Assembly: GCA_944389415.1 (NCBI GenBank) | Contig: CALXMF010000005.1 | Coordinates: 19,798-83,797, forward strand | Length of the DNA stretch: 64,000 nucleotides | DNA from: an uncultured Spirochaetota bacterium | GTDB lineage: Bacteria; Spirochaetota; Spirochaetia; Treponematales; Treponemataceae | Reading direction: 5' to 3' | Shown here: positions 1 through 64,000 of the stretch, one piece after another | Layout of the letters: each line of letters opens with the position of its first letter | How positions within the stretch are numbered: position 1 is the first letter of the stretch | Notes under the pieces: model-generated | Seen by the model: the letters and a program-made list of their open reading frames with translations, nothing else | The model's database searches: none | What the model was told of the DNA's origin: nothing | Position numbers and translations under genes: made by a program

Positions 1-1368
1 CGGATCAGTCTCAATATGCTGCGCTTTAATAACCCTCCGATCCCGTGCGCGGAATTTCGATTTATTACGGGAGATTGCGAACATGTTATAGAGGAACCAG
101 TACGCCGGAATAATATGAACAGCCTGTTCCGTACTGTCAATCGACACAAGTGAAAAAGGATACATAATATTCAATTCGTTCTGATAAGATCCTTTCGATA
201 CAAGAGTAAATGAGGCAAAACGGCTGTTATGTTTAAAATCAGAACATAATCCCGGCCAGAAACCACGGCCGGCAAATATTTCTCCGTCCGGACTGCGCGA
301 ATTATGATTTGAGCCAATCGTTGCCCCGGCAGCGATATTTGACTGTCCAAGGACAGTAGACGCAATAAGAAAAGACGTATTATGATGCTGTTCATGAAAC
401 GGAAATATTAAATTATTAAGCAATTCGCAGCAGGAAACAGTAGAATTATCGCCGAGCACCGAATTAAGCAGACGCGCTCCATATTTAAGCTGACAATTAC
501 GGCCTATTACAAAACGAACCGCGATAGCCTGATAAAAAACCTTACTGCCGTAGCCCATAATACCATTTACAAGCTCTACGCCTTCACCAATCTGAGATGG
601 TTCTTCTTCAGAAGAACACACCGTTATATTTTTAAGCTTGCATGCACCTTTTATATACGCCCCTGAACCAACCTTCACATCTTTAAGTAATAATGTGTTT
701 TTTATTACGACATCATCAGCTATAATACCGAATGTGTTGTTTTTCCGATCGTTTTCCTGTTCTGTCATGCGCACAAATGCGGCAAGCAGCTCATTATCAT
801 CCCTCCTGCGGGACCAGATAAACGCATCTGCAGGCAGCATTTTCTCAAACGGCAGCACAGCCCTCGCATCATTCTCGTTGCTGATCCCAATCCAGACACG
901 ATTTGATTCCGGCTCGCCCTCTTTAAGAATACCAGCTCCAAATTTAGAATGATGAGTGCAGCTCATTTCCTGAATATTGAATAATATAACCCGGCTGCCG
1001 ATATGATAGTTTACTAAATACTGAACATTTCGGATACAGACATCATCTCCAAGAACAACATCTGTAATGTAGGAATGATATAAACCGGTACATAATTCCA
1101 GATCGTGATATTTTAACACAGATCTGGTAAGACGTCCCAGAACAACAAAACCGCTGAATTCGCAGTCCCGTATCAAAGAAACATCAAACAGTCCATCTTC
1201 TTTCGGAACAAATATATTCTGCCATGAAGAATCAGAGTTTGTATTACCCTGCTGTATCAGCGTATCTATCTCCTGGCTGGTCAATGAACGCTTATGCTCT
1301 GCAAACACAGCTATATTACTGCTGAAAGCAGACTCATTCTGCCTATCTACTGGAGTAATTGAAACCAT
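1..1368 (-). CDS. DUF4954-like left-handed beta-helix (hexapeptide-repeat) protein. The N-terminus is in the window and the C-terminus runs off the left edge.
   Basis: Minus-strand frame is open from the ATG at 1368 (MVSITPVDRQNESAFSSNIAVFAEHKRSLTSQEIDTLIQQGN...) to position 1. It is absent from the ORF track because it has no in-window stop. Hexapeptide-like stretches are present (IGEGVELVNGIMGYGSKV, IGRNCQLKYGARLLNSVLGDNSTV). The family name is from memory. Confidence 0.6.
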   Translation of the reverse strand, partial: MVSITPVDRQNESAFSSNIAVFAEHKRSLTSQEIDTLIQQGNTNSDSSWQNIFVPKEDGLFDVSLIRDCEFSGFVVLGRLTRSVLKYHDLELCTGLYHSYITDVVLGDDVCIRNVQYLVNYHIGSRVILFNIQEMSCTHHSKFGAGILKEGEPESNRVWIGISNENDARAVLPFEKMLPADAFIWSRRRDDNELLAAFVRMTEQENDRKNNTFGIIADDVVIKNTLLLKDVKVGSGAYIKGACKLKNITVCSSEEEPSQIGEGVELVNGIMGYGSKVFYQAIAVRFVIGRNCQLKYGARLLNSVLGDNSTVSCCELLNNLIFPFHEQHHNTSFLIASTVLGQSNIAAGATIGSNHNSRSPDGEIFAGRGFWPGLCSDFKHNSRFASFTLVSKGSYQNELNIMYPFSLVSIDSTEQAVHIIPAYWFLYNMFAISRNKSKFRARDRRVIKAQHIETDP

Positions 1369-1400
1369 ATTATACTATCGTATGTGTTTTCAGAGATTAT

Positions 1401-2195
1401 TCAAGTTTTTTTATATAATAAAAGCAGTTTTTTGTCTTCTGTACTCACCCTGAATGACTCACGGATTTTCTGTATTGTTTTATTATAAGTCCACGCGTCA
1501 AATGGACAAGAAGTGCCCGTTACATACTTATATGCCGCAGAACGGCATTTTACCCACGCCTCCGCGGTGATCCACGCAAGAGCCATTCGCACATAATATG
1601 TATCAGTATACATACCATCATATTCAGGAAGCCTGGCGGCGACACTGCTGCATCTCTCAAATACAGAAGTAATATGACTGTCATCACAAAACCATGATAG
1701 CATCACAACCAGTCCCGCCCGTACATGCCACCAGTTTGAAGAAAGACACCACTTGCCTGCATGTTCAAAAAAAATATCTGGATATTTTTTTATCTGTGTA
1801 AGACCGCCGGCAAAACAATCACAAAGCGCCCAGTTCGTTATACCATCAAGAAAACGTTCAGCCGCGACAACACATTCCTCGCTGCTGCCGGTAATCAAAC
1901 CGGTAACAATCCCCTCAAGCATTGTTTCTTCATATAAAGTTCTGCGGCAGCAGGAAAGAAAGCCTTGCGGATCTCCCCGCGCGATTTCCTTTCCTATTCT
2001 GCGCAATACAGGCATCCGCACTCCAAGCAAATTATGCACACCAGGAAGCAGTCCCGAATGAAACTTTCGATATTTCTCATCAGCCGCCGCAGAGAGCAAG
2101 TCAAGCAGCCGACTCTGATCATTTTCATTCCATGCGGTGACAGATGAAAAAGTACGAATATCAGCCTGTATCTGCGGCGAAATTATTTCTCTCAC
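1401..2195 (-). CDS. DNA alkylation repair protein (AlkD-like, HEAT-like repeat family)
   Basis: 264-aa ORF whose length and helical-repeat character fit the DNA alkylation repair enzyme family. Its GTG start directly abuts the gltX stop (TAAGTG on the minus strand at 2198-2193). Confidence 0.65.
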   Translation of the reverse strand: MREIISPQIQADIRTFSSVTAWNENDQSRLLDLLSAAADEKYRKFHSGLLPGVHNLLGVRMPVLRRIGKEIARGDPQGFLSCCRRTLYEETMLEGIVTGLITGSSEECVVAAERFLDGITNWALCDCFAGGLTQIKKYPDIFFEHAGKWCLSSNWWHVRAGLVVMLSWFCDDSHITSVFERCSSVAARLPEYDGMYTDTYYVRMALAWITAEAWVKCRSAAYKYVTGTSCPFDAWTYNKTIQKIRESFRVSTEDKKLLLLYKKT

Positions 2196-3752
2196 TTAAA
2201 ACGCAGCCAATGTCCGTTCAATGCGGGCAGCAGCTTTTTCGCAACCAAGAATCTGAATGGAACCAATAAGCGGCGGACTGATTCTGCTGCCGGTTAGCGC
2301 CATACGGATAGGCATCATAAAATCACCAAGCTTTACGCCCAGTTTTTCAGCTTCACTGCGGGCAAGCTCTTCCGAATCGTCGTGAGACATCCCATCCAAG
2401 CGGGAAACAAAATCTTTTGCTGCGATAAGAACTGCTTTCGTGCGCTCAGCATCCAGTTTCTTTGGAATAATCTGCTCCACCGGAGGCACAGCGGGTTCCT
2501 TAAAGAGGAAGGCAATCATTTCCGGCGCATCGCAGAGAAAATGCAAACGTTCTTTAATAAGCGGCATGACCTCAATCAGTTTCGCACGAACAGCGGCATC
2601 GTCAAGCCCTTCCGCTGATAATTTTCCGTCCGCAGAAATAGCTATGCCAGAAACAGCGGAACCGACCTTTGGCGCCGGGAACTGCTCAGAAACGTTTATC
2701 GGAAGAGCAGCATCACCTGTTCCAGTCAGGAATGGAAGAATTTTTTCCATAAGCTGTTCATCTGTATACAAACGCATATACTGCCCATTAAACCATTCAA
2801 GTTTTTTATAATCAAATACCGCTGGCGCCTTATTCAGATGTTCCATTTTAAAAAGCTGTTCAAATTCATGCAGACAGAACATATCACGCCCATCTTCATA
2901 TGAACAGCCAAGCATAGCAACATAATTGATCAACGCTTCCGGCAGATAACCGCGCGCACGAAATTCATTTACACTTGTTGCTCCATGACGCTTTGACAGT
3001 TTCTGTCCATCTTGCCCCATTACCATTGGCAGATGACAGAATACCGGCGGCTCCCACCCAAACGCCTGATACATAAGCACATGCAGTGGTGTGGAAGGAA
3101 TCCATTCCTGAGCGCGCATCACATGCGTAATTTTCATAAAGTGATCATCGATGATATTCGCCAGATGATATGTCGGAAATCCATCACTCTTCAATAGAAC
3201 AGGATCAGGATTAATATCCTCATTTTTCCATTCAATATCACCGAGCAGCGCATCTTTAAATTTGGTAACCCCTTCAAGAGGCACTTTAAGCCTAATAACA
3301 TATGGCTTACCCGCATCAAGATTCGCCTTAATTTCATCATTTGTCAAATGACGGCAATTACGGTCGTAACCGGGCGGCATTTTATTCATTGTCTGTATCG
3401 TGCGGATACGTTCAAGACGTTCAGCATCACAAAAACAATAATAAGCCTGTCCCTGAGCGACTAACTCTTCTGCGTATTTTTTATAAAGCTCAAATCGTTC
3501 TGACTGCACATATGGCCCATAAGGACCACCCTTATCAGGGCCTTCGTCCCATTCAATTCCAAGCCAGGCAAGTGTATCAAACAGGTTTTGTACATATTCT
3601 TCACCGTATCGGGTACGGTCTGTATCTTCCAAACGCAGAATAAACTTTCCGCCGTTTGCGCGCGCAAACAGGTAATTAAATAACGCGGTACGCACACCGC
3701 CAATATGCTGCATACCCGTCGGCGACGGTGCGTAGCGGACACGAACTTCCAC
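2196..3752 (-). CDS. gltX: Glutamate--tRNA ligase
   Basis: 518 aa with a class I HIGH-type motif (PSPTGMQHIGGVRTAL) and a KMSKS-type motif (KLSKRHG). GTG start is preceded by AGGAGG. Confidence 0.95.
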   Translation of the reverse strand: MEVRVRYAPSPTGMQHIGGVRTALFNYLFARANGGKFILRLEDTDRTRYGEEYVQNLFDTLAWLGIEWDEGPDKGGPYGPYVQSERFELYKKYAEELVAQGQAYYCFCDAERLERIRTIQTMNKMPPGYDRNCRHLTNDEIKANLDAGKPYVIRLKVPLEGVTKFKDALLGDIEWKNEDINPDPVLLKSDGFPTYHLANIIDDHFMKITHVMRAQEWIPSTPLHVLMYQAFGWEPPVFCHLPMVMGQDGQKLSKRHGATSVNEFRARGYLPEALINYVAMLGCSYEDGRDMFCLHEFEQLFKMEHLNKAPAVFDYKKLEWFNGQYMRLYTDEQLMEKILPFLTGTGDAALPINVSEQFPAPKVGSAVSGIAISADGKLSAEGLDDAAVRAKLIEVMPLIKERLHFLCDAPEMIAFLFKEPAVPPVEQIIPKKLDAERTKAVLIAAKDFVSRLDGMSHDDSEELARSEAEKLGVKLGDFMMPIRMALTGSRISPPLIGSIQILGCEKAAARIERTLAAF

Positions 3753-3810
3753 TGCAGCCTCCTTACAAACAAAATAATGCTGTATTCACTATCAGTATAG
3801 CAATTATACT

Positions 3811-3839
3811 AGTATAGTAAAAAACATTTGTGAAAGCAA
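3811..3839 (-). promoter_or_regulatory. Candidate sigma70-type promoter for gltX
   Basis: On the minus strand: TTGCTT (3839-3834), 17-nt spacer, TATACT (3816-3811), about 60 nt upstream of the GTG start. Pattern match only. Confidence 0.35.
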
Positions 3840-3883
3840 GTTATCACTGATACAGGCCACAGCACGATATACAATCTATAAAA

Positions 3884-3971
3884 CAAAGAAAAATATAATC
3901 TTTTTTTCATTCATTTTTAAGTTATTTTCAAAACAAAAAAAGTCTTTTTTTAATTCATCTTTAATTTATCT
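3884..3971 (-). repeat. AT-rich dispersed element, copy A: four 22-bp phased units starting AAAAAGAYTA (read on the minus strand)
   Basis: Minus-strand units are aaaaagattatatttttctttg, aaataacttaaaaatgaatgaa, aaaaagactttttttgttttga and agataaattaaagatgaattaa. The first matches the 26110-26131 unit at 19/22 and the third matches the 26066-26087 unit at 18/22. Confidence 0.55.
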
Positions 3972-4114
3972 CTGGCGTAAATTTAATTTATCATTAACTC
4001 AAAAATACACTGTTTTGTATATCTATACTGTTGCGGCAGATCTATCTGCAGCAATTATACGAGTTAGCAATCTATAATTCGTTATCTACAAACATAAAAG
4101 AAAAGGTCAAAGTA

Positions 4115-4143
4115 TTGACACCATAAGAATATTATATTAACAT
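4115..4143 (+). promoter_or_regulatory. Candidate promoter for rubrerythrin
   Basis: TTGACA (4115-4120), 17-nt spacer, TAACAT (4138-4143). The palindrome/PerR-like box starts immediately at the -10 element. Confidence 0.35.
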
Positions 4144-4186
4144 TGCTTTGTAATGATTACAAAATAAAAATCATTACAAAGCAATG
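4141..4186. promoter_or_regulatory. Perfect 18-bp-arm inverted repeat containing a PerR/Fur-type 7-1-7 box (TTGTAATGATTACAA, 4148-4162)
   Basis: cattgctttgtaatgatt (4141-4158) and aatcattacaaagcaatg (4169-4186) are exact reverse complements with a 10-nt loop. The embedded box matches the B. subtilis PerR consensus TTATAATNATTATAA at 13/15 with symmetric substitutions. Confidence 0.55.
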
Positions 4187-4201
4187 TTAAGGAGTAATTT
4201 T

Positions 4202-4744
4202 ATGAAACAGTGGGTTTGTAAAGTATGCGGATATGTTCATACTGGAGACAATGCACCTGAAAAATGTCCTCAGTGCGGTGCAACAAAAGATAAGTTCGCA
4301 GAAAAAGTAGAAACAACAGGTTTCGCTGATGAACACAAAATCGGTATCGCACAGGGATTGGATGCTGAAGTTGTACAGGGCCTGCGTGATAACTTTAATG
4401 GTGAATGCTGCGAAGTCGGTATGTATCTCGCAATGAGCCGCCAGGCTGATCGTGAAGGTTATCCTGAAATCGCAGAAGCATTTAAACGCTATGCATTTGA
4501 AGAAGCTGATCATGCGGCACGTTTCGCTGAATTGCTGGGTGAGGTTGTTACTCCCTCTACCAAGAAAAATCTTGAATTGCGCGCTGCCGCAGAGACAGGT
4601 GCTTGTGAAGGCAAATTGATGCTTGCTAAAAAAGCGAAAACACTTAATTACGATGCTATTCATGATACAGTACATGAAATGTGTAAAGATGAAGCCCGCC
4701 ATGGCGCAGGATTCAAGGGACTTCTGGCCCGCTATTTTGGCTAA
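4202..4744 (+). CDS. rbr: Rubrerythrin with N-terminal rubredoxin-like domain (reverse rubrerythrin architecture)
   Basis: AGGAG is followed by the ATG at 4202 ([11 protein letters not shown]...CPQCG, two CxxC pairs), then ferritin-like diiron motifs (CEVGMY, EEADH, DEARH). Confidence 0.9.
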
Positions 4745-4761
4745 TTAGGTAGGTAATTATC

Positions 4762-4787
4762 AAAAAGCTGCCACTAGGCAGCTTTTT
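4762..4787 (+). terminator. Rho-independent terminator after rubrerythrin
   Basis: aaaaaGCTGCC-acta-GGCAGCttttt. Confidence 0.7.
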
Positions 4788-4809
4788 ATATATATTTATA
4801 TATTTCATT

Positions 4810-5280
4810 ATGACAATTCCAGTAACAGACATACAGGCAGCACAAATTCTTACAGATCACGGCATCCGCCTTTCAATTCAGCGGATACAAATATATCAGA
4901 ATCTATGCGCAAGCGGTGAACATCCCACCGCAGAAATGGTGTATGCACAGCTGGCATCTTCTATTCCAACTCTTTCCCGGACTACCGTATATAACACTCT
5001 GAAACTTTTTGCTGAAAAACAGCTGGTACAGACATTATTAATAGAAGATGATGAAATGCGGTACGACGCGGATACAGAGGAACATCTGCATTTTAAATGT
5101 CACTGCTGCGGGAAAGTATTTGATGCGGCTACGAACAATACTGCCCGAACAGAATTATCACGTTTTCATAATTACTGCAACAGCCTGCTTCCGGACGGAT
5201 TTCTTTCAGAAAAAATACAAACATATTTTTGGGGACGGTGCGGCAACTGCGCTGTCGAGTCCTATCCGAAAAAGGCTTAA
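4810..5280 (+). CDS. Fur-family metalloregulator, probably peroxide-responsive (PerR-like)
   Basis: Winged-helix region (RTTVYNTLKLF) and two CxxC pairs (CHCCGKVF, CGNCA). Location next to rubrerythrin and a PerR-type box supports the PerR assignment, which remains an inference. Confidence 0.8.
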   Translation: MTIPVTDIQAAQILTDHGIRLSIQRIQIYQNLCASGEHPTAEMVYAQLASSIPTLSRTTVYNTLKLFAEKQLVQTLLIEDDEMRYDADTEEHLHFKCHCCGKVFDAATNNTARTELSRFHNYCNSLLPDGFLSEKIQTYFWGRCGNCAVESYPKKA

Positions 5281-5377
5281 TTCATATCTCTCTTTTTTCG
5301 ATAATAATATGTATCTTTGTGTTCAGAGCGCATAAATGCAATTTTGACCACAAGGAAATTTTGGGTAGGAGATATAT

Positions 5378-8230
5378 ATGCAAAAAGCGGCAGTACCGGT
5401 ATTTCTGGCCGGATTACTTTGTACCATACTGTTACTGTCCTGTCTTTCCACAGAGGTTTCAGAAGAACCAGTGGATCAGACAGAAGTAGAAAAAAAAGAA
5501 CAGACAGAAACCATTCAACAGCTTATTCTAACTGGTAAATACGATGACGCAAAAGCGATGTTTGAATCTCAAACAAACATCAACATGGCTGACGAAAACG
5601 GTAACACACCTCTGCACGCGGCGGCACAAGTCAATAATGCAGATCTTATCACATTTCTTATTTATAAAGGCGCGGAAACTGAATTAAAAAACGCACAGGG
5701 GGATACCCCTCTGCATGTGGCAATAAAATATGATAGTGTAGATGCAGCTCGTGTACTTGCTGCGGTAAACAGCGATATATTTTCCCGAGACACAAACGGT
5801 AAAACAGCTCTTGAGCTAGGTATCGCTAAAGGCAAACAATTCTACGATGCAATGATAACAACAGCAACTGGTGAGAAACAGGATGCGCAGGGATTATCTA
5901 TTATCCATTACTTTGTGCGTATGAATGATCGGAACGCCATACTTTACAGCATTAGTAAGCAGATTCCTATTTCCCGACAGGACAACAGCGGAATGACACC
6001 GCTTGGAATCGCTTACCGGCAAAATACCCTGAAAAGTATTGAAATTGCCGTTGACCTGCTTGAAGCAGGCGCTGTCCCGCAGGGAGGCAATTATGAATAT
6101 TTTGAAACTGCGATTATGAAGCGTAATCCTTCAATGCGTTTTGAAGAAGGTCAGACACCGCTGCATATCGCCACAATCCAGGGACAAACAGGTATTGTGC
6201 ATTACCTGCTTACACAAAATGCCTCATGTTCTGCTCAGAATACGGCCGGATCGACACCGCTGCATGAAGCAGTCAGATATGGCCGAACAGATATTGTGCA
6301 AATACTATTGCAAAACGGCGCAAACCCGAATGCAAAAGACAGTTTAGGAAAAACACCTCTCCTTCTGCTCGTGCCAAAAGAAACACAGTCAGTAATTTAT
6401 CAGCTGCTCATCAAGTATCATGCGGATGTAAATGTAAAAGATATGTATGGTGACGCCCCTCTGCACATAGCCACAATCGCAGGCAGCGACATTGATGCAC
6501 TTGAACTGCTGATAAATGCCGGCGCAGATATAAATGAGCGTAATAAAGAAGGTGTCACTCCGCTTGCGCTCGCTGTTGATTATCAACGAAAAGATCTCGT
6601 ACAATTTTTTACTACACATAATGGAGATATTCACGCAGAAGACCTAGAAGGAAAAACACCTCTAACCCGGGCCCTTAAAGCAAATAAAGAATTGCTTTCT
6701 GTATTGGTAAACACAGATAATGTAATATCCCGAGATTCCTTTGGCAACACACCTCTTCATATAGCAGTAACAACAGATATTCCAAGTACTGGTACAGACG
6801 GGTCATTAAATCCGGATCGTAAATATTCGCTTGCCGCACAGAGCATAAAATATCTGCTTAGCCTAGGAGCCGATATCAATGCCCGCAACAGAAGCGGCGA
6901 TACACCGCTTTCTCTCGCTGTACAGAAAAACAAACGGCAAGCAGGAGAAGTACTGCTTGCCGCGGGAGCTGATATTTTTGTAACAAATACAGATAACTAC
7001 TCACCATTACGTCTTGCGCTGTCAGCGGGAGGAGAACGGCAGGAATGGCTGCTGACATCTGAAGTTATTAATTCAACAGATGGAAGCGGCAATACACCCA
7101 TGCATTACGCTGCGGAATGGAAACTGAACAACGCTATTACCGCTCTTGTGGAAAAAGGTTCTTCTGTGAATGCGCAGAACGCGAACGGTCAGACCCCTCT
7201 ATTTAGCGCTGTCCATGCAGATAGTCCTGATGGTATAGCTCTTCTTATCAGAAATGGAGCTCAGAAAAACGCACGTGACTATTTAGGCAATACACCGCTG
7301 CATACAAGTATCAGATGGGACACATTCAACGCAGCCAGAACACTGATTGCCAGCGGTGTTGATATTGATCCGCAAAATCTTGCAGGAAAAACACCTCTTG
7401 CTGAAGCCGCTTACAGCGGAAAAATGCAAATGATCACATTGCTGCTTAACAATGGAGCAAATATCAACGCAAGTGACGCAACTGGTAAAACTGTTCTTAT
7501 TGATGCAATCCAGAGCGGAAAACCTGAAACGGTGCGTACACTGCTTGAACGAGGAGCTTCTGTTCAGGTTCAGGAAATGTATGGCCGAAATGCATACCAT
7601 TTTGCAGCGGAAAGCGGCGATATCGAAATGATCACTATTATCCGTGAAGCAGGCGGCAATGCGATGGCACGTGATAAAAATGGCAGAACTCCGCTGACGC
7701 TGGTTCTAAACAGTACTGATGATATCATTCAGGCTGTCCTTGGCTCAAACAAAGATATCTCTGATTCTGACGGTAATACCCCGATTCATATTGCGGTAAC
7801 TCAGAAAGTACCGCCTGAAAAATTGCGGCTGCTCGTTTCTATGGGATATCCAATTAATAGAAGAAACAGTAATGGTCTGACAGCTCTCGCAGAAGCTGCG
7901 AACCTCGGACAAGCAGACTTGCTGCGTGTACTTCTTGAAAACGGAGCTGACCCCTATATTACCGATAATAAAGGGGAATGCGCTGTATCATTCGCTTTGC
8001 GTAACGGTAATAAATTACTGCTAGAAGACATTGTAAAATACGCTGGCACAAAGCGGGATATCAGCGGAGAAGGTATTCTGCATTATGCCGCACGCATTGC
8101 AGATCAAGCAACAGTAAACACACTGCTTTCAATGGGACTTGATAAAACCATCAAAAGTATATCAGGAGAACGTCCGTATGATGTCGCCATCCGTTGGAAA
8201 CGTACAGATATAGCAGAGCTACTTAAATAA
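5378..8230 (+). CDS. Ankyrin-repeat lipoprotein (950 aa, about 25 ANK repeats)
   Basis: AGGAG RBS and a signal peptide with a lipobox-like LLLSC. Repeated G-x-TPLH-x-A motifs run throughout (GNTPLHAAAQ, GDTPLHVAIK, GQTPLHIATI, GSTPLHEAVR ...). Confidence 0.9.
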   Translation: MQKAAVPVFLAGLLCTILLLSCLSTEVSEEPVDQTEVEKKEQTETIQQLILTGKYDDAKAMFESQTNINMADENGNTPLHAAAQVNNADLITFLIYKGAETELKNAQGDTPLHVAIKYDSVDAARVLAAVNSDIFSRDTNGKTALELGIAKGKQFYDAMITTATGEKQDAQGLSIIHYFVRMNDRNAILYSISKQIPISRQDNSGMTPLGIAYRQNTLKSIEIAVDLLEAGAVPQGGNYEYFETAIMKRNPSMRFEEGQTPLHIATIQGQTGIVHYLLTQNASCSAQNTAGSTPLHEAVRYGRTDIVQILLQNGANPNAKDSLGKTPLLLLVPKETQSVIYQLLIKYHADVNVKDMYGDAPLHIATIAGSDIDALELLINAGADINERNKEGVTPLALAVDYQRKDLVQFFTTHNGDIHAEDLEGKTPLTRALKANKELLSVLVNTDNVISRDSFGNTPLHIAVTTDIPSTGTDGSLNPDRKYSLAAQSIKYLLSLGADINARNRSGDTPLSLAVQKNKRQAGEVLLAAGADIFVTNTDNYSPLRLALSAGGERQEWLLTSEVINSTDGSGNTPMHYAAEWKLNNAITALVEKGSSVNAQNANGQTPLFSAVHADSPDGIALLIRNGAQKNARDYLGNTPLHTSIRWDTFNAARTLIASGVDIDPQNLAGKTPLAEAAYSGKMQMITLLLNNGANINASDATGKTVLIDAIQSGKPETVRTLLERGASVQVQEMYGRNAYHFAAESGDIEMITIIREAGGNAMARDKNGRTPLTLVLNSTDDIIQAVLGSNKDISDSDGNTPIHIAVTQKVPPEKLRLLVSMGYPINRRNSNGLTALAEAANLGQADLLRVLLENGADPYITDNKGECAVSFALRNGNKLLLEDIVKYAGTKRDISGEGILHYAARIADQATVNTLLSMGLDKTIKSISGERPYDVAIRWKRTDIAELLK

Positions 8231-8241
8231 TAAAAACTCAC

Positions 8242-8269
8242 AGCAGGAGAAATCGTTATTTCTCCTGCT
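8242..8269. terminator. Hairpin between convergent ankyrin and TrpR-like genes (probable bidirectional terminator)
   Basis: AGCAGGAGAAAT-cgtt-ATTTCTCCTGCT. A T-run follows on the minus strand. The right arm overlaps the last codons of the minus-strand gene. Confidence 0.5.
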
Positions 8270-8588
8270 CTTTGGAAACAGTATCAAGAACCTTTCTAAA
8301 TGCACTGTCTTTTTTCTTCAGTTCACGAGAACCCCTTGTTATTTTACATAAACTCATATTAAACATTCTGGCAATCTCACGCTGCGGCGTGCCCCGGTCA
8401 ATTTCTTTTACCAAAAGCCAGCGTTTCGCTACATCATGCAACTCAACAGGAGTAAAAAGGCAGCCGAAAAAATCTTTTATAAAAACTTCATCATGCATAC
8501 CGGCAAGAACATGATAAATTTCAGAAAGAGCCTTTTCATCACGTTCAATAATTTCGGAATCGTTTTGATTAGTATCACTCTTTGGCAT
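8256..8588 (-). CDS. TrpR-related YerC/YecD-family DNA-binding protein
   Basis: 110 aa with a helix-turn-helix region (TPQREIARMFNMSLCKITRGSRELK) typical of the Trp-repressor-like family. Confidence 0.75.
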   Translation of the reverse strand: MPKSDTNQNDSEIIERDEKALSEIYHVLAGMHDEVFIKDFFGCLFTPVELHDVAKRWLLVKEIDRGTPQREIARMFNMSLCKITRGSRELKKKDSAFRKVLDTVSKEQEK

Positions 8589-8638
8589 ATATATACTATA
8601 CTTGCTTTCGCAATAAAAAAACAGTATATTTTTTCAAT

Positions 8639-8911
8639 ATGGGTGAATCAACAGACTGGCAGGATGAAACGTACGAACGCGTCTTTGAAGAAGAACTGCG
8701 CGGGCTTGAACGGCGGCGTGCACATGACCCTACCCTGCATATCAGTGAAATACGCACATTACTCCAGGATCTCTATATACTTGACGGTCAAAACCTTGAC
8801 CGGGGACCTGTTGGTGATATTATAAGTGCTGCAACGGTTTCCGCATATGAACATTTCATCGCTGAATGGGAACAGGAGATATCTCACGAGAAACGTTTTC
8901 CCCAAGATTAA
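8639..8911 (+). CDS. Hypothetical acidic protein (90 aa)
   Basis: Internal ATG of the 8582..8911 ORF (MGESTDWQDETYERVFEEELRGLERRR...). Protein-like composition. Its 3' end overlaps the convergent TatD gene by 56 nt. Confidence 0.4.
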   Translation: MGESTDWQDETYERVFEEELRGLERRRAHDPTLHISEIRTLLQDLYILDGQNLDRGPVGDIISAATVSAYEHFIAEWEQEISHEKRFPQD

Positions 8912-9752
8912 AGAGTTGCTTAATATTCTCATCAACCACAACTGATAACTCCGTACTTGTAATCCCAATACAGCTCGCTACATATTCATATGTATGACAA
9001 ATAAAAACAGGCGTATTTGTTTTTCCACGGTAAGGAACAGGAGTAAGATAGGGCGCGTCTGTTTCTATCAAAAGTCTATCACGAGGAACATATTGCAGCA
9101 ACGCTTGTATTTCATCCAGACAGCTTTTTTTTGTATACGTTACAGAACCGGAAAAAGATATATACCAGCCTCTATCAAGAAACGCACGGGCTTCGTCAAC
9201 TCCATAAGAATAACAATGTATAATACCGCGGTCATAACCAATATTCCTGATACAACTGATTGTACTGTCAAAGGCCTCACGGGAATGTACGATAACCGGA
9301 AGAGAGCAGTCGCGTGCTAATTCCAATTGCAGAGAAAATAATTCCTCTTCTCCATCCAATAACACTTTTCCGCCTTCTGCATTTTCTGTGTTCCAATGAT
9401 GGTCCATTCCGCATTCCCCAAGAGCTACAAGCCGGGTACCTGCTTTTTGCGCATCATAGATAATAGCTCTTAATGTATCAACTTGTTCCATCCGGGCAGA
9501 AATTGCTTCAGGAGCAGGCCATATGCCTGCCGCAAAATACAGCATCCGACGGGCTTTTTGTGCTGCGGTAAGATTATCAATCGCACTACATCCTGTTTCT
9601 GCAATACGCATACGGGAGATGAGATCATCACAATACGTTCCGATATCAAGCGCAAAGAATGTGTCCCGTTCAGCAAGCGCCGCGAGTAAAGAGCTGCAAT
9701 CAATTCCGCGTTCTGCCATATATTTAAGATGAAAATGAGTATCCGAAAACAT
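8856..9752 (-). CDS. TatD-family metal-dependent hydrolase/DNase
   Basis: Start chosen at MFSDTHFHL (ATG at 9752). Other family motifs are GECGMDHH, VIVHSREA, IIHCYS and ETDAPYL. Confidence 0.9.
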   Translation of the reverse strand: MFSDTHFHLKYMAERGIDCSSLLAALAERDTFFALDIGTYCDDLISRMRIAETGCSAIDNLTAAQKARRMLYFAAGIWPAPEAISARMEQVDTLRAIIYDAQKAGTRLVALGECGMDHHWNTENAEGGKVLLDGEEELFSLQLELARDCSLPVIVHSREAFDSTISCIRNIGYDRGIIHCYSYGVDEARAFLDRGWYISFSGSVTYTKKSCLDEIQALLQYVPRDRLLIETDAPYLTPVPYRGKTNTPVFICHTYEYVASCIGITSTELSVVVDENIKQLFNLGENVSREISPVPIQR

Positions 9753-9903
9753 TCTACTATAATAATCAGCAATATAAGAACAGGCAAGATGCAGTTGTTC
9801 AGTTCTGATATACAAAACTGCAGAAACATGAAAAGACAGCTGCTAAAGAACTTGCAATTAACTGCATTTTCAGATATACTTAATACGTTAAGAATACTAT
9901 TAC

Positions 9904-9988
9904 GCCGGGATGGTGGAATTGGTAGACACAAGGGACTTAAAATCCCTCGGCTATTGCAGCTGTGCCGGTTCAAGTCCGGTTCCCGGCA
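9904..9988 (+). tRNA. tRNA-Leu (anticodon UAA), long variable arm, no encoded CCA
   Basis: GCCGGGA...TCCCGGC acceptor stem, anticodon stem-loop AGGGA-CTTAAAA-TCCCT, T-arm GGTTCAAGTCC, 85 nt. Confidence 0.9.
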
Positions 9989-10004
9989 AGAGGTGTACTC
10001 AAAA

Positions 10005-10067
10005 GTGCACCCCAAATATAGAGAGCATATATAATAATTGCGTCTGTATTTGGGGTGCACTTTTTTT
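10005..10067 (+). terminator. Hairpin plus T7 run downstream of tRNA-Leu
   Basis: GTGCACCCCAAATA (10005-10018) pairs with TATTTGGGGTGCAC (10047-10060), followed by TTTTTTT. The loop is unusually long (about 28 nt). Confidence 0.5.
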
Positions 10068-10115
10068 ATCATCAAAAGGAAAAGGAGTCCTTTAGTATAT
10101 GTGTGGGGTTGTTGT

Positions 10116-10868
10116 ATGATGAGACCAGAATTATTCAAATCTATAAAGGGGTATACTCCAAAAGCTTTTGCTGCGGATCTCTCTGCCGGCATCATTGTTG
10201 GTATTGTAGCCCTGCCGCTGGCAATAGCATTCGCCATCGCCAGCTGAGTGGAACCTGCTCAAGGGCTATTTACCGCCATTGTAGCCGGCTTTATTATTTC
10301 TCTGCTCGGCGGCAGCAAAGTGCAAATCGGAGGACCTACAGGCGCATTTGCTGTTATAGTATACGGAGTAATCGCTCAGCATGGCATGACCGGTCTGATG
10401 ACCGCGACCATGATGGCTGGAATTATGCTTATTCTGCTTGGCGCATTTAAACTTGGCGGTCTGATTAAATTTATCCCGTATACAATAGTTGTCGGTTTTA
10501 CAGCAGGAATCGCACTTACTATTTTTACTTCTCAAATCGGAGACTTTTTTGGACTAAAACCAACCAATGTACCAGGTGATTTTATCGGAAAACTGATTGC
10601 GTATATAAAGGCCGCACCTACAATCAATCCATATGCAGTCAGCATAGCAATTATTTCTTTATGTATCGTTCTGCTGTGGCCCAAAATACCCGTAATCAGT
10701 AATAAAATTCCAGGCTCCCTTATCGTTATCATTCTTATGACAATTATTTGTCAGGTTCTGCATCTTCCAATCGAAACAATTGCAAGCCGATACGGAACTA
10801 TTCCAACTGTACTTCCCGCGCCGCAGCTTCCGCAAATCAGTTTGCCGCTTATTCAAGAACATAGGTAA
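10116..10868 (+). pseudogene. SulP-family anion transporter remnant (in-frame TGA plus 3' truncation)
   Basis: MMRPELFKSIKGYTPKAFAADLSAGIIVGIVALPLAIAFAIAS-TGA-VEPAQGLFTAIVAGF... The stop at 10245-10247 sits where the family has Gly (IASGV). The reading frame ends at about 250 aa, with no distal TM segments or STAS domain. Confidence 0.75.
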
Positions 10869-10947
10869 AGAAAATATCTGCGGTTCTCTTAATGAAGCGT
10901 TAGAAGCCGCACAACTCTAGACTAGCTAGACAGACAAAACGATATTT

Positions 10948-10987
10948 AAGCGTACCAAAACAGCCTCATATGGCTGTTAGTACGCTT
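10948..10987 (-). terminator. Imperfect hairpin immediately after the 10990..11466 gene
   Basis: AAGCGTAC..ACAGCC-tcatat-GGCTGT..GTACGCTT. The T-run is weak. Confidence 0.35.
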
Positions 10988-10989
10988 AA

Positions 10990-11466
10990 TTAATGAATCT
11001 GACTATATAAACCAGCAATCTGAGTTCTCCATTCATATTGCTTATCACGCGGTTCCCATTCAATAACCCGCACAATAGTAAAATACCGTAAATCGTGAGG
11101 ATTTTCAAAAACAACCACAGCAAAACGCCCTTGTCCTATATAGGTGATCGATTCATTTTCTTTGATGTGTTCTGTTTCACGCAGGTAATCAAGAACACAA
11201 TCAAAATGCACAGGATTGCCAGTTTCACGGTCCGCAAGAGCAGAAATTACATCAGAAATCGGCTCTCCGCAACGTGCACAGATGATTTGTTTCTGCTTAA
11301 ACTCCTGTATAGCAGCCTGTGCCTCATAAAGCTCTTGTTGTACTTTAGGAGGCAAACGCTGTTTCTTTCCAGTACTTCGCTCTCCGCCGCCGCGGCGTCC
11401 ATCAGCTTTATGATTATTTTTATTCCAATTTCGTCTGCGCGAACGATGAATATCAGAGCGCTCCAT
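10990..11466 (-). CDS. Hypothetical protein with Arg/Lys-rich N-terminus and putative zinc-binding CxxC...HxxC motif
   Basis: 158-aa ORF with a basic N-terminus (RSRRRNWNKNNHKADGRRGGG), CARCGEPI...HFDC, and a clean intergenic context. Confidence 0.65.
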   Translation of the reverse strand: MERSDIHRSRRRNWNKNNHKADGRRGGGERSTGKKQRLPPKVQQELYEAQAAIQEFKQKQIICARCGEPISDVISALADRETGNPVHFDCVLDYLRETEHIKENESITYIGQGRFAVVVFENPHDLRYFTIVRVIEWEPRDKQYEWRTQIAGLYSQIH

Positions 11467-11506
11467 AATGAAATCCTTATTATGTAGAAAATACTTTAAA
11501 AATACA

Positions 11507-11665
11507 TTAATTCGATGTATCAGAAGAAGCTAAACTTCTGCTTAGAACAAATGCAATACGCTGTACTGCACTATCAATATATTTTTTATCATAAATTTTT
11601 TTTTGAAGTTCTGCAACTCGTTTTGCCGACTCTTGTTTTTTTATAGTCTTTTTGGAAACAGCCAC
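11507..11665 (-). CDS. Possible small ORF (52 aa), below the ORF-track size cutoff
   Basis: The GTG start overlaps the yraN stop (TAGTG at 11667-11663). Translation: VAVSKKTIKKQESAKRVAELQKKIYDKKYIDSAVQRIAFVLSRSLASSDTSN. It fills an otherwise empty 170-nt gap. Confidence 0.3.
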   Translation of the reverse strand: MAVSKKTIKKQESAKRVAELQKKIYDKKYIDSAVQRIAFVLSRSLASSDTSN

Positions 11666-12045
11666 TATGTTAGCTCCGAAAACGCATTCTCAATATGCCA
11701 AATTTGAGGCATGCCCGGCATATCCAGTATACATACATCAAATCTCACATACAGACTATTATATTTTCGATATTTAGAAAGAAAACATTTAGCGGTTTTA
11801 ATGATTTTTTGCTGTTTTATTTGACCAAGAACTTGTTCAAGAGTATACAGACATCCATGCGGGAAAGTCTTAATTTCTGCAAAAACAAGCACATCTTCCT
11901 GCAAAGCGATGATATCAATTTCACCAGAGCGAACACGCCAATTACGCGCTAATACAGTATATCCATGATCAGTAAAGTAGGCAGCAGCACGATCCTCACC
12001 ATCTTTACCGCGTGCAAAAGCAGATGCAGCACTAAAATTCTTCAT
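11665..12045 (-). CDS. YraN-family (UPF0102) endonuclease-like protein
   Basis: 126 aa with the family motif RSGEIDIIA...VFAEIK. Confidence 0.85.
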   Translation of the reverse strand: MKNFSAASAFARGKDGEDRAAAYFTDHGYTVLARNWRVRSGEIDIIALQEDVLVFAEIKTFPHGCLYTLEQVLGQIKQQKIIKTAKCFLSKYRKYNSLYVRFDVCILDMPGMPQIWHIENAFSELT

Positions 12046-12060
12046 AAGAAAGCATCAATA

Positions 12061-12092
12061 AAAAACCGCTTCCTATTTTGGAAGCGGTTTTT
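12061..12092 (-). terminator. Rho-independent terminator after rplS
   Basis: aaaaACCGCTTCC-tatttt-GGAAGCGGTtttt. T-runs are present on both strands. Confidence 0.7.
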
Positions 12093-12101
12093 ATCAAATT
12101 G

Positions 12102-12476
12102 TTATTTAGCAGCAGCTGTCTGGTTAGACTTCTTAATAATAAGTTCCTTAATTTTCGCTGCTTTTCCAATCTTTCCGCGAATATAATACAACTTAGCGCG
12201 GCGCACTTTACCGGGACGTACCCGCTCTATTTTCGCGATACGGGGCGAATGCAGAGGGAATACACGTTCAACACCAACACCATATGAGTTTTTGCGAACT
12301 GTAAAAGTTCTACGAACACCTGAATTTTTCATACAGATAACCAAGCCCTCGTAAATCTGAATACGTTCGGTTTTACCCTCAATAATCTTAAAATGCACTT
12401 TTACAGTATCACCAACCTTAAAAGTACCGATATCATCTTTCTTCTGTGATTCCTCAATAGTTTTAATCAAATCCAT
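12102..12476 (-). CDS. rplS: 50S ribosomal protein L19
   Basis: [11 protein letters not shown]...[26 protein letters not shown]...RRAKLYYIR. The second ATG is preferred because of its spacing from AGGAG. Confidence 0.95.
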
Positions 12477-13260
12477 TTTCATCTCCTGTATTCACAGAAA
12501 CCTTCCGGCGTCTGCGCGCAGGCTTTCTTACCTGCCCTGTTATTTCCTCAATCATGCGTTCTGCTTCTGCAGACAGAGAGCCATTTCTGCGGCACTCCGC
12601 AATTAATTCAGGCCTGTTTGCAAAAGTCTTGGCAAGCCGTTTCTGCAGCCGCCACTTCCTGATATTCTCATGATGACCTGAAAGCAATACTTCGGGAACA
12701 GCCGCCCCCTTATAAATTTCAGGCCTCGTATATTGAGGATATTCAAGAAGGCCGTCAGAAAAACTTTCTTCTTCCAGAGATTCACTGGAAATCACTCCCT
12801 CAACAAGCCGATACACCGCGTCTATTATAACTGCAGCGGCAATCTCGCCCGATGAAAGGACATAATCCCCTATTGAAATCTCATCATCAACCCAAGAATC
12901 TATTATCCGCTGATCGATACCTTCATATCGTCCGCAGATAAAAACAAGTTCATCTTCCTGACTCAATTCGAGCGCTTTTTTCTGTGTAAACGGCTTTCCC
13001 GAAGGTGTTACATAAATAACACGCTTCTTATAAGCCTGAACTGAAACAAGCGCTCTATCCAGAGGTTCCGGCAACATTAACATACCGGCGCCTCCTCCAT
13101 AAGGACTGTCGTCACATGTTTTGTGTTTATCAAAGGCAAAATCCCTGATATTCACCAAATCGTAGGCAATAATTCCCCGATCAACCGCTTTTGCCATGAT
13201 TGAGCTTTCAAAAAAAGCACGCGGTATTTCAGGAAATAAGGTCAGCACATGAAACTTCAT
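12463..13260 (-). CDS. trmD: tRNA (guanine37-N1)-methyltransferase
   Basis: Motifs [22 protein letters not shown] and [11 protein letters not shown]. The basic C-terminal tail overlaps the rplS start. Confidence 0.95.
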
Positions 13261-13263
13261 GAA

Positions 13264-13842
13264 TCACTCCAGAATCCAGAGGTGCATCAGCCGAATTATT
13301 TTACCCTGCAGATCAACTGGTCCAATAAATTCTTCCTTAAAAGGAATTAACACTTTACGAGGAACACCATGTTCCTCACTCTCAATACCAGCATCACGCA
13401 GGAAACGGCTCTCGGAGAGGGAAACCTCAAGCAGGTCGCCAGCCCCGCCTTCCAATACGTCTGTGACTGTACCAATAACTGGCGCAGACCCTGCTGCCAG
13501 TCCGTTGCGAGTATCCTCATATATCAGAGAACACCCAATCAAATCTGAAATATAATACTCACCCTCATGCAAAGGGCAGGCATTTTCACGCGGTACAACG
13601 ATTTTCCACCCACTGAGCTTTTTTGCATCTTCGGGCGTATCAATACCAGCGCACTTCATTAAAAGAGTTCCAGCTTTTACAGAGACAAACTCCACAACTG
13701 CATGTCGTTCTGTTTCGCCTTTCCTCAAAGTAACTTCACGCATATCATGAAAATGATCATATTCACCTGAAGTACTCTCTATTTTAAACATACCTTCGAG
13801 TCCATACGACCCTCGGATAATACCAACAACAAACTGATCCAT
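13264..13842 (-). CDS. rimM: 16S rRNA processing protein RimM
   Basis: GIIRGSYGLEGMFKI N-terminal barrel plus a PRC-barrel-like C-terminus, in the canonical position between the KH gene and trmD. Confidence 0.9.
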   Translation of the reverse strand: MDQFVVGIIRGSYGLEGMFKIESTSGEYDHFHDMREVTLRKGETERHAVVEFVSVKAGTLLMKCAGIDTPEDAKKLSGWKIVVPRENACPLHEGEYYISDLIGCSLIYEDTRNGLAAGSAPVIGTVTDVLEGGAGDLLEVSLSESRFLRDAGIESEEHGVPRKVLIPFKEEFIGPVDLQGKIIRLMHLWILE

Positions 13843-14084
13843 CAGTCCAGTATTTCCAAACTATATCGTTTTCCGTTCTTACTGGCAGATGCACTTAATA
13901 CCGTACGTAAAGCTTTCGCGATACGTCCGTATTTTCCGATTACCTTACCGATATCACCTTCTGCGACACGAAGCTGCAACACAGCACCGCGTTCACCTTC
14001 AGTTTCTGATACAGAAACCGCATTGGAATCATCGACCAGTGATTTTGCAATATATTCAATCAGGTCTTTTTCCATCGTATGCAA
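13842..14084 (-). CDS. KH-domain RNA-binding protein (UPF0109/YlqC-like)
   Basis: GDIGKVIGKYGRIAKALRTVL GxxG loop, in the canonical position after rpsP. Confidence 0.85.
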   Translation of the reverse strand: MHTMEKDLIEYIAKSLVDDSNAVSVSETEGERGAVLQLRVAEGDIGKVIGKYGRIAKALRTVLSASASKNGKRYSLEILD

Positions 14085-14096
14085 TACTCCCGTGAT

Positions 14097-14342
14097 TTAA
14101 AGGGTAAAGTTTTTCTTATTAAAAATCTTGCGGACTGTATCGGTAGGCTGTGCACCAACACTGAGCCAATAGCGGGCACGATCCTCTTTAAAGGCAATTT
14201 GCTTCTCTTCTGCCTCAATAGGATGATAAATACCGATTTCTTCAATAGTAGTACCGTCACGTGGCTTGCGTGAATCCTGCACCACAATGCGGTAATACGG
14301 CCGTTTTTTTGATCCAAACCTCTTAAGTCTGATTTTAACCAT
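14097..14342 (-). CDS. rpsP: 30S ribosomal protein S16
   Basis: [21 protein letters not shown]... Confidence 0.95.
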
Positions 14343-14394
14343 TTAGCCCTCCATAGAATGTTCACAATTACTGCAAAATACAGTATGAATTGTT

Positions 14395-14423
14395 ATAGTA
14401 TACAAAAATCTGGAAAAAGTCAA
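14395..14423 (-). promoter_or_regulatory. Candidate promoter of the rpsP operon
   Basis: On the minus strand: TTGACT (14423-14418), 17-nt spacer, TACTAT (14400-14395). Confidence 0.4.
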
Positions 14424-14463
14424 TCAATAGATATATCATGATACTATCGTATATGCTCTGCAT

Positions 14464-14503
14464 AAAAAAAGCTGCTCAGTAATAATACAGGAGCAGCTTT
14501 TTT
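14464..14503 (-). terminator. Rho-independent terminator after secF
   Basis: aaaaaaaGCTGCTC-13 nt-GAGCAGCtttttt. Confidence 0.7.
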
Positions 14504-14526
14504 ATTAGACATGATAAAACGCCGTC

Positions 14527-15777
14527 TTATTCAGAAAATTCTGTATCAAAAGAATTTCGCTGATATACTGGCACAGCTTTTACTTCATCGGATGGTTTCC
14601 AATTCCGGCGTATCAGCGCAATAATGGCGCTGGAAATATAAATAGATGAATAGGCACCAGAAATCATTCCCACAATCAAGGCAAGAGCAAAATCTTTCAT
14701 AGAACCAGTAGTAAAAATATACAACGACAATACAGCAACTAATGTAGTAAGTGTTGTATAAATGGTACGGCTGAGTGTTTCAGACAAAGAAACATTTAAT
14801 ATATCAGTGAAGTGAGATACATTTAATGTTCTCATATTAGAGCGGACACGGTCAAGAATAACAACTGTCGCATTGATAGAATATCCTACTATTGTCAAAA
14901 TAGCAGCCAGTGTTGTTGTAGAAAACTCCATCTGGGTCCACGCAATGAACGTAACCATAATTAAAGCATCATGAATTACCGCAAGAACTGCCCCAAGTGC
15001 AAAATCCCAAGAAAAGCGTATCGCAGCGTAAATCCAGATCAAAACAAGCGTTGCAATCACTAGTAAAGAAGCCTGCCAAACAAGCGACTGCGAAAACTGA
15101 GCGCCAATAAAATCTGTTTTAATTACAGCTACATTTTCTGCACCAAATGCTGATAAAAGTGCAGCGGAAACTTTGTCCTGAATCATTTTACTCTCACCTT
15201 CAGTACCGGTAGCGGAGATACGAATTTGATAGGCATCATCCGAATCCTGTCCGATTTCTTTCACCGCAACACCGTCAATGCCGGATAGAGCGTTACGAAC
15301 CTCATCCGCAGTATAGTGAGACTGTGCGTCTGCATAATAAAAACGATAAGGAGAATCAGTGAGAACTGTTGAAACAGCAGAGTTTACAAAAAGTTCTGCC
15401 GCAGAAACAGCTTCCTGCGCCACAGCAACGGCAGTGACACCAGAAACAGATTCAGTCCCATTGATCGCTGCAACAAGATCTGTCACGGTTGTATACTGCG
15501 CAAAAGGATATGTTTTCGTAGTATTGTCAGCACCCGCGCCCGTTACAACCAGACTCAACGCGGAGGGAGAAAGCTCAGCAGTAACACGGGCAGTACCAGT
15601 ATATGATATACTGAATGCGGTTGGCGCAATACGTATTTCCTGCAGCAGACCAGGCTCAAAATCAAGACCAAAATTGATACCGCGTACTACTACAGCAATA
15701 ACACCACTTATAATCAGCACGATACTAAGGACAGCAAACGGCAAAAACATTTTGCTGAAATTATAAATCTTTTTCAT
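14527..15777 (-). CDS. secF: Protein translocase subunit SecF (enlarged periplasmic domain)
   Basis: GLDFEPG motif after TM1 and a C-terminal six-TM SecD/SecF core. It abuts secD. Confidence 0.9.
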   Translation of the reverse strand: MKKIYNFSKMFLPFAVLSIVLIISGVIAVVVRGINFGLDFEPGLLQEIRIAPTAFSISYTGTARVTAELSPSALSLVVTGAGADNTTKTYPFAQYTTVTDLVAAINGTESVSGVTAVAVAQEAVSAAELFVNSAVSTVLTDSPYRFYYADAQSHYTADEVRNALSGIDGVAVKEIGQDSDDAYQIRISATGTEGESKMIQDKVSAALLSAFGAENVAVIKTDFIGAQFSQSLVWQASLLVIATLVLIWIYAAIRFSWDFALGAVLAVIHDALIMVTFIAWTQMEFSTTTLAAILTIVGYSINATVVILDRVRSNMRTLNVSHFTDILNVSLSETLSRTIYTTLTTLVAVLSLYIFTTGSMKDFALALIVGMISGAYSSIYISSAIIALIRRNWKPSDEVKAVPVYQRNSFDTEFSE

Positions 15778-17519
15778 TATTTTACCCTCCAGCTGATACT
15801 GATATTCTGCTTTTTCATCACATCGGTACCAAAATCAAACATCAGCCGGGAAACAACAAGCGCCGTGAATACAGAAGAAACAACACCGATCGCAAGACTT
15901 ACCGCAAATCCTTGGATAGAACCTGTACCAAGCTGCGATAGGAAAATAGCCGCTATAAAAGTCGTGATATTTGAATCCATAATCGCCCAGAAAGCGCTGT
16001 CAAAACCGGCGGCAATAGAAGATGCTCTGCTCTTGCCTAAACGGCGTTCCTCTTTAATACGCTCAAAAATAATAACATTTGCATCAACAGCCATACCAAT
16101 CGTTAAAATCATACCGGCAATAGATGGCAATGTCAGAGTCAAATTAAACGCAGAGAGAATACTGAACATGATATACAAATTCAGTATCTGAGCTACAATC
16201 GCATTAATACCAGCTCCCTTATATAAGATGAGCATAAACAACATAACACCAAGCAATCCGACGATTACCGCTTTAACCCCCTGACTAATTGCCTCATCCC
16301 CCAGTGTCGCACCAATCACCTGCTGGCTTTCCACTGAAAGAGGCACATTCAGCCATGCAGTCTGCAGAACCTTCTGAATATTCTGCGCTTCTTCCAGCCC
16401 AAAACCTGAAAGAGCAACTTCACCACCCGTTATCGCTTCATTTATGCGGGCATATGATTTGATCTTATCATCAGAAACAATTGCAAGACTGTCACCAACA
16501 TGAGCAGAAGTAAAATCACCAAAAATCTGTGCGCCTTCTGAATCAAGAATAAAATTAACCTGCGGTTTTCCCGTTAAATTATCACTTCCGACCTGCGCAG
16601 ACTTAATATGCTGGCCATCCATGGCAATCTCTTTTTTTACCACTAAATAGCTGATACGCTCATCAAGTCCGTAAGCATCTTTTGTATACAGCCCAAGCAC
16701 TTCACAATCAGCAGGTATAACTTCAGAGTTGATTAAATTACCTTCTGCATCAAACATACCAGAGGGATTCATACTGTATGCGGACATAAACGCATTAGTC
16801 GCATCCATATCAACCAACCGGAAATTCAGAATCCCCTTACCCATAATAATTGAATTAATACGATCCGTTTCGGCTGCGCCAGGAAGTTCAATATAAATTC
16901 TATCCTCACCCTGCAAACGAATAACCGGTTCAGAAAGCCCAAAACGGTCAATACGGCTCTGCAGCGTTTCAAGCGCCTGATTCATAGCTTCTTTTTTAAA
17001 TTCAGCCTCACTGGTCGAATCAGCAGGGTCACGAGCAGCAAGCGCCGCATCAAGGTCAGCTTTTACAATAACATTCATACCGCCGGACAAATCCAGACCA
17101 AGTTTTACCGAATTGGTATAAAGATTTTTTGCTTTAAGGATCTCATCACGATACCGTGTTTCAACAGCATCTCGCAGTTCCTGCTCAGTTGCAAAAGAAG
17201 TCAGCGCGTCCCGAACGGTCATTGGCGAGGGTACCGCCTTATCCATGTCTTTATAATTTCTGACAGCGTTCTTTTCCAGCCATTTATATTGCGCAGGCAA
17301 TAGAGCAGAAGGATCTGCAAGCGCCTGCTTTTTCAGGACATCGACATCCTGAACAGCCATTTCAATAGAATAATCTTTTATCTTCTCAAGTGATCCCAGC
17401 GCAAGAGCCTGAACTTCTTTAGGTGTCCGTACATACCAGCTCAAAGACGGCCACAAAAAGGCAAAACAGATAGCCAGTACAACAAGAATGAGAAGGAAAC
17501 GGTTCCGTTTACTCATCAT
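15777..17519 (-). CDS. secD: Protein translocase subunit SecD
   Basis: 580 aa with GLDLSGGMNV and a SecD/SecF C-terminal TM core (AGMILTIGMAVDANVIIFERIKEE). Confidence 0.9.
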   Translation of the reverse strand: MMSKRNRFLLILVVLAICFAFLWPSLSWYVRTPKEVQALALGSLEKIKDYSIEMAVQDVDVLKKQALADPSALLPAQYKWLEKNAVRNYKDMDKAVPSPMTVRDALTSFATEQELRDAVETRYRDEILKAKNLYTNSVKLGLDLSGGMNVIVKADLDAALAARDPADSTSEAEFKKEAMNQALETLQSRIDRFGLSEPVIRLQGEDRIYIELPGAAETDRINSIIMGKGILNFRLVDMDATNAFMSAYSMNPSGMFDAEGNLINSEVIPADCEVLGLYTKDAYGLDERISYLVVKKEIAMDGQHIKSAQVGSDNLTGKPQVNFILDSEGAQIFGDFTSAHVGDSLAIVSDDKIKSYARINEAITGGEVALSGFGLEEAQNIQKVLQTAWLNVPLSVESQQVIGATLGDEAISQGVKAVIVGLLGVMLFMLILYKGAGINAIVAQILNLYIMFSILSAFNLTLTLPSIAGMILTIGMAVDANVIIFERIKEERRLGKSRASSIAAGFDSAFWAIMDSNITTFIAAIFLSQLGTGSIQGFAVSLAIGVVSSVFTALVVSRLMFDFGTDVMKKQNISISWRVK

Positions 17520-17546
17520 GAATTATATCTCCACTACAACACAAAA

Positions 17547-17942
17547 TTAATCTTTTTTTTCGCTCTCCTCGGCAACGGAGGATTCTGCTTGTTCTGAAGG
17601 CTTATCTTTTGCCTTATCATCTTTTACTTTTTCTGTTTTATCAACGACAACCTGTGCAATAGCAGAACGGTTAAATTCAATCTTTACATTCTCATCAACT
17701 TTTACAATAACAGTCTGCTCACGGGTAGAAGAAACGACCCCATGAATACCACCGATAGTAATAACCCTATCACCCTTTTTCAGGGCCGCAATCATTTTTT
17801 CAGTTTCCTTCTGTTTCTTATTCTGCGGTCTGATAATAAAGAAATAAAAAATCAGAATAATCAGACCAAATGGAAGAACAGTCATCAGTAAAGAACCAGA
17901 ACCAGCCGTAGCGGCTGTCTGAAGAAACGGGATAAAATTCAT
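17547..17942 (-). CDS. yajC: Preprotein translocase subunit YajC
   Basis: Start at MNFIPFLQ. Single TM followed by IRPQNKKQKE and GDRVITIGGIHG. Confidence 0.85.
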   Translation of the reverse strand: MNFIPFLQTAATAGSGSLLMTVLPFGLIILIFYFFIIRPQNKKQKETEKMIAALKKGDRVITIGGIHGVVSSTREQTVIVKVDENVKIEFNRSAIAQVVVDKTEKVKDDKAKDKPSEQAESSVAEESEKKD

Positions 17943-18040
17943 TTTATTATCCATCCTTTCGATATGTAACAATATTTGCTAGACAACATACCATGTTCGG
18001 AAAGAAACTGTCAACGGGATATAAAATTCAACACACATCC

Positions 18041-18072
18041 AGCAAATATAAAGGCCGTCCACAAGGACGGCC
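18041..18072 (-). terminator. Terminator after rubredoxin
   Basis: GGCCGTCC-acaa-GGACGGCC (18053-18072), followed on the minus strand by TTTATATTT. Confidence 0.6.
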
Positions 18073-18093
18073 CCGTATTATTCCACCCGATCT

Positions 18094-18252
18094 TTACTCA
18101 GGCTGGAACATATCTTTACCTACACCACAAACCGGGCAAACCCAGCTATCCGGAATGTCTTCGAACGCGGTTCCGGGAGCAATTCCACCATCAGGATCTC
18201 CAACTGCCGGATCATATACATATCCGCATGCTGTACAGACATATTTCTGCAT
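18094..18252 (-). CDS. Rubredoxin (52 aa). It is not in the supplied ORF track, being below its apparent 60-aa cutoff.
   Basis: GGAGG RBS, then [52 protein letters not shown], with both CxxCG knuckles and the conserved aromatic core. Confidence 0.92.
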
Positions 18253-18382
18253 AATACGGCCTCCTTATAATTTTCTGCAGCTTTCCAGCTGTGACTACAG
18301 TATAACAGAACTACAATAAAAAATCCATCAATTACATTATACAATCAGCAATCAATCCTGCTAAAAACACCATGCTGTGATA

Positions 18383-20140
18383 TCACCGGCCAATCAGGCT
18401 ATCCAATTCCGCAGTCAACTCCAATAATTTCTGATCATCAGGATTAAGCGCAACAGCCTGCCTGAGATAATACTGCGCTTTTCTGAAATCCTGCTGTTCA
18501 AAATAATAGCGATACAGCTGAAAAAGCGCATCTGCATTTCTTGGATTTGAAGTAAGACTTAAACGTAAATCTGCAAGACGGTCACTATTATTTTTTTGCA
18601 ATATCCCCCGCTGATAGTACAGAAAACTTTTAAAAGTCTGCGTCGCCTTTGGCAGACGATTGTTGATGATTTGTAAGACCTCACCAGTCCGTCCCTGCGC
18701 AAACAGCACTTTAAGATATGAGGTACAGATATCTTCATTTTCTGAATCAGCCGAGTACAAAGCCTGCGCAAGTCGATATGCCTCGGAAAGATAATCCAGC
18801 ATAATACAGATATCAATATGTTTCAGCGATACCGCAAGAGGAATCTCCGGCGCTAGCAGAGACATCAAATGCGCATTTGTATCATATGCCAGTTTCCACT
18901 GCTGTTCTTTTATAGCCGCATTTACTGAAACACTCAGCGCATCAATATTATCTACATCAGAAACTAAAATCTGCGCCGCAAGTTCTCCGGCACTTTTACC
19001 GGCAAGTAATCTGCCTGTTTCATCAGCCAGTTCTGCGGCAGCCAGAATAACAGCAGTATCTTCCGGATAACGAACAAGAGCCTCTTCTATAGTTGCAGCG
19101 GCGGCAGCTGAATTTTTATTCCACTGCTGCTGTATCTGCGAACGCAAAAGCAGATAATCACGAGACGTCTTATCTGTCCGGCCGTACACATCAAGCAAAG
19201 ACGCAGCACGTATAAAATCCTCTTTTTTAACAAGAATACGTACCCGAAACAAAACATAATAACTGTTTTCAGGTTCTTTCTGGAGAACCTGCGCAACAAA
19301 CGCCTCCGCCCGATCATAGTCTTCCAATATAAAAGACGATTCAGCACATAGTTTCAGTATATCAATATTTTGAGGATATTGTTTTTGTAATTCCAAACCG
19401 ATGTTATATGCTTCACGGGAATTTCCAACAGCAAGACAAGTCATTGCTTTCATATAACGGACTCTCAGACAAGATGCATCCAACTGCTCAGCTGCAGAAA
19501 ACTGTTCTAAAGCCATAGAATAGCGTTGCTGCCTGTAATAAAGGAGCCCCAACAAGTAACGGGCCAGCACTGACTGTGAATTCAGCGCTAAGGCATTCTG
19601 AAGGTCATTCTCTGCTTCAGCAAAAAAATCATCTCTGGACGGGGATGTCAAAAGCACCAGCGACGGCAATACCAGTGTTAAAAAATCAGTTCGCCCAGTA
19701 TTAACATCATATACTCCCATACGGGCAGAAGCGACAGCTCCTGTATAGGGATTCGTATCAGCAACTACAGGAAGATCCCAGGTAATTTGGGCGTCAGGCC
19801 ACACAATCTGCATTACAGCGCCGGCAACAGCAAGCAGCACTTTATCAGTTTCAGTATACTCAATATTCGATTTGCGAATTTTCGCGGCTGCACTGCGTAA
19901 AGATGAAGGAGAACCAGTCTCAAGATCAGCAAGAATTGATGGGTCAGAATACGAAAAGAAAGAATGCGAAATATTCTCAGGAACAGCAAGTTTCACAACA
20001 GCAGTATCCGCCGCTGGCTGTTCTGAAGATCCTTCTGTATTCAATTCACTCACGTTTTCCGTTGATATACATCCTGAAAGAGAAAATATAACGCACATGC
20101 AGAAAATAAAACACAGAGAATCTTTAGACAGAGGCATCAA
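18383..20140 (-). CDS. TPR-repeat lipoprotein
   Basis: Signal peptide with lipobox LSGC and multiple TPR-like helical repeats (ALNSQSVLARYLLGLLYYRQQRYSMALEQF, ALFQLYRYYFEQQDFRKAQYYLRQAVALNP). Confidence 0.8.
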   Translation of the reverse strand: MMPLSKDSLCFIFCMCVIFSLSGCISTENVSELNTEGSSEQPAADTAVVKLAVPENISHSFFSYSDPSILADLETGSPSSLRSAAAKIRKSNIEYTETDKVLLAVAGAVMQIVWPDAQITWDLPVVADTNPYTGAVASARMGVYDVNTGRTDFLTLVLPSLVLLTSPSRDDFFAEAENDLQNALALNSQSVLARYLLGLLYYRQQRYSMALEQFSAAEQLDASCLRVRYMKAMTCLAVGNSREAYNIGLELQKQYPQNIDILKLCAESSFILEDYDRAEAFVAQVLQKEPENSYYVLFRVRILVKKEDFIRAASLLDVYGRTDKTSRDYLLLRSQIQQQWNKNSAAAAATIEEALVRYPEDTAVILAAAELADETGRLLAGKSAGELAAQILVSDVDNIDALSVSVNAAIKEQQWKLAYDTNAHLMSLLAPEIPLAVSLKHIDICIMLDYLSEAYRLAQALYSADSENEDICTSYLKVLFAQGRTGEVLQIINNRLPKATQTFKSFLYYQRGILQKNNSDRLADLRLSLTSNPRNADALFQLYRYYFEQQDFRKAQYYLRQAVALNPDDQKLLELTAELDSLIGR

Positions 20141-20751
20141 AAATCCTCTCCGTCATCCTCAAATAAATCGATTTCATCTACACCAAAATGAAATGACTGT
20201 AATTTCTTTTGATAAACAAAAAGCACAAGCAGCCCAACACCTGCTAAAATGAGAATAACAGGCCAGAACTTACCAGCAAATGCAGAAAAAGAAAGCTTTA
20301 TGATATCAAAAGAAAAAAGCGATAATACGCCACCTAAGAACAGCATCATTATTGCAGGCACAAAATACCGGGGACGCAATCCGCGATATTTATACAATCC
20401 GCTGCAAATCAGAGAAACCGCAAACACAACAGAAAAAAGCGGCCAGAGCTGCACCAACGAAAACGGAAGTATTGAAGAATTACTTAATAAAATTAAAATA
20501 GAACCGATACTCAAAAAGAAACCGGTAAATACAACACCAGACTTAACATGACGGGTAAATCCGCGGTAAAGAAGGACTGTTCCCATACAAAAAAATGCCG
20601 CCGGCAGCCAAAATTCAAGCCCGGGATTTGTATCTGTAAAGAAATAAATGAGCAGTAATATTCCCAGCACAATAAAAACAAGTCCCGCCGCCAGCAATAT
20701 ATTAATCACAGACGGATATGGAGTATTATTCCGAGGTACAAAATCTTTCAT
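20137..20751 (-). CDS. Integral membrane protein (about 6 TM), unknown function
   Basis: 204 aa, strongly hydrophobic, with a 4-nt overlap with the downstream TPR lipoprotein gene. Confidence 0.7.
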   Translation of the reverse strand: MKDFVPRNNTPYPSVINILLAAGLVFIVLGILLLIYFFTDTNPGLEFWLPAAFFCMGTVLLYRGFTRHVKSGVVFTGFFLSIGSILILLSNSSILPFSLVQLWPLFSVVFAVSLICSGLYKYRGLRPRYFVPAIMMLFLGGVLSLFSFDIIKLSFSAFAGKFWPVILILAGVGLLVLFVYQKKLQSFHFGVDEIDLFEDDGEDF

Positions 20752-20830
20752 GCTTTTTAACCTGTTAACCTATACAATACACTACAATGGCGCTCTTGCC
20801 AATAACAAAGCCGAATGTTACAATCAAAAT

Positions 20831-21877
20831 ATGTTATACCCAATCATTCCGGTTATTCTCTGCATAACCAGCATGATATATACCGCCTGCGCGCCTGCTG
20901 TAAATGATAAGCTATACGATACATTTGATGAAACACAGCGTCAAATCAGTCTGCTTCTGGAAAACACGGATCTGAAAGCTGAGACACGGTACGCAGCAGT
21001 TAATCAGATAGCCAAAAATCTGCTTGCGGCAGAGCAATACAATCAGTTAATTCTGTTTCTTACCGACTATGTTGAAAAACATCCGCAGGATCAGTATAAC
21101 GCATACTGGCTGCTCATGGTAGCGCATGTATATATGCAGACAGATGGCAAACCATTTGCAGAATATTACTTTGACCGCATTTTAAAACAGTATCCTGACT
21201 TGATGTTACAAAATAATTCTATTCACTTCTTATGCCTACAGAATCTTATCAGAATCAGTAATACTCCGCAGGATCGGATATACTATTTTCAGCAGCTGAT
21301 CAACCGTTTTCCTAATAATGTAAACACAACTGAATTATATTACCGGCTCGCACAGGAATATGAAAAAGAAGGAGAATGGGATTCGGCGATCAAATCATAT
21401 GAATTATTTCTTGATCAGAGCGATGCCTCTTCCATACAAATTGCCGGCAGCCCAGAGGCATACAATTATGCACGCATGCTCATAGACTTTAATAATTCTC
21501 CCAAAGACTGGACATTTGAAAGTCTTGAGGCTCTCGAAGAAGCCATAAAAACAGCAATAACCAGATACAACTACCGCGATCTGGATAAATATAAATCGAA
21601 AGTTAACTTTTTTGCCATGTCTTGGAAACAGGATGCGACAGATACAAACAGTCAGGAAGATTTTTCCATGAGCAGCTTTATGCGCGGCAACCGCATCCGG
21701 TATAACGCAGAACTCGATGAATCATCAAATCCCAATGAAGCATATCTGCGGACTTGGGGATGGAGTAATTATATTTCTGTATGGTATCTGTATTTCAGAA
21801 AAGTCAACTTTCCAGCAGATCCGGAAATTCACGGACGATGGGAATGGGCAGGTATTTATTTTGGAGAAAAACTGTGA
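20831..21877 (+). CDS. Putative lipoprotein with TPR-like repeats
   Basis: Start moved to MLYPIIPVILCITSMIYTAC because the longer ORF overlaps the divergent gene. The stop overlaps the next start (TGATG at 21875-21879). Confidence 0.65.
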   Translation: MLYPIIPVILCITSMIYTACAPAVNDKLYDTFDETQRQISLLLENTDLKAETRYAAVNQIAKNLLAAEQYNQLILFLTDYVEKHPQDQYNAYWLLMVAHVYMQTDGKPFAEYYFDRILKQYPDLMLQNNSIHFLCLQNLIRISNTPQDRIYYFQQLINRFPNNVNTTELYYRLAQEYEKEGEWDSAIKSYELFLDQSDASSIQIAGSPEAYNYARMLIDFNNSPKDWTFESLEALEEAIKTAITRYNYRDLDKYKSKVNFFAMSWKQDATDTNSQEDFSMSSFMRGNRIRYNAELDESSNPNEAYLRTWGWSNYISVWYLYFRKVNFPADPEIHGRWEWAGIYFGEKL

Positions 21878-23142
21878 TGCCGTTTATATTCGGTACCGCT
21901 AAAACAGTACTGGCAGCAGGGCTTCTTGCGGCAGCAATTCCCGCCGCTGCAACAAATGAATATGCGGAATTACTGCGGCCGGATGATGAAGAACCGGCTG
22001 TAATTGCTATTTCGGCGGATGGAGAAATACAACTTACACCTCTTGAAGACGTAGCTCCAAATACCAGCGAAACGCAGCTTGCGTCAACAGATACGGTATC
22101 ACAAATTGCCGCCTCAAAAGCAGAAGAAACTGTTTCTGCGGATGAGCAGGAACTCCAACAGTCAGCAGTGCAGGACTCAAGCGTTTTATACAGAGAACTG
22201 ACAATCCCCTACCCCGCAGATGATCCGCTTATAAAAAAATACAAACAGGAATATCTGTCATCCTATGGACAGAAATGGCTGAAAGAAGTGCTGGAGGCAG
22301 GAACCCCGTACCGTGCGTATATCCGGGATCAGATAAAGAAAATGGGGCTCCCGCCTGAATTGGAATATCTGCCTATTGTAGAGTCCAATTATAAAATTAC
22401 CGCTGTTTCCAAATCAGGCGCGACCGGCATGTGGCAGTTTATGGAAAACAGCATGTATCCGTTTCTCAGCAAAAATCAATGGATTGATGAACGTTACGAT
22501 CCCTGGAAATCAACAGACGCGGCACTGCGAAAGCTGAAAGACAATTACCGCATGTTTCAAGACTGGCCGCTCGCTATCGCAGCATACAACTGCGGAGCCG
22601 GAGCATTATCCAGAGCGCTCAAAAATGCGGAAATAAAAACATTCTGGTATTTATCTGAAAACAATCTGATAAAAAATGAATCAATGAATTATGTACCAAA
22701 ACTGCTTGTAATAGCAGATATCATTATAAACAAAGACTGGTACGGTATTGATTTACCAGAAATTGATGAAGCGCAGACTCCTGATTTTGAAGAAATAGTT
22801 TTAAACGGCAGCGTCAATCTGCATTTACTCGCACAAAAAGAGGAAACAGGCGGAAAAGCAATTATGTTTCTAAATCCGGCCGTCCTCACTGGTATTACAC
22901 CGCCAGGCAACGCGTACCGTCTGCGTATACCGGCAGGTACACGAACAGCTATCGAAACAACGCTGAAAGAACAAAATATTTCTATCTATAATGATGTATA
23001 TACTGTTCAAAAAGGCGACACGCTCTGGGGCATCTCCCGCAGATATGGCATCACAGTAAATGACCTGTGCATGGCAAACAATCTTAATGAAAAGGGAATT
23101 TTATCTATCGGACGTACTATCGTAGTGCCGATAATTAATTAA
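21877..23142 (+). CDS. MltD-like lytic transglycosylase with C-terminal LysM domain
   Basis: SLT motifs ESNYK, GATGMWQFM and AAYNCGAG. LysM: YTVQKGDTLWGISRRYGITVNDLCMANNL. Confidence 0.85.
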   Translation: MPFIFGTAKTVLAAGLLAAAIPAAATNEYAELLRPDDEEPAVIAISADGEIQLTPLEDVAPNTSETQLASTDTVSQIAASKAEETVSADEQELQQSAVQDSSVLYRELTIPYPADDPLIKKYKQEYLSSYGQKWLKEVLEAGTPYRAYIRDQIKKMGLPPELEYLPIVESNYKITAVSKSGATGMWQFMENSMYPFLSKNQWIDERYDPWKSTDAALRKLKDNYRMFQDWPLAIAAYNCGAGALSRALKNAEIKTFWYLSENNLIKNESMNYVPKLLVIADIIINKDWYGIDLPEIDEAQTPDFEEIVLNGSVNLHLLAQKEETGGKAIMFLNPAVLTGITPPGNAYRLRIPAGTRTAIETTLKEQNISIYNDVYTVQKGDTLWGISRRYGITVNDLCMANNLNEKGILSIGRTIVVPIIN

Positions 23143-23147
23143 CTATT

Positions 23148-24527
23148 ATGTGTGTAACTAATTTTTTTAGAAAATACAGAAAAAAAATCTTACAGACGAC
23201 CATTGCGGCTGCCTGTTTCTATACAGCCGCGCAGCTGTATGCGCAAACAGGGGTAATGGAATCACAAAGTCTCGTTGACTGGAGCAGCCAGCTCTTTACT
23301 TCTGATGTACAATATGATATTCAGCAGGCGGGTATTCCGATCCCCTCAGGCAAACGGGTTATATCAAACAGAATAAGCGTGCAGCTGCCGATTTTGATAA
23401 AAGATCCTCTTCTGGCACTGCCTGTTGATTCATCAAACACTATCGAAGATATGGTACGAAATGGCAGCATTACCCTCGCCCATATAACCGAGATTATTGA
23501 AGGAACCGGTATCAAACCAATAGTATTTGACCAGCCAGGAACGTCAGTACATACAACACATACACTTGATCTGCATTCGATAGGGGCTGCGCTTGTAAAA
23601 CATTCGGTATCAAATCCGACAAAAGAACCTATTGAACAAGTTTCATCCCGTCCCTATTCCGGCATTATTATTGATGCCCGTGGAGCGCTGCCTGTTCATG
23701 GTGAATACGTGGCAGCAAACGGAATTCCCTGTTTTTTTCCCACTATCTGGGATGAAAATATGGATCGCCTGTATGATAAAAATACAATAGAACCATCCAT
23801 AGCTAAAACACAGGGTATTGTTTATTATGACTATATAGATGATATCAGCAGGTACAGCGACCGCATCGGTACAGATCCGCTGCGCATTATCGCGCGGGAA
23901 ATTTACGGTATTAACCGCACCGATCCGGTAATATCCCGAAACGACGCGCTTAAAATTTTATCTGTACCTGAAAACCGCCAACTGCTCACAGAGGGTAAAA
24001 TCGTCATCCTTCTTGATGAAGACCGTATTGCCTACCGGGCAAAAGTACCGATAAAAGACGATAACTATTATCTGACGTACCGCAGCCTCAAACAATACAC
24101 CTATGAAAACAAGGTTCCCGATATTGCAATAGCTGACAGCGCGACAGGGCTGAAAATTCTGATGGAGAATCTGAATTTTAAAGCAGATCTTGCAGAACTG
24201 CTTCCGCAGGAACAAACCCGTCTGGATGATATAGCAAAGATGATAAACGAAGCGCTCAAAACGAATGAATACACAATCACCGTCGAAGGCCATACCGCGA
24301 GCGTCGGCAAACCAAACGGAGAAATGAATCTGTCTATCGAACGCGCTCAGGCAATTATACAGGCGCTGGTTGATAGAGGTATCCCCCGCGAGTTATTTAA
24401 TTATCAGGGATACGGCGGTACAAAACCGATTGGCGACAACAGCACTGACGAAGGACGCGCCCGCAACCGCCGCGTAGAAATCATTCTGCTGCCGAATACA
24501 AGTTATATTCAGCGAAACTGGCAGTAA
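23148..24527 (+). CDS. OmpA-domain envelope protein
   Basis: Signal peptide and a C-terminal OmpA-like domain (TVEGHTASVG...NMNLSIERAQAI...GRARNRRVEI). Confidence 0.85.
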   Translation: MCVTNFFRKYRKKILQTTIAAACFYTAAQLYAQTGVMESQSLVDWSSQLFTSDVQYDIQQAGIPIPSGKRVISNRISVQLPILIKDPLLALPVDSSNTIEDMVRNGSITLAHITEIIEGTGIKPIVFDQPGTSVHTTHTLDLHSIGAALVKHSVSNPTKEPIEQVSSRPYSGIIIDARGALPVHGEYVAANGIPCFFPTIWDENMDRLYDKNTIEPSIAKTQGIVYYDYIDDISRYSDRIGTDPLRIIAREIYGINRTDPVISRNDALKILSVPENRQLLTEGKIVILLDEDRIAYRAKVPIKDDNYYLTYRSLKQYTYENKVPDIAIADSATGLKILMENLNFKADLAELLPQEQTRLDDIAKMINEALKTNEYTITVEGHTASVGKPNGEMNLSIERAQAIIQALVDRGIPRELFNYQGYGGTKPIGDNSTDEGRARNRRVEIILLPNTSYIQRNWQ

Positions 24528-24540
24528 TTCATCAGCGCAT

Positions 24541-24577
24541 AAAAAAAGCTGCACCGGATTTTCCGTGCAGCTTTTTT
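24541..24577. terminator. Bidirectional rho-independent terminator
   Basis: aaaaaaaGCTGCAC-loop-GTGCAGCtttttt between convergent genes. Confidence 0.7.
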
Positions 24578-24592
24578 ATTGTTTTTTACCAG

Positions 24593-25264
24593 TTAAAAAC
24601 CAGAATTCTGCATAATTGAGCGGACGTTCGCAGCAGCAGCCTGCTGATCAGCAGTCATATCAGCAGCATCTTCATTGGCGATTTTTTCAAGCATCATACT
24701 TACCTGCTCATCAAGCGTATCTTTTGGAATCACATACAGCACAAACGCACGATACAGATCGGTATATGATTTTTCATCATCCACATCATATGTCCGTGTC
24801 CGAAGCCACCAGTCATTGATTTTACGGGCTCCGGAATAGGTCGCTGACGCGGAGGCCTTCACCACATCTTCAAAATACGTTCCATACACTCCATCAGGAG
24901 AACCATTCGCAGCTCCGGTAAAAAGACTTTCCACGCGGGAAGAAACTGTTCCTGCAATCTCACGCGGCACATCAAAAGAATCAGCCCAGCTGCGCACCGC
25001 TTCAAGATTTGTACCTGTCATCTCACCGACAAAACAGTAATTGCCATTATAATCAGAAAGTTTCTCCAAACCAGTGATACCGCTTTCAATATATGTTTCC
25101 ACCCATACAGGCAGTTTATTAATACCCAGACTGGAGCCTTTATGCTCAAGGACTTCAGTCTTAGTTACACCTTCAAGGTCACGGGCTTCCTGTTCAGTTG
25201 ATTTACACCCTGCCGCGAACAATAATATACAGACCGCCGCCGCGGCATATCCAAAGCGTTTCAT
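24593..25264 (-). CDS. Lipoprotein, unknown function
   Basis: Signal peptide with lipobox LFAAGC; 223 aa. Confidence 0.7.
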   Translation of the reverse strand: MKRFGYAAAAVCILLFAAGCKSTEQEARDLEGVTKTEVLEHKGSSLGINKLPVWVETYIESGITGLEKLSDYNGNYCFVGEMTGTNLEAVRSWADSFDVPREIAGTVSSRVESLFTGAANGSPDGVYGTYFEDVVKASASATYSGARKINDWWLRTRTYDVDDEKSYTDLYRAFVLYVIPKDTLDEQVSMMLEKIANEDAADMTADQQAAAANVRSIMQNSGF

Positions 25265-25383
25265 TTATACCCCCATAAATAATAGTAATGGATATATACT
25301 ACACTTTTTTTTCAAAGAAACGCAATACAGATTCACAGATTACCATATTGCATATTTTCGATATTCCCACTATAGTACAGCGT

Positions 25384-25872
25384 ATGATTCGTGAAATTCT
25401 GCTGCTTGGCAACCCCGCTCTCTACCAACGTTCAATGCAGGTAACACAGGCAGACCGACCGCAGCTTTCTCAGATAGAACAGGATCTGCATGACACGCTC
25501 ATGGAATACCGGCGTGTACATAAAGCCGGCCGGGCTATTTCCGCGCCGCAAATCGGTATCAGAAAACGCATTATCTATTTGCATATTGATAAACCGATCC
25601 TGATCATCAACCCCAGTCTGCTCTTTCACAGCCCCGCACAAATCGAAATTATGGATGACTGTATGTCTTTTCCCAATCTGCTTGTCCGGGTGCTCCGCTA
25701 TAAATGCTGCAGACTCAACTACACCGACAGAAATTGGAAAGACGCTTATATCGATGCGGAAGATGATCTTGCTGAACTGCTCCAGCATGAATATGACCAT
25801 CTGGATGGAATTCTTGCCACCATGCGCGCAAAGGACCTTCAGTCATTTTTTATAAAGCCGGAAGCGAAATAG
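25384..25872 (+). CDS. def: Peptide deformylase
   Basis: Start at MIREILLLGNP. Motifs GRAISAPQIG, DDCMSFP (EGCLS-type Cys) and HEYDHLDG. Confidence 0.85.
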   Translation: MIREILLLGNPALYQRSMQVTQADRPQLSQIEQDLHDTLMEYRRVHKAGRAISAPQIGIRKRIIYLHIDKPILIINPSLLFHSPAQIEIMDDCMSFPNLLVRVLRYKCCRLNYTDRNWKDAYIDAEDDLAELLQHEYDHLDGILATMRAKDLQSFFIKPEAK

Positions 25873-25999
25873 ATACAGCGTTTCTTTTTTAATCTCACCC
25901 TGCATAATATCTCAATACTGCAAACCGCGCTGTTTTTAAGTTAATTTTGATTCAATAATAGTGTAAATTCAGATTATTTTTAAATTATCTTTGTTTCAA

Positions 26000-26131
26000 A
26001 AAAAGACTAAAAACGGGTCAAAGAAAGATTATTTTTGTTTTAAAAAAAGATTAAAAACAGATAGAAAAAAGACTATTTTCGTTTAAAAATAAGTGTATAA
26101 ATGAAGAAAAAAAAGATTATCTTTTTCTATA
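26000..26131 (+). repeat. AT-rich dispersed element, copy B: six contiguous 22-bp phased units starting AAAAAGAYTA
   Basis: Units are aaaaagactaaaaacgggtcaa, agaaagattatttttgttttaa, aaaaagattaaaaacagataga, aaaaagactattttcgtttaaa, aataagtgtataaatgaagaaa and aaaaagattatctttttctata. A further AGATTA lies at 25971. Confidence 0.6.
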
Positions 26132-26230
26132 TGATATAGTATTGTTATTAACCCACAGCCATTTTTGTATCTTCACACCTTTTACATAAGCCTACGACAC
26201 TGTATGAGAGTTTATCAAATGAAAAGACGT

Positions 26231-26259
26231 TTGAAAATTTTCTCTGTATGTAGTACAAT
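26231..26259 (+). promoter_or_regulatory. Candidate promoter of the relB/relE-like pair
   Basis: TTGAAA, 17-nt spacer, TACAAT, with AGGAGG RBS at 26272-26277. Confidence 0.4.
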
Positions 26260-26284
26260 ATCCTACACACAAGGAGGTAAACCT

Positions 26285-26506
26285 ATGTCTTTTTCAATAA
26301 GGCTTTCAAAACAGGAAAAAATGCTTGCCGAAAGTTATGCAAAATTACATTCCATCTCGCTGGGAGAAGCCTTTAAAAAGGCTCTATTTGAAAAAATTGA
26401 AGATGAATATGACCTAAAAGTCTATGAAGAATCCTACACCGAATATGTACAGAACGGAAGAAAAAGCCGCCCAATCAGTGAATTGTGGGAAGAACTGGGA
26501 ATATGA
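26285..26506 (+). CDS. Type II antitoxin (ribbon-helix-helix, RelB/DUF6290-like)
   Basis: Strong RBS, then MSFSIRLSKQEKMLAESYAKLHSISLGEAFKKALFEKIEDEYD. ATGA overlap with the toxin gene. Confidence 0.8.
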   Translation: MSFSIRLSKQEKMLAESYAKLHSISLGEAFKKALFEKIEDEYDLKVYEESYTEYVQNGRKSRPISELWEELGI

Positions 26507-26769
26507 ATTTCAGTGTTGAAACAACCGCACAATTCGACAAACAATTCAAAAAACTTGACAGATATACTCAAAAAATGATCAAGGCCTGGATTACAAAAAA
26601 TCTTGAGCACTGTGTCAATCCAAGAGAACATGGCAAAGGTCTCACCGGAAACTTATCTGGATGCTGGCGGTACAGAATCGGTGATTACCGTATAATATGT
26701 GAAATACAGGATCTGAAACTTATAATCCTGGCGCTAACAATCGGGCAGCGCAAAGAAATCTATAATTGA
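26503..26769 (+). CDS. Type II toxin, RelE/ParE family
   Basis: MNFSVETTAQFDKQFKKLD...GCWRYRIGDYRIICEIQDLKLIILALTIGQRKEIY. Confidence 0.85.
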   Translation: MNFSVETTAQFDKQFKKLDRYTQKMIKAWITKNLEHCVNPREHGKGLTGNLSGCWRYRIGDYRIICEIQDLKLIILALTIGQRKEIYN

Positions 26770-26835
26770 TTCTCCTGCTACAAATATGATTATTATCATG
26801 CTGATAAAGCACATAATACCTTCCGCACAGAAATA

Positions 26836-26864
26836 TTGCGCCTGTAAAATTAACATGGTATACT
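26836..26864 (+). promoter_or_regulatory. Candidate promoter of the glycan locus, with a leader of about 140 nt
   Basis: TTGCGC, 17-nt spacer, TATACT. Pattern match only. Confidence 0.3.
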
Positions 26865-27012
26865 GAGCATGTTTATACCGATCTTTGCAGCATGTTTCGG
26901 CAGCGCAAAAATCTATAGGAATTTAATTAAACACACTTTACACCAACATGGGATTTCATGGGAAAGGTGTCTTTATTTAAATTCTCTCTATCATTTCGTT
27001 TGGACTACTACA

Positions 27013-28719
27013 ATGCATAAAAAAGAATCTTCAGTTATACAAAAATTTTTACCATTGCTTACTCACCGCCAGAAAATCGGTTTTATTATTCTTATTTTTA
27101 TGGCAATCCTGTTATCTGTAGTAGAAACAGTTGGGATTTCTGCTATCATGCCATTTATTTCTATCGCATCAAATCCGGATCTAGTTAACCAAAATAAAAT
27201 ATATCACACTGTATACACCTTTTTAAATTTCAAGACACGCAATTCATTTATTATCTTTCTTGGCATAGGTATTATGGTGTTCTATTTTTTCAGAGCTCTG
27301 TACAATGTCTTATACACCTATTTTCTAGCCAAATATTCAAATAGTGTATTTATGCATTTGAGCAGCCGGTTATTCGCTGTTTATCTAAAACAACCGTATA
27401 CCTCGTTTCTGCAACAAAACGCTTCTACCCTCACAAATCATATTATGGGCGAAGCAAATATGACCAGTACTTACCTTCTCAGTTTTTTGCAAATTTTTCC
27501 CGAGGCATTTACTGTCACATTGTTATACATCATTATGCTTATCGCAAATACCAGTATGACACTGATACTGACCACCGTCTTAGCTATTTCAGTCGCAATC
27601 ATAATCAGAGTAATCACCAAAATCAACAGAAAACAAGGCTCAATCCGTTCCGCCGCAAACGATAAATTATACAAGACTCTTGGAGAGGCCTTTGGTAATT
27701 TTAAATTTATAACTCTGCGCGGTAATGATGCCGATTTGCTCACTCGCTTTAATACAATAAATACAAAAAAATCCCGGTCGCAGATCATCAGCACAATGCT
27801 TCAGACACTTCCTCGCTGCATCATGGAAAGCTTCGGTTTTATTATATTAATAGCAGTTATTGTGTATATAGTATGGAAATATCAATCAGCAGAAACAGTC
27901 ATACCAACAGTTTCGCTGTACGCCTTATCCATGTACCGCATTTTGCCGGCTTTGAACAGATCTATGGGATGTATCAGTACGCTTGTTTATAACCAGAAAT
28001 CTATGGATATTGTGCATGCAGACTTATCACTGCCGGTACGGCAAGAAGGAATGGCACCAGTATCTTTTAATCACACTATACGGGCAGAAAATATCTCATT
28101 CAGCTATGTAGAAAATAAAAAGATTTTGCATAAAATCGGACTTACTATTCATAAAGGTGAAAAACTTGCTATAGTCGGCGAAAGCGGCGGAGGCAAGTCA
28201 ACACTCGTTGATCTGCTCATTGGACTGCATCGTCCCGATGAAGGTGCTTTGTACGTTGATGAAACAGAAATCACAAACGACAACATCAGAGACTGGCGCA
28301 GGCACATCGGATATATTCCCCAAACAATCTATCTCTTTGATGGAACTGTAGCAGAAAATATATCTTTTGGCAGTCCGTATGACGAGAAACGAATTGAAGA
28401 AGTCTTAAAAAAGGTATGCCTGTGGGATATGCTGCAAGAACGAGAAGGCCTGCATACCCGTGTCGGAGACGGCGGAGTACAACTGAGCGGAGGACAAAAA
28501 CAGCGAATTGGCATAGCCCGTGCTATTTATACTAACCCGGATATCCTGGTGCTGGATGAGGCTACATCAGCGCTTGATACAGAAACAGAAGCCCAAATTA
28601 TGGAAGAGATATATCAGCTGAGTCAGGATAAAACACTCATCATTATTGCCCACCGGCTGTCAACGATAGAATTATGCGACAGACGGATTGAAATACATCA
28701 CGGAAAGATCAGGACTTAA
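27013..28719 (+). CDS. Fused TMD-NBD ABC exporter (MsbA/PglK-like)
   Basis: Start at MHKKESSVIQKF. Six-TM N-terminal half, Walker A GESGGGKST, signature LSGGQKQR, Walker B ILVLDEATSALD. Confidence 0.9.
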   Translation: MHKKESSVIQKFLPLLTHRQKIGFIILIFMAILLSVVETVGISAIMPFISIASNPDLVNQNKIYHTVYTFLNFKTRNSFIIFLGIGIMVFYFFRALYNVLYTYFLAKYSNSVFMHLSSRLFAVYLKQPYTSFLQQNASTLTNHIMGEANMTSTYLLSFLQIFPEAFTVTLLYIIMLIANTSMTLILTTVLAISVAIIIRVITKINRKQGSIRSAANDKLYKTLGEAFGNFKFITLRGNDADLLTRFNTINTKKSRSQIISTMLQTLPRCIMESFGFIILIAVIVYIVWKYQSAETVIPTVSLYALSMYRILPALNRSMGCISTLVYNQKSMDIVHADLSLPVRQEGMAPVSFNHTIRAENISFSYVENKKILHKIGLTIHKGEKLAIVGESGGGKSTLVDLLIGLHRPDEGALYVDETEITNDNIRDWRRHIGYIPQTIYLFDGTVAENISFGSPYDEKRIEEVLKKVCLWDMLQEREGLHTRVGDGGVQLSGGQKQRIGIARAIYTNPDILVLDEATSALDTETEAQIMEEIYQLSQDKTLIIIAHRLSTIELCDRRIEIHHGKIRT

Positions 28720-28724
28720 TTTTT

Positions 28725-30401
28725 ATGAATATTTTTAATATAAAACATACTTTTACTAAATTTACTATCGGCTGTTGTCTGCTGTCTGCTGCGTTCGCGC
28801 AGGAAGCGTTAAAATCTACAGAAGAGGAATATTACGATTTTCTGTCTATTCAGGGACTCGCGGAACGTCCGACCCTGAATTACCGCACACTATCTGACTC
28901 TGAATGGAAACTGACTGGAGAGGCAGAAGATGGCAATCATGTGTGGGCGGATAATAATCTGGGAACCCGTTTTATCCTGTGGCAGGCGGCAAATCCGGCG
29001 GATAACTGGTTTGTACGGGGCATAGACCAGAGCATTACTATGAAAGTATACGGCCCTGAATGGTTTAACAGCTTTAATACCGCTGCCCCTTACGGTCAGA
29101 ATGACGGCGCGCTCTGGCAGGGACGCGGTTATAATACAAGTCTTACCGGCGGTATCCGCTTTGAGGCATACGGTTTTGAGGCGACATTTAAACCGCAGCT
29201 CAGCTTTAGCCAGAACATGGCGTTTGATATTATGCCTTCCGCCTACGACAGTGAATACGGTTATTTCTGGGGATACAGTAAGAATGTCGGCGTAGACGCT
29301 CCACAGCGTTTCGGTAATAAGCCGTTCTTTACCTATGACTGGGGCGACACGGAAATCCGCTGGAGCTGGCATACATTTACAGTGGGTTTTGGGACGCAAT
29401 CAATCTGGCTTGGTCCGGCATACCTGAATCCCATACTGCACTCAAATAACGCAGCCACATATCCTAAATTTGACATCGGATTACGAAAACAACGAATTGT
29501 TATACCAAAACTCGGCTGGTATCTGGGAGATATTGAATTCCGATTATGGACAGGTTACCTCAGTGAATCTGAATACTTTGATAATGACAGCAGCAATGAT
29601 CATAACATGATTCACGGATTAAGTTTTGCGTACTCGCCCTCATTCCTGCCAGGATTAACTCTTTTTGCAAATAGAACATGTTTGGTAAAATGGGACTGGG
29701 CAAACCTGAAATATATCTGGCCTGCACTAGCAAATACCCATATAGGAGAACAGGGAGCCGGGGAAGATCAGAAAATGTCATTTGGTTTTTCTTGGCTTTT
29801 CCCACAAGTGGGGTTTGAAATATATGCAGAATTAGGTATTGATGATTTCACACCTTCAAACACCTTAGGATTTATCAGATATCCTTTTGACACGATGGTC
29901 TATACCTTAGGATTTGAAAAGTCTTTCGCAATAAATGATTCAAAAAAAATTTATGCACTAATCAATTTTGAATCAAATTTCCTAGAAAAAAATACACACC
30001 GCTCAGGAAGTAATTATACATACTATTTTCATCATCAAATTACACAGGGATATACAAATAGAGGACAATGGTTAGCTGCAGGTATTGGAACCGGAGGAAA
30101 TTCTCAGTATTGTAGTATTTCAGTTATTTATCCTCAAGGTCAAACTTCTTTATTTTTTCATAGATATAATGTTGATAATGATTATGCATATTGGGGATGG
30201 AATCATTTAGATCAATATCGTTATAAAACGAATTTTATAATTGGGATTAAGCAACAGTATTATCTTTTAAGCTCATTAAGTATAAACGGGAGTTTTGTAT
30301 ATGATATGATCATAAACCCATTATATGATGGAACAGTTAATGCTGACGAGTACTTACAACATAACATATCATTATCAATAGGAATAAAATACACCTTATA
30401 G
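28725..30401 (+). CDS. Outer-membrane beta-barrel protein, probably Wzi-family capsule assembly protein
   Basis: Signal peptide, an N-terminal YYDFLSIQGLAERPTLNYRTLS segment resembling the Wzi helical plug, aromatic-rich beta-strand pattern and a C-terminal ...IGIKYTL. The family call is from memory. Confidence 0.55.
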   Translation: MNIFNIKHTFTKFTIGCCLLSAAFAQEALKSTEEEYYDFLSIQGLAERPTLNYRTLSDSEWKLTGEAEDGNHVWADNNLGTRFILWQAANPADNWFVRGIDQSITMKVYGPEWFNSFNTAAPYGQNDGALWQGRGYNTSLTGGIRFEAYGFEATFKPQLSFSQNMAFDIMPSAYDSEYGYFWGYSKNVGVDAPQRFGNKPFFTYDWGDTEIRWSWHTFTVGFGTQSIWLGPAYLNPILHSNNAATYPKFDIGLRKQRIVIPKLGWYLGDIEFRLWTGYLSESEYFDNDSSNDHNMIHGLSFAYSPSFLPGLTLFANRTCLVKWDWANLKYIWPALANTHIGEQGAGEDQKMSFGFSWLFPQVGFEIYAELGIDDFTPSNTLGFIRYPFDTMVYTLGFEKSFAINDSKKIYALINFESNFLEKNTHRSGSNYTYYFHHQITQGYTNRGQWLAAGIGTGGNSQYCSISVIYPQGQTSLFFHRYNVDNDYAYWGWNHLDQYRYKTNFIIGIKQQYYLLSSLSINGSFVYDMIINPLYDGTVNADEYLQHNISLSIGIKYTL

Positions 30402-30524
30402 AACATGATAAATGCTCGATACAAAGCCATTTTTACAATATAGCATTGCCATTTTTCTTGATACAGGGATACATCTTTACTTTTTTCATAAAAAAAATTT
30501 CTTCCTTATTTTTCGTATGCTGTT

Positions 30525-30546
30525 TTATAGTTCAGCAGAACTATAA
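30525..30546 (+). terminator. AT-rich hairpin after the Wzi-like gene (weak terminator or operator)
   Basis: TTATAGTTC-agca-GAACTATAA, perfect 9-bp stem. Confidence 0.25.
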
Positions 30547-30579
30547 AGAAAATTTTATTTGTTATAAAGAGACATTACA

Positions 30580-31491
30580 ATGATAACAAAAAAAACAATT
30601 CCTTTAGAAACCACAATCACATTTGAAACAAAATGTTATGAAAATGATTGGGAATATATATTAAAAGGTTCATACCTAAAAAAAATGATCGATAGATGCG
30701 GGATACAGTTTACTGTACGGCAGCTCATCATAAACAACATAAAAAACAGAGAACTTGTAGAATCTTACGCAAAACGAAAAGTAGCTGAAGGTGTAATAGA
30801 TGTATATTATTTTACAGAAGATACAGAAGAAGAAGTTTTAAATTTTTTTAAGCTCACAAAGGAGTCCTTAGGAAAAGGTTTTGTGTATTCTATATCAGAG
30901 TTTACCGGTATTTATAAATGTAAAACAGATTTCTTACTGCATTTTTCAAGCGACGCCTATTTAACAAAAACGGCAAAAAAATCAACATGGATTTCAGAAG
31001 CGATAGAACAAATGAAAAACAACAATACTTTCATCGTTGCAACCCCATGTTGGAATCATCTGTATTTATCAGCAAAAGCAGAATCATATGGGACGACAGG
31101 GAATTTTTATCTAGCACAAGGTTTTTCAGACCAATGCTATCTGATTCCTGTAAAGATATTTCAGCAAAAAATATATAACGAGAAGCACCCATATTCGGAA
31201 CGTTACCCACAATATGGAGGAGAATTGTTTGAAAAACGAGTCGATTCCTTTCTCCGTACACATGATTACTACAGATTAATCTACAAAAAAGTCTCATATA
31301 TTCACGCTAATTTCCCCAAAACAAAAGCAAAAAAGAAAGCATATATGTTTGTCACAAAAAAATTGGGGAATGAATTTACAACTCTTTTTCGTACACCTTC
31401 CTGTATACATAGATTCTATGATATTATTATATCAGTCGTCAAAACACTCTTTCATCGGTATACCAATATGACACATAAGGAGTTTAATTAA
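30580..31491 (+). CDS. Hypothetical protein, possibly a GT-A-fold transferase
   Basis: 303-aa ORF co-directional within the glycan locus. I recognise no clear signature. Confidence 0.55.
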   Translation: MITKKTIPLETTITFETKCYENDWEYILKGSYLKKMIDRCGIQFTVRQLIINNIKNRELVESYAKRKVAEGVIDVYYFTEDTEEEVLNFFKLTKESLGKGFVYSISEFTGIYKCKTDFLLHFSSDAYLTKTAKKSTWISEAIEQMKNNNTFIVATPCWNHLYLSAKAESYGTTGNFYLAQGFSDQCYLIPVKIFQQKIYNEKHPYSERYPQYGGELFEKRVDSFLRTHDYYRLIYKKVSYIHANFPKTKAKKKAYMFVTKKLGNEFTTLFRTPSCIHRFYDIIISVVKTLFHRYTNMTHKEFN

Positions 31492-31492
31492 T

Positions 31493-32530
31493 ATGGTGAT
31501 TGTTTTTCATTCCAATCAAATTGCAGAAAGAGGAACAGAAACTGCCATAATAGATTATGCCCTTGCAAATGAACAAATTCTAAACAATATATCCATCATC
31601 TCATTTCCTTCATATAAAATACTAAATAAAGAAAGGTACGATTATATAAAATCAAGATTTCAAACGATAGAATACCAAGAGAAAAAAGATCTGCATGATT
31701 TCTTAGTTGCTAATAAAGCCGATCTATTATATATCATAGAAGATGGAGAAGCGTATCCCGATACAGTCGATCTTCTGCCAGAGAAGAGACCTTATAAAAC
31801 ATTTGTTCATGCTGTCTTTTCAACAAAGCGAAAACATGGAGATTTTTATTGCCCTATCTCCAACTATCTAAACAAAGCTTATCATACCCACTACCCGGTT
31901 TTACCACATATTGTTAAACCTTTTAACAATACTACAGCCGACTTGCGTAGAGAATTCTCAATACCAACTACAGCGACTGTTTTCGGAGGTTATGGAGGGA
32001 AAGATAGTTTTGATATACCTTTTGTCCATGCCGCTGTTATTGCTGTTGCCAAAACGAATCCCAATTGCTATTTTCTTTTCATGAATTTTAGGGATTTTAC
32101 AATAACAGAACAGACTAAATTACGTAATATTATCTTTTTGCCAGGTAATACAGATAATTTATACAAAGAAAAATTTATTAATACGTGTGACGCGATGCTT
32201 CACGCAAGAACAGATGGTGAGACCTTTGGACTTGCAGTTGCTGAATTTGCAACAAAAAACAAACCAATTATTACGTATAAAAAACCGTTGTGGTATATGC
32301 CCATCAAACTATTAAAGTGGATTATGCATAAGCGCGAATTTTATCAAACAGCACATTTAATGAATTTAGGTAAAAACGCAATCACATATAGTAATAGTAA
32401 AGAGTTAGTTAAGATTCTTACCAAGTTTAATAAGAACCACATTTCAAAACAAAAGATAAGTAAAAATTTTTTACAATTTTCAGAAGTTAATGTAATGAGA
32501 ATTTTCAATAAAATTATAAGTAATTCTTAA
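31493..32530 (+). CDS. Glycosyltransferase (GT-B fold, GT1/GT4-like C-terminal domain)
   Basis: GETFGLAVAEFATKNKPIITY resembles the E-x7-E region. Confidence 0.65.
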   Translation: MVIVFHSNQIAERGTETAIIDYALANEQILNNISIISFPSYKILNKERYDYIKSRFQTIEYQEKKDLHDFLVANKADLLYIIEDGEAYPDTVDLLPEKRPYKTFVHAVFSTKRKHGDFYCPISNYLNKAYHTHYPVLPHIVKPFNNTTADLRREFSIPTTATVFGGYGGKDSFDIPFVHAAVIAVAKTNPNCYFLFMNFRDFTITEQTKLRNIIFLPGNTDNLYKEKFINTCDAMLHARTDGETFGLAVAEFATKNKPIITYKKPLWYMPIKLLKWIMHKREFYQTAHLMNLGKNAITYSNSKELVKILTKFNKNHISKQKISKNFLQFSEVNVMRIFNKIISNS

Positions 32531-32539
32531 GGCAATACC

Positions 32540-33730
32540 ATGGCTAAACTAGTGCTATTTTTTTTAAACAATCCTTTTTATCCAGTTCATTTACAAAAAG
32601 ATGTCGGTCTTTTTCCACTCTACTTACAAAAAAGTTATTTTAATTCTGCTCAAATATTAAAAATCGGGGATAGAAAACAAGAGGATTATCTTTTTCAAGG
32701 AATCAATGTATCAAATCTTTTTATTTATCCTAAATTATACCAACCTGATTGCAAGATCAGCCTTTTTTATGAGTATAAATGTATTTTTAAAAGTTTATGG
32801 TACATATGCACACATCGTGATGTTACACATATAATGATGTTTCACATAAATAGATTCAGTTTATATTTTTCCTTTTTGCTTAAATTTTTCTTTCCTAAGA
32901 TAAAAACATATGTAAAATGTGATACTTCAGCAAAATCCACTACACAATACCCACATTTTAAAAATCCGTCTACAATTAAACAGTACATCAAAAAAAAGAT
33001 GTATGACAGTATCGACTTATTCACTATCGAAGCATTTTCTGCATATCAAGCTCTATATGATAATCCGTTTTTTCATAATAGGAATCTGCATCTTATTCCT
33101 AATGGACTTGATAATAACTGGAGATCATTGAGTTTAAAAAACAAAACAAAAACTATTATTACGGTTGGTCGATTAGGAACATATCAAAAAAATACAGAAT
33201 TGTTCCTAGATGCTATTACAAAACTAAACATTAAAGATTGGATAATTAAATTAATTGGTCCAATCGAAACAGCAGAATATAACTTTCAAAAATACATTGA
33301 TACTTTTTTTGCAGAGCATCCCCATTTAAAACAAAATGTTATATTTTCAGGAGCTATCACTGATCCAACAACACTACAGAAGGAATATGAATCAGCTTCT
33401 ATATTTATCTCCACATCGCGTTATGAAGCTTTTAGCATTGCGTTATTGGAAGCCGCAGGTGCAGGATGTTATATAATAGCAACAAATGTTGGAGCCGCCT
33501 ATGATATAACAAATAATGGAACATTAGGATATCTTTGTAATTATAGTGAAGCATATAATCAAAATGAACAGCTCATACAAGAACAAATAACAAAACAGGT
33601 ACAACAGATTATCGATGGAAACATAAATTTACACATGATTCAAAAGAAGCAAAGCGATTTCATAAATAAACATTTCATGATACAGGATATCGTTCAACAC
33701 CCCTGTTTCAAAGAATGGGTAAACAGTTAA
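32540..33730 (+). CDS. Glycosyltransferase family 4
   Basis: STSRYEAFSIALLEAAGAGCYIIATNVGAA (E-x7-E motif). Confidence 0.8.
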   Translation: MAKLVLFFLNNPFYPVHLQKDVGLFPLYLQKSYFNSAQILKIGDRKQEDYLFQGINVSNLFIYPKLYQPDCKISLFYEYKCIFKSLWYICTHRDVTHIMMFHINRFSLYFSFLLKFFFPKIKTYVKCDTSAKSTTQYPHFKNPSTIKQYIKKKMYDSIDLFTIEAFSAYQALYDNPFFHNRNLHLIPNGLDNNWRSLSLKNKTKTIITVGRLGTYQKNTELFLDAITKLNIKDWIIKLIGPIETAEYNFQKYIDTFFAEHPHLKQNVIFSGAITDPTTLQKEYESASIFISTSRYEAFSIALLEAAGAGCYIIATNVGAAYDITNNGTLGYLCNYSEAYNQNEQLIQEQITKQVQQIIDGNINLHMIQKKQSDFINKHFMIQDIVQHPCFKEWVNS

Positions 33731-33748
33731 TAAGGAGAGTATAAATAT

Positions 33749-34561
33749 ATGACCTTTAATACAGGAGAAACATCAGAAACGTTAAGGCAAACATATAATC
33801 CCGATGGAAGCACACTGAGAAAAGCACAATTACGCATGTTGGATATGTTATTATTTTTAGACAAAATCTGTAAAGAAAATGACATTCAATACTTTTTATC
33901 AGATGGAAATCTGCTTGGTGCAGTCAGGCATGGAGGTTTTATTCCATGGGATGATGATATGGACATTATTATTATGGAGAAAGACGCCAAACGCCTAAAA
34001 AAAATCCTACTAACCCAATATAAAGATACACCATATGTATTACAATGCCATCAAACAGATCATAATTATAAACAATTCTGGTATGTGTTAAGAGATCGAT
34101 ACAGTGAATACATACAGGATTCACAAATACATAAAGCAAGAAAATATAAAGGATTACAAGTTGATATTTTTATTTACTCTGATAAAATTATTCCTATCTT
34201 AAAAAAGATAAGCTACCAAATAGTAAAACTATCTAACAAAATGATCGAAAAACAACATTTGAAAGCAGCGGAATTCCTTTTCGCTATTAATAATTTATTA
34301 GTTATACCAATTTTTAAATTTATAAGTCTGTTTAAAATCAATAAAAATGATATCTCTCATACTTACACTGCCAAATGGTACACATCCTTTAAAAAAGACG
34401 AAATTTTCCCGTTAGGCACAATCCAGTTTGAAGGACATACAATTCCTGCTCCCAGAAATACCACATATTACCTGGAGACGTTATTTGGAGCAAATTATAT
34501 GGATTTACCATCAATCGAAAAAAGAGATGCGCACAAAGCAAATATTCTCTTTTATAAATAA
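33749..34561 (+). CDS. licD: LicD-family phosphotransferase
   Basis: LRMLDMLLFLDKICKENDIQYFLSDGNLLGAVRHGGFIPWDDDMDIIIM (LicD nucleotidyltransferase-fold DxD). Confidence 0.85.
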   Translation: MTFNTGETSETLRQTYNPDGSTLRKAQLRMLDMLLFLDKICKENDIQYFLSDGNLLGAVRHGGFIPWDDDMDIIIMEKDAKRLKKILLTQYKDTPYVLQCHQTDHNYKQFWYVLRDRYSEYIQDSQIHKARKYKGLQVDIFIYSDKIIPILKKISYQIVKLSNKMIEKQHLKAAEFLFAINNLLVIPIFKFISLFKINKNDISHTYTAKWYTSFKKDEIFPLGTIQFEGHTIPAPRNTTYYLETLFGANYMDLPSIEKRDAHKANILFYK

Positions 34562-34572
34562 ACAACATACCT

Positions 34573-35490
34573 ATGCATGTTTCAGTAATTATCATCAGCT
34601 ATAACACAAAAGATTTATTAAAACAATGTTTAGATTCCATTATTACTCATACTACAGATATTGATTATGAAATACTGGTCTCAGACAACGGCTCTACAGA
34701 CGGAAGTATCGAGATGTTATCTCAATACCCTTTTCCTATCCATTTAATTAAAAACAATGAGAATCTTGGGTTTGGAGCAGCAAATAATCGTGCTTTATCT
34801 TATGCAACAGGTAAATATATTTTCTATTTGAACAGTGATACAATTTTGTTAAACAATGCAATAAAACTCTTTTATGACTATTGGGAAAATGCATCACCAG
34901 AATTAGATATAGGTGCGTTAGGAGCAAACCTTTTAAATCAAAGACAGGAAATTATCCACTCATATGCTCAATTTCCTCAAATTAAAACAGAAATCAAGAA
35001 CAAATTACATGCTGTTTACAGAGTACTTAAAATAAATTTTCTATCTCGATTTATACCAGCAAAATTATCAAATACTCCATCAAATTCAGTACATTCTAAA
35101 TATATCGGTCTTGTTGATTATATAACCGGGGCTGATCTTTTTATAAAAAATACACCTTTTGCCCGTTTTGACGAAAGATATTTTATGTACTGCGAAGACG
35201 TTGATTTATCGTATCAATTATATAAACATAACCTTAATAGGTATTTAATTGATGGCCCTCAGATCATCCATTTAGAAGGAGGATCTTCAATCAAAGAAAT
35301 AGACGAAGTAAAGAAATATAAATCTTTTTCTAATATTTATAATTCTATTTCTAAGGTTATCTTTTTTAAAAAAAATAAAAGCCCGTATGTATATATTTTC
35401 ATTCTCAAATGTTGTACAACACTATTGTGGTGTATGCCAAGCTTGTTTCCGCATACAAAGAAATATCTTAAAATTTTATGGAAAATATGA
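34573..35490 (+). CDS. Glycosyltransferase family 2
   Basis: VSVIIISYNTKDLLKQCLDSI...SDNGSTDGS...NSDT. Confidence 0.85.
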   Translation: MHVSVIIISYNTKDLLKQCLDSIITHTTDIDYEILVSDNGSTDGSIEMLSQYPFPIHLIKNNENLGFGAANNRALSYATGKYIFYLNSDTILLNNAIKLFYDYWENASPELDIGALGANLLNQRQEIIHSYAQFPQIKTEIKNKLHAVYRVLKINFLSRFIPAKLSNTPSNSVHSKYIGLVDYITGADLFIKNTPFARFDERYFMYCEDVDLSYQLYKHNLNRYLIDGPQIIHLEGGSSIKEIDEVKKYKSFSNIYNSISKVIFFKKNKSPYVYIFILKCCTTLLWCMPSLFPHTKKYLKILWKI

Positions 35491-36653
35491 AAACAATTGC
35501 ATTCTACATCAGTAATATCATATATCGAGTTGGTGGTACAGAATCATATACTGCCAATATGCTTGAAGTACTGCAAAAAATACACCCGGAATACAGATAT
35601 ATGATAATCACAGAGCGTTACCCGCATACACAGGGATTAAACGAGGCTGATCTTGCCAGTAAATTAAATTCTATATATGGTTTGCATATCGCAAGTGAAA
35701 ATATATGTATCAAATATATCTGTGCACCTGATCATAAAAACCGGTGGCAGTATCTGTATTTTTATCATAAAATTCGTTCTATAACAAAGCATGTTGATTT
35801 GTTTATATACTGCTCACGAGGCTTATATAGTAGTTGTGCAAAAAAAAATATCGCGGTGATTCACTTTCCCACAGAACCTAAAGAAAAAAAATCTTTCTCA
35901 AAAAACTATCCGCTTCTCAGGTGGTTTGCTTACAAAACAGATCGTTCATATCTGCAAACATATGACCTTTTTTTACCTAATTCGCACTTTACCGCATACT
36001 GGCTCAAAAAGTGGTGGAATATTCCAGATGATAAAATAAAAATAGTATATCCTCCGGTAACGCCAATACCCGTTCCTGCTCATACTATAAAGGAAAAAAC
36101 AATACTCATATGCAGCCGTATAGAACAATCAAAAAGAATAGAATATCTCATACAGGCATTTCTGAATTCGCACTACCTTTCAACACACTTTACTCTCATA
36201 ATAGCAGGTTCTACACAACAAGAGGATTCAGCCTATATTGACAGTATAAAGAACCAGCCTGACTGCGTACAATTTATATTTAATCCGGATAGAGCAGTTA
36301 TTCAGCAATTATATATTGCCGCAACCTTTTTCTGGCATGCAAAAGGATTTGGCATTGAAGAATCTGAAAATCCATATCAAATGGAACATTTTGGGATTAC
36401 CACTGTTGAAGCAATGAGCGCCGGTTGTATCCCCGTAGTCATTAATAAAGGCGGTCAAAAAGAAATTGTAACCGAAAATGTTGGATATACTTGGGATACG
36501 CTAGAGCAGCTTATCAGATACACCGAAGATGCTGCGCAAAACAGCCAAAAGCTACAAACACTATCTCAAAATGCCCAAATACAAAGCAGACAGTTCCTTA
36601 AATCTTCGTTTTCAGAGCAACTAAAATGTTTGATAGATACCCTGCACTTATAA
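35478..36653 (+). CDS. Glycosyltransferase family 4
   Basis: EHFGITTVEAMSAGCIPVVINKGGQKEIV. Confidence 0.8.
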   Translation: MENMKTIAFYISNIIYRVGGTESYTANMLEVLQKIHPEYRYMIITERYPHTQGLNEADLASKLNSIYGLHIASENICIKYICAPDHKNRWQYLYFYHKIRSITKHVDLFIYCSRGLYSSCAKKNIAVIHFPTEPKEKKSFSKNYPLLRWFAYKTDRSYLQTYDLFLPNSHFTAYWLKKWWNIPDDKIKIVYPPVTPIPVPAHTIKEKTILICSRIEQSKRIEYLIQAFLNSHYLSTHFTLIIAGSTQQEDSAYIDSIKNQPDCVQFIFNPDRAVIQQLYIAATFFWHAKGFGIEESENPYQMEHFGITTVEAMSAGCIPVVINKGGQKEIVTENVGYTWDTLEQLIRYTEDAAQNSQKLQTLSQNAQIQSRQFLKSSFSEQLKCLIDTLHL

Positions 36654-37528
36654 TAATACCTCAGAAGATACGCTCAAAATTTGAGAAACAATATAACAAT
36701 CTTGTAGAGCCGTTCTACTGTAAATACTATGAAAAACTGATGCCTCATAAACTCTCAGGCATCAATACACACCCTCGGCAAAAAAAGATTATAGTATCCT
36801 TGGCAAGCTATCCAGCGAGGTTTTCAACACTACACCTCTGTTTAAAAAGTATTTTAAATCAAACTCTCAAACCAGATGCCATAATATTGAATATAGATGA
36901 TTATGTATCTATCAATGAAATTCCGGAAGAAGTACAAAGTCTGCAAAAATATGGTTTGACAATTAAATTTGTTCCACACGATTTAAAACCGCATAAAAAA
37001 TATCTCTTTACGATGCAGGAGTATCCTGATGCAATAATCATAACAATAGATGATGATGTAATTTATCGCAGGAATTTGATTAAACAGTTGTTCTTATCTT
37101 ATACTAAATATCCAAATGCAATCTCCGCGATGAGAGTCCATAAAATGCGCAAAACAGAAAAAAACATGATTGATAAGTATACAAAATGGTTTTTTGAGTT
37201 TTCTCATTGTACACAGCCAAGTTTTGCTCTTTGCGCAACAGGTATCGGAGGGATTTTATATCCTCCTCATTCACTCGACACAGAAGTATTTAATATTTCC
37301 CAAATAAAAGCATTATGCCTCAAAGCAGATGATATTTGGTTAAAATTCATGGAGCTACGACAAAAAACTCCCGTAGTTTGGGTAAAATCGTCACATATTC
37401 TCCCAATAGAAATCAAACAGCAACAAAACCATGGACTTAATATTGAAAATGTTTTACACGATTCTAATGATCGCTATATACAAATACTTCAGAATGAATA
37501 TCATATTAACCTGGCTGACTATTGCTGA
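36626..37528 (+). CDS. Putative glycosyltransferase (GT-A-like, DxD IDDDV); start uncertain
   Basis: IIVSLASYPARFSTLHLCLKSILNQTLKPDAIILNIDD and ITIDDDVIY. A 28-nt overlap with the upstream gene suggests a later start is possible (M at 36740). Confidence 0.55.
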   Translation: MFDRYPALIIIPQKIRSKFEKQYNNLVEPFYCKYYEKLMPHKLSGINTHPRQKKIIVSLASYPARFSTLHLCLKSILNQTLKPDAIILNIDDYVSINEIPEEVQSLQKYGLTIKFVPHDLKPHKKYLFTMQEYPDAIIITIDDDVIYRRNLIKQLFLSYTKYPNAISAMRVHKMRKTEKNMIDKYTKWFFEFSHCTQPSFALCATGIGGILYPPHSLDTEVFNISQIKALCLKADDIWLKFMELRQKTPVVWVKSSHILPIEIKQQQNHGLNIENVLHDSNDRYIQILQNEYHINLADYC

Positions 37529-37553
37529 TACCATTCAATAAAAAGGATCTTTT

Positions 37554-38720
37554 ATGAACATAACAGTTATCGGAGTTGGATACGTAGGTCTTGCGAACGC
37601 TATTCTCCTTGCACAACATAATCAGGTTATCGCGTTCGATATAAACCCTGCAAAAATTAATTTAATAAATAACAAAACATCACCAATTGCAGATAAAGAA
37701 ATAGAACTGTATTTAAAAGAAAAAGAATTGCACCTAAAAGCAACAACAGATAAAAATTGTGCATATGCAAATCCCGACTATGTAATTATAGCAACACCCA
37801 CAGATTATGATACAGAAAAAAACTTTTTTAATACCACTGCGGTTGAATCTGTAATAAACGACTGTGCCCTGCTCGCCCCCCATGCTGCCATTATTATAAA
37901 ATCAACTATTCCTGTCGGTTTTACAGAAGCAATGCAAAAGAAATATCCTAATCTTACGCTTGCTTTCTCTCCTGAGTTTCTGCGTGAAGGAAAAGCCTTA
38001 TATGATAATCTCTACCCTTCTCGTATCATCCTTGGCGGGCAGGGAGAAAAAATACGGCAGTTTGCATCTCTATTGCAGCAGGGCGCTATAAAATCGGATA
38101 TTCCGGTTCTATTTATGCATTCCACAGAAGCAGAAGCCGTCAAGCTTTTTTCTAATACATATCTTGCGCTGCGTATCTCATATTTTAATGAATTGGATAC
38201 ATATGCAGAAATACGAGGATTGGATACACAAGCCATCATACAGGGTGTCTGTCTGGACCCCCGTATTGGAGATGGATACAATAATCCATCATTTGGATAT
38301 GGCGGTTATTGCTTACCCAAAGATACAAAACAACTAAAAGCAAATTATCAGAACATCCCGGAAAATCTCATCAGCGCAATAGTAGCATCAAACACAACCC
38401 GGAAAGATCATATTGCTCATATGATAGAGCAAAAAAATCCCCATTGTGTCGGGATTTATCGGCTCACCATGAAAACCAACAGTGATAATTTCAGAGCCTC
38501 CGCAATTCAGGGGATTATGAAGCGGCTGAAAAGTTCTGGTATAGAAGTTATCGTGTATGAACCAACATTAGAAGCAGATACATTCTTAAATTCACGGGTA
38601 ATAAAAGATCTCGAAGCCTTTGCAAATGCATCTGATATCATCGTCTGCAATCGGCTCACACCAGAAATACAAAAATTCAAAACAAAAATATACACACGTG
38701 ATTTGTGGGGAAAAGATTAA
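37554..38720 (+). CDS. ugd: UDP-glucose 6-dehydrogenase
   Basis: [13 protein letters not shown] Rossmann motif and catalytic [10 protein letters not shown]; 388 aa. Confidence 0.9.
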
Positions 38721-38721
38721 G

Positions 38722-39711
38722 ATGAATTTCAAATTATTATATGTTGTTGTTTCATCTGAAAGTGACACCTATTTAGAGCAAGCATATTTATCAATGTTTT
38801 CTGCAAAATTTTATATGCCACATGCAAAAATCACTCTACTTACTGATGACTTGACTGATAAAACTTTGATAGGGAACAGAAAAAATATTTTGAAATATAC
38901 AGATGAATATATTTGTATTCCCCTAGACCCAAAATACACATCAAAAATAAGATCCCGGTTATTAAAAACCAATATGAGGCACTATGTTGAAGGAGATTTT
39001 TTATATATAGATTCTGATACTATCATATGTGATGATTTATCAGATTTGGTATCAACACAGAATTCGATTTCAGGCGTATATGATTTACATGTACCTTTAA
39101 ATAATCACCCAAAAAAAAATGATGTACTCAATGGACTTCGTGCTGTACAAGCACAACCTGATTTATCAAAAGGATATTATAATAGTGGAGTTCTTTTAGT
39201 CAAAGACACACCCGAATCATATACTTTTTTTACAGAATGGAATCAACAATATCTTAAACATATTGCAGTGATGACACAGGACCAACCATCGTTAGAATTG
39301 GTTCGGGAAATGTATCCGAATATTATACACAATCTGCCTGACACATATAATACACAAATCCTTTATACTACTAGATATATCCGCAAAATGAAAATATTGC
39401 ATTATTTTTCAAGCGGATTCTTACCAAATTATGAAAACAAGTATTCCTGTAAATTCTGTGATATAAATTTACTAAAAACCATAAAAACTGAAGGAGAAAT
39501 TCCAGAAGCAGTAAAGCAGCTTATTTTAGAACCTGAAAAATCTTTATTAGAAACAGCTTTTATTTTTCCACCTACAACTTTTTTTGAATCTCATATTTTT
39601 CGCTGTACAGAACGTCTATTTCAATGCAGAAACAAAAACTTATTTACACGCATCTTATTTCAGTGTTCAGAATATACACTCCGATTTTTTGTTAAACTAT
39701 TTTGCCATTAG
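38722..39711 (+). CDS. Glycosyltransferase family 8-like
   Basis: Start at MNFKLLYVVVSS, right after the ugd stop. Motifs YIDSDTII (DxD) and YYNSGVLLV. Confidence 0.65.
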   Translation: MNFKLLYVVVSSESDTYLEQAYLSMFSAKFYMPHAKITLLTDDLTDKTLIGNRKNILKYTDEYICIPLDPKYTSKIRSRLLKTNMRHYVEGDFLYIDSDTIICDDLSDLVSTQNSISGVYDLHVPLNNHPKKNDVLNGLRAVQAQPDLSKGYYNSGVLLVKDTPESYTFFTEWNQQYLKHIAVMTQDQPSLELVREMYPNIIHNLPDTYNTQILYTTRYIRKMKILHYFSSGFLPNYENKYSCKFCDINLLKTIKTEGEIPEAVKQLILEPEKSLLETAFIFPPTTFFESHIFRCTERLFQCRNKNLFTRILFQCSEYTLRFFVKLFCH

Positions 39712-39731
39712 TTTCAGGATGGTCAGCCAAT

Positions 39732-40784
39732 ATGCTTTATGTAATCAACGGAAAATTTTTAACACAGCAAATAACAGGCGTTCAAAGATATGCGCTTGAA
39801 ATAATCAAACAACTAGATAACCTTATCACAGATAAGCAGGTGAAGATTCATCTGCTTATCCCCCCTCATGATATTACAGTACCAGAACTACATCATATTC
39901 AAATCATTAAATATGGATTAAAAAATAAATTCCTCTGGGAACAAATATCGCTTGCCCGTTATATAAAACAAAACAAAGCAATAGGGATACACTTATGCAA
40001 TACAGTTCCATTACTTGTTCCACGTGGTATCACATGCATTCATGATATAACATATAAAATAAATATACAATTTATTTCAACAAAATTCCTCATACTTGCC
40101 AGAATATGGCATCTTATACAATATAGAATCGCAATCAAAAATGCATTACACCTTATAACCGTTTCTGAATATTCAAAAAAACAGATTATTGAAACTTATC
40201 ATATTTCAGAGTCTCGTATTTCAGTAATTTACAACGGATGGCAGCATTTCTCTCCCGAGATTTCCTCAGATCTTACATTACAGAAATATCCTTTTCTTAC
40301 AGACCGAGAATATTTTTTCAGTTTAGCAACATTTGCGAAAAACAAAAATTTTAAATGGATCATTGAATCCGCAAAATTGTATCCTGACAATATATATGTT
40401 ATCGCAGGAAAGATGGATAAGAAAAGACTTGGAGAACATATAGGAAGTATCCACAATGTTATTCATATTGGTTATATATCTGATGATGATATAAAATTAC
40501 TTTTAAAGCACTGTAAAGCATTCATTTTTCCATCTTTGTATGAAGGTTTTGGAATTCCACCTCTTGAAGCATTGGCCATGGGAGCACCAGTGATTTGTTC
40601 TACTGCAGCGTGTTTACCAGAAATCTTTGGACATAGTGTGCATTATATTGACCCCTATATCACAAATACAGATTTAAATAAACTGTTGGAAGAACCTGTC
40701 GAAACAGCAGAAATTGTTTTAACTAAGTATTCATGGAAAAAATCTGCTCAGGCTTTATTAAATATCATCTATACATATACTTAG
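39732..40784 (+). CDS. Glycosyltransferase family 4
   Basis: MLYVINGKFLTQQITGVQRYA... and FPSLYEGFGIPPLEALAMGAPVICS. Confidence 0.8.
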   Translation: MLYVINGKFLTQQITGVQRYALEIIKQLDNLITDKQVKIHLLIPPHDITVPELHHIQIIKYGLKNKFLWEQISLARYIKQNKAIGIHLCNTVPLLVPRGITCIHDITYKINIQFISTKFLILARIWHLIQYRIAIKNALHLITVSEYSKKQIIETYHISESRISVIYNGWQHFSPEISSDLTLQKYPFLTDREYFFSLATFAKNKNFKWIIESAKLYPDNIYVIAGKMDKKRLGEHIGSIHNVIHIGYISDDDIKLLLKHCKAFIFPSLYEGFGIPPLEALAMGAPVICSTAACLPEIFGHSVHYIDPYITNTDLNKLLEEPVETAEIVLTKYSWKKSAQALLNIIYTYT

Positions 40785-40869
40785 GAATTCGAAAAATACG
40801 TAATATAATTACCGGATATAAAGGATAGAAATTTTTATCAAAAATCATATCAAAGCAGGAGGAATAGAT

Positions 40870-42170
40870 ATGAATAAAATAGTTTATTTAGGAATGACAG
40901 GAGATATTATTCATCCAGGATTAATTAATATCATATCAGAAGCAGCAAAACTGGGAGATGTAATGATAGGATTATTAACTGATTCTGCAATTGCTCCGCA
41001 TAAACGATTACCATATCTTACATATGATCAACGTAGAACAGTAATTGAACATATAAAAGGTGTAAAAAGAGTTGTTCCGCAAGACGAGTGGAGTTATGTA
41101 CCGAATCTTCGTAAGTACAAACCAGATATTATCATTCATGGAGATGATTGGCAAATTGGCCCACTCAGTCTTATTCGAAAAGAAGTTTTTCAAGTTATGA
41201 AAGAAATAGGTGGAGAAGTTGTCGAGATTCCCTATACAACCGGAATTTCATCATCAGCACTGCATGATGAAATGAATAGTATCGGAACAACTCCTGAGAT
41301 AAGAATGAAAACGCTCCGTCGATTGCTTAATACAAAAAAGATCATACGTATTATGGAAGCTCACTCCGGTTTATCAGGTTTAATCATTGAGAAATTAGCT
41401 ATAGAAAAATCAGATGGACTTCATGCTTTTGATGGAATTTGGTCATCAAGTCTTACAGACTCAGTTTCAAAAGGGAAACCAGATATAGAAGCAGTAGATT
41501 TGACTACTCGCCTGCAGGACCTGACCAATATTTTAGAATGTACAACCAAACCAATTATATTCGATGGTGATACTGGTGGAAAAACAGAGCATTTTGTATT
41601 TACTGTTAGAACATTGGAAAGGAATGGAATATCAGCTATAATTATAGAAGATAAAATAGGTTTGAAAAAAAATTCTTTATTTGGAACTGAGGTTGAACAA
41701 CATTTAGCTCCGATACCAGATTTCTGCCATAAAATTAGTGAAGGCAAAAAGGCTCAAGTAACAAAAGATTTCATGATTTTTGCTCGATTGGAATCACTTA
41801 TTGCAGGATATTCTGTTGATGACGCATTACAAAGAGCGGATGCATATGTCAAAGCAGGAGCAGATGGAATTATGATTCATAGTAAGGAAAAACATGGCGA
41901 TGATATTAGGACATTCTGTACCACATTCAGAAAAACATTTCCAGACATACCAATTATTTTAGTTCCAACAACATATAATCAATTTACAGAAACAGAGCTT
42001 GCATCATGGGGTGCAAATATTATTATCTATGCGAACCATATGTTGAGAGCATCATATCCAGCAATGTTAAAGGTTGCCCGCTTAATATTGGAAAACGAGA
42101 GAGCTGCAGAGACAGATTTATTGTGTATGCCTATCAAACAAATTCTAGAGTTAATTCCAGGAGGAAAATA

Positions 42171-42171
<1 letters not shown>
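40870..42171 (+). CDS. aepX: Phosphoenolpyruvate mutase with N-terminal TagD-like cytidylyltransferase-fold domain
   Basis: AGGAGG RBS. The PEP mutase signature EDKxxxxxNS is present as EDKIGLKKNS. The first 130 aa or so resemble glycerol-3-P cytidylyltransferase (GDDW, TTGISSS) but carry IHPGL instead of HxGH. Confidence 0.85.
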
Positions 42172-45135
<2,964 letters not shown>

Positions 45136-45173
45136 AAGATTCTATTCAACATAATATATTCGATGATGACACT

Positions 45174-47873
45174 ATGGCACATATTTTATATTCAATAATT
45201 ATTTATCCAATTACACTCCTTATAGAAATCATTCTCCAATTTGGTGAAAAACTTTTTAATAATACTGTTATAGCAATTTTAGGTGTAAGTACTGCTGTAT
45301 CACTGTTTTGTTTGCCATTATATATCATTGCTGAACGGTGGCAGCAAAAAGAAAGGGCTCAAATTGCAAAACTTAAACCTAAAGTAGATAAAATAAAAGA
45401 AGTATTTAAAGGTGATGAGCAGTACATGATATTAGCTACATTCTATAAACAAAATCATTATCATCCCTTTTATGCGTTTAGAAATTCCCTTGGATTATTA
45501 ATTCAGATACCGTTTTTCATCGCAGCGTATACGTTCTTATCAAATTACACACCGTTACAGGGGGAATCTTTTTTTGCAATCGCAGATTTAGCAAAGCCTG
45601 ATGCACTCATATCAATAAAAAATTATTCTATCAATATACTACCAATCATTATGACTGCAATTAATTGTTTGGCCAGCGCCATTTATACAAAAGGTCTTTC
45701 CTTGAAAGACAAAATTCAACTTTATGGAATGGCATTCATATTTCTAATTTTATTATATAATTCCCCATCAGGATTAGTTATATATTGGACAATGAATAAT
45801 GTGATATCACTTGTTAAAAACATTTTTTATAAACTCAGAAATCCAAAACAAGTCCTCTATATACTCTGTACAATACTGAGCGTTCTTTTAATTATTTTTG
45901 ATTTATTTATTTTAAATAAGGACCTTTATGATAGAATCATATTAGCATTGATTTTATGCATGATTCCCCTTTTTCCAATTATATCAAAATTATATACATA
46001 TTCACTGAAAACTATATTCACAGAAATAATTAGTTTTTCCCAAAAACGGTTTATCCTTTTTACACTTGCTTCTACGCTTATATTTATACTCATTGGCCTT
46101 AATATCCCTACATCCATTATTGCATCATCCCCTCAAGAATTTTCTTTTGTAGACAAACACTCTTCTCCCCTATATTTTATTTATGTAACCAGTTTACAAG
46201 CATTTGGCTTATTTGTTGTTTGGCCCTCTATATTTTATAGTCTTTTTTCTCCTAAAATAAAAGTATTGATAACAATCTGCATGGTTTTCACAGCTATTGC
46301 AGCAGTAATCAATACATTCGCATTCTCTGGGAATTATGGAATTCTCTCAACAATGTTAACATTTACACAAACACGTGTTTTAAAACCGACAAGTCAAGAA
46401 GCAGTATTAAATATAATATGTATTTGTTTGATAATTAGCATCTGTATTTATTGTTTTTATAAATACAAAAGTAATTTAATTACTTTTATTATGACAATCA
46501 CTTTTATTGCAATATTCATTACATCATTCATTAATATCATCGCTATACAAAAAGGATATACAAACCTAGTAGAAATCAAAAAAGATGTCAATCAAGTAAA
46601 AACAGTCTCTCCTATTTTCAGTCTTTCAAAAACAGGAAAAAATGTTTTTATTATTATGCTCGACAGAGCGGCTAATGGATATGTACCAACTATATTTAAT
46701 GAAAATCCGGAATTATATTCTCAATATGATGGTTTTATATACTATCCAAATACACTTTCTTTCAATGATTACACCCTTATTGGGGCACCGCCTTTATTTG
46801 GAGGATATGAATATACTCCACAGGAAATAAATAAACGAAGTAGCGAGAAATTGAAAGAAAAACATAATGAGTCACTTCTAGTTCTTCCCCGAATCTTTTC
46901 AGAAGCAGGATTTGATACTGTAATCACAGATCCTCCATGGAGTAATTATAGTCTTGTACCTGATGTATCAATTTATAAACCATATCCATCTATTAAACCT
47001 TATATTACTAATCGTACATACACAGATATATGGCTGAAAGAACATGATATAGGAAACATGCAAATCAGAAGTTCTATTTTAGAAAGAAATTTTTTATTTT
47101 TCGGTCTATTGAAAATTTCACCTTTATTCATACGGGATATTATTTATGATGATGGCGCTTACTGGAATTCAGATTCTCAAATTGATGATATTGAATTATT
47201 AATAAATAGCTATTCTGTACTAGATTATCTTCCCAAATTAACAGAGATAAATACTAATACCCAAAATAATACTTTTACATTTATGGTCAATGATCTAACA
47301 CATGAACCTATGCCTCTACAAGCACCGGATTATATTCCGCATGTACCAATAACACAAACCGGTAATACACCCTTTTCAGATGAACCACACTATCCTGTTA
47401 ATGCGGCTGCATTAAAATTGATTGGTAAATGGTTAAAATTTTTAAAAGAAAATAATGTATATGATAATACCCGTATAATAATAACATCAGACCATGGTGC
47501 TAATATTACATCAAAGCAATTTTCTTACCAACAATTTCCGTTTAATCCAGAAACACACAATCCATTATTGTTAGTAAAAGATTTTAATCAGCACTCATCA
47601 GAATTCAATGTACTGAATACGGATTATACATTAATGACAAATGCAGATGTACCAATACTAGCTGTTCAACAAGTGATAAAGAATCCCCTCAATCCTTTTA
47701 CAGGCAAACAATTGACGAGTGAAATAAAACAAGATAAACTGTATGTTGTACATGGAGTTAAATGGACACCAGATGCACATATGGAAAATATATTTAATAT
47801 AAAACCAGAACAATGGTATTCGGTCAAAGATAATATTCTGCAATCAGATAATTGGAAACAAGAGCATCCATAA
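45174..47873 (+). CDS. Polytopic membrane protein: YidC/Oxa1-like N-terminal region plus C-terminal LtaS/sulfatase-like (alkaline-phosphatase superfamily) domain
   Basis: YidC-like: LPLYIIAERWQQKERAQIAKLKPKVDKIKEVFKGDEQ...FYKQNHYHPF and SGLVIYWTMNNVISLVKN. About a dozen hydrophobic segments extend to about residue 460. Then FIIMLDRAANGY, NDLTHEP and IIITSDHG follow, in the order expected for metal and nucleophile motifs. Confidence 0.6.
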   Translation: MAHILYSIIIYPITLLIEIILQFGEKLFNNTVIAILGVSTAVSLFCLPLYIIAERWQQKERAQIAKLKPKVDKIKEVFKGDEQYMILATFYKQNHYHPFYAFRNSLGLLIQIPFFIAAYTFLSNYTPLQGESFFAIADLAKPDALISIKNYSINILPIIMTAINCLASAIYTKGLSLKDKIQLYGMAFIFLILLYNSPSGLVIYWTMNNVISLVKNIFYKLRNPKQVLYILCTILSVLLIIFDLFILNKDLYDRIILALILCMIPLFPIISKLYTYSLKTIFTEIISFSQKRFILFTLASTLIFILIGLNIPTSIIASSPQEFSFVDKHSSPLYFIYVTSLQAFGLFVVWPSIFYSLFSPKIKVLITICMVFTAIAAVINTFAFSGNYGILSTMLTFTQTRVLKPTSQEAVLNIICICLIISICIYCFYKYKSNLITFIMTITFIAIFITSFINIIAIQKGYTNLVEIKKDVNQVKTVSPIFSLSKTGKNVFIIMLDRAANGYVPTIFNENPELYSQYDGFIYYPNTLSFNDYTLIGAPPLFGGYEYTPQEINKRSSEKLKEKHNESLLVLPRIFSEAGFDTVITDPPWSNYSLVPDVSIYKPYPSIKPYITNRTYTDIWLKEHDIGNMQIRSSILERNFLFFGLLKISPLFIRDIIYDDGAYWNSDSQIDDIELLINSYSVLDYLPKLTEINTNTQNNTFTFMVNDLTHEPMPLQAPDYIPHVPITQTGNTPFSDEPHYPVNAAALKLIGKWLKFLKENNVYDNTRIIITSDHGANITSKQFSYQQFPFNPETHNPLLLVKDFNQHSSEFNVLNTDYTLMTNADVPILAVQQVIKNPLNPFTGKQLTSEIKQDKLYVVHGVKWTPDAHMENIFNIKPEQWYSVKDNILQSDNWKQEHP

Positions 47874-47932
47874 CAGAGACATATCTTACTTTAACGACAA
47901 AACCGTTTCAATAAAAATAAACAGGACATAAT

Positions 47933-49171
47933 ATGATAACACTTTTCTTATATATAGACCCAGGAACAGGTAGTATGCTCTTTTCAATTCTGATAGGAGC
48001 TATTGCAACCCTATATTTCCTACTGAAAGCTGTAGTTATAAAAATTAAATTTATGTTAACAGGGAAAGATATTGGAAGAATTCCCCAAACCACTTACTCG
48101 TACGTTATCTACTGTGAAGGCAAACAATACTGGAATTTGTTTACGCCAATTGTAACTGAATTTGAAAAACGACAGATACCTGTTATGTATTATACCTCTG
48201 CTGAGGATGACCCCTTATTGAATAAACAAACTCAGTATATTAAAGCTGAATTTATTGGAAGCGGAAATGCTGCGTTTGCGCGTCTGAATCTGTTAGAAGC
48301 AGATATTGTACTTATGACAACACCAGGTCTGCAGGTATATCAATTAAAAAGATCAAAAAAAGTAAAACACTATGCTCATATTCTACACGCAACCAGTGAT
48401 GCAACTATGTATAAACTTTTCGGTATAGACTATTTTGATTCTATACTATTGACAGGAGAATACCAAAAAAAGGATATCAGACAACTCGAACATCAACGAA
48501 ATATTCCTGAAAAAGAGCTTATCACAATAGGTTGTCCTTACCTTGATGTTCTTGTTCAAAAAATACAAGAACTTTCTGTTGAAAATACACATTTATTTAC
48601 TGTATTAGTATCCCCTTCATGGGGAAGTTCTGCAATTTTAGCTAAGTATGGAGAAAAACTACTTGATCCTCTTGCCAGTAGTGGATGGAGAATTATTATA
48701 AGACCACATCCCCAGTCAAAAAAATCAGAAGTGCAAATCTTGGATCGACTAACAAAGAGATATGAAAACAACAATAATATAGAGTGGGATTTTAATAATG
48801 ACAATATCCTTTCAATGCAAAAATCTGATATTATGATTTCTGATTTTTCTGGTATTATTTTTGATTATATATTTCTATATGATAAACCTGTAATATATGT
48901 AACCCAAGACTTTGATTTGCGACCATATGACGCAGATGATTTGCACCACGAAATATGGCAATTTGAAACATTAAAGAAAATAGGAATTGAACTAAAAGAA
49001 AAAGATTTTCCTTCAATAAAAAAAATTATCGAAGTAACAGCTGATAACGAAAATTTAAGAAAAGCAAGAAGGCAGGCAAAGAATGAGGCATGGCAATATC
49101 AGGGAGAAGGCAGCAAAAACGCAGTTGATTTTCTAGTAAAAAAATATAAAGAAATTGTTAATCAGAATTAA
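47933..49171 (+). CDS. CDP-glycerol glycerophosphotransferase family protein (TagB/TagF-like)
   Basis: N-terminal TM segment. C-terminal motif region SPSWG...RPHP...SDIMISDFSGIIFDYIFLYDKPVIY. Confidence 0.75.
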   Translation: MITLFLYIDPGTGSMLFSILIGAIATLYFLLKAVVIKIKFMLTGKDIGRIPQTTYSYVIYCEGKQYWNLFTPIVTEFEKRQIPVMYYTSAEDDPLLNKQTQYIKAEFIGSGNAAFARLNLLEADIVLMTTPGLQVYQLKRSKKVKHYAHILHATSDATMYKLFGIDYFDSILLTGEYQKKDIRQLEHQRNIPEKELITIGCPYLDVLVQKIQELSVENTHLFTVLVSPSWGSSAILAKYGEKLLDPLASSGWRIIIRPHPQSKKSEVQILDRLTKRYENNNNIEWDFNNDNILSMQKSDIMISDFSGIIFDYIFLYDKPVIYVTQDFDLRPYDADDLHHEIWQFETLKKIGIELKEKDFPSIKKIIEVTADNENLRKARRQAKNEAWQYQGEGSKNAVDFLVKKYKEIVNQN

Positions 49172-49198
49172 ATATAAAATAATCTCAAGATACAAACA

Positions 49199-50281
49199 AT
49201 GAAAATAGCAATAGATTGCAGAATGATAGAATCAAGTGGTATTGGAGTTTTTTTACGAGAAACACTACGATATCTTGTAAAAAGCAGCAATACTTTTATT
49301 CTCATAGGTTCTCAGCAGGTTATATACAAAAATATACCAGAACTCTCTCAAACGACAAACACTTATATCATTGAATGTTCATGTAAACCGTTCTCTGTGC
49401 AGGAAACTTTCATGTTTCCGTCTGCCATTTGCGAACAAATTAACAGGTGTGATATCTACTATACTCCCTTTTTTAATGTTCCAAACGGAATCCAAATACC
49501 CATTTATATAACCATTCATGATATTATTTTTCCTGATATACCTGAACTGACATCTAGATTGGGGTTATTAATACGGATGTGGTTTTACAGACGGGCATAT
49601 AAAAAAGCACAAGGTATTTTAACTGTTTCTCATTTTTCTGAAGAACGCATAAAAGTACATCTGGGCACTCAGAAACCAATCTATGTTGTCTACAGCGCGG
49701 TTGCATCATATCTGGATGAGTATACAGAAGAGGCAAACATACAAAAACAGATTCTCTTTGTCGGGAATATCAAAAAGCATAAAGGACTGGCTATTCTTAT
49801 TCCCGCTTTTAGACAGCTGAGAAAACAATTCCCTGATATAAAACTAGTCATTGTTGGCAGTGCTGAAAATTTCAGAAGTCATGATTCTGCAATTCTCGAT
49901 CTCCAGCACACAGCAGAAACTGATGGAATACATTTTACCGGATACATTAATGATACCGAATTAAGAAAACTATATACAGATTCAGCAGTTCTTGTGCAGC
50001 CATCATTTTACGAGGGCTTTGGGTTGCCGCCTCTTGAAGCAATGTATTGCGGAACACCGGCAATTATTTCTGATATCCCTGTATTTAAAGAAATATATGC
50101 ATCCTATCCGGTAGACTATTTTCAGTGCGGCAATATCTCAGATTTATATGAAAAAATGTATAATTTTTTCAGTAATATATACCCCAAGCGAATTTCTCTC
50201 ACTGACCAACAAAAACAGAAGTATTCTTTTTCAGATAAAGCACAACACATTCTCAATATATTTTCGGAAGGGAAAAAATGA
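49199..50281 (+). CDS. Glycosyltransferase family 4
   Basis: QPSFYEGFGLPPLEAMYCGTPAIISDIPVFKEIY. Confidence 0.8.
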   Translation: MKIAIDCRMIESSGIGVFLRETLRYLVKSSNTFILIGSQQVIYKNIPELSQTTNTYIIECSCKPFSVQETFMFPSAICEQINRCDIYYTPFFNVPNGIQIPIYITIHDIIFPDIPELTSRLGLLIRMWFYRRAYKKAQGILTVSHFSEERIKVHLGTQKPIYVVYSAVASYLDEYTEEANIQKQILFVGNIKKHKGLAILIPAFRQLRKQFPDIKLVIVGSAENFRSHDSAILDLQHTAETDGIHFTGYINDTELRKLYTDSAVLVQPSFYEGFGLPPLEAMYCGTPAIISDIPVFKEIYASYPVDYFQCGNISDLYEKMYNFFSNIYPKRISLTDQQKQKYSFSDKAQHILNIFSEGKK

Positions 50282-51291
50282 TTATAACACAAACACCTTT
50301 CAGAATGTCTTTTTTTGGCGGGGGCACAGATTTTCCCGGTTTTTATCACCAATATGGCGGTTCAGTCATTTCAACCACATTTGATAAATACTGTTATGTA
50401 AATGTCAGACATCTGCCAAGATTTTTTGATTATACTACTGAGTTATGTTATGCAAAAATTGAGCGAGTAACCTCTATAAAAGACATACAACACCCGGCAA
50501 TACGCAACGCAATGGAATATTTGCATATGCATGAACTTAGACTCTCATATGAGGCAGATCTTCCGGCAAGATCCGGGCTTGGCACATCAAGTTCATTTGC
50601 AGTTGGTATGCTCCATGCCTTCTATGCGATGAAGGGAAAATATGTTGATAAAAGGAAGCTGGCTGACGATGCCATTTATCTTGAACGGACTCTCTGTAAT
50701 GAGAAAGGTGGTATTCAGGATCAAATTGCTGCAAGTTTTGGTGGATTCAACCGTATCAATTTTTCTTCGAGTGGATATACAGTTCATCCTATTATTATTT
50801 CTCCAGAACGAAAAGAACAACTTAATAACAGTCTTATGCTCTTCTTTACCGGATTTGCACGGTTTTCATCAGAAATTCAAACAGCAACAGAACAGGCTCT
50901 TCAACAAAAAGATAAAGATAACTTACTCAAAGAAATGTTATCTCTTGTAGATGACGCAGAAAAAATCTTAACATCACATACCGATCTTGATGAATTTGGC
51001 AAATTACTTGATTATACATGGAAACTGAAACGAGGGCTTACCAATAAAATATCTTCAGATACAATTGATATATTATATCAGACTGGAATTGCTGCCGGAG
51101 CTATTGGGGGCAAACTTCTTGGCGCTGGAGGCGGTGGTTTTTTACTTTTCTATGTACCAATAGATAAGAAAGCCGCTGTACAGGAAGCATTGAAAAAATT
51201 GCTATATGTTCCATTTGCATTTGAAGATGCAGGTACTCAAGTTATCCATTATACCCCGGAGATTTATCAGCCGGATGAAAGCAGGGAGTGA
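50278..51291 (+). CDS. hddA: GHMP-family sugar kinase, HddA-like (D-glycero-D-manno-heptose 7-phosphate kinase)
   Basis: ATGA overlap with the upstream gene. MIITQTPFRMSFFGGGTDFP and GHMP motif PARSGLGTSSSF. Confidence 0.7.
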   Translation: MIITQTPFRMSFFGGGTDFPGFYHQYGGSVISTTFDKYCYVNVRHLPRFFDYTTELCYAKIERVTSIKDIQHPAIRNAMEYLHMHELRLSYEADLPARSGLGTSSSFAVGMLHAFYAMKGKYVDKRKLADDAIYLERTLCNEKGGIQDQIAASFGGFNRINFSSSGYTVHPIIISPERKEQLNNSLMLFFTGFARFSSEIQTATEQALQQKDKDNLLKEMLSLVDDAEKILTSHTDLDEFGKLLDYTWKLKRGLTNKISSDTIDILYQTGIAAGAIGGKLLGAGGGGFLLFYVPIDKKAAVQEALKKLLYVPFAFEDAGTQVIHYTPEIYQPDESRE

Positions 51292-51297
51292 ATAAGA

Positions 51298-52599
51298 ATG
51301 AAAGCTGTTATTATGGCCGGTGGTAAAGGTACTCGAATCGCTTCTGTAAATGCGGAAGTACCTAAACCGATGATCCAGATTCTTGGTAAACCAATTCTTG
51401 AATATCAACTTGAAAACCTGAAGGCACAGGGGATTACTGATATAATTCTAGTTGTCGGACACCTTAAACAGGTGATTCAGAATTATTTTGGAGATGGCAC
51501 ACGCATATCGCCCTGCACCAGCAGGCCATTTGGAGTTAATATTAGCTATATAGAAGAAAATGAACCGCTTGGTACTGCAGGCGCTCTGTATTACCTTAAA
51601 AACAGCCTTACAGATGATTTTTTGCTGCTATGCGGAGATATTATTTTTGATATAGATATTGAACGTTTCTATACATTTCATAAACAGCATGGAGCATACG
51701 CAACAATATTTACTCATCCCAATAGTCATCCGTATGACAGCGGAATTATTATTGCTGATGAAAAAGGCTGCGTTCACAATTGGCTGCACAAAGAAGATGC
51801 ACGGACATGGTATAAAAATCGCGTCAATGCCGGTATCCATATTATTTCACCGAATTTACTCAGTAATTTTACGACCCCAATCAAAAAAGATTTAGATAGA
51901 GATATATTAAAGCCATTAATCTCCGAACATCAATTATATTGCTATGACTCACCTGAATATGTAAAAGACATGGGTACCCCAGATCGGTTTTACAGTGTAA
52001 TAGAGGATATTAAAAGCGGCAGAGTACATGCTAAAAACCTTCATAACAAACAGAAAGCTATTTTTCTGGATCGAGATGGAACGATTAATACCTACACTGG
52101 ATTTTTAACAGCACCCGAGCAATTGACACTGCTGCCAGGTGCCGCAGAAGCGATCAGAAAGATAAATGAAAGCGGTTATCTGGCAATTGTAATCACCAAC
52201 CAACCTGTTATTGCCCGCGGTGATTGTACTATTGAAGAATTAAATATTATTCACCAAAAACTAGAAACCATGCTTGGAAAAGAAGGTGCTTATCTTGATG
52301 GGATTTACTATTGTCCGCATCATCCTGAGAAGGGGTTTCCTGGAGAGCGTCCTGAATATAAGATAGAATGCAACTGCAGAAAGCCGAAGCCTGGACTGAT
52401 TTTAGAGGCTGTTCAACATTTTAATATTGATATTCAATCATCATGGATGATTGGAGACAGTCTGACAGACATTAAATGTGGAAAAAATGCAGGGTGTCAG
52501 AGTGCCGGCGTGGGAGAAACACTCTTAAGAGAAAAGGATACTGATTTTCCTGTTTTCAATTCCTTACTGGAATGTATACAACATATTTTACCGGAATAA
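51298..52599 (+). CDS. Fusion of sugar-1-phosphate nucleotidyltransferase (HddC-like) and HAD-IIIA heptose bisphosphate phosphatase (GmhB-like)
   Basis: N-terminal MKAVIMAGGKGTRI. C-terminal FLDRDGTIN, CNCRKPKPG and GDSLTDIKCG. Confidence 0.75.
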   Translation: MKAVIMAGGKGTRIASVNAEVPKPMIQILGKPILEYQLENLKAQGITDIILVVGHLKQVIQNYFGDGTRISPCTSRPFGVNISYIEENEPLGTAGALYYLKNSLTDDFLLLCGDIIFDIDIERFYTFHKQHGAYATIFTHPNSHPYDSGIIIADEKGCVHNWLHKEDARTWYKNRVNAGIHIISPNLLSNFTTPIKKDLDRDILKPLISEHQLYCYDSPEYVKDMGTPDRFYSVIEDIKSGRVHAKNLHNKQKAIFLDRDGTINTYTGFLTAPEQLTLLPGAAEAIRKINESGYLAIVITNQPVIARGDCTIEELNIIHQKLETMLGKEGAYLDGIYYCPHHPEKGFPGERPEYKIECNCRKPKPGLILEAVQHFNIDIQSSWMIGDSLTDIKCGKNAGCQSAGVGETLLREKDTDFPVFNSLLECIQHILPE

Positions 52600-52613
52600 G
52601 GCAGATACATAAT

Positions 52614-53714
52614 ATGAAAGTTGCAATTGTTCATTATTGGTTAGTCAATATGCGTGGTGGCGAAAAAATGCTTGAAGCTCTTCTGGATATTTTTCCTGAA
52701 GCAGACATTTATACTCATGTATATGCACCAGAAAAAATATCTGATAAAATCAAACAACACCATATCTATACGACCTATATTAATTCACTGCCCTTTGCCA
52801 GAAAACTATATCAAAAATATATGCCTTTAATGCCTAATGCGTTAAAAGAACTCAATTTACAAAATTATGATCTCATTATTTCTTCTGAGGCCGGACCAGC
52901 TAAAGGTGTTGTTCCTGCACCAGAGGCTTTTCATATCTGTTACTGTCATTCACCAATGAGATATATTTGGGATATGTATCATACATATTTTCAGAAAGCA
53001 GGTTTTCTAACAAAATTCTTTATGAAAAAACTGGTGCCGTCGTTGCGAATTTGGGATATCACTTCTGCAAATATGGTTGATAGATTTATCACAAATTCAC
53101 ACTACGTAGCACAGCGCATAAGGCGCTACTATAACCGGGATGCTCTAGTTGTGTACGGCCCTGCAGCAATTGAACAATATATCAATATATCGCGAGACCC
53201 ACAGGATTTTTATCTGTTTTTTGGGCAGCTGGTCGGATATAAACGGGCAGATATAGCAATAAACGCATGTTTAAAATCGAATAGAAAACTGATTCTGGCA
53301 GGCGATGGTGCATCGTCCCAAATAAAACAAAAATATAAAAATAATCCGCTCATTACCTTTCTAGGTCGAGTCAGTGATGATGATATCAAAAAACTGTTTT
53401 CGCAGGCCAAAGCACTTCTTTTTCCCGGAATTGAAGATCTCGGGCTTATCCCCATAGAGGCAAACGCAGCAGGATGCCCTGTTATTGCATTTAGACGAGG
53501 CGGAGCGCTTGATACCGTTAAAGAAAATATAACTGGAATCTTTTTTGACCAGCAGACTCCCGAGTCTCTTATAGATGCGCTTGATCGTTTTGAATCATTA
53601 CCACCTGATACATTCGCAGATAGACAGCAATTTACAAATCATGTCCAACAATTTTCACGAGAAGCGTTTATTGAACGGATACAGCAGGTTGTCTCAGAGA
53701 GAAAGCGTATATAG
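52614..53714 (+). CDS. Glycosyltransferase family 4
   Basis: Start at MKVAIVHYWLVNMRGGEKMLEAL. C-terminal FPGIEDLGLIPIEANAAGCPVIAFRRGG. Confidence 0.8.
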   Translation: MKVAIVHYWLVNMRGGEKMLEALLDIFPEADIYTHVYAPEKISDKIKQHHIYTTYINSLPFARKLYQKYMPLMPNALKELNLQNYDLIISSEAGPAKGVVPAPEAFHICYCHSPMRYIWDMYHTYFQKAGFLTKFFMKKLVPSLRIWDITSANMVDRFITNSHYVAQRIRRYYNRDALVVYGPAAIEQYINISRDPQDFYLFFGQLVGYKRADIAINACLKSNRKLILAGDGASSQIKQKYKNNPLITFLGRVSDDDIKKLFSQAKALLFPGIEDLGLIPIEANAAGCPVIAFRRGGALDTVKENITGIFFDQQTPESLIDALDRFESLPPDTFADRQQFTNHVQQFSREAFIERIQQVVSERKRI

Positions 53715-53790
53715 TTTCTCTGCAATTGCTTGAAAAAAAAGAAAATGTATGTTACAAATGTATTGAATCTGAATTAAAAGGAAAAAACAC

Positions 53791-54168
53791 ATGGGTGTAC
53801 GCGGAGAGCTTTTTACTACACAAGTTACATTAGATAATCGTTCCTATTTTTTTAATGTAAAAGAAAATAGAACAGGGGACGTTTTTTTGCAGGTAGTGGA
53901 AAGCAAAAGTAAAAATGGAGAAGACTTCGACAGGCACGCTATCGTTATTTTTGCAGATGATATGCCAAAATTCTTTAAGGGACTTGATGATTCACTGCAA
54001 TTTATCGAAAAAGACAGGAAAGAACGTGCAAAAAAAGCAGAAGAACGTAAAAAAGCTGCTGTAAATAAAAAAGTATACAGAAAAAAAACAGAACCGGAAC
54101 ATAAACGCGAAGGGATTAAACGAACCGGAAAAATACATATTGTTTCAAAAAGGCCCACAGAAGATTAA
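53791..54168 (+). CDS. DUF3276 / PUR-alpha-like nucleic-acid-binding protein
   Basis: ELFTTQVTLDNRSYFFNVKENRTGDVFLQVVESKSK...HAIVIFADDMPKFFKGL, followed by a Lys/Arg/Glu-rich tail. Confidence 0.7.
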   Translation: MGVRGELFTTQVTLDNRSYFFNVKENRTGDVFLQVVESKSKNGEDFDRHAIVIFADDMPKFFKGLDDSLQFIEKDRKERAKKAEERKKAAVNKKVYRKKTEPEHKREGIKRTGKIHIVSKRPTED

Positions 54169-54770
54169 TATTTAAATGTCAACCTCTGAATCGGAGAAGG
54201 TCCTTTCTTTCTACATATAGCGCGGTGTTCTGCTGTGGGATACCCCTTATGGCGTTCATAACCATATTCCGGATACTGCGCTCCATATTCAGTCATAATC
54301 CGATCCCGTTCATTTTTAGCCAGAATAGAAGCTGCCATAACGGCTGGAATTTTATCGTCAGCTTTTATCACTGCTCTATTGTACACAGCATACACATTGC
54401 TTACAATTTCAGCTGTATGCCTGCCATCAGCAACAGCAATGATTTGAATATCTGAGGAGGCAATTGAGCACCGTGCTAGAAAAGCAGGAATCTTTTTAAA
54501 AAGGGACTCAGCAGCCTGGCGCATAGCAAGAAGGCTTGCTTGTAAAATATTTATCTTATCTATTATTTCACAATCGACGATACCGATTCCCCAACATGAC
54601 AGTTCCTTAATAACAAGTTCTGCTGAGAACCGACGTTTTTCTGATAATTTTTTTGAATCTGCAAGAATATCCAATGGAAAATTTTCAGGAAGGATAACGG
54701 CTCCTGCAACAACAGGGCCAGCAAGAGGTCCCCTACCCGCTTCATCAAGTCCACATATCAATTCAGTCAC
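54165..54770 (-). CDS. rnhB: Ribonuclease HII
   Basis: GLDEAGRGPLAGPVV, ADSKKLS, and a C-terminal GYPT..H region. Confidence 0.9.
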   Translation of the reverse strand: MTELICGLDEAGRGPLAGPVVAGAVILPENFPLDILADSKKLSEKRRFSAELVIKELSCWGIGIVDCEIIDKINILQASLLAMRQAAESLFKKIPAFLARCSIASSDIQIIAVADGRHTAEIVSNVYAVYNRAVIKADDKIPAVMAASILAKNERDRIMTEYGAQYPEYGYERHKGYPTAEHRAICRKKGPSPIQRLTFKY

Positions 54771-55917
54771 GAGCCATACCCTTTATCCAGAAGAAACAGT
54801 TATTATTTAAAACCGTATCCTTATTGAGCACCGCAACAACTAAATAATATACCTCAGTATCAGAGAGATGCAGTGTTATCTGAGGTCTGTCTGAGACATA
54901 ATCAAGACTCGTCTGAACCATTTCACCATCTAACGTAAAAACAGCTGCAACAGCATTCATTTGCAGCCAGAGTCCTGCACTATCACCGACTCCCACCGTA
55001 TATAGTCCCTGCTCCTCAGGAGAAAAAACAGCAACATCATAATCAGGATAACGAATAGCAGCTGGACCACCAGAAGATGGTATCAGCACAGGATCAATAT
55101 CAGAGGGTGATAAAGATTGTTTTTCAGGCAACCATTGAGAAAGTTGTGAAAGTAAATTCTCGGTGAAAATTGCATTTGGCGAAACAACCCGCTGTAAAGA
55201 TATATCCGCGGCGGGTTCTGAAGCTATTCTATATTCCTCCAAAGCAGCAGAGGACACATCGGCAATAAAATCAAAGGCGTACCGTTCACCGTTTCGTCCA
55301 TTAAAATAATAGATCGAATCCTTCAACAGTGCATCGGAATCAGGATAAACAGGACATTCAACAGACATTCTGATTTCTCCTGTTTCCAGATCAAGCACGA
55401 TTAAACGTGGTTCTGCAGTAATAAAAATAACAGAATCAGCAGAGAAACACGGAGTGGAAACTATGGGAAACTGACATGTATATGACCATAACTGACTTTG
55501 TTCTGCAGGAATTATTTCTGTTTTCATTCGTAAGAATTTCTGCAATATATTCTGTTCTACATAGCGTTCCGCTGTCGTTACCAGACACTCTAATACATAT
55601 CCATCATCTTCCAATATACAACTGTATGCACCAGCAGTACGCGGGAAACTAAATGGCTCCAATGAAATTATATTTTCTGAAACACCTATAAAACGAGGCG
55701 ACAAATCACGCAAACAGGCTCCTTCTGGCAAAGAAGGAATCAAATCAACTTCATTTTCTACAATAGGAGCAGGAAGAATAGTATCAACAGCAGAATTAAA
55801 ACTAGGTATTCTTTCGGTATAATAAAGCAGCAATGCAGCACCTGTGACACAGAGTACAAGAATGATACAACATATTAGAATAATAAAAATATGTTTTTTT
55901 TTAGAAGTATTCCCCAT
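54763..55917 (-). CDS. Membrane-anchored hypothetical protein
   Basis: 384 aa with an N-terminal TM anchor (IFIILICCIILVLCVTGAALLL). 8-nt overlap with rnhB. Confidence 0.65.
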   Translation of the reverse strand: MGNTSKKKHIFIILICCIILVLCVTGAALLLYYTERIPSFNSAVDTILPAPIVENEVDLIPSLPEGACLRDLSPRFIGVSENIISLEPFSFPRTAGAYSCILEDDGYVLECLVTTAERYVEQNILQKFLRMKTEIIPAEQSQLWSYTCQFPIVSTPCFSADSVIFITAEPRLIVLDLETGEIRMSVECPVYPDSDALLKDSIYYFNGRNGERYAFDFIADVSSAALEEYRIASEPAADISLQRVVSPNAIFTENLLSQLSQWLPEKQSLSPSDIDPVLIPSSGGPAAIRYPDYDVAVFSPEEQGLYTVGVGDSAGLWLQMNAVAAVFTLDGEMVQTSLDYVSDRPQITLHLSDTEVYYLVVAVLNKDTVLNNNCFFWIKGMARD

Positions 55918-55922
55918 AGTAT

Positions 55923-56984
55923 TTAGTACCTCCGGAGTTTTTCAAGACAGCGGCTTACATATATTGGCACAGCAGTATTAAAAAATTCCAGTTCTGTAAT
56001 CAATTTAGTAAGACTTTCACGGTCAAGCGCCACAACTGCAAAAGTATTTTCCATTACCTGCGTAAAGACGTCATTAGACTGTCCAGACAAGATACTGCTT
56101 ATCGGAATTCCATATTCAGCACTAATGATATTTGCTTCTGTAATTAATGCTGATACCTGTTCATACATTGTAAGTTCAGATGGTACTAGCACGTTCTGCT
56201 GTTGAATATAATCAGCTAAAAATTCTTTTACTTCTCTATAGGGTTCTTGTGTTTTTAACACATACAAAAGCTCTGGATCACGAAACATATCAGTTAAAAG
56301 ATCCTTTATAACAGACTTATTATTATCTGCTTGTAAAAGGTAAAGCCGAAGAGTTTCTGCTCGTGAAGCAGCCTGAACAAATCTTGGAGTCAGCCACTCT
56401 GTCGAGACAGATGATCGAGTATTTAGCGCTGTAAAACGTTTTTTTACTTCATCCGGCACAGATTCACAAATATTATATTTAGATAGATATTCAGTCAAAC
56501 ATATAAAGAGATTGTACGCAGATACCCCTCCCTGCATCCGGACAGCAGCTCCGCTGAGAAACTTCTGTATGGCATTATCCACTTCCGGGAAAGGAATTCC
56601 CTGGTAAAAATACGGGCGCATAAAACACATATACCAGAGACATTCTGCATAAACAAGCTCATATGCGCTTGTTTCAAATGCATACCTTTCGTCAATAAGA
56701 GTTTCGAGGTATTTGCAATACAACTGTTCATTTTGTTCATTATCAGATGAAAAGGAGAGATTAAATTGAGATAAACGACTTTCTACATTTGTTCCCGTTT
56801 TACCCTGCAGCAATGCATCAAGAATCAACCAGTCATCAGTCGTTATAACAAGCTGATCATCAATAGTATTATTTTCTATCGGATTTTGATTCGCGTCCAC
56901 AACAGATACAGAAATCTGCTCTTCCCCAAAAGAAAACATCGAAAGAAGCAACGCTACTGCAAAAACTGCTGTTATTTTCATCAC
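55923..56984 (-). CDS. Secreted hypothetical protein
   Basis: 353 aa with a signal peptide (MMKITAVFAVALLLSMFSFG). 4-nt overlap with the upstream gene. Confidence 0.65.
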   Translation of the reverse strand: MMKITAVFAVALLLSMFSFGEEQISVSVVDANQNPIENNTIDDQLVITTDDWLILDALLQGKTGTNVESRLSQFNLSFSSDNEQNEQLYCKYLETLIDERYAFETSAYELVYAECLWYMCFMRPYFYQGIPFPEVDNAIQKFLSGAAVRMQGGVSAYNLFICLTEYLSKYNICESVPDEVKKRFTALNTRSSVSTEWLTPRFVQAASRAETLRLYLLQADNNKSVIKDLLTDMFRDPELLYVLKTQEPYREVKEFLADYIQQQNVLVPSELTMYEQVSALITEANIISAEYGIPISSILSGQSNDVFTQVMENTFAVVALDRESLTKLITELEFFNTAVPIYVSRCLEKLRRY

Positions 56985-59245
56985 AACGTATCCTGAAAAT
57001 TCTGAAATCCATGTATCGAATTCTCTTTTTCTTCAAGTATATCTGTCATGCGATTTTTCCAGATAGCAGCGGAACGAAAACCTCGCGGCACAGCATCCTG
57101 AAATTCAATTGCAAAAGAGTTACGAACAAGGCGGGTTTCAACGGTACTTAGTTCGGCAATACGGCCAAGCCTTGTAATCAATTTTGCAGATGTATCATAT
57201 AAAGAAAAAGAGCCGCCATTCAAAGAAAAGCAAACAGTTGTAGAACCTATTAAAGAAACGTCAGAATCACGCATCGTTATATTACAGTTTTTTCCTGAAA
57301 TCAATGAAACATATATCCGTGCCTGAACAGAGGCAGAACAACTTTCAAGCAGGACATCAGAATCTGCGCAATCAAACAATACACCATTTGAACCAAAAAC
57401 AGTAGCAAAATTACACGTATCAAAATACACATTTGCTTTTTTCAGTGAAAACATATTCTGGCTGTAACTGCTTTCTGAATTCACCTTATATTCAAATGCA
57501 CAATTTTTGATTCGTACATTGGCATTGCGAACTATAATCGGATCTTCCGCAGAAAACGAAAAAACTGTCCGATCTCTACTAATAATCTCACAGTCAGAAG
57601 AAATAGCCGTTTTAGAAACTAATGGAATAATTCCGCTTACATATACTCGCGTAAATTCCTGCGCATTTATAATGGGAATTACCTCAGCAAAAGTAGTAAA
57701 CGGATATGAGAGACTGCCATCTGCGGGATGTGAATCATTCTCATCATATTCCGCATTGGGATTAATATAATAATTGCATCGGTCAACAATAGCAGTAAAT
57801 ATAGCAGGCTCGCTTTTATTGCCGGCAGCATCAGCTGCATATGCAAATACCGTATATAGAACCGCCTGTGATATATCCCCCGGTAGTTCAATAGTCTGCT
57901 TTCGAAGCAGATCATATCTCTCAGATGTTTTTTTTACTAACGGAGCTGAATTAATACCCAGACTATCAAATCCTTCAATCTGTTCAACAGATTGTACATC
58001 ATAGTATATAGAATTTTTTTCCTGTGTCGTAAAATTAAGATGAATCGCTGATCGTGAATACAGAGGAGCATCATCAAGTGCTGTAATTACAGGGGGACGA
58101 GGAGGTTTTTTATCAATCAAAAGAGAAACAAACAGTTTTCCCTGATATAAGCTATTCTGATAGACTGAAACAGGAATAGTCTCTGACAATTCCTCTCCCC
58201 ACAATATATCCGCACAAATTACCGAATACACACCATTTACAGGTGTGGCAGAATCTTCGAAACTGAACATATAATTGCCAGATACACCAGGCGACTGCAG
58301 CACACTAATAAACACAGCTCCATTATGAACAGAATCGCCAGATTTTGGAGAAATTTCTAATTGTGGTTTAGGCGGAAGTTCATAACGATATACAGGATTT
58401 TCAGAATCAAAAACAATACTTTGCCATTGAATTATATGAGAAATACTCCTATCAACTTCTACAGGCTCATCAGAAGCAGCAAACCATTCACCACCATCCA
58501 CAGAATAAATATACCGTTGATTTGTCAGATATATCTTTTCCCAGTCCTCAATACGAATAGGAACATCTGTTTTTGCAAGAGGGACACCTGAAGCAGCAGT
58601 CACATGAATTACAAAATGATAAGCCGTATCTTCTGTATAGATATTACAAGGAACAAATCTCTCTAGCGCATTTGATGCATCAAGTGCAAACCGTCCCGCA
58701 GAAAGATATGCCTCATCAGCGGAAAGGTTCTCTCCCAGTGAAATACGCATATTAGGAGGAAGATTAACTGTTTTACCAGGAGTAAATTCATATAACGGAT
58801 TTTCAAAAAAATCAGCAAGCACATCAGGAATAGGTTGCTCCTCTACAGAAAACTCAACAGAATCAGAGACGGCACCATTACTACTAACTGTCACAAGAGA
58901 TAAATAAACATCTCCCACCACATCAAGAAAGACAGGACCATCATATGCAAAACCTGACTCAAGAGGATTTGTTCCTGCCACAGAATAATACACATCACAG
59001 CCGTCAGGAACATCTAAAATGAGAGCTTGTTTGTTTCCCCAACATCCCGGAAGAGGACTCAAAATTTTTGCAGCAGGAACATCACCAGATATCACCTGAG
59101 CAGAAGCATAACTATATATATTTATCCAGATAATAACAGACAACAACAGCTGTATAATACCTGTATAGTATCGCCTCCGCATTGGAACCGCATAAATTTT
59201 TTTGACCGTTTCCAGTCCCATATTTTCTAAAAACATGCAATGCAT
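56981..59245 (-). CDS. Large exported protein with probable parallel beta-helix C-terminal region
   Basis: 754 aa with AGGGGA RBS and an N-terminal hydrophobic anchor. The C-terminal third has repetitive short strands rich in N/S/C (VRNANVRIKNCAFEY..., ANVYFDTCNFATVFGSNGVLFDCADSDVLLESCSAS...). Confidence 0.65.
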   Translation of the reverse strand: MHCMFLENMGLETVKKIYAVPMRRRYYTGIIQLLLSVIIWINIYSYASAQVISGDVPAAKILSPLPGCWGNKQALILDVPDGCDVYYSVAGTNPLESGFAYDGPVFLDVVGDVYLSLVTVSSNGAVSDSVEFSVEEQPIPDVLADFFENPLYEFTPGKTVNLPPNMRISLGENLSADEAYLSAGRFALDASNALERFVPCNIYTEDTAYHFVIHVTAASGVPLAKTDVPIRIEDWEKIYLTNQRYIYSVDGGEWFAASDEPVEVDRSISHIIQWQSIVFDSENPVYRYELPPKPQLEISPKSGDSVHNGAVFISVLQSPGVSGNYMFSFEDSATPVNGVYSVICADILWGEELSETIPVSVYQNSLYQGKLFVSLLIDKKPPRPPVITALDDAPLYSRSAIHLNFTTQEKNSIYYDVQSVEQIEGFDSLGINSAPLVKKTSERYDLLRKQTIELPGDISQAVLYTVFAYAADAAGNKSEPAIFTAIVDRCNYYINPNAEYDENDSHPADGSLSYPFTTFAEVIPIINAQEFTRVYVSGIIPLVSKTAISSDCEIISRDRTVFSFSAEDPIIVRNANVRIKNCAFEYKVNSESSYSQNMFSLKKANVYFDTCNFATVFGSNGVLFDCADSDVLLESCSASVQARIYVSLISGKNCNITMRDSDVSLIGSTTVCFSLNGGSFSLYDTSAKLITRLGRIAELSTVETRLVRNSFAIEFQDAVPRGFRSAAIWKNRMTDILEEKENSIHGFQNFQDTL

Positions 59246-59258
59246 GAAATCCCCTATT

Positions 59259-59861
59259 TTATTTCAGCTCTGCAAAGACTTCCCGCAACTCAGGATCCTG
59301 GCTAAAATAGTATTCTTCTAACTCCTCTTTGGAAAGGCCTATAAGCTCATGACTCATATAATGAATCCAGCGATCATCAGATGGATTTTCTATGGTAAAT
59401 TTTCGGCACCAGTAATCAGGTTGAATAGGAAGCTGTTCTTCATTATACGTAAAATACTTATAATCATGAACAGCAACTTTAATATCTTTACGAGGAATAC
59501 CTTTTTCAAGCAGTACCTCAACCAGGTAATTAATAGTTTTACCGCTGTCAAAAATATCATCAACCAGTAATATCTTATCACCTGGCCGAAGATGTTCCGG
59601 CGAATATGTCCAGCCGTCAATCATAACACGGGAACGCTGTCGAATATCAGTATAAGACCGCGCAACTACAGCCGCATACAGAACAGGATGCACATCAGTC
59701 CTTGCAATTTTAAAATATTCACTAATAACATTTGCCATATATGCACCACCTCGGAGTGACACATATATAACATCAGGCATAAATCCATCTTTATGAATTC
59801 TGTGCGCAAGTTTCAAAGCATCGTTGCGAACTGTATCATACGGTAGAAATTCTTTAATCAT
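59259..59861 (-). CDS. Phosphoribosyltransferase (purine PRT-like)
   Basis: Start at MIKEFLPYD after AAGGGGG. PRPP-binding motif ILLVDDIFDSGKT. Confidence 0.8.
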   Translation of the reverse strand: MIKEFLPYDTVRNDALKLAHRIHKDGFMPDVIYVSLRGGAYMANVISEYFKIARTDVHPVLYAAVVARSYTDIRQRSRVMIDGWTYSPEHLRPGDKILLVDDIFDSGKTINYLVEVLLEKGIPRKDIKVAVHDYKYFTYNEEQLPIQPDYWCRKFTIENPSDDRWIHYMSHELIGLSKEELEEYYFSQDPELREVFAELK

Positions 59862-59950
59862 ACAACCCCCTTGGTACACAGACAATATCATAACCTAAAA
59901 AAAAACTCGTTACAAGAAGTTTTCCGAGCGCTGTCCCTATGATTCTCTAC

Positions 59951-59979
59951 TTGATTTTGTTCATAGCAAAGCGTATATT
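59951..59979 (+). promoter_or_regulatory. Candidate promoter of the hyd maturation operon
   Basis: TTGATT, 17-nt spacer, TATATT, followed by inverted repeat GATCAT-n8-ATGATC at 59994-60013. Confidence 0.4.
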
Positions 59980-60048
59980 AAAAATATCTATCAGATCATT
60001 GTGCTGTATGATCATACCTCTGGTATCTGACACAAAGGGAGTTCCGCC

Positions 60049-60267
60049 GTGAAAGAAACAGATTCAAACAGAATTGCCATCATAGGCATTATTGTAGAAG
60101 AAATCACCTCCGCAGCATCTCTCAATGAGATACTGCATCAATACGGTAGCTTTATCATAGGCAGGATGGGTGTACCTCATCATAAACGCGGAATAAATAT
60201 TATTAGTATTGTTATAGATGCACCGCAGGACACTATCAGTGCGCTTTCTGGAAAAATAGGTCACTAA
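60049..60267 (+). CDS. TM1266-family putative iron-only hydrogenase system regulator (3' end apparently frameshifted)
   Basis: GTG start. RIAIIGIIVEE...IIGRMGVPHHKRGINIISIVIDAPQDTISALSGKIG fits the family as I remember it. The expected C-terminal strand is encoded in another frame (60261-60329). Confidence 0.7.
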   Translation: MKETDSNRIAIIGIIVEEITSAASLNEILHQYGSFIIGRMGVPHHKRGINIISIVIDAPQDTISALSGKIGH

Positions 60268-60312
60268 AAGGAATTACTTCAAAAACCATTTATTCACGTT
60301 CTAAAAGCATCA

Positions 60313-61395
60313 ATGACAACGAATACTGATCTCTGTACCTCTTTTATCTACACGCTCGCACAGGGCATCCCGCTTACCCGCGAACAGTATCGTATATTGA
60401 TTGAACAATCTCATACAAACCATCGAGTTTTGGCGGCAGAGCTCGCTCAAGATGTCAGAAATAAATGGTATGGAAAAAGAATCTATCTGAGAGGCTTAAT
60501 AGAATTTACAAACTATTGTAGGTGTAATTGCTTTTACTGTGGTATTCGCCGCAGTAATTCACATCTGCCTCGATATCGGCTTACAGAAGACCAAATTCTC
60601 AACTGCTGCGTTCATGGATATAGACTTGGTTTAAGAACCTTTGTATTGCAGGGCGGTGAAGATGTTTTTTTCACTGATGAACGACTCTGTCATATTATTA
60701 CAATTATACGAGATACATTTCCAGATTGTGCTGTTACACTCTCTCTGGGAGAGCGTAACACTGATTCATATCGAAAGCTGAAAGAAGCAGGTGCAGACCG
60801 ATATTTACTTCGCCATGAAACAGCAGATCCAATCCACTATGTAAAACTACATCCAATAGAACAAACCTATGCTCATAGAATGCACTGTCTGGAAGAACTA
60901 AAAAAACTAGGATACCAGACAGGAGCTGGAATGATGATTGGGAGCCCCGGACAGACATCTGATTCACTCGCGCAAGATTTAGAATTTCTTGGTACATTTA
61001 AACCTCATATGGTAGGGATCGGTCCTTTTCTGCCACACCATGCAACACCCTTTGCAACAGAACCACCGGGGAATATAGAACAGACGCTATTTATACTCTC
61101 ATTAGTCAGGCTACTTTTACCCGATTCATTATTACCGGCAACAACGGCTGTTGCTACAGCGAGCAAAAACGGCAGAATACGAGCTCTTGAAGCAGGTGCA
61201 AATGTCATCATGCCAAATCTAACACCCGAAATAGGAAAGAATTATGAATTATATAACGGTAAGTTACGAACAGGACTTGAAAATGTTGATAGTCTCTTGC
61301 AATTACGTACACAACTTGCACAGCATGGTTATACAACCCCTGTTTCACGCGGCGATCATATTTCAATGGATAAAACAATACATCAGGAGGAATAA
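60313..61395 (+). CDS. hydE: [FeFe]-hydrogenase maturase HydE (radical SAM)
   Basis: CRCNCFYCG CX3CX2C motif, biotin-synthase-like length (360 aa), positioned before hydG/hydF. Confidence 0.9.
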   Translation: MTTNTDLCTSFIYTLAQGIPLTREQYRILIEQSHTNHRVLAAELAQDVRNKWYGKRIYLRGLIEFTNYCRCNCFYCGIRRSNSHLPRYRLTEDQILNCCVHGYRLGLRTFVLQGGEDVFFTDERLCHIITIIRDTFPDCAVTLSLGERNTDSYRKLKEAGADRYLLRHETADPIHYVKLHPIEQTYAHRMHCLEELKKLGYQTGAGMMIGSPGQTSDSLAQDLEFLGTFKPHMVGIGPFLPHHATPFATEPPGNIEQTLFILSLVRLLLPDSLLPATTAVATASKNGRIRALEAGANVIMPNLTPEIGKNYELYNGKLRTGLENVDSLLQLRTQLAQHGYTTPVSRGDHISMDKTIHQEE

Positions 61396-62817
61396 ATGAG
61401 TTACAATTCAAAATCATTACGGGCCGAAGAATTCATTAATCATGAAGAAATACTGGAAACACTTCAATACGCTCACAAACACGCCGAAAACATAGAGCTT
61501 ATTGATGCGATCATAGAAAAAGCAAAACAGAGAAAAGGGCTTTCACATCGAGAAGCAGCCGTATTGTTAGATTGTACAATACCTGAAAAAATCAATGAAA
61601 TCTATACACTTGCAGAACAGATAAAAAAAGATTTTTATGGAAATCGAATTGTTATGTTTGCGCCTTTATATCTATCAAATTACTGCGTAAACGGATGCGT
61701 ATATTGCCCATATCATGCAAAAAATAAACATATTGCCCGTAAAAAGTTAACACAAGATGAAATACAACGGGAAGTCATCGCATTACAAGATATGGGACAC
61801 AAACGACTTGCTATTGAATCTGGTGAAGATCCGACTATGAATCCAATAGAATATATTCTTGAAAGTATTCGGACAATTTATTCCATAAAGCATAAAAATG
61901 GATCAATACGGCGTGTGAATGTTAATATCGCAGCAACAACTGTAGAAAACTATCGTAAATTAAAAGAGGCCGGGATTGGCACTTATATACTGTTCCAAGA
62001 AACATATCATAAGGAAAGTTATGAAAAACTGCATCCAACTGGCCCTAAGCATAATTATGCTTATCATACAGAGGCAATGGATCGTGCCATGGAAGGTGGT
62101 ATAGATGATGTAGGTTTGGGAGTACTTTTCGGATTGGAAACATACCGTTATGAACTTGTAGGACTCCTCATGCATGCAGAACATCTGGAAGCAGTGCATG
62201 GAGTTGGACCACATACCATTAGCGTGCCACGTATCCGCAGAGCTGATGATATTGACCCAGATGTGTTTGAAAACGGTATAGATGATAATACTTTTGCAAA
62301 AATCGTTGCTGTTATTCGTATTGCTGTTCCCTACACAGGGATGATCATTTCTACACGCGAATCTCAATCGTGCCGCGAACGAGTTCTACACCTCGGTATT
62401 TCTCAAATAAGCGGAGGTTCACGCACCAGTGTTGGTGGATATGCAGATAATAAACCAGAAGATCAAGATTCAGCACAGTTTGAAGTAAGTGATACCCGCA
62501 CACTCGATGAAGTAGTATGCTGGCTTATGAAACTTGGTTATATTCCCAGTTTTTGCACTGCCTGTTACCGAGAAGGACGCACAGGAGACAGGTTTATGAG
62601 TTTATGCAAAAGCGGACAGATACTAAATTGTTGTCATCCCAATGCGCTTATGACACTGAAAGAATATTTAGAAGATTATGCGTCAGAACAAACAAAAGCT
62701 ATTGGAGAAGCACTTATCACAAAAGAACTACAGAAAATTCCTCGGGATAAAACAAGAGAAATTGCCACGGACCGTATTAAACGCATTGCACAAGGCGAAC
62801 GAGATTTCCGTTTCTAA
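61396..62817 (+). CDS. hydG: [FeFe]-hydrogenase maturase HydG (radical SAM, ThiH-like)
   Basis: CVNGCVYCPY radical-SAM motif and a C-terminal cysteine cluster (FCTACYR...CK...C); 473 aa. Confidence 0.9.
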   Translation: MSYNSKSLRAEEFINHEEILETLQYAHKHAENIELIDAIIEKAKQRKGLSHREAAVLLDCTIPEKINEIYTLAEQIKKDFYGNRIVMFAPLYLSNYCVNGCVYCPYHAKNKHIARKKLTQDEIQREVIALQDMGHKRLAIESGEDPTMNPIEYILESIRTIYSIKHKNGSIRRVNVNIAATTVENYRKLKEAGIGTYILFQETYHKESYEKLHPTGPKHNYAYHTEAMDRAMEGGIDDVGLGVLFGLETYRYELVGLLMHAEHLEAVHGVGPHTISVPRIRRADDIDPDVFENGIDDNTFAKIVAVIRIAVPYTGMIISTRESQSCRERVLHLGISQISGGSRTSVGGYADNKPEDQDSAQFEVSDTRTLDEVVCWLMKLGYIPSFCTACYREGRTGDRFMSLCKSGQILNCCHPNALMTLKEYLEDYASEQTKAIGEALITKELQKIPRDKTREIATDRIKRIAQGERDFRF

Positions 62818-62853
62818 CCCAATTTTATACATAATTGATAACAGGAGTATTAT

Positions 62854-64000
62854 ATGAATGAGACACCAAGTAGCGAACGGCTGCAAATTGGTTTTTTTGG
62901 TTGCCGAAACGCTGGCAAATCAAGCCTCTTTAATGCAGTTGCATCACAACAACTTGCAGTCGTCTCAAATATCAAAGGAACCACCACAGATCCGGTAAAT
63001 AAAAGCATGGAAATTCCGCCCCTTGGTCCGGTAACATTGATAGATACTCCTGGACTTGATGATGATAGCGGCGAGCTTGGTACCAAACGAGTTTACCAGG
63101 CATATCGAATACTACGGCGATGTGATCTCGTGTTGCTTGTTTGCGATGCTTCTACTGGCATGAATCAACATGATATATCATTTTACAAACAGATACAGGC
63201 ACAAGGAATTCTCTGTCTTATTGTATACAATAAAACGGATCTCATCGATAAAAATAATAAAAATACAGATGCAGACGGCAGCGTAGACAATCCTATTATG
63301 GTAAGTGCACTACAGGAAAAGGGAATTGAACAACTGAAAAAGGAAATTATTCGCCATCTTGAATCCCAAATCCAAAAACTTCCCATTGTTTCAGACCTAC
63401 TTCCAGCAGGCGGAACAGCAGTACTTGTCGTACCAATAGATAAAGCTGCACCTAAAGGACGATTGATTCTGCCGCAGCAGCAGACAATTAGAGATCTACT
63501 TGATCACGGATGCATCTCTACTGTTGTACGTGATACAGAGCTGGCAGCCGTCCTTACTCATACTATTCCAAATATAGTAATAACCGATAGCCAGATATTC
63601 CAGACCGTTGCAAAAGTTGTACCAGAAGCAATTCCTCTTACGTCTTTTTCCATTCTGCTTGCCAGATATAAAGGAGTACTTCATAACCTTGTATCGGGAG
63701 CATATATATTAGACGATCTGCGTGACGGCGATCATATCCTTATTGCTGAAGGTTGTACCCATCATCGGCAATGTGAAGATATTGGGACAGTAAAACTGCC
63801 AACATGGATACAAGAGTACAGCAGCAAGCAGCTCTATTTTGATTTCTGTTCCGGAACAGAATTTCCTGAGATGCTTTCCCAATTTAGACTCATTATCCAC
63901 TGCGGAGGCTGTATGCTTAATGCAAAAGAAATGCAATACCGACAAAGAAGTGCAGCGGCAACAGGAATCCCAATGACTAATTATGGTACTGCAATTGCTC
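62854..64000 (+). CDS. hydF: [FeFe]-hydrogenase maturation GTPase HydF (3' end beyond the window)
   Basis: Open frame from the ATG at 62854 to the window end. P-loop GCRNAGKSSLFN, DTPG, NKTD, and cluster ligands EGCTHH...HCGGC. Not in the ORF track because it has no in-window stop. Confidence 0.9.
   Translation, partial: MNETPSSERLQIGFFGCRNAGKSSLFNAVASQQLAVVSNIKGTTTDPVNKSMEIPPLGPVTLIDTPGLDDDSGELGTKRVYQAYRILRRCDLVLLVCDASTGMNQHDISFYKQIQAQGILCLIVYNKTDLIDKNNKNTDADGSVDNPIMVSALQEKGIEQLKKEIIRHLESQIQKLPIVSDLLPAGGTAVLVVPIDKAAPKGRLILPQQQTIRDLLDHGCISTVVRDTELAAVLTHTIPNIVITDSQIFQTVAKVVPEAIPLTSFSILLARYKGVLHNLVSGAYILDDLRDGDHILIAEGCTHHRQCEDIGTVKLPTWIQEYSSKQLYFDFCSGTEFPEMLSQFRLIIHCGGCMLNAKEMQYRQRSAAATGIPMTNYGTAIA

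Follow-up and report, generated by a model that had tools for sequence, protein, structure and literature searches.

The window analyzed here (the whole stretch of DNA, 64,000 nt) contains an operon-like cluster of genes, 27 kb long, from a gut-type Treponema; it represents a lineage-specific version of a pathway type that is already known. We consider it probable that this locus forms the principal, strain-variable portion of a Treponemataceae surface-glycan pathway of the lipid-linked type, in which the chain is fully assembled and then flipped. The locus comprises 21 co-directional genes, read from the ORF listing as an unbroken + strand series across 27013–53714; the preliminary description had the common direction right but counted 22 genes. 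Gaps and overlaps are short, as described there: junctions range from −28 to +85 bp, with one exception, a 178-bp gap (30401–30580), and every minus-strand ORF of at least 100 aa within the interval is nested inside a + strand gene. The locus start at 27013 is an internal ATG of ORF 26869 and matches PglK residue 3 in the alignment. Pfam and NCBIfam profile searches of the locus ORFs gave the following assignments:

27013..28719, +, PglK-like fused TMD-NBD ABC exporter, 568 aa (ABC_membrane, ABC_tran)
28725..30401, +, Wzi-family outer-membrane protein, 558 aa, N-terminal signal peptide (PF14052, 42.2 bits, cut-off 30.1)
30580..31491, +, unclassified soluble protein, 303 aa (0 TM segments)
31493..32530, +, probable GT-B glycosyltransferase, 345 aa, 0 TM segments (weak Glycos_transf_1 (GT1) match, E 9e-4, below cut-off)
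32540..33730, +, GT4 glycosyltransferase, 396 aa (Glycos_transf_1/Glyco_trans_1_4, E 1e-19 to 5e-20)
33749..34561, +, LicD-family phospho(no)transferase, 270 aa (PF04991, E 3.8e-33)
34573..35490, +, GT2 glycosyltransferase, 305 aa (PF00535, E 5.5e-27)
35478..36653, +, GT4 glycosyltransferase, 391 aa (Glycos_transf_1, Glyco_transf_4)
36626..37528, +, GT2-like glycosyltransferase, 300 aa, 0 TM segments (weak PF00535 match, 29.5 bits, cut-off 23.3)
37554..38720, +, UDP-glucose 6-dehydrogenase Ugd, 388 aa (all three UDPG_MGDP_dh domains)
38722..39711, +, GT8-like glycosyltransferase, 329 aa from ATG 38722, longest ORF from 38620 (Glyco_transf_8, 25.0 bits, cut-off 24.3; Nucleotid_trans)
39702..40784, +, GT4 glycosyltransferase, 360 aa (Glycos_transf_1, E 1.5e-25)
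40870..42171, +, cytidylyltransferase-PEP mutase fusion (CT-Ppm), 433 aa (CTP_transf_like, PEP_mutase, E 6e-54)
42171..43301, +, phosphonopyruvate decarboxylase (Ppd; ThDP), 376 aa (TPP_enzyme_N, TPP_enzyme_C)
43294..45135, +, PntC-AEP transaminase fusion (PntC-AEPT), 613 aa, making AEP and CMP-AEP (NTP_transf_3, Aminotran_5)
45174..47873, +, fusion of a YidC fold, ~7 further TM segments and an LtaS/PbgA-like alkaline-phosphatase-superfamily ectodomain, 899 aa (60KD_IMP, E 4e-24; Sulfatase, 24.3 bits)
47933..49171, +, TagF-like CDP-alcohol phosphotransferase, 412 aa (PF04464, Glyphos_transf, E 2.6e-11)
49199..50281, +, GT4 glycosyltransferase, 360 aa (Glycos_transf_1, E 1.3e-31)
50278..51291, +, HddA-like GHMP sugar kinase, 337 aa (GHMP_kinases_N, GHMP_kinases_C)
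51298..52599, +, fusion of an HddC-like sugar-1-P nucleotidyltransferase and a GmhB-like heptose bisphosphate phosphatase, 433 aa (NTP_transferase, HAD)
52614..53714, +, GT4 glycosyltransferase, last gene of the locus, 366 aa from ATG 52614, longest ORF from 52572 (Glycos_transf_1, E 5.6e-25)

The inventory given earlier holds for the fused exporter, the Wzi-like protein, Ugd, and the phosphonate, glycerophosphate and heptose modules, which Pfam and NCBIfam recognize as 2-aminoethylphosphonate genes, a TagF-like enzyme and NDP-heptose genes; its figure of about 11 glycosyltransferases is compatible with 9 Pfam-supported enzymes, one probable enzyme and two phospho(no)transferases. By hydropathy count only two locus proteins are polytopic, the ABC exporter and the 899-aa fusion, and therefore no locus ORF can be a Wzx, a Wzy or a ligase; Pfam finds no Bac_transf or Glycos_transf_4 match among the locus ORFs. 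Wzx, Wzy, ligase, Wza/Wzc and phosphoglycosyltransferase (PGT) are absent from the locus genes, as first described. ORFs 30580 and 36626 and the fusion had been singled out as places where a Wzy, ligase or PGT might hide, and by TM counts, Pfam and folds none of them is one. ORF 30580 has no match in Pfam, NCBIfam or the PDB, and its 863 homologues are all labeled "hypothetical," one of them being a glycosyltransferase in one source; it is a probable glycosyltransferase or tailoring enzyme.

Campylobacter jejuni PglK is by a wide margin the closest match of the exporter. The exporter scores 539 bits against the NCBIfam PglK model, well under that model's equivalog cut-off of 1000 bits, versus 301 bits against MsbA, and it matches C. 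jejuni PglK (PDB 5c73) over its full length (residues 10–567; E 1.4e-132; ~39% identity). PglK needs four arginines to flip its pyrophosphate-linked oligosaccharide, and all of them (Arg86, Arg260, Arg302 and Arg309) are kept. On this likeness we propose the exporter as the flippase for a lipid-linked oligosaccharide; a PglK-like protein would flip the lipid-pyrophosphate-linked chain whole, so that a polymerase would be unneeded. Alternatively, a GT4 enzyme could start and complete the chain on diacylglycerol and the exporter could flip the resulting glycolipid as MsbA does, with no PGT, polymerase or ligase involved. Such a direct route fits a locus without a PGT and a genome without a lipid A pathway and without a ligase or oligosaccharyltransferase (OTase), and GT4 is the family of the diacylglycerol glycosyltransferases, among which MGDG and DGDG synthases start on diacylglycerol. 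We nevertheless regard it as quite unlikely, since the exporter is specifically PglK-like with its four arginines retained and since loci of this kind across the Treponemataceae are in physical linkage with a WbaP-type PGT, an arrangement that would be pointless for a diacylglycerol-primed chain.

A search of the genome revealed exactly one Bac_transf PGT, of the WbaP type (C3:19732-21183), which lies on a contig other than that of the locus and has an Omp85-fold barrel as its coupled partner. Loci of this kind in related Treponemataceae have the PGT/Omp85-like pair at their far end, and there the orthologues of the locus genes continue directly into the orthologous PGT. Two loci from metagenomic Treponema (L047 and L048) hold orthologues of Ugd, the GT8, the fusion, TagF, CT-Ppm, Ppd, PntC-AEPT, GT4_360a, GT4_380 and GT4_360b in a run that reaches a Bac_transf gene. 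That of L047 is 55% identical to the C3 PGT and is followed by a homologue of the C3 PGT partner protein and then by GcpE/V-ATPase genes, a flank that the window's genome shares. In G144 (contig C7), the Wzi, PglK-like, LicD, phosphonate, fusion, TagF-like, PGT and Omp85-like genes all fall within 27 kb. The Wzi-like gene is 7–45 kb from the Omp85-like gene in 14 of 19 same-contig cases, and the PglK-like gene is at most 38 kb away in 7 of 9; a same-strand PGT lies upstream of the Omp85-like gene in 13 of 20 sampled genomes (9 genera), immediately adjacent in 10 and at 0.7–2 kb in 3. The synteny and the orthologous PGT in relatives therefore support initiation encoded elsewhere and, together with the PglK likeness and the remote PGT, the ABC- or PglK-like route suggested at the outset. 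The proposed link between PGT and locus comes from gene order in relatives, not from anything in this genome itself. A second, Wzx-type glycan locus (C9:58075 to contig end) requires an initiator as well, and it may be this locus that the PGT really serves.

The gene order in relatives also bears on two of the GT4 enzymes. Orthologues of 49199 (43–53% identical) stand one or two genes upstream of the Bac_transf PGT, directly so in L047, L048 and G113, and orthologues of 52614 (40–62% identical) adjoin the PGT, so both probably make a conserved inner part of the glycan. The 39702 GT4 likewise has orthologues in related loci.

Initiation of the same pathway by the genome's one WecA-like gene (C9:37166-38209) would make it resemble wall teichoic acid synthesis, with a TagO-like start, TagF-like extension and ABC export. 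This gene is the second Glycos_transf_4 gene besides MraY, its product carries the WecA-type motif NLIDGVDAL, the TagF-like and LicD genes lend the locus a teichoic-acid flavor, and in T. socranskii CDP-ribitol synthase-like and TagF-like genes adjoin the Wzi and PglK-like genes. Like the C3 PGT, it lies outside any glycan locus; its neighbors are unrelated genes and no glycan-locus synteny was seen, whereas many relatives have the WbaP-type PGT joined to their orthologous loci, and we judge initiation by the WecA-like protein unlikely.

In the pathway that we favor, the WbaP-type PGT would transfer the first sugar phosphate to undecaprenyl phosphate, the putative lipid carrier, and 9–10 cytoplasmic glycosyltransferases of the locus would lengthen the chain. 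Ugd would supply UDP-GlcA, and NDP-heptose would come from the HddA-like kinase, the HddC-GmhB fusion and a GmhA-like SIS_2 gene outside the locus, on C10; the top NCBIfam match of the kinase is HddA (E 1.9e-39, far under the equivalog cut-off), and the fusion scores 162.8 bits against the GmhB model (cut-off 178). Ppm, Ppd and PntC-AEPT would yield CMP-2-aminoethylphosphonate, from which LicD (33749) is proposed to move AEP onto the glycan, and the TagF-like enzyme might attach a CDP-activated alcohol phosphate, e.g., glycerophosphate. We infer this order of steps, in which the PglK-like exporter would then flip the finished oligosaccharide whole, leaving Wzx and Wzy unneeded for that reason. 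The LtaS-like domain of the fusion, which would face outward into the periplasm, may add or relay a phosphodiester- or phosphonate-linked group there, and the product would end at the outer membrane; the Wzi-family barrel may act at this last stage, perhaps with the Omp85-fold barrel that is coupled to the PGT.

The phosphonate genes resemble the T. denticola cluster Tde1413-1415 (Rice et al. 2019, PMC6697681), whose CT-Ppm, Ppd and PntC-AEPT are orthologous to those here and which likewise has LicD-like genes and glycosyltransferases nearby; here, by comparison, the module sits inside a defined export locus. PntC-AEPT matches Tde1415 (PDB 6pd1) over its full length (E 5.9e-249); activity of this type has been demonstrated, and PntC phosphonate clusters are accompanied by LicD-like genes (PMC6697681). 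The start of the decarboxylase gene overlaps the stop codon of the preceding gene, and the same length is called on a 99.4%-identical contig.

The 899-aa fusion is distinct from the housekeeping YidC, a separate gene on C1. Its AF2 model (pLDDT 81.8) has Foldseek matches to PbgA, LtaP, LtaS, MCR-1 and YidC, and D497, T534, H710 and D773-H774 are invariant across 31 homologues. The TagF-like gene adjoins it in the window, L046/L047, L048, L077 and G144. It is possible, though doubtful, that two systems merely share a strand, a PglK/Wzi oligosaccharide and an independent fusion/TagF-like/phosphonate module, the latter using its YidC-like part to move a phosphate- or phosphonate-linked head group through the membrane and decorating any surface glycan or lipid. 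The fusion and TagF-like genes are neighbors in all contexts observed, whether or not a PglK-like or Wzi-like gene is close by, a single locus contains three fusion paralogues, and the sister species retains the fusion and TagF in the absence of the heptose cassette. Yet the genes all lie close together on a single strand, G144 has the complete set in one place, and no lipid carrier is known for a head group of this sort; a mosaic of this kind is also compatible with the single pathway that we prefer, not exclusive of it.

The non-canonical part of that pathway is downstream of flipping. No Wzy_C protein (WaaL, PglL or TacL type) and no STT3/PglB oligosaccharyltransferase was detected in the genome, and a scan of 10 large polytopic proteins showed none that was GT-C-like; searches for these three protein classes thus gave no enzyme that could remove the glycan from its lipid carrier. 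LpxC and the lipid A pathway are likewise missing from the genome. The outer-membrane LOS of T. denticola has a diacylglycerol anchor instead of lipid A (PMC3776326, PMC3285142), and by analogy the final acceptor here is probably a diacylglycerol-anchored glycolipid. That LOS contains no heptose (PMC3776326), so the product here would differ from it. Candidates for the acceptor step and for delivery to the outer membrane are the fusion/TagF-like pair and the Omp85-like PGT partner.

The closest parallels are the C. jejuni pgl system (PglC, cytoplasmic glycosyltransferases, PglK, PglB) and the Helicobacter pylori Wzk O-antigen route, in which, as proposed here, soluble glycosyltransferases complete the oligosaccharide on a lipid pyrophosphate carrier and a PglK-type half-transporter flips it whole without Wzx or Wzy. 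In contrast to both, this genome has no PglB/STT3 and no WaaL-type ligase, its PGT is of the large WbaP type and on another contig, the organism lacks lipid A, and the locus further includes a Wzi-family barrel, the YidC/LtaS-like fusion and a TagF-like enzyme. With teichoic-acid machinery (TagF/TarF, LicD, LtaS/LtaP; pneumococcal LTA with its TacL ligase) the locus shares a CDP-alcohol phosphotransferase, LicD-type head-group transfer, an LtaS-fold ectodomain and the likely end product, a diacylglycerol-anchored glycoconjugate, which in T. denticola is functionally LTA-like (PMC3776326). This organism, however, is a diderm, its exporter is PglK-like rather than TagGH or TacF, no TacL-like (Wzy_C) ligase was found in the genome, and the LtaS-like domain appears in the model fused to a YidC-fold membrane part, whereas LtaS has five helices of its own.

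The 28725 protein exceeds the PF14052 cut-off and stands at the head of a surface-glycan locus, and in this it resembles Wzi, the Escherichia coli group 1 capsule lectin; a search of solved structures in the PDB, Wzi included, gave no significant direct sequence match. Unlike in E. coli group 1, a search of the whole genome found neither Wza nor Wzc as a partner, the locus does not depend on Wzy, and in Treponema the gene accompanies ABC-type and Wzx-type loci alike. Its Treponema homologues always lie within variable glycan loci, and 42 of 151 family genomes have a Wzi-family protein. G+C content is 34.1% in the locus and 41.2% in the rest of the window, and in another strain of the species a different gene takes the place of the 34573 GT2, with a breakpoint at ~35440.

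The genome that carries the window at C5:19798-83797 (Treponemataceae, 2.6 Mb, 41% G+C, 99.9% complete) has as its nearest named relatives, judged by protein matches, 'Ca. Treponema faecavium', T. socranskii, T. saccharophilum, and T. parvum. Its glycan locus at 27013-53714 had been described as 22 co-directional genes; all are indeed on the plus strand, but the gene count is 21. Junctions between genes range from -28 to +85 bp, with a single 178-bp gap (30401-30580) after gene 2, and promoter and terminator scans at both locus ends gave nothing exceeding shuffled sequences. The G+C content of the locus is 34.1%, versus 41.2% for the remaining window, and falls to its minimum of 29-32% in a glycosyltransferase block at 30.6-35.5 kb. 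The locus genes referred to by position are as follows:

27013-28719, plus strand, PglK-like ABC exporter
28725-30401, plus strand, Wzi-like protein
from 30580, plus strand, ORF 30580
34573-35490, plus strand, GT2 glycosyltransferase
from 36626, plus strand, ORF 36626
from 39702, plus strand, glycosyltransferase
from 40870, plus strand, CT-Ppm (phosphonate gene)
from 42171, plus strand, Ppd (phosphonate gene)
from 43294, plus strand, PntC-AEPT (phosphonate gene)
45174-47873, plus strand, YidC-fold/LtaS-fold protein, hereafter the fusion
47933-49171, plus strand, TagF-like protein
from 49199, plus strand, GT4 glycosyltransferase
from 52614, plus strand, glycosyltransferase

Pfam and NCBIfam scans, the former proposed in the preliminary description, upheld nearly every gene assignment made there. 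They identify five clear GT4, one weak GT1-type, two GT2 (one of them weak), and one GT8-like glycosyltransferase, together with the fused ABC exporter, the Wzi-family protein, LicD, Ugd, and the TagF-like protein. Also present are a heptose-type module (a GHMP kinase and an NTP-transferase-GmhB fusion), the CT-Ppm/Ppd/PntC-AEPT phosphonate module, and a YidC domain joined to a sulfatase-superfamily domain in one 899-aa protein. ORF 30580 has no match in Pfam, NCBIfam, or PDB, and its 863 homologs are unnamed save one labeled 'glycosyltransferase'.

Every ORF of 27013-53714 lacks a Bac_transf or Glycos_transf_4 domain in Pfam, and neither a MOP-family flippase nor a polytopic polymerase is found within the locus; Polysacc_synt matches lie elsewhere, e.g., on contig C9 of the same genome. 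By hydropathy count, only the exporter and the fusion are polytopic, and therefore no unclassified ORF can be Wzx, Wzy, or a ligase. Domain content and hydropathy together confirm the original observation that the locus is devoid of Wzx, Wzy, ligase, Wza/Wzc, and an initiating phosphoglycosyltransferase (PGT). The pathway would have been conventional if ORF 30580, ORF 36626, or the fusion were itself a Wzy, a ligase, or a PGT; Pfam, hydropathy, Foldseek, and the homologs rule this out for all three.

The exporter scores 539 bits against the NCBIfam PglK model versus 301 against MsbA, and its match to the PglK structure (PDB 5c73; E 1.4e-132, residues 10-567 against 3-561, ~39% identity) is far ahead of all others in PDB, the runners-up being eukaryotic ABCB proteins. 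Four arginines of the outward-facing cavity of PglK (Arg86, Arg260, Arg302, and Arg309), reportedly required for flipping, all align to Arg in the exporter (HMMER alignment). Since its score is under the PglK equivalog cut-off (539 vs. 1000 bits), we name it PglK-like rather than PglK. By these comparisons, the fused TMD-NBD exporter is specifically PglK-like, with PglK as its closest full-length characterized relative. Flippases of the PglK type transport an oligosaccharide that has been completed on its lipid-pyrophosphate carrier, and this accounts for the absence of both Wzx and Wzy. The earlier proposal of an ABC- or PglK-like export route with initiation encoded elsewhere is thus supported by the PglK scores, the cavity arginines, and the synteny of the PGT (see below). 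Neither initiation nor polymerization calls for the alternative offered with it, a noncanonical assembly scheme; the missing initiating enzyme and polymerase are explained by ordinary means.

A search for the PGT in the rest of the genome, likewise suggested beforehand, yielded a single Bac_transf gene, at C3:19732-21183 (contig C3), which encodes a WbaP-type protein of 483 aa. The two Glycos_transf_4 genes of the genome are, by their motifs, MraY (contig C16) and a WecA/TagO-like enzyme (contig C9), and both candidate initiators, the C3 PGT and the WecA/TagO-like protein, lie amid housekeeping genes. The C3 PGT gene shows translational coupling with the gene for an exported protein of 500 aa; the pair lies outside the window and spans C3:18233-21183 (L004:10001-12954). 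The 500-aa protein has no Pfam match by sequence; its AlphaFold (AF2) model (pLDDT 88.5) contains one POTRA-like domain and a 16-stranded barrel, and Foldseek matches the model to BamA, TamA, and FhaC with E values from 1e-10 to 3e-13. The modeled architecture places it in the Omp85 superfamily, and it is unusual for an Omp85-family barrel to be linked with an initiator of glycan synthesis. The genome has a second, Wzx-type glycan locus that likewise requires an initiator, and the case for assigning the C3 PGT to the locus in the window alone is weaker for it. This second locus (C9:58075-67174) is cut by the contig end and encodes, by Pfam, a MOP flippase, a pyruvyl transferase and an F420-type oxidoreductase, an acyltransferase, a GT32-like protein, and a GT4.

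Comparison with related strains, the third check called for in the preliminary description, revealed loci of the same kind joined to the PGT and Omp85-like pair. In L048, a metagenomic Treponema contig, the order is Ugd, GT8, further genes, fusion, TagF-like, CT-Ppm, Ppd, PntC-AEPT, three GT4 genes (orthologs of 39702, 52614, and 49199), and then Bac_transf. In L047, also from metagenomic Treponema, it is GT2, GT4, fusion, TagF-like, further genes, a second fusion, two GT4, Bac_transf, Omp85-like, and GcpE with V-ATPase genes; here, Bac_transf is 55% identical to the C3 PGT and the Omp85-like protein 36% identical to its counterpart, and the GcpE/V-ATPase flank is the one found beside the C3 PGT. 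One family genome (G144, contig C7) holds Wzi-like, PglK-like, LicD, the phosphonate module, fusion, TagF-like, PGT, and Omp85-like genes within 27 kb, and another (G135) has the same frame with Wzx replacing the ABC exporter.

We surveyed 151 family genomes and found the Wzi-like gene in 42, the PglK-like gene in 20, and the Omp85-like gene in 130. The Wzi-like and PglK-like genes are neighbors in 7 of the 10 genomes having both; the distance to the Omp85-like gene is 7-45 kb from the Wzi-like gene (14 of 19 same-contig cases) and at most 38 kb from the PglK-like gene (7 of 9). In 13 of 20 sampled genomes (9 genera), a PGT homolog lies upstream of the Omp85-like gene and shares its strand; the two are immediately adjacent in 10 and 0.7-2 kb apart in 3. 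The usual order is thus Wzi (with a PglK-like protein or Wzx), variable genes, conserved GT4s, PGT, and Omp85-like. In the genome of the window, the PGT pair stands apart from the other locus genes, as it does in G066 (by 143 kb), G087, G113, and G027. The right-hand junction (GT4, PurA-like, RNase HII) is common to the window and a sister species (L077), which indicates that the separation predates the species of the window.

A contig from another sample of the same species (L078) matches window 35440-57873 at 99.4% identity and is unrelated upstream, where a GT8-family gene takes the place of the GT2 at 34573-35490; the difference amounts to a cassette swap between strains within the low-G+C block. 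The sister species L077 retains the order PntC-AEPT, fusion, TagF-like, GT4, PurA-like, RNase HII but has neither GT4 49199 nor either of the heptose genes (window 49199-52599), so the heptose cassette is an insertion in the species of the window. Related species keep the Wzi-like gene and carry quite different glycosyltransferase sets behind it. Identical copies of the Wzi-like protein are encoded on at least 24 contigs from metagenomes, and gene order also agrees on the two of these that were compared. Such variation has the pattern of a serotype-type locus. In T. socranskii (L028:17473-20184), a locus with Wzi-like and PglK-like genes encodes an IspD-SDR fusion (CDP-ribitol-synthase-like) and a TagF-like protein, and is a further, teichoic-acid-flavored variant of the same locus type.

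The product is probably, judging from the encoded enzymes, an oligosaccharide containing glucuronic acid (Ugd) and heptose. The heptose module best matches HddA, GmhB, and HddC, with every score under the NCBIfam equivalog cut-off, and a GmhA-like SIS_2 gene lies outside the locus on contig C10; heptose would be supplied by the HddA-like kinase and the HddC-GmhB fusion, with the GmhA-like protein. All five activities of a 2-aminoethylphosphonate (AEP) tailoring set (Ppm, Ppd, AEPT, PntC, and LicD) are encoded. PntC-AEPT is the ortholog of T. denticola Tde1415, for which AEP transaminase and CMP-AEP synthase activities have been demonstrated (PMC6697681). The product would accordingly be predicted to bear 2-aminoethylphosphonate, with LicD as the likely transferase, and the TagF-like enzyme would add a CDP-alcohol-derived phosphate.

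The AF2 model of the fusion (pLDDT 81.8) comprises a YidC-like five-helix core, ~7 further helices, and an ectodomain. Its N-terminal part, which has the five-helix core of YidC/Oxa1, matches PF02096 (E 4e-24), TIGR03592 (88.6 bits vs. a cut-off of 84.3), and, by Foldseek, 6al2 (23% identity). A separate housekeeping YidC is encoded elsewhere in the genome, so the YidC core does not imply insertase function. The ectodomain has an alkaline-phosphatase-superfamily fold, its nearest Foldseek neighbors being PbgA (top), LtaP/LtaS, and MCR-1; PbgA is a non-enzyme. Residues D497, T534, H710, and D773-H774 are invariant in 31 homologs and are candidates for the metal ligands and Thr nucleophile of this fold; this conservation would be compatible with the fusion as an active phosphotransferase. 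The TagF-like gene adjoins the fusion in every context observed (L046, L047, L048, G144, L077, and the window). The metagenomic Treponema locus L046:4963-18337 contains three fusion paralogs (901, 903, and 909 aa), along with a standalone 167-aa cytidylyltransferase and a class V aminotransferase where the phosphonate genes would be. Our literature search found no paper on a YidC-sulfatase fusion.

The final steps depart from known systems. PglK systems pair with the oligosaccharyltransferase PglB or the WaaL ligase; however, a genome-wide search of this 99.9%-complete genome found no STT3, no Wzy_C-type ligase or polymerase, no LpxC, and no Wza. A scan for a ligase or oligosaccharyltransferase covered 10 large polytopic proteins of the genome, which also encodes ~50 smaller polytopic ORFs; all 10 are transporters or have no match. 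A 4.7-kb contig (C31, 29% G+C) carries, at 1024-3263, a GT2 and an 8-TM protein without a family match, which is possibly a Wzy. A role for the locus in supplying an LPS O-antigen is ruled out, since the genome lacks LpxC and WaaL; the LPS pathway is also absent from T. denticola, per published work. Transfer from a polyprenyl carrier to a glycolipid, by analogy with pneumococcal LTA, would fit, although the ligase family that usually performs this step is absent from this genome.

The Wzi-like protein matches PF14052 with 42.2 bits vs. a gathering score of 30.1 (residues 214-466), and a PDB sequence search with it gave no match. Wzi of group 1 capsules acts with Wza/Wzc, whereas here there is no Poly_export match above cut-off genome-wide and no Wzy or Wzc in the locus. 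For the steps after flipping, the fusion, the Wzi-like barrel, and the Omp85-like barrel are no more than candidates. A wider reading, which we hold tentatively and consider rather improbable, is that the Treponemataceae, a family without lipid A, use a lineage-specific route to make the glycolipid or glycan of their outer leaflet. In such a route, a lipid-pyrophosphate-linked oligosaccharide, flipped by the PglK-like protein or Wzx, would be passed to its anchor and the outer membrane by the fusion and TagF-like protein, as periplasmic transferase or phospho(no) head-group carrier, and by the PGT-coupled, single-POTRA Omp85-fold protein and Wzi barrel, as outer-membrane station. If this were true, the fusion/TagF-like pair and the Omp85/Wzi barrels would have no counterpart in known pathways.

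The type of pathway is already known; its treponemal version, with a Wzi-like head, a PGT-Omp85 tail, a fusion/TagF-like module, no recognizable ligase, and no lipid A, is new. The literature searched does not define which genes make the outer-membrane glycolipid ("LOS") of LPS-less treponemes or their other surface glycans, and it yielded no paper on Treponema Wzi/PglK loci. The analysis provides a gene set that can be tested: a variable locus that begins with Wzi-like and PglK-like (or Wzx) genes and, in most relatives, ends with the conserved PGT and Omp85-like pair. It also narrows the remaining steps to glycan attachment and outer-membrane delivery. In treponemes of the gut, rumen, and mouth, surface glycans probably serve as antigens and as targets of phages or immunity, a role that the strain-level cassette swap fits.

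Immediately 5' of the PglK-like gene, on the left border of the low-G+C locus, a DUF6290 antitoxin-like ORF (26165-26506) precedes a small ParE-toxin-like ORF (joint span 26165-26770); the two form a probable toxin-antitoxin pair, and the identical contigs L079 and L080 have ParE annotated. Directly 3' of the locus, on the same strand, lies the gene for a PurA-like (DUF3276) protein of 125 aa (53791-54168), and farther downstream is a 754-aa ORF on the minus strand (56981-59245).

Follow-up and report, generated by a model that had tools for sequence, protein, structure and literature searches.

A YidC-fold module fused to a predicted periplasmic alkaline-phosphatase-superfamily domain, and its TagF-like partner, in spirochaete surface-glycan loci

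LtaS/LtaP, EptA/MCR-1, OpgB and GacH are membrane-embedded phospho-group transferases that draw on a lipid-linked donor and work through a Thr-phosphoryl intermediate. To our knowledge, every characterised, active enzyme that combines a polytopic membrane part with an alkaline-phosphatase (AP)-superfamily domain is a lipid-donor transferase. PbgA (YejM) is seen as a protein that binds LPS and has no enzymatic activity, also in the titles of its PDB entries, and NPP-type AP enzymes, which have a Thr nucleophile, are hydrolases. The established roles of YidC/Oxa1 proteins are those of protein insertase and chaperone, to which lipid scrambling has recently been added; a short N-tail, a single transmembrane (TM) helix and a positively charged flank make up the classic topology of a YidC-only substrate. 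For GacH, 11 TM helices, the ligands E488/T530/D711/H712 and a phosphatidylglycerol donor have been described (10.1101/337519). Phospholipid scrambling through the hydrophilic groove has been described in vitro and in silico for Oxa1-family insertases, E. coli YidC among them (PMC11047089). Treponema denticola has no LPS and no identifiable LPS pathway, and carries an outer-membrane glycolipid (PMC3285142), while clusters for 2-aminoethylphosphonate (AEP) with multiple 'sulfatases' were reported in Selenomonas (PMC8942020). No paper on an architecture joining a YidC fold to an LtaS-like transferase was found in the literature.

Such an architecture appears to be encoded in the window analysed here, a 64,000-nucleotide stretch of DNA from an uncultured Spirochaetota bacterium. 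As proposed in the initial annotation, a single 899-aa ORF runs from ATG to stop, and every motif named there was found in its translation (Table 1). Pfam, TIGRFAM and Foldseek, the last run on the AF2 model (pLDDT 80.9, pTM 0.62), upheld the division into a YidC part and an AP-superfamily part.

Table 1. Coordinates of the fusion gene, its predicted parts and the neighbouring genes
Feature	Residues	Position in window	Strand	Basis
Whole gene: YidC-fold module, seven TM helices, periplasmic AP-superfamily domain (predicted)	1-899	45174..47873	+	ORF, Pfam, NCBIfam, AF2, Foldseek
Hydrophobic N-terminal helix	1-30	45174..45263	+	NCBIfam, AF2, conservation
YidC/Oxa1 core (TM1, cytoplasmic coiled-coil hairpin 55-100, TM2-TM5)	31-222	45264..45839	+	
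Ser43, where YidC has its conserved hydrophilic-groove arginine	43	45300..45302	+	alignment to T. maritima YidC 5y83
LPL	47-49			
KPKVDKIKEVFKGDEQ	68-83			
FYKQNHYHPF	90-99			
SGLVIYWTMNNVISLVKN	199-216			
Seven TM helices	223-470	45840..46583	+	hydropathy, AF2
Periplasmic AP-superfamily domain, LtaS/EptA/PbgA structural class (predicted)	471-899	46584..47870	+	
IIMLD	493-497			
Asp497, predicted metal ligand ending the first beta strand (IIMLD; strand 490-496)	497	46662..46664	+	invariant 104/104
Thr loop YTLIGAPPLFGG	533-544			
Thr534, predicted nucleophile of the active site, first residue of helix 534-543	534	46773..46775	+	invariant 104/104
NDLTHEP	706-712			
His710 (LTHEP), predicted phosphate-binding	710	47301..47303	+	invariant 104/104; aligns with the His of sulfatase 'PH.P'
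ITSDHG	770-775			
Asp773-His774 (SDHG), predicted metal ligands	773-774	47490..47495	+	invariant 104/104
CMP-AEP module: cytidylyltransferase::PEP mutase, phosphonopyruvate decarboxylase, NTP-transferase::AEP transaminase		40870..45135	+	Pfam, NCBIfam
TagF-like CDP-alcohol phosphotransferase (GT-B fold), conserved partner gene		47933..49171	+	Pfam Glyphos_transf, AF2, Foldseek

The assignment of the N-terminus to YidC proved to lie far beyond chance. Pfam 60KD_IMP (PF02096) matched residues 33-219 with E=4.4e-24 (85.7 bits against a cut-off of 35), TIGR03592 scored 88.6 against 84.3, and Foldseek aligned the AF2 model with E. coli YidC (6al2_B) over 208 columns at an rmsd of 3.9 Å and 23% identity. 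The AF2 helices of the core (31-77, 81-93, 100-123, 155-171, 177-195 and 199-219) and the Foldseek alignment show five TM helices, the first two of them linked by a helical hairpin on the cytoplasmic side; this core, the hairpin and a C-terminal PSGLxxYW..N motif are shared with E. coli YidC, B. halodurans YidC2 and T. maritima YidC. The preceding helix (residues 2-28 in the AF2 model; NCBIfam YidC models begin aligning at residue 7), in which P12 and E18 are nearly invariant in the family alignment, corresponds to the segment that immediately precedes the first core TM helix of YidC, probably 'EH1' of E. coli. Judged from sequence and structural model, the N-terminal module is a complete YidC-type insertase fold.

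Unlike the YidC/Oxa1 insertases, the fusion lacks the N-terminal anchor, the P1 domain and, because TM6 directly follows the YidC core, the ribosome-binding C-tail; it is fused to an enzyme, occurs in multiple copies in variable glycan loci and has Thr or Ser for the groove arginine. In the alignment to 5y83, the arginine of '...livRlil.PLY', which we take to be equivalent to R366 of E. coli YidC, stands opposite Ser43 in '...tavSlfcLPLY'. Arg or Lys occupies this column in none of the 104 family members over which residue conservation was counted (Thr in 63, Ser in 37, Asn in 3 and Cys in 1). All equivalog-level YidC models of NCBIfam stayed far below their cut-offs, the best reaching 77.7 bits against 891. 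Because 1-3 paralogs occur per variable glycan locus and the groove arginine is replaced, the sequences indicate that the fusion is not the cell's housekeeping insertase; in this sense, the earlier claim that the YidC part does not serve as an insertase is supported.

After the YidC core, hydropathy and AF2 place seven TM helices (AF2 helices 224-246, 251-280, 289-318, 332-357, 360-383, 407-430 and 434-470). The 'about a dozen' hydrophobic segments previously counted here have to be corrected to seven, with about 12-13 helices for the whole protein. The positive-inside rule is obeyed, with Lys/Arg on the cytoplasmic loops and an acidic periplasmic loop (318-331), in which the conserved motif SSPQEFSF (318-325) is found. 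The YidC core would end in the cytoplasm; with seven TM helices, an odd number, after it, the AP domain is predicted to be periplasmic, as the initial annotation had assumed, and the catalytic domain would thus face the extracytoplasmic side. Foldseek alignments to full-length PbgA and MCR-1 span 624-690 columns, suggesting that the last TM helices and the AP domain are laid out as in these two proteins.

The C-terminal AP assignment is weak by sequence and, in the structural model, clear. Pfam Sulfatase (PF00884) reached 24.3 bits against a cut-off of 25 (residues 522-808), and a precomputed PF00884 match was present on roughly a third of the homologs among the matches listed. Sequence similarity to LtaS, EptA or GacH is marginal (LtaS 4uoo, E=3.6e-5 across 53 residues only), and the PDB profile matches are restricted to the H...DHG core, with sulfatases and phosphonate monoester hydrolase (PMH) scoring equally. 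By structure, the AF2 model gave 168 PDB matches at E<=0.001; those of the C-terminal domain were led by LtaP (4uop, E=4e-8; further LtaS/LtaP entries 4uoo, 2w5r and 2w8d), followed by PbgA, MCR-1, YejM and LtaS. PMH is among both the structural and the sequence matches of the fusion protein.

The superfamily motifs occur in the order first proposed, with a Thr nucleophile in place of formylglycine: in alignment and AF2 model, strand 1 is followed by an acidic residue, Thr opens a helix, and His and then Asp-His come next. D497, T534, H710, D773, H774, K802 and D825 are invariant in all 104 members, same-locus paralogs included, and Asp773-His774 align with the SDHG motif of sulfatases, PMH and LtaS. 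Thr534 is the predicted nucleophile from its helix position and by analogy with T300 of LtaS and T530 of GacH (10.1101/337519), and the conserved residues suggest a catalytically intact domain. The nucleophile region reads Y-T534-L-I-G-A-P-P-L-F-G-G. The formylglycine motif C/S-x-P-x-R of S1 sulfatases is absent from this region across the aligned family.

Among the described systems, GacH/SccH resembles the fusion in having a polytopic membrane domain followed by an extracytoplasmic AP domain with a Thr nucleophile, and in lying inside a cell-wall polysaccharide cluster whose finished glycan is decorated from a lipid donor (10.1101/337519). In contrast, no sequence relationship is detectable outside the catalytic core, and GacH belongs to Gram-positive hosts and has neither a YidC fold nor a TagF-like partner. 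Where GacH and LtaS use Glu as their first metal ligand, the fusion has Asp497. LtaS/LtaP share the order ligand-Thr-His-Asp/His and have, like the fusion, an N-terminal TM domain ahead of a catalytic domain that lies outside; however, LtaS has 5 TM helices against about 12 in the fusion. EptA/MCR-1 and PbgA are alike in residing in a Gram-negative inner membrane with a periplasmic domain facing the membrane, whereas EptA, which works from phosphatidylethanolamine onto lipid A, has 5 TM helices, and neither EptA nor PbgA has a YidC module.

Relatives of the fusion at E<=1e-30 form 938 clusters (50% identity), and most of the 150 clusters listed are about 900 aa long, with matches beginning near residue 227. 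The YidC module was present in the family members examined, which include the cultured oral T. socranskii and termite-gut Breznakiella. Mean pairwise identity is highest in the YidC module (0.64; 0.60 in its cytoplasmic hairpin), intermediate in the AP domain (0.41) and lowest in the seven-TM segment (0.30), and same-locus paralogs gave nearly the same values (0.67, 0.39 and 0.29, respectively). Gene neighbourhoods were compared in 79 loci, the best-scoring of at least 589 matches, and the proportions apply to close relatives only. Two or three fusion paralogs occur in 36 of these 79 best-scoring loci, with up to three copies inside 22 kb of variable glycan loci.

The window gene itself lies inside a low-GC variable glycan island that also encodes glycosyltransferases, a Wzi-like protein and a PglK-like ABC exporter; apart from this exporter, the fusion is the only polytopic membrane protein at this locus. 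A LicD gene is also present within the window, and GtrII-type periplasmic modification systems were found in loci of the same kind. Pfam, NCBIfam and Foldseek agree with the context described earlier, with the CT-Ppm, Ppd and NT-AEP-transaminase genes upstream (TIGR02320, 403 bits; TIGR03301, 373 bits) and the TagF-like gene downstream. The conserved partner of the fusion is this TagF-like gene and not the AEP genes. Among the 79 best-scoring loci of at least 589 matches, a TagF-like gene was found in 54 and directly adjoins the fusion in 41 (same strand in 40); it was not found in 25, many of which are short contigs, although about six of these have 10 kb on either side of the fusion. One whole clade of fusion paralogs has no adjacent TagF-like gene, and a single TagF-like gene often stands alongside 2-3 paralogs. 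In reciprocal look-ups, all six TagF-like loci carried the fusion, and in cultured strains the two genes overlap by 4-8 nt. The TagF-like protein (AF2 pLDDT 83.7; Foldseek top match TagF 3l7k, E=4e-11) is, with its GT-B fold and Glyphos_transf match, similar to TagF/TagB. It differs from them in its spirochaete host, in a true N-terminal membrane helix (10-45), in the invariant N-terminal motif LYIDPGTGSxLFS, unique to this family in the loci, and in being paired with the fusion and amino-phospho(no) head-group modules, not with a stand-alone TagD. Its short N-tail and single TM helix are followed by a positively charged cytoplasmic flank, and its identity (0.61) is near that of the YidC module.

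The tie to AEP drawn by the initial annotation did not hold. PEP mutase (Ppm) was found in only 13 of the 79 best-scoring loci of at least 589 matches, so that no consistent co-occurrence with ppm/ppd/pntC emerged; in the same position, NTP-transferase::HisC-like fusions occur in 10 of these loci and NTP-transferase::CobD-like ones in 8. The AEP genes belong to a set of three or more head-group modules that can replace one another, and cultured Breznakiella homolactica has no such module within 10 kb of the fusion. The earlier reading had been staked on the fusion not being common apart from phosphonate or teichoic-type genes: it is common without phosphonate genes, and it is not common without the TagF-like gene. 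On the tree of AP domains, sequences are unsorted by head-group module and Ppm-adjacent members form no clade, which argues against a head-group-specific AP domain. The TagF-like proteins cluster by module on an NJ tree; the NJ trees have no support values and may mirror species phylogeny.

The reading that we prefer, with a probability of roughly 0.55, is that the fusion is a spirochaete-specific transferase of the LtaS/EptA/GacH class that decorates a surface glycan in the periplasm with the help of a repurposed YidC fold and a TagF-like partner. As parts of this joint explanation, the YidC fold would be an obligatory, highly constrained part of the enzyme, and the family would be a large, multi-copy component of surface-glycan loci specific to Treponema and its relatives. 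The interchangeable module would make a CDP- or CMP-activated head group (AEP in the window), which would be used on the cytoplasmic side by the membrane-anchored TagF-like phosphotransferase paired with the fusion. The AP domain would then receive the head group, a phospho-alcohol, from a lipid-linked donor, bind it covalently as a Thr-phosphoryl intermediate and pass it to an acceptor outside the cytoplasm; the most likely acceptor is the surface glycan or glycolipid that the surrounding locus makes. We infer transferase rather than hydrolase activity, as well as the identities of donor and acceptor. The YidC fold most probably provides a hydrophilic membrane groove or docking site coupling the cytoplasmic and periplasmic steps; candidate roles are lipid or head-group translocation, docking of the TagF-like anchor and self-insertion.

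How the YidC fold takes part can be pictured in different ways. One is a three-step relay, comparable to the GtrA/B/C or ArnC/EF/T systems but carrying phospho-head groups: the TagF-like enzyme, possibly docked through its invariant N-terminal anchor, would charge a membrane lipid carrier with AEP or an amino-alcohol phosphate on the cytoplasmic side, the Arg-less YidC groove would carry this head group through the inner membrane as a dedicated scramblase or translocase, and the AP domain would deliver it to the glycan in the periplasm. We consider this a tentative proposal, possible rather than probable. It is consistent with the phospholipid scrambling of YidC and other Oxa1-family insertases (PMC11047089), with the YidC module being kept as the most conserved part in the members examined, and with the GtrII-type systems of similar loci; Thr or Ser at the groove position would suit zwitterionic or cationic head groups, and one TagF-like gene with 2-3 fusion paralogs fits one donor serving several acceptors. 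The sorting by module of the TagF-like proteins and not of the AP domains points the same way, subject to the limits of the NJ trees given above. However, we know of no TagF-family member that makes a simple lipid-linked head-group donor, the window's LicD gene could transfer AEP directly in the cytoplasm, and bulk phospholipids need no dedicated flippase to get to the outer leaflet. Alternatively, the YidC fold may act on protein, either keeping the N-out anchor of the TagF-like protein permanently in its groove, which would build a two-enzyme complex across the membrane, or inserting and folding the fusion's own seven TM helices. The anchor does have the topology of a YidC-only substrate and carries the invariant LYIDPGTGSxLFS, both partners are unusually and similarly conserved, the cytoplasmic hairpin is well conserved, and the two genes are translationally coupled in cultured strains. 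Since the adjacent TagF-like gene is missing in 25 of the 79 best-scoring loci (of at least 589 matches) and in a whole paralog clade, and self-insertion explains little for a protein whose 430-residue periplasmic domain would need Sec and not YidC, we rate this as rather unlikely.

The remaining readings concern the activity itself. That the enzyme is dedicated to putting AEP, one of the two substituents first suggested, on the glycan is improbable: the adjoining Ppm-Ppd-AEPT genes of the window recur in 12 other loci, the Selenomonas clusters offer a parallel (PMC8942020) and PMH is among the matches, but Ppm is absent from 66 of the 79 best-scoring loci (of at least 589 matches), other modules or none take its position, and Ppm-adjacent members are scattered on the tree. 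There is similarly little probability that the AP domain trims a polymer in the periplasm or sets it free, as a phosphodiesterase, phosphonate-ester hydrolase or sulfatase, instead of transferring a group. Its best PDB profile matches are sulfatases and PMH, the conserved Lys802 aligns with the 'vIKD' segment of PMH, and Thr-nucleophile enzymes of the NPP type hydrolyse; in contrast, the formylglycine motif is absent, some twelve TM helices are hard to reconcile with a soluble substrate, LtaP, PbgA and MCR-1, the closest in structure, are membrane-anchored, and the gene sits in biosynthetic rather than catabolic operons. Finally, PGAP, IMG and other sources name the protein the organism's YidC/Oxa1 insertase, with an accessory domain, and some YidC models do exceed their cut-offs. 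This is highly improbable given that variable glycan loci carry as many as three copies in 22 kb, that the groove arginine is missing in 104 of 104 members, that there is no ribosome-binding C-tail and that the equivalog YidC models all fall far short.

In the preferred reading of a periplasmic transferase with a repurposed YidC fold, about a thousand clusters in which that fold is the most conserved part suggest a natural, specialised non-insertase use of it, and the family gives a handle on an in vivo test of the scramblase idea. If the translocation reading is true, the family would provide the first case of an insertase fold dedicated to small-molecule or lipid translocation, as well as a new route to zwitterionic (AEP-type) surface modification. 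The fusion is standard in Treponema surface-glycan loci, and the envelope glycolipids of such organisms are poorly understood. Spirochaete phosphonate clusters may also be reread, with AEP as one of several head groups feeding the pair of TagF-like and YidC-AP proteins. The present labels of the family, 'YidC/Oxa1 family membrane protein insertase' or a truncated 'sulfatase-like hydrolase/transferase', are misleading and could inflate YidC counts. The one 'short' member that was checked (683 aa) turned out to be a start-codon miscall.

The interval 45174..47873 on the + strand is a single open reading frame with an ATG start that encodes the 899-aa fusion protein, and every motif quoted in the initial annotation was found in it at the expected place. 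The YidC-type N-terminus proposed there held up in both HMM and structure searches: Pfam 60KD_IMP matched residues 33-219 with 85.7 bits (gathering score 35), TIGR03592 scored 88.6 (cut-off 84.3), sequence comparison with solved YidC structures also identified the N-terminal third as the YidC core, and Foldseek aligned this part to E. coli YidC (6al2_B; rmsd 3.9 A, 208 columns, 23% identity). For the C-terminal 430 residues, Pfam Sulfatase gave 24.3 bits at a cut-off of 25 and PDB sequence matches were weak, so that this domain was borderline by sequence alone. Its proposed membership in the alkaline phosphatase (AP) superfamily was settled by an AlphaFold2 model with 28 family members as input (pLDDT 80.9, pTM 0.62), in which the domain matched LtaP (4uop, E=4e-8), PbgA/YejM, MCR-1 and LtaS at the top of a Foldseek search against the PDB, followed by many sulfatases. 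Furthermore, full-length PbgA and MCR-1 aligned to the fusion model across 624-690 columns, which is more than the catalytic domain and therefore indicates that the last transmembrane (TM) helices are arranged as in these two proteins. Hydropathy and the model gave about 12 hydrophobic segments in all, seven of which follow the YidC part rather than the dozen counted initially. The C-terminal domain is predicted to lie on the periplasmic side, in agreement with the initial annotation, since seven helices, an odd number, separate it from the cytoplasmic end of the YidC core and the charges fit: positive ones sit in the short cytoplasmic loops, and the loop at 318-331 (SSPQEFSF) is acidic.

Segments of the fusion protein (residue numbers, from hydropathy and the model) and genes of the surrounding glycan island (nucleotide positions in the window)
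Feature	Position	Remark
N-terminal hydrophobic helix	residues 1-30	corresponds to the stretch of YidC that immediately precedes its first core TM helix
YidC TM1	residues 31-54	
Cytoplasmic coiled-coil hairpin	residues 55-100	Lys/Arg-rich
YidC TM2 to TM5	up to residue 219	
Seven further TM helices	residues 224-460	
Alpha/beta domain	residues 480-899	
PglK/MsbA-like ABC exporter	26869-28719	
Wzi-like protein	28725-30401	
LicD-family gene	33749-34561	
UDP-glucose dehydrogenase	37554-38720	
GT8	38620-39711	TTG start
Cytidylyltransferase::PEP mutase	40870-42171	
Phosphonopyruvate decarboxylase (Ppd)	42006-43301	

An alignment of 104 full-length family members from 79 genomic loci showed that D497, T534, H710, D773-H774, K802 and D825 are invariant in 104/104 sequences, every paralog included. 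D497 lies at the end of strand 1 and T534 at a helix N-terminus, and the invariant residues match the ligand-nucleophile-His-Asp/His order of the AP superfamily; the corresponding residues are E488/T530/D711/H712 in GacH and E255/T300/D475/H476 in LtaS (10.1101/337519). An S1 sulfatase identity was ruled out because the formylglycine motif C/S-x-P-x-R, when sought in the fusion, was absent. Searches of PDB sequences with the whole fusion and with an AP-domain family profile returned core-motif matches only (sulfatases, phosphonate monoester hydrolase and LtaS), from which a subfamily is not assignable: the profile's matches to solved structures were confined to the surroundings of H710 and of the DHG motif, and sulfatases, phosphonate monoester hydrolase and LtaS fitted it to a similar degree. 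On sequence grounds, the AP domain is a very divergent branch.

Neighbour analysis across relatives changes the interpretation of the fusion. A scan with one genome per species gave at least 589 relatives, and the best 79 loci, which represent the closest relatives only, were analysed at the ORF level; many of them lie on short contigs, so a missing neighbour is often uninformative. The TagF-like gene was the commonest neighbour (54/79 loci), lying directly next to the fusion (<200 bp) in 41 loci, sharing its strand in 40 and following it in 34, while a reciprocal look-up found the fusion in 6/6 TagF-like homolog loci examined. Gene overlaps of 4-8 nt occur in Breznakiella homolactica and in strain R80B11-R83G3, the latter with the order Ppm-Ppd-NT::AEPT-fusion-TagF-like-fusion, and fusion paralogs, often in tandem, number two in 28 loci and three in 8. 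PEP mutase (Ppm) was present in only 13/79 loci, a distribution that contradicts AEP-specificity. The equivalent position was taken by an NTP-transferase::HisC-like PLP enzyme in 10 loci and by an NTP-transferase::CobD-like (threonine-phosphate-decarboxylase-like) enzyme in 8; both probably yield other CDP-activated amino-alcohol phosphates, and we know of no characterised example of either. Swapped modules of this kind, in which a LicC/PntC-like NTP-transferase is fused to the HisC-like or CobD-like enzyme, lie beside the TagF-like gene at L052:12786-14777, L016:4516-6339, L086:9262-11091 and L083:7691-9516 (L numbers denote related loci).

Other genes recur around the fusion as well. GtrB-like GT2 and GtrII (GtrC-type) genes for periplasmic glucosylation were seen in related loci, as were CotH-family kinases and a GtrA-domain::GT4 fusion (L053:5547-8181, L055:8705-9985, L086:3706-5184), and periplasmic post-assembly decoration therefore seems common there. 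Signal-peptide proteins of ~580 aa recur beside the fusion/TagF-like pair (L080:13385-15127, L081:6484-8223, L066:17839-19572); they had no Pfam or NCBIfam match and are close in size to the Wzi-like protein of the window.

The TagF-like protein is a GT-B enzyme (AF2 pLDDT 83.7) with TagF as its top Foldseek match (3l7k, E=4e-11); NCBIfam assigned its gene to no family, and a PDB sequence search with the protein returned nothing. A true membrane helix lies at its N-terminus, and the invariant N-terminal motif LYIDPGTGSxLFS marks the start of this single TM helix in the product of 47933-49171 and in its homologs. When the ORFs of the 79 loci and the window were scanned with a relaxed pattern, all but two loose matches lay at TagF-like N-termini. 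Conservation of the TagF-like protein (identity 0.61) is on a level with that of the YidC module. In a neighbour-joining (NJ) tree, TagF-like proteins tended to group by the adjacent head-group module, so that recognition of the activated head group would fall to the TagF-like enzyme. The NJ tree of AP domains had no such grouping and separated a mostly TagF-adjacent clade from a mostly non-adjacent one; both trees lack support values and may partly mirror species phylogeny. Head-group specificity of the AP domain was rejected as the main explanation, since these domains do not sort by module.

The fusion lies in biosynthetic glycan operons and is linked genetically with a CDP-alcohol phosphotransferase that is anchored in the membrane on the cytoplasmic side; the fusion is a 12-helix membrane protein whose AP domain is predicted to be catalytically intact, with a Thr nucleophile, and periplasmic. 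LtaS, LtaP, EptA/MCR-1, OpgB and GacH likewise join a polytopic TM part to an AP domain, and are phospho-alcohol transferases with lipid donors. Since the characterised active enzymes known to have this build are of that type, the fusion more likely than not acts, through its AP domain, as a periplasmic phospho-head-group transferase on the glycan or glycolipid of the locus, a reading to which we assign a probability of roughly 0.55. A hydrolase role for the AP domain seems improbable. The closest analogue by function is GacH, and the closest by structure are LtaP/LtaS and PbgA/MCR-1. In one Treponema, T. denticola, there is no identifiable LPS pathway, and an outer-membrane glycolipid is present (PMC3285142).

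Of all parts of the fusion protein, the YidC module is under the strongest constraint. Its mean pairwise identity is 0.64, whereas the seven-TM block reaches 0.30 and the AP domain 0.41 (0.67, 0.29 and 0.39, respectively, between same-locus paralogs), and 59 of its 192 positions show >=95% conservation; it therefore does something constant while the remaining parts diversify. The module has a true YidC fold but fails the groove-arginine and equivalog tests: in an alignment to T. maritima YidC the groove arginine falls on Ser43, a position occupied in the family (n=104) by Thr (63), Ser (37), Asn (3) or Cys (1) and never by a basic residue, and the fusion scores far under the cut-offs of the NCBIfam YidC equivalog models. 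The periplasmic P1 domain, the N-terminal anchor and the C-terminal tail are all absent from it. That the fusion is a housekeeping insertase, as database names imply, is very unlikely. The module might be a docking site for the TagF-like anchor, whose topology we take to be of the classic YidC-substrate type and whose LYIDPGTGSxLFS element is a possible docking element, or else a cis-acting insertase for the downstream helices; we consider this pair of roles doubtful. Tentatively, and still on the unlikely side, the module could be a groove that carries a lipid-linked head group across the membrane, in a relay from the TagF-like enzyme through the YidC groove to the AP domain, a reading favoured by the lipid scrambling of YidC and other Oxa1 proteins (PMC11047089).

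More than 120 full-length relatives were found (45-61% identity), all named ones being from Treponema or Spirochaetaceae, and their source names read 'YidC/Oxa1 family membrane protein insertase'. A search with residues 225-899 against 1.84 billion representatives gave 938 clusters at E<=1e-30; among the 150 listed, most were ~900 aa long with a match beginning near residue 227, and therefore include the N-terminal module. Versions without the YidC module were sought among the shorter representatives, which were contig-edge fragments or nameless, the named ones being partial genes. A 683-aa entry called 'sulfatase-like hydrolase/transferase' (P0128; L083:3712-6436, GCA_024402555.1, WP_318697191.1) is a start-codon miscall, because an intact YidC module lies in frame upstream of its annotated start; family members other than WP_318697191.1 carry the insertase name only. 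The best 79 loci came from Treponema and other spirochaete MAGs (gut, rumen, termite) and from a few evidently mis-binned contigs. Five typical Treponema-type loci (L004, L015, L042, L065 and L072) were on contigs filed under MAGs labelled Prevotella, Desulfovibrionaceae, Paratractidigestivibacter, Anaerovoracaceae and Clostridiales, which probably reflects mis-binning rather than horizontal transfer. Cultured carriers include B. homolactica (complete genome CP067089), in which two copies in tandem accompany the TagF-like gene, T. socranskii, Treponema sp. Marseille-Q4523 and Treponema sp. R80B11-R83G3, and these hosts make the fusion testable. Literature searches on YidC-sulfatase/LtaS fusions, AEP transferases and Treponema teichoic-type enzymes returned no publication describing this architecture; the only related remark concerned the multiple 'sulfatases' of Selenomonas AEP clusters (PMC8942020). 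We regard the fusion as a variation on a known kind of enzyme, with an unprecedented use of the insertase fold.

In the window, the fusion belongs to a co-directional glycan island (26869-53714) with a GC content of 30-35%, compared with 40-45% in the housekeeping flanks (SLT/LysM and OmpA-like genes upstream, DUF3276 and RNase HII downstream). Besides the genes in the table, the island holds GT2 and GT4 glycosyltransferases, the NTP-transferase::AEP transaminase, the TagF-like gene and heptose-activation genes; its only polytopic membrane proteins are the fusion and the ABC exporter, and no Wzx, Wzy, WaaL or initiating phosphoglycosyltransferase was found in it. NCBIfam gave no family for ORF 30580. 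The PF01467::Ppm and PF12804 (PntC-type) arrangements agree with the description given by Rice et al. (PMC6697681). As a second candidate for AEP or phosphocholine transfer, the locus has the LicD gene; its closest NCBIfam model, with a score under the cut-off, is that of the Mycoplasma diacylglycerol cholinephosphotransferase Mf1. LicD is rare in related loci (1/79). The interval 50278-52599 encodes a GHMP kinase and an NTP-transferase::GmhB-like HAD phosphatase fusion, i.e. a GDP-heptose-type activation pathway; the SIS isomerase located between these genes in related loci (e.g. L002:18562-19188) is missing in the window. The mechanical ORFs overlap by 166 nt for Ppm/Ppd and by 101 nt for UDP-glucose dehydrogenase/GT8, and the real starts of Ppd and GT8 are probably later than the mechanical ones; Ppd homologs are called at 375-382 aa, compared with 431 aa in the window.
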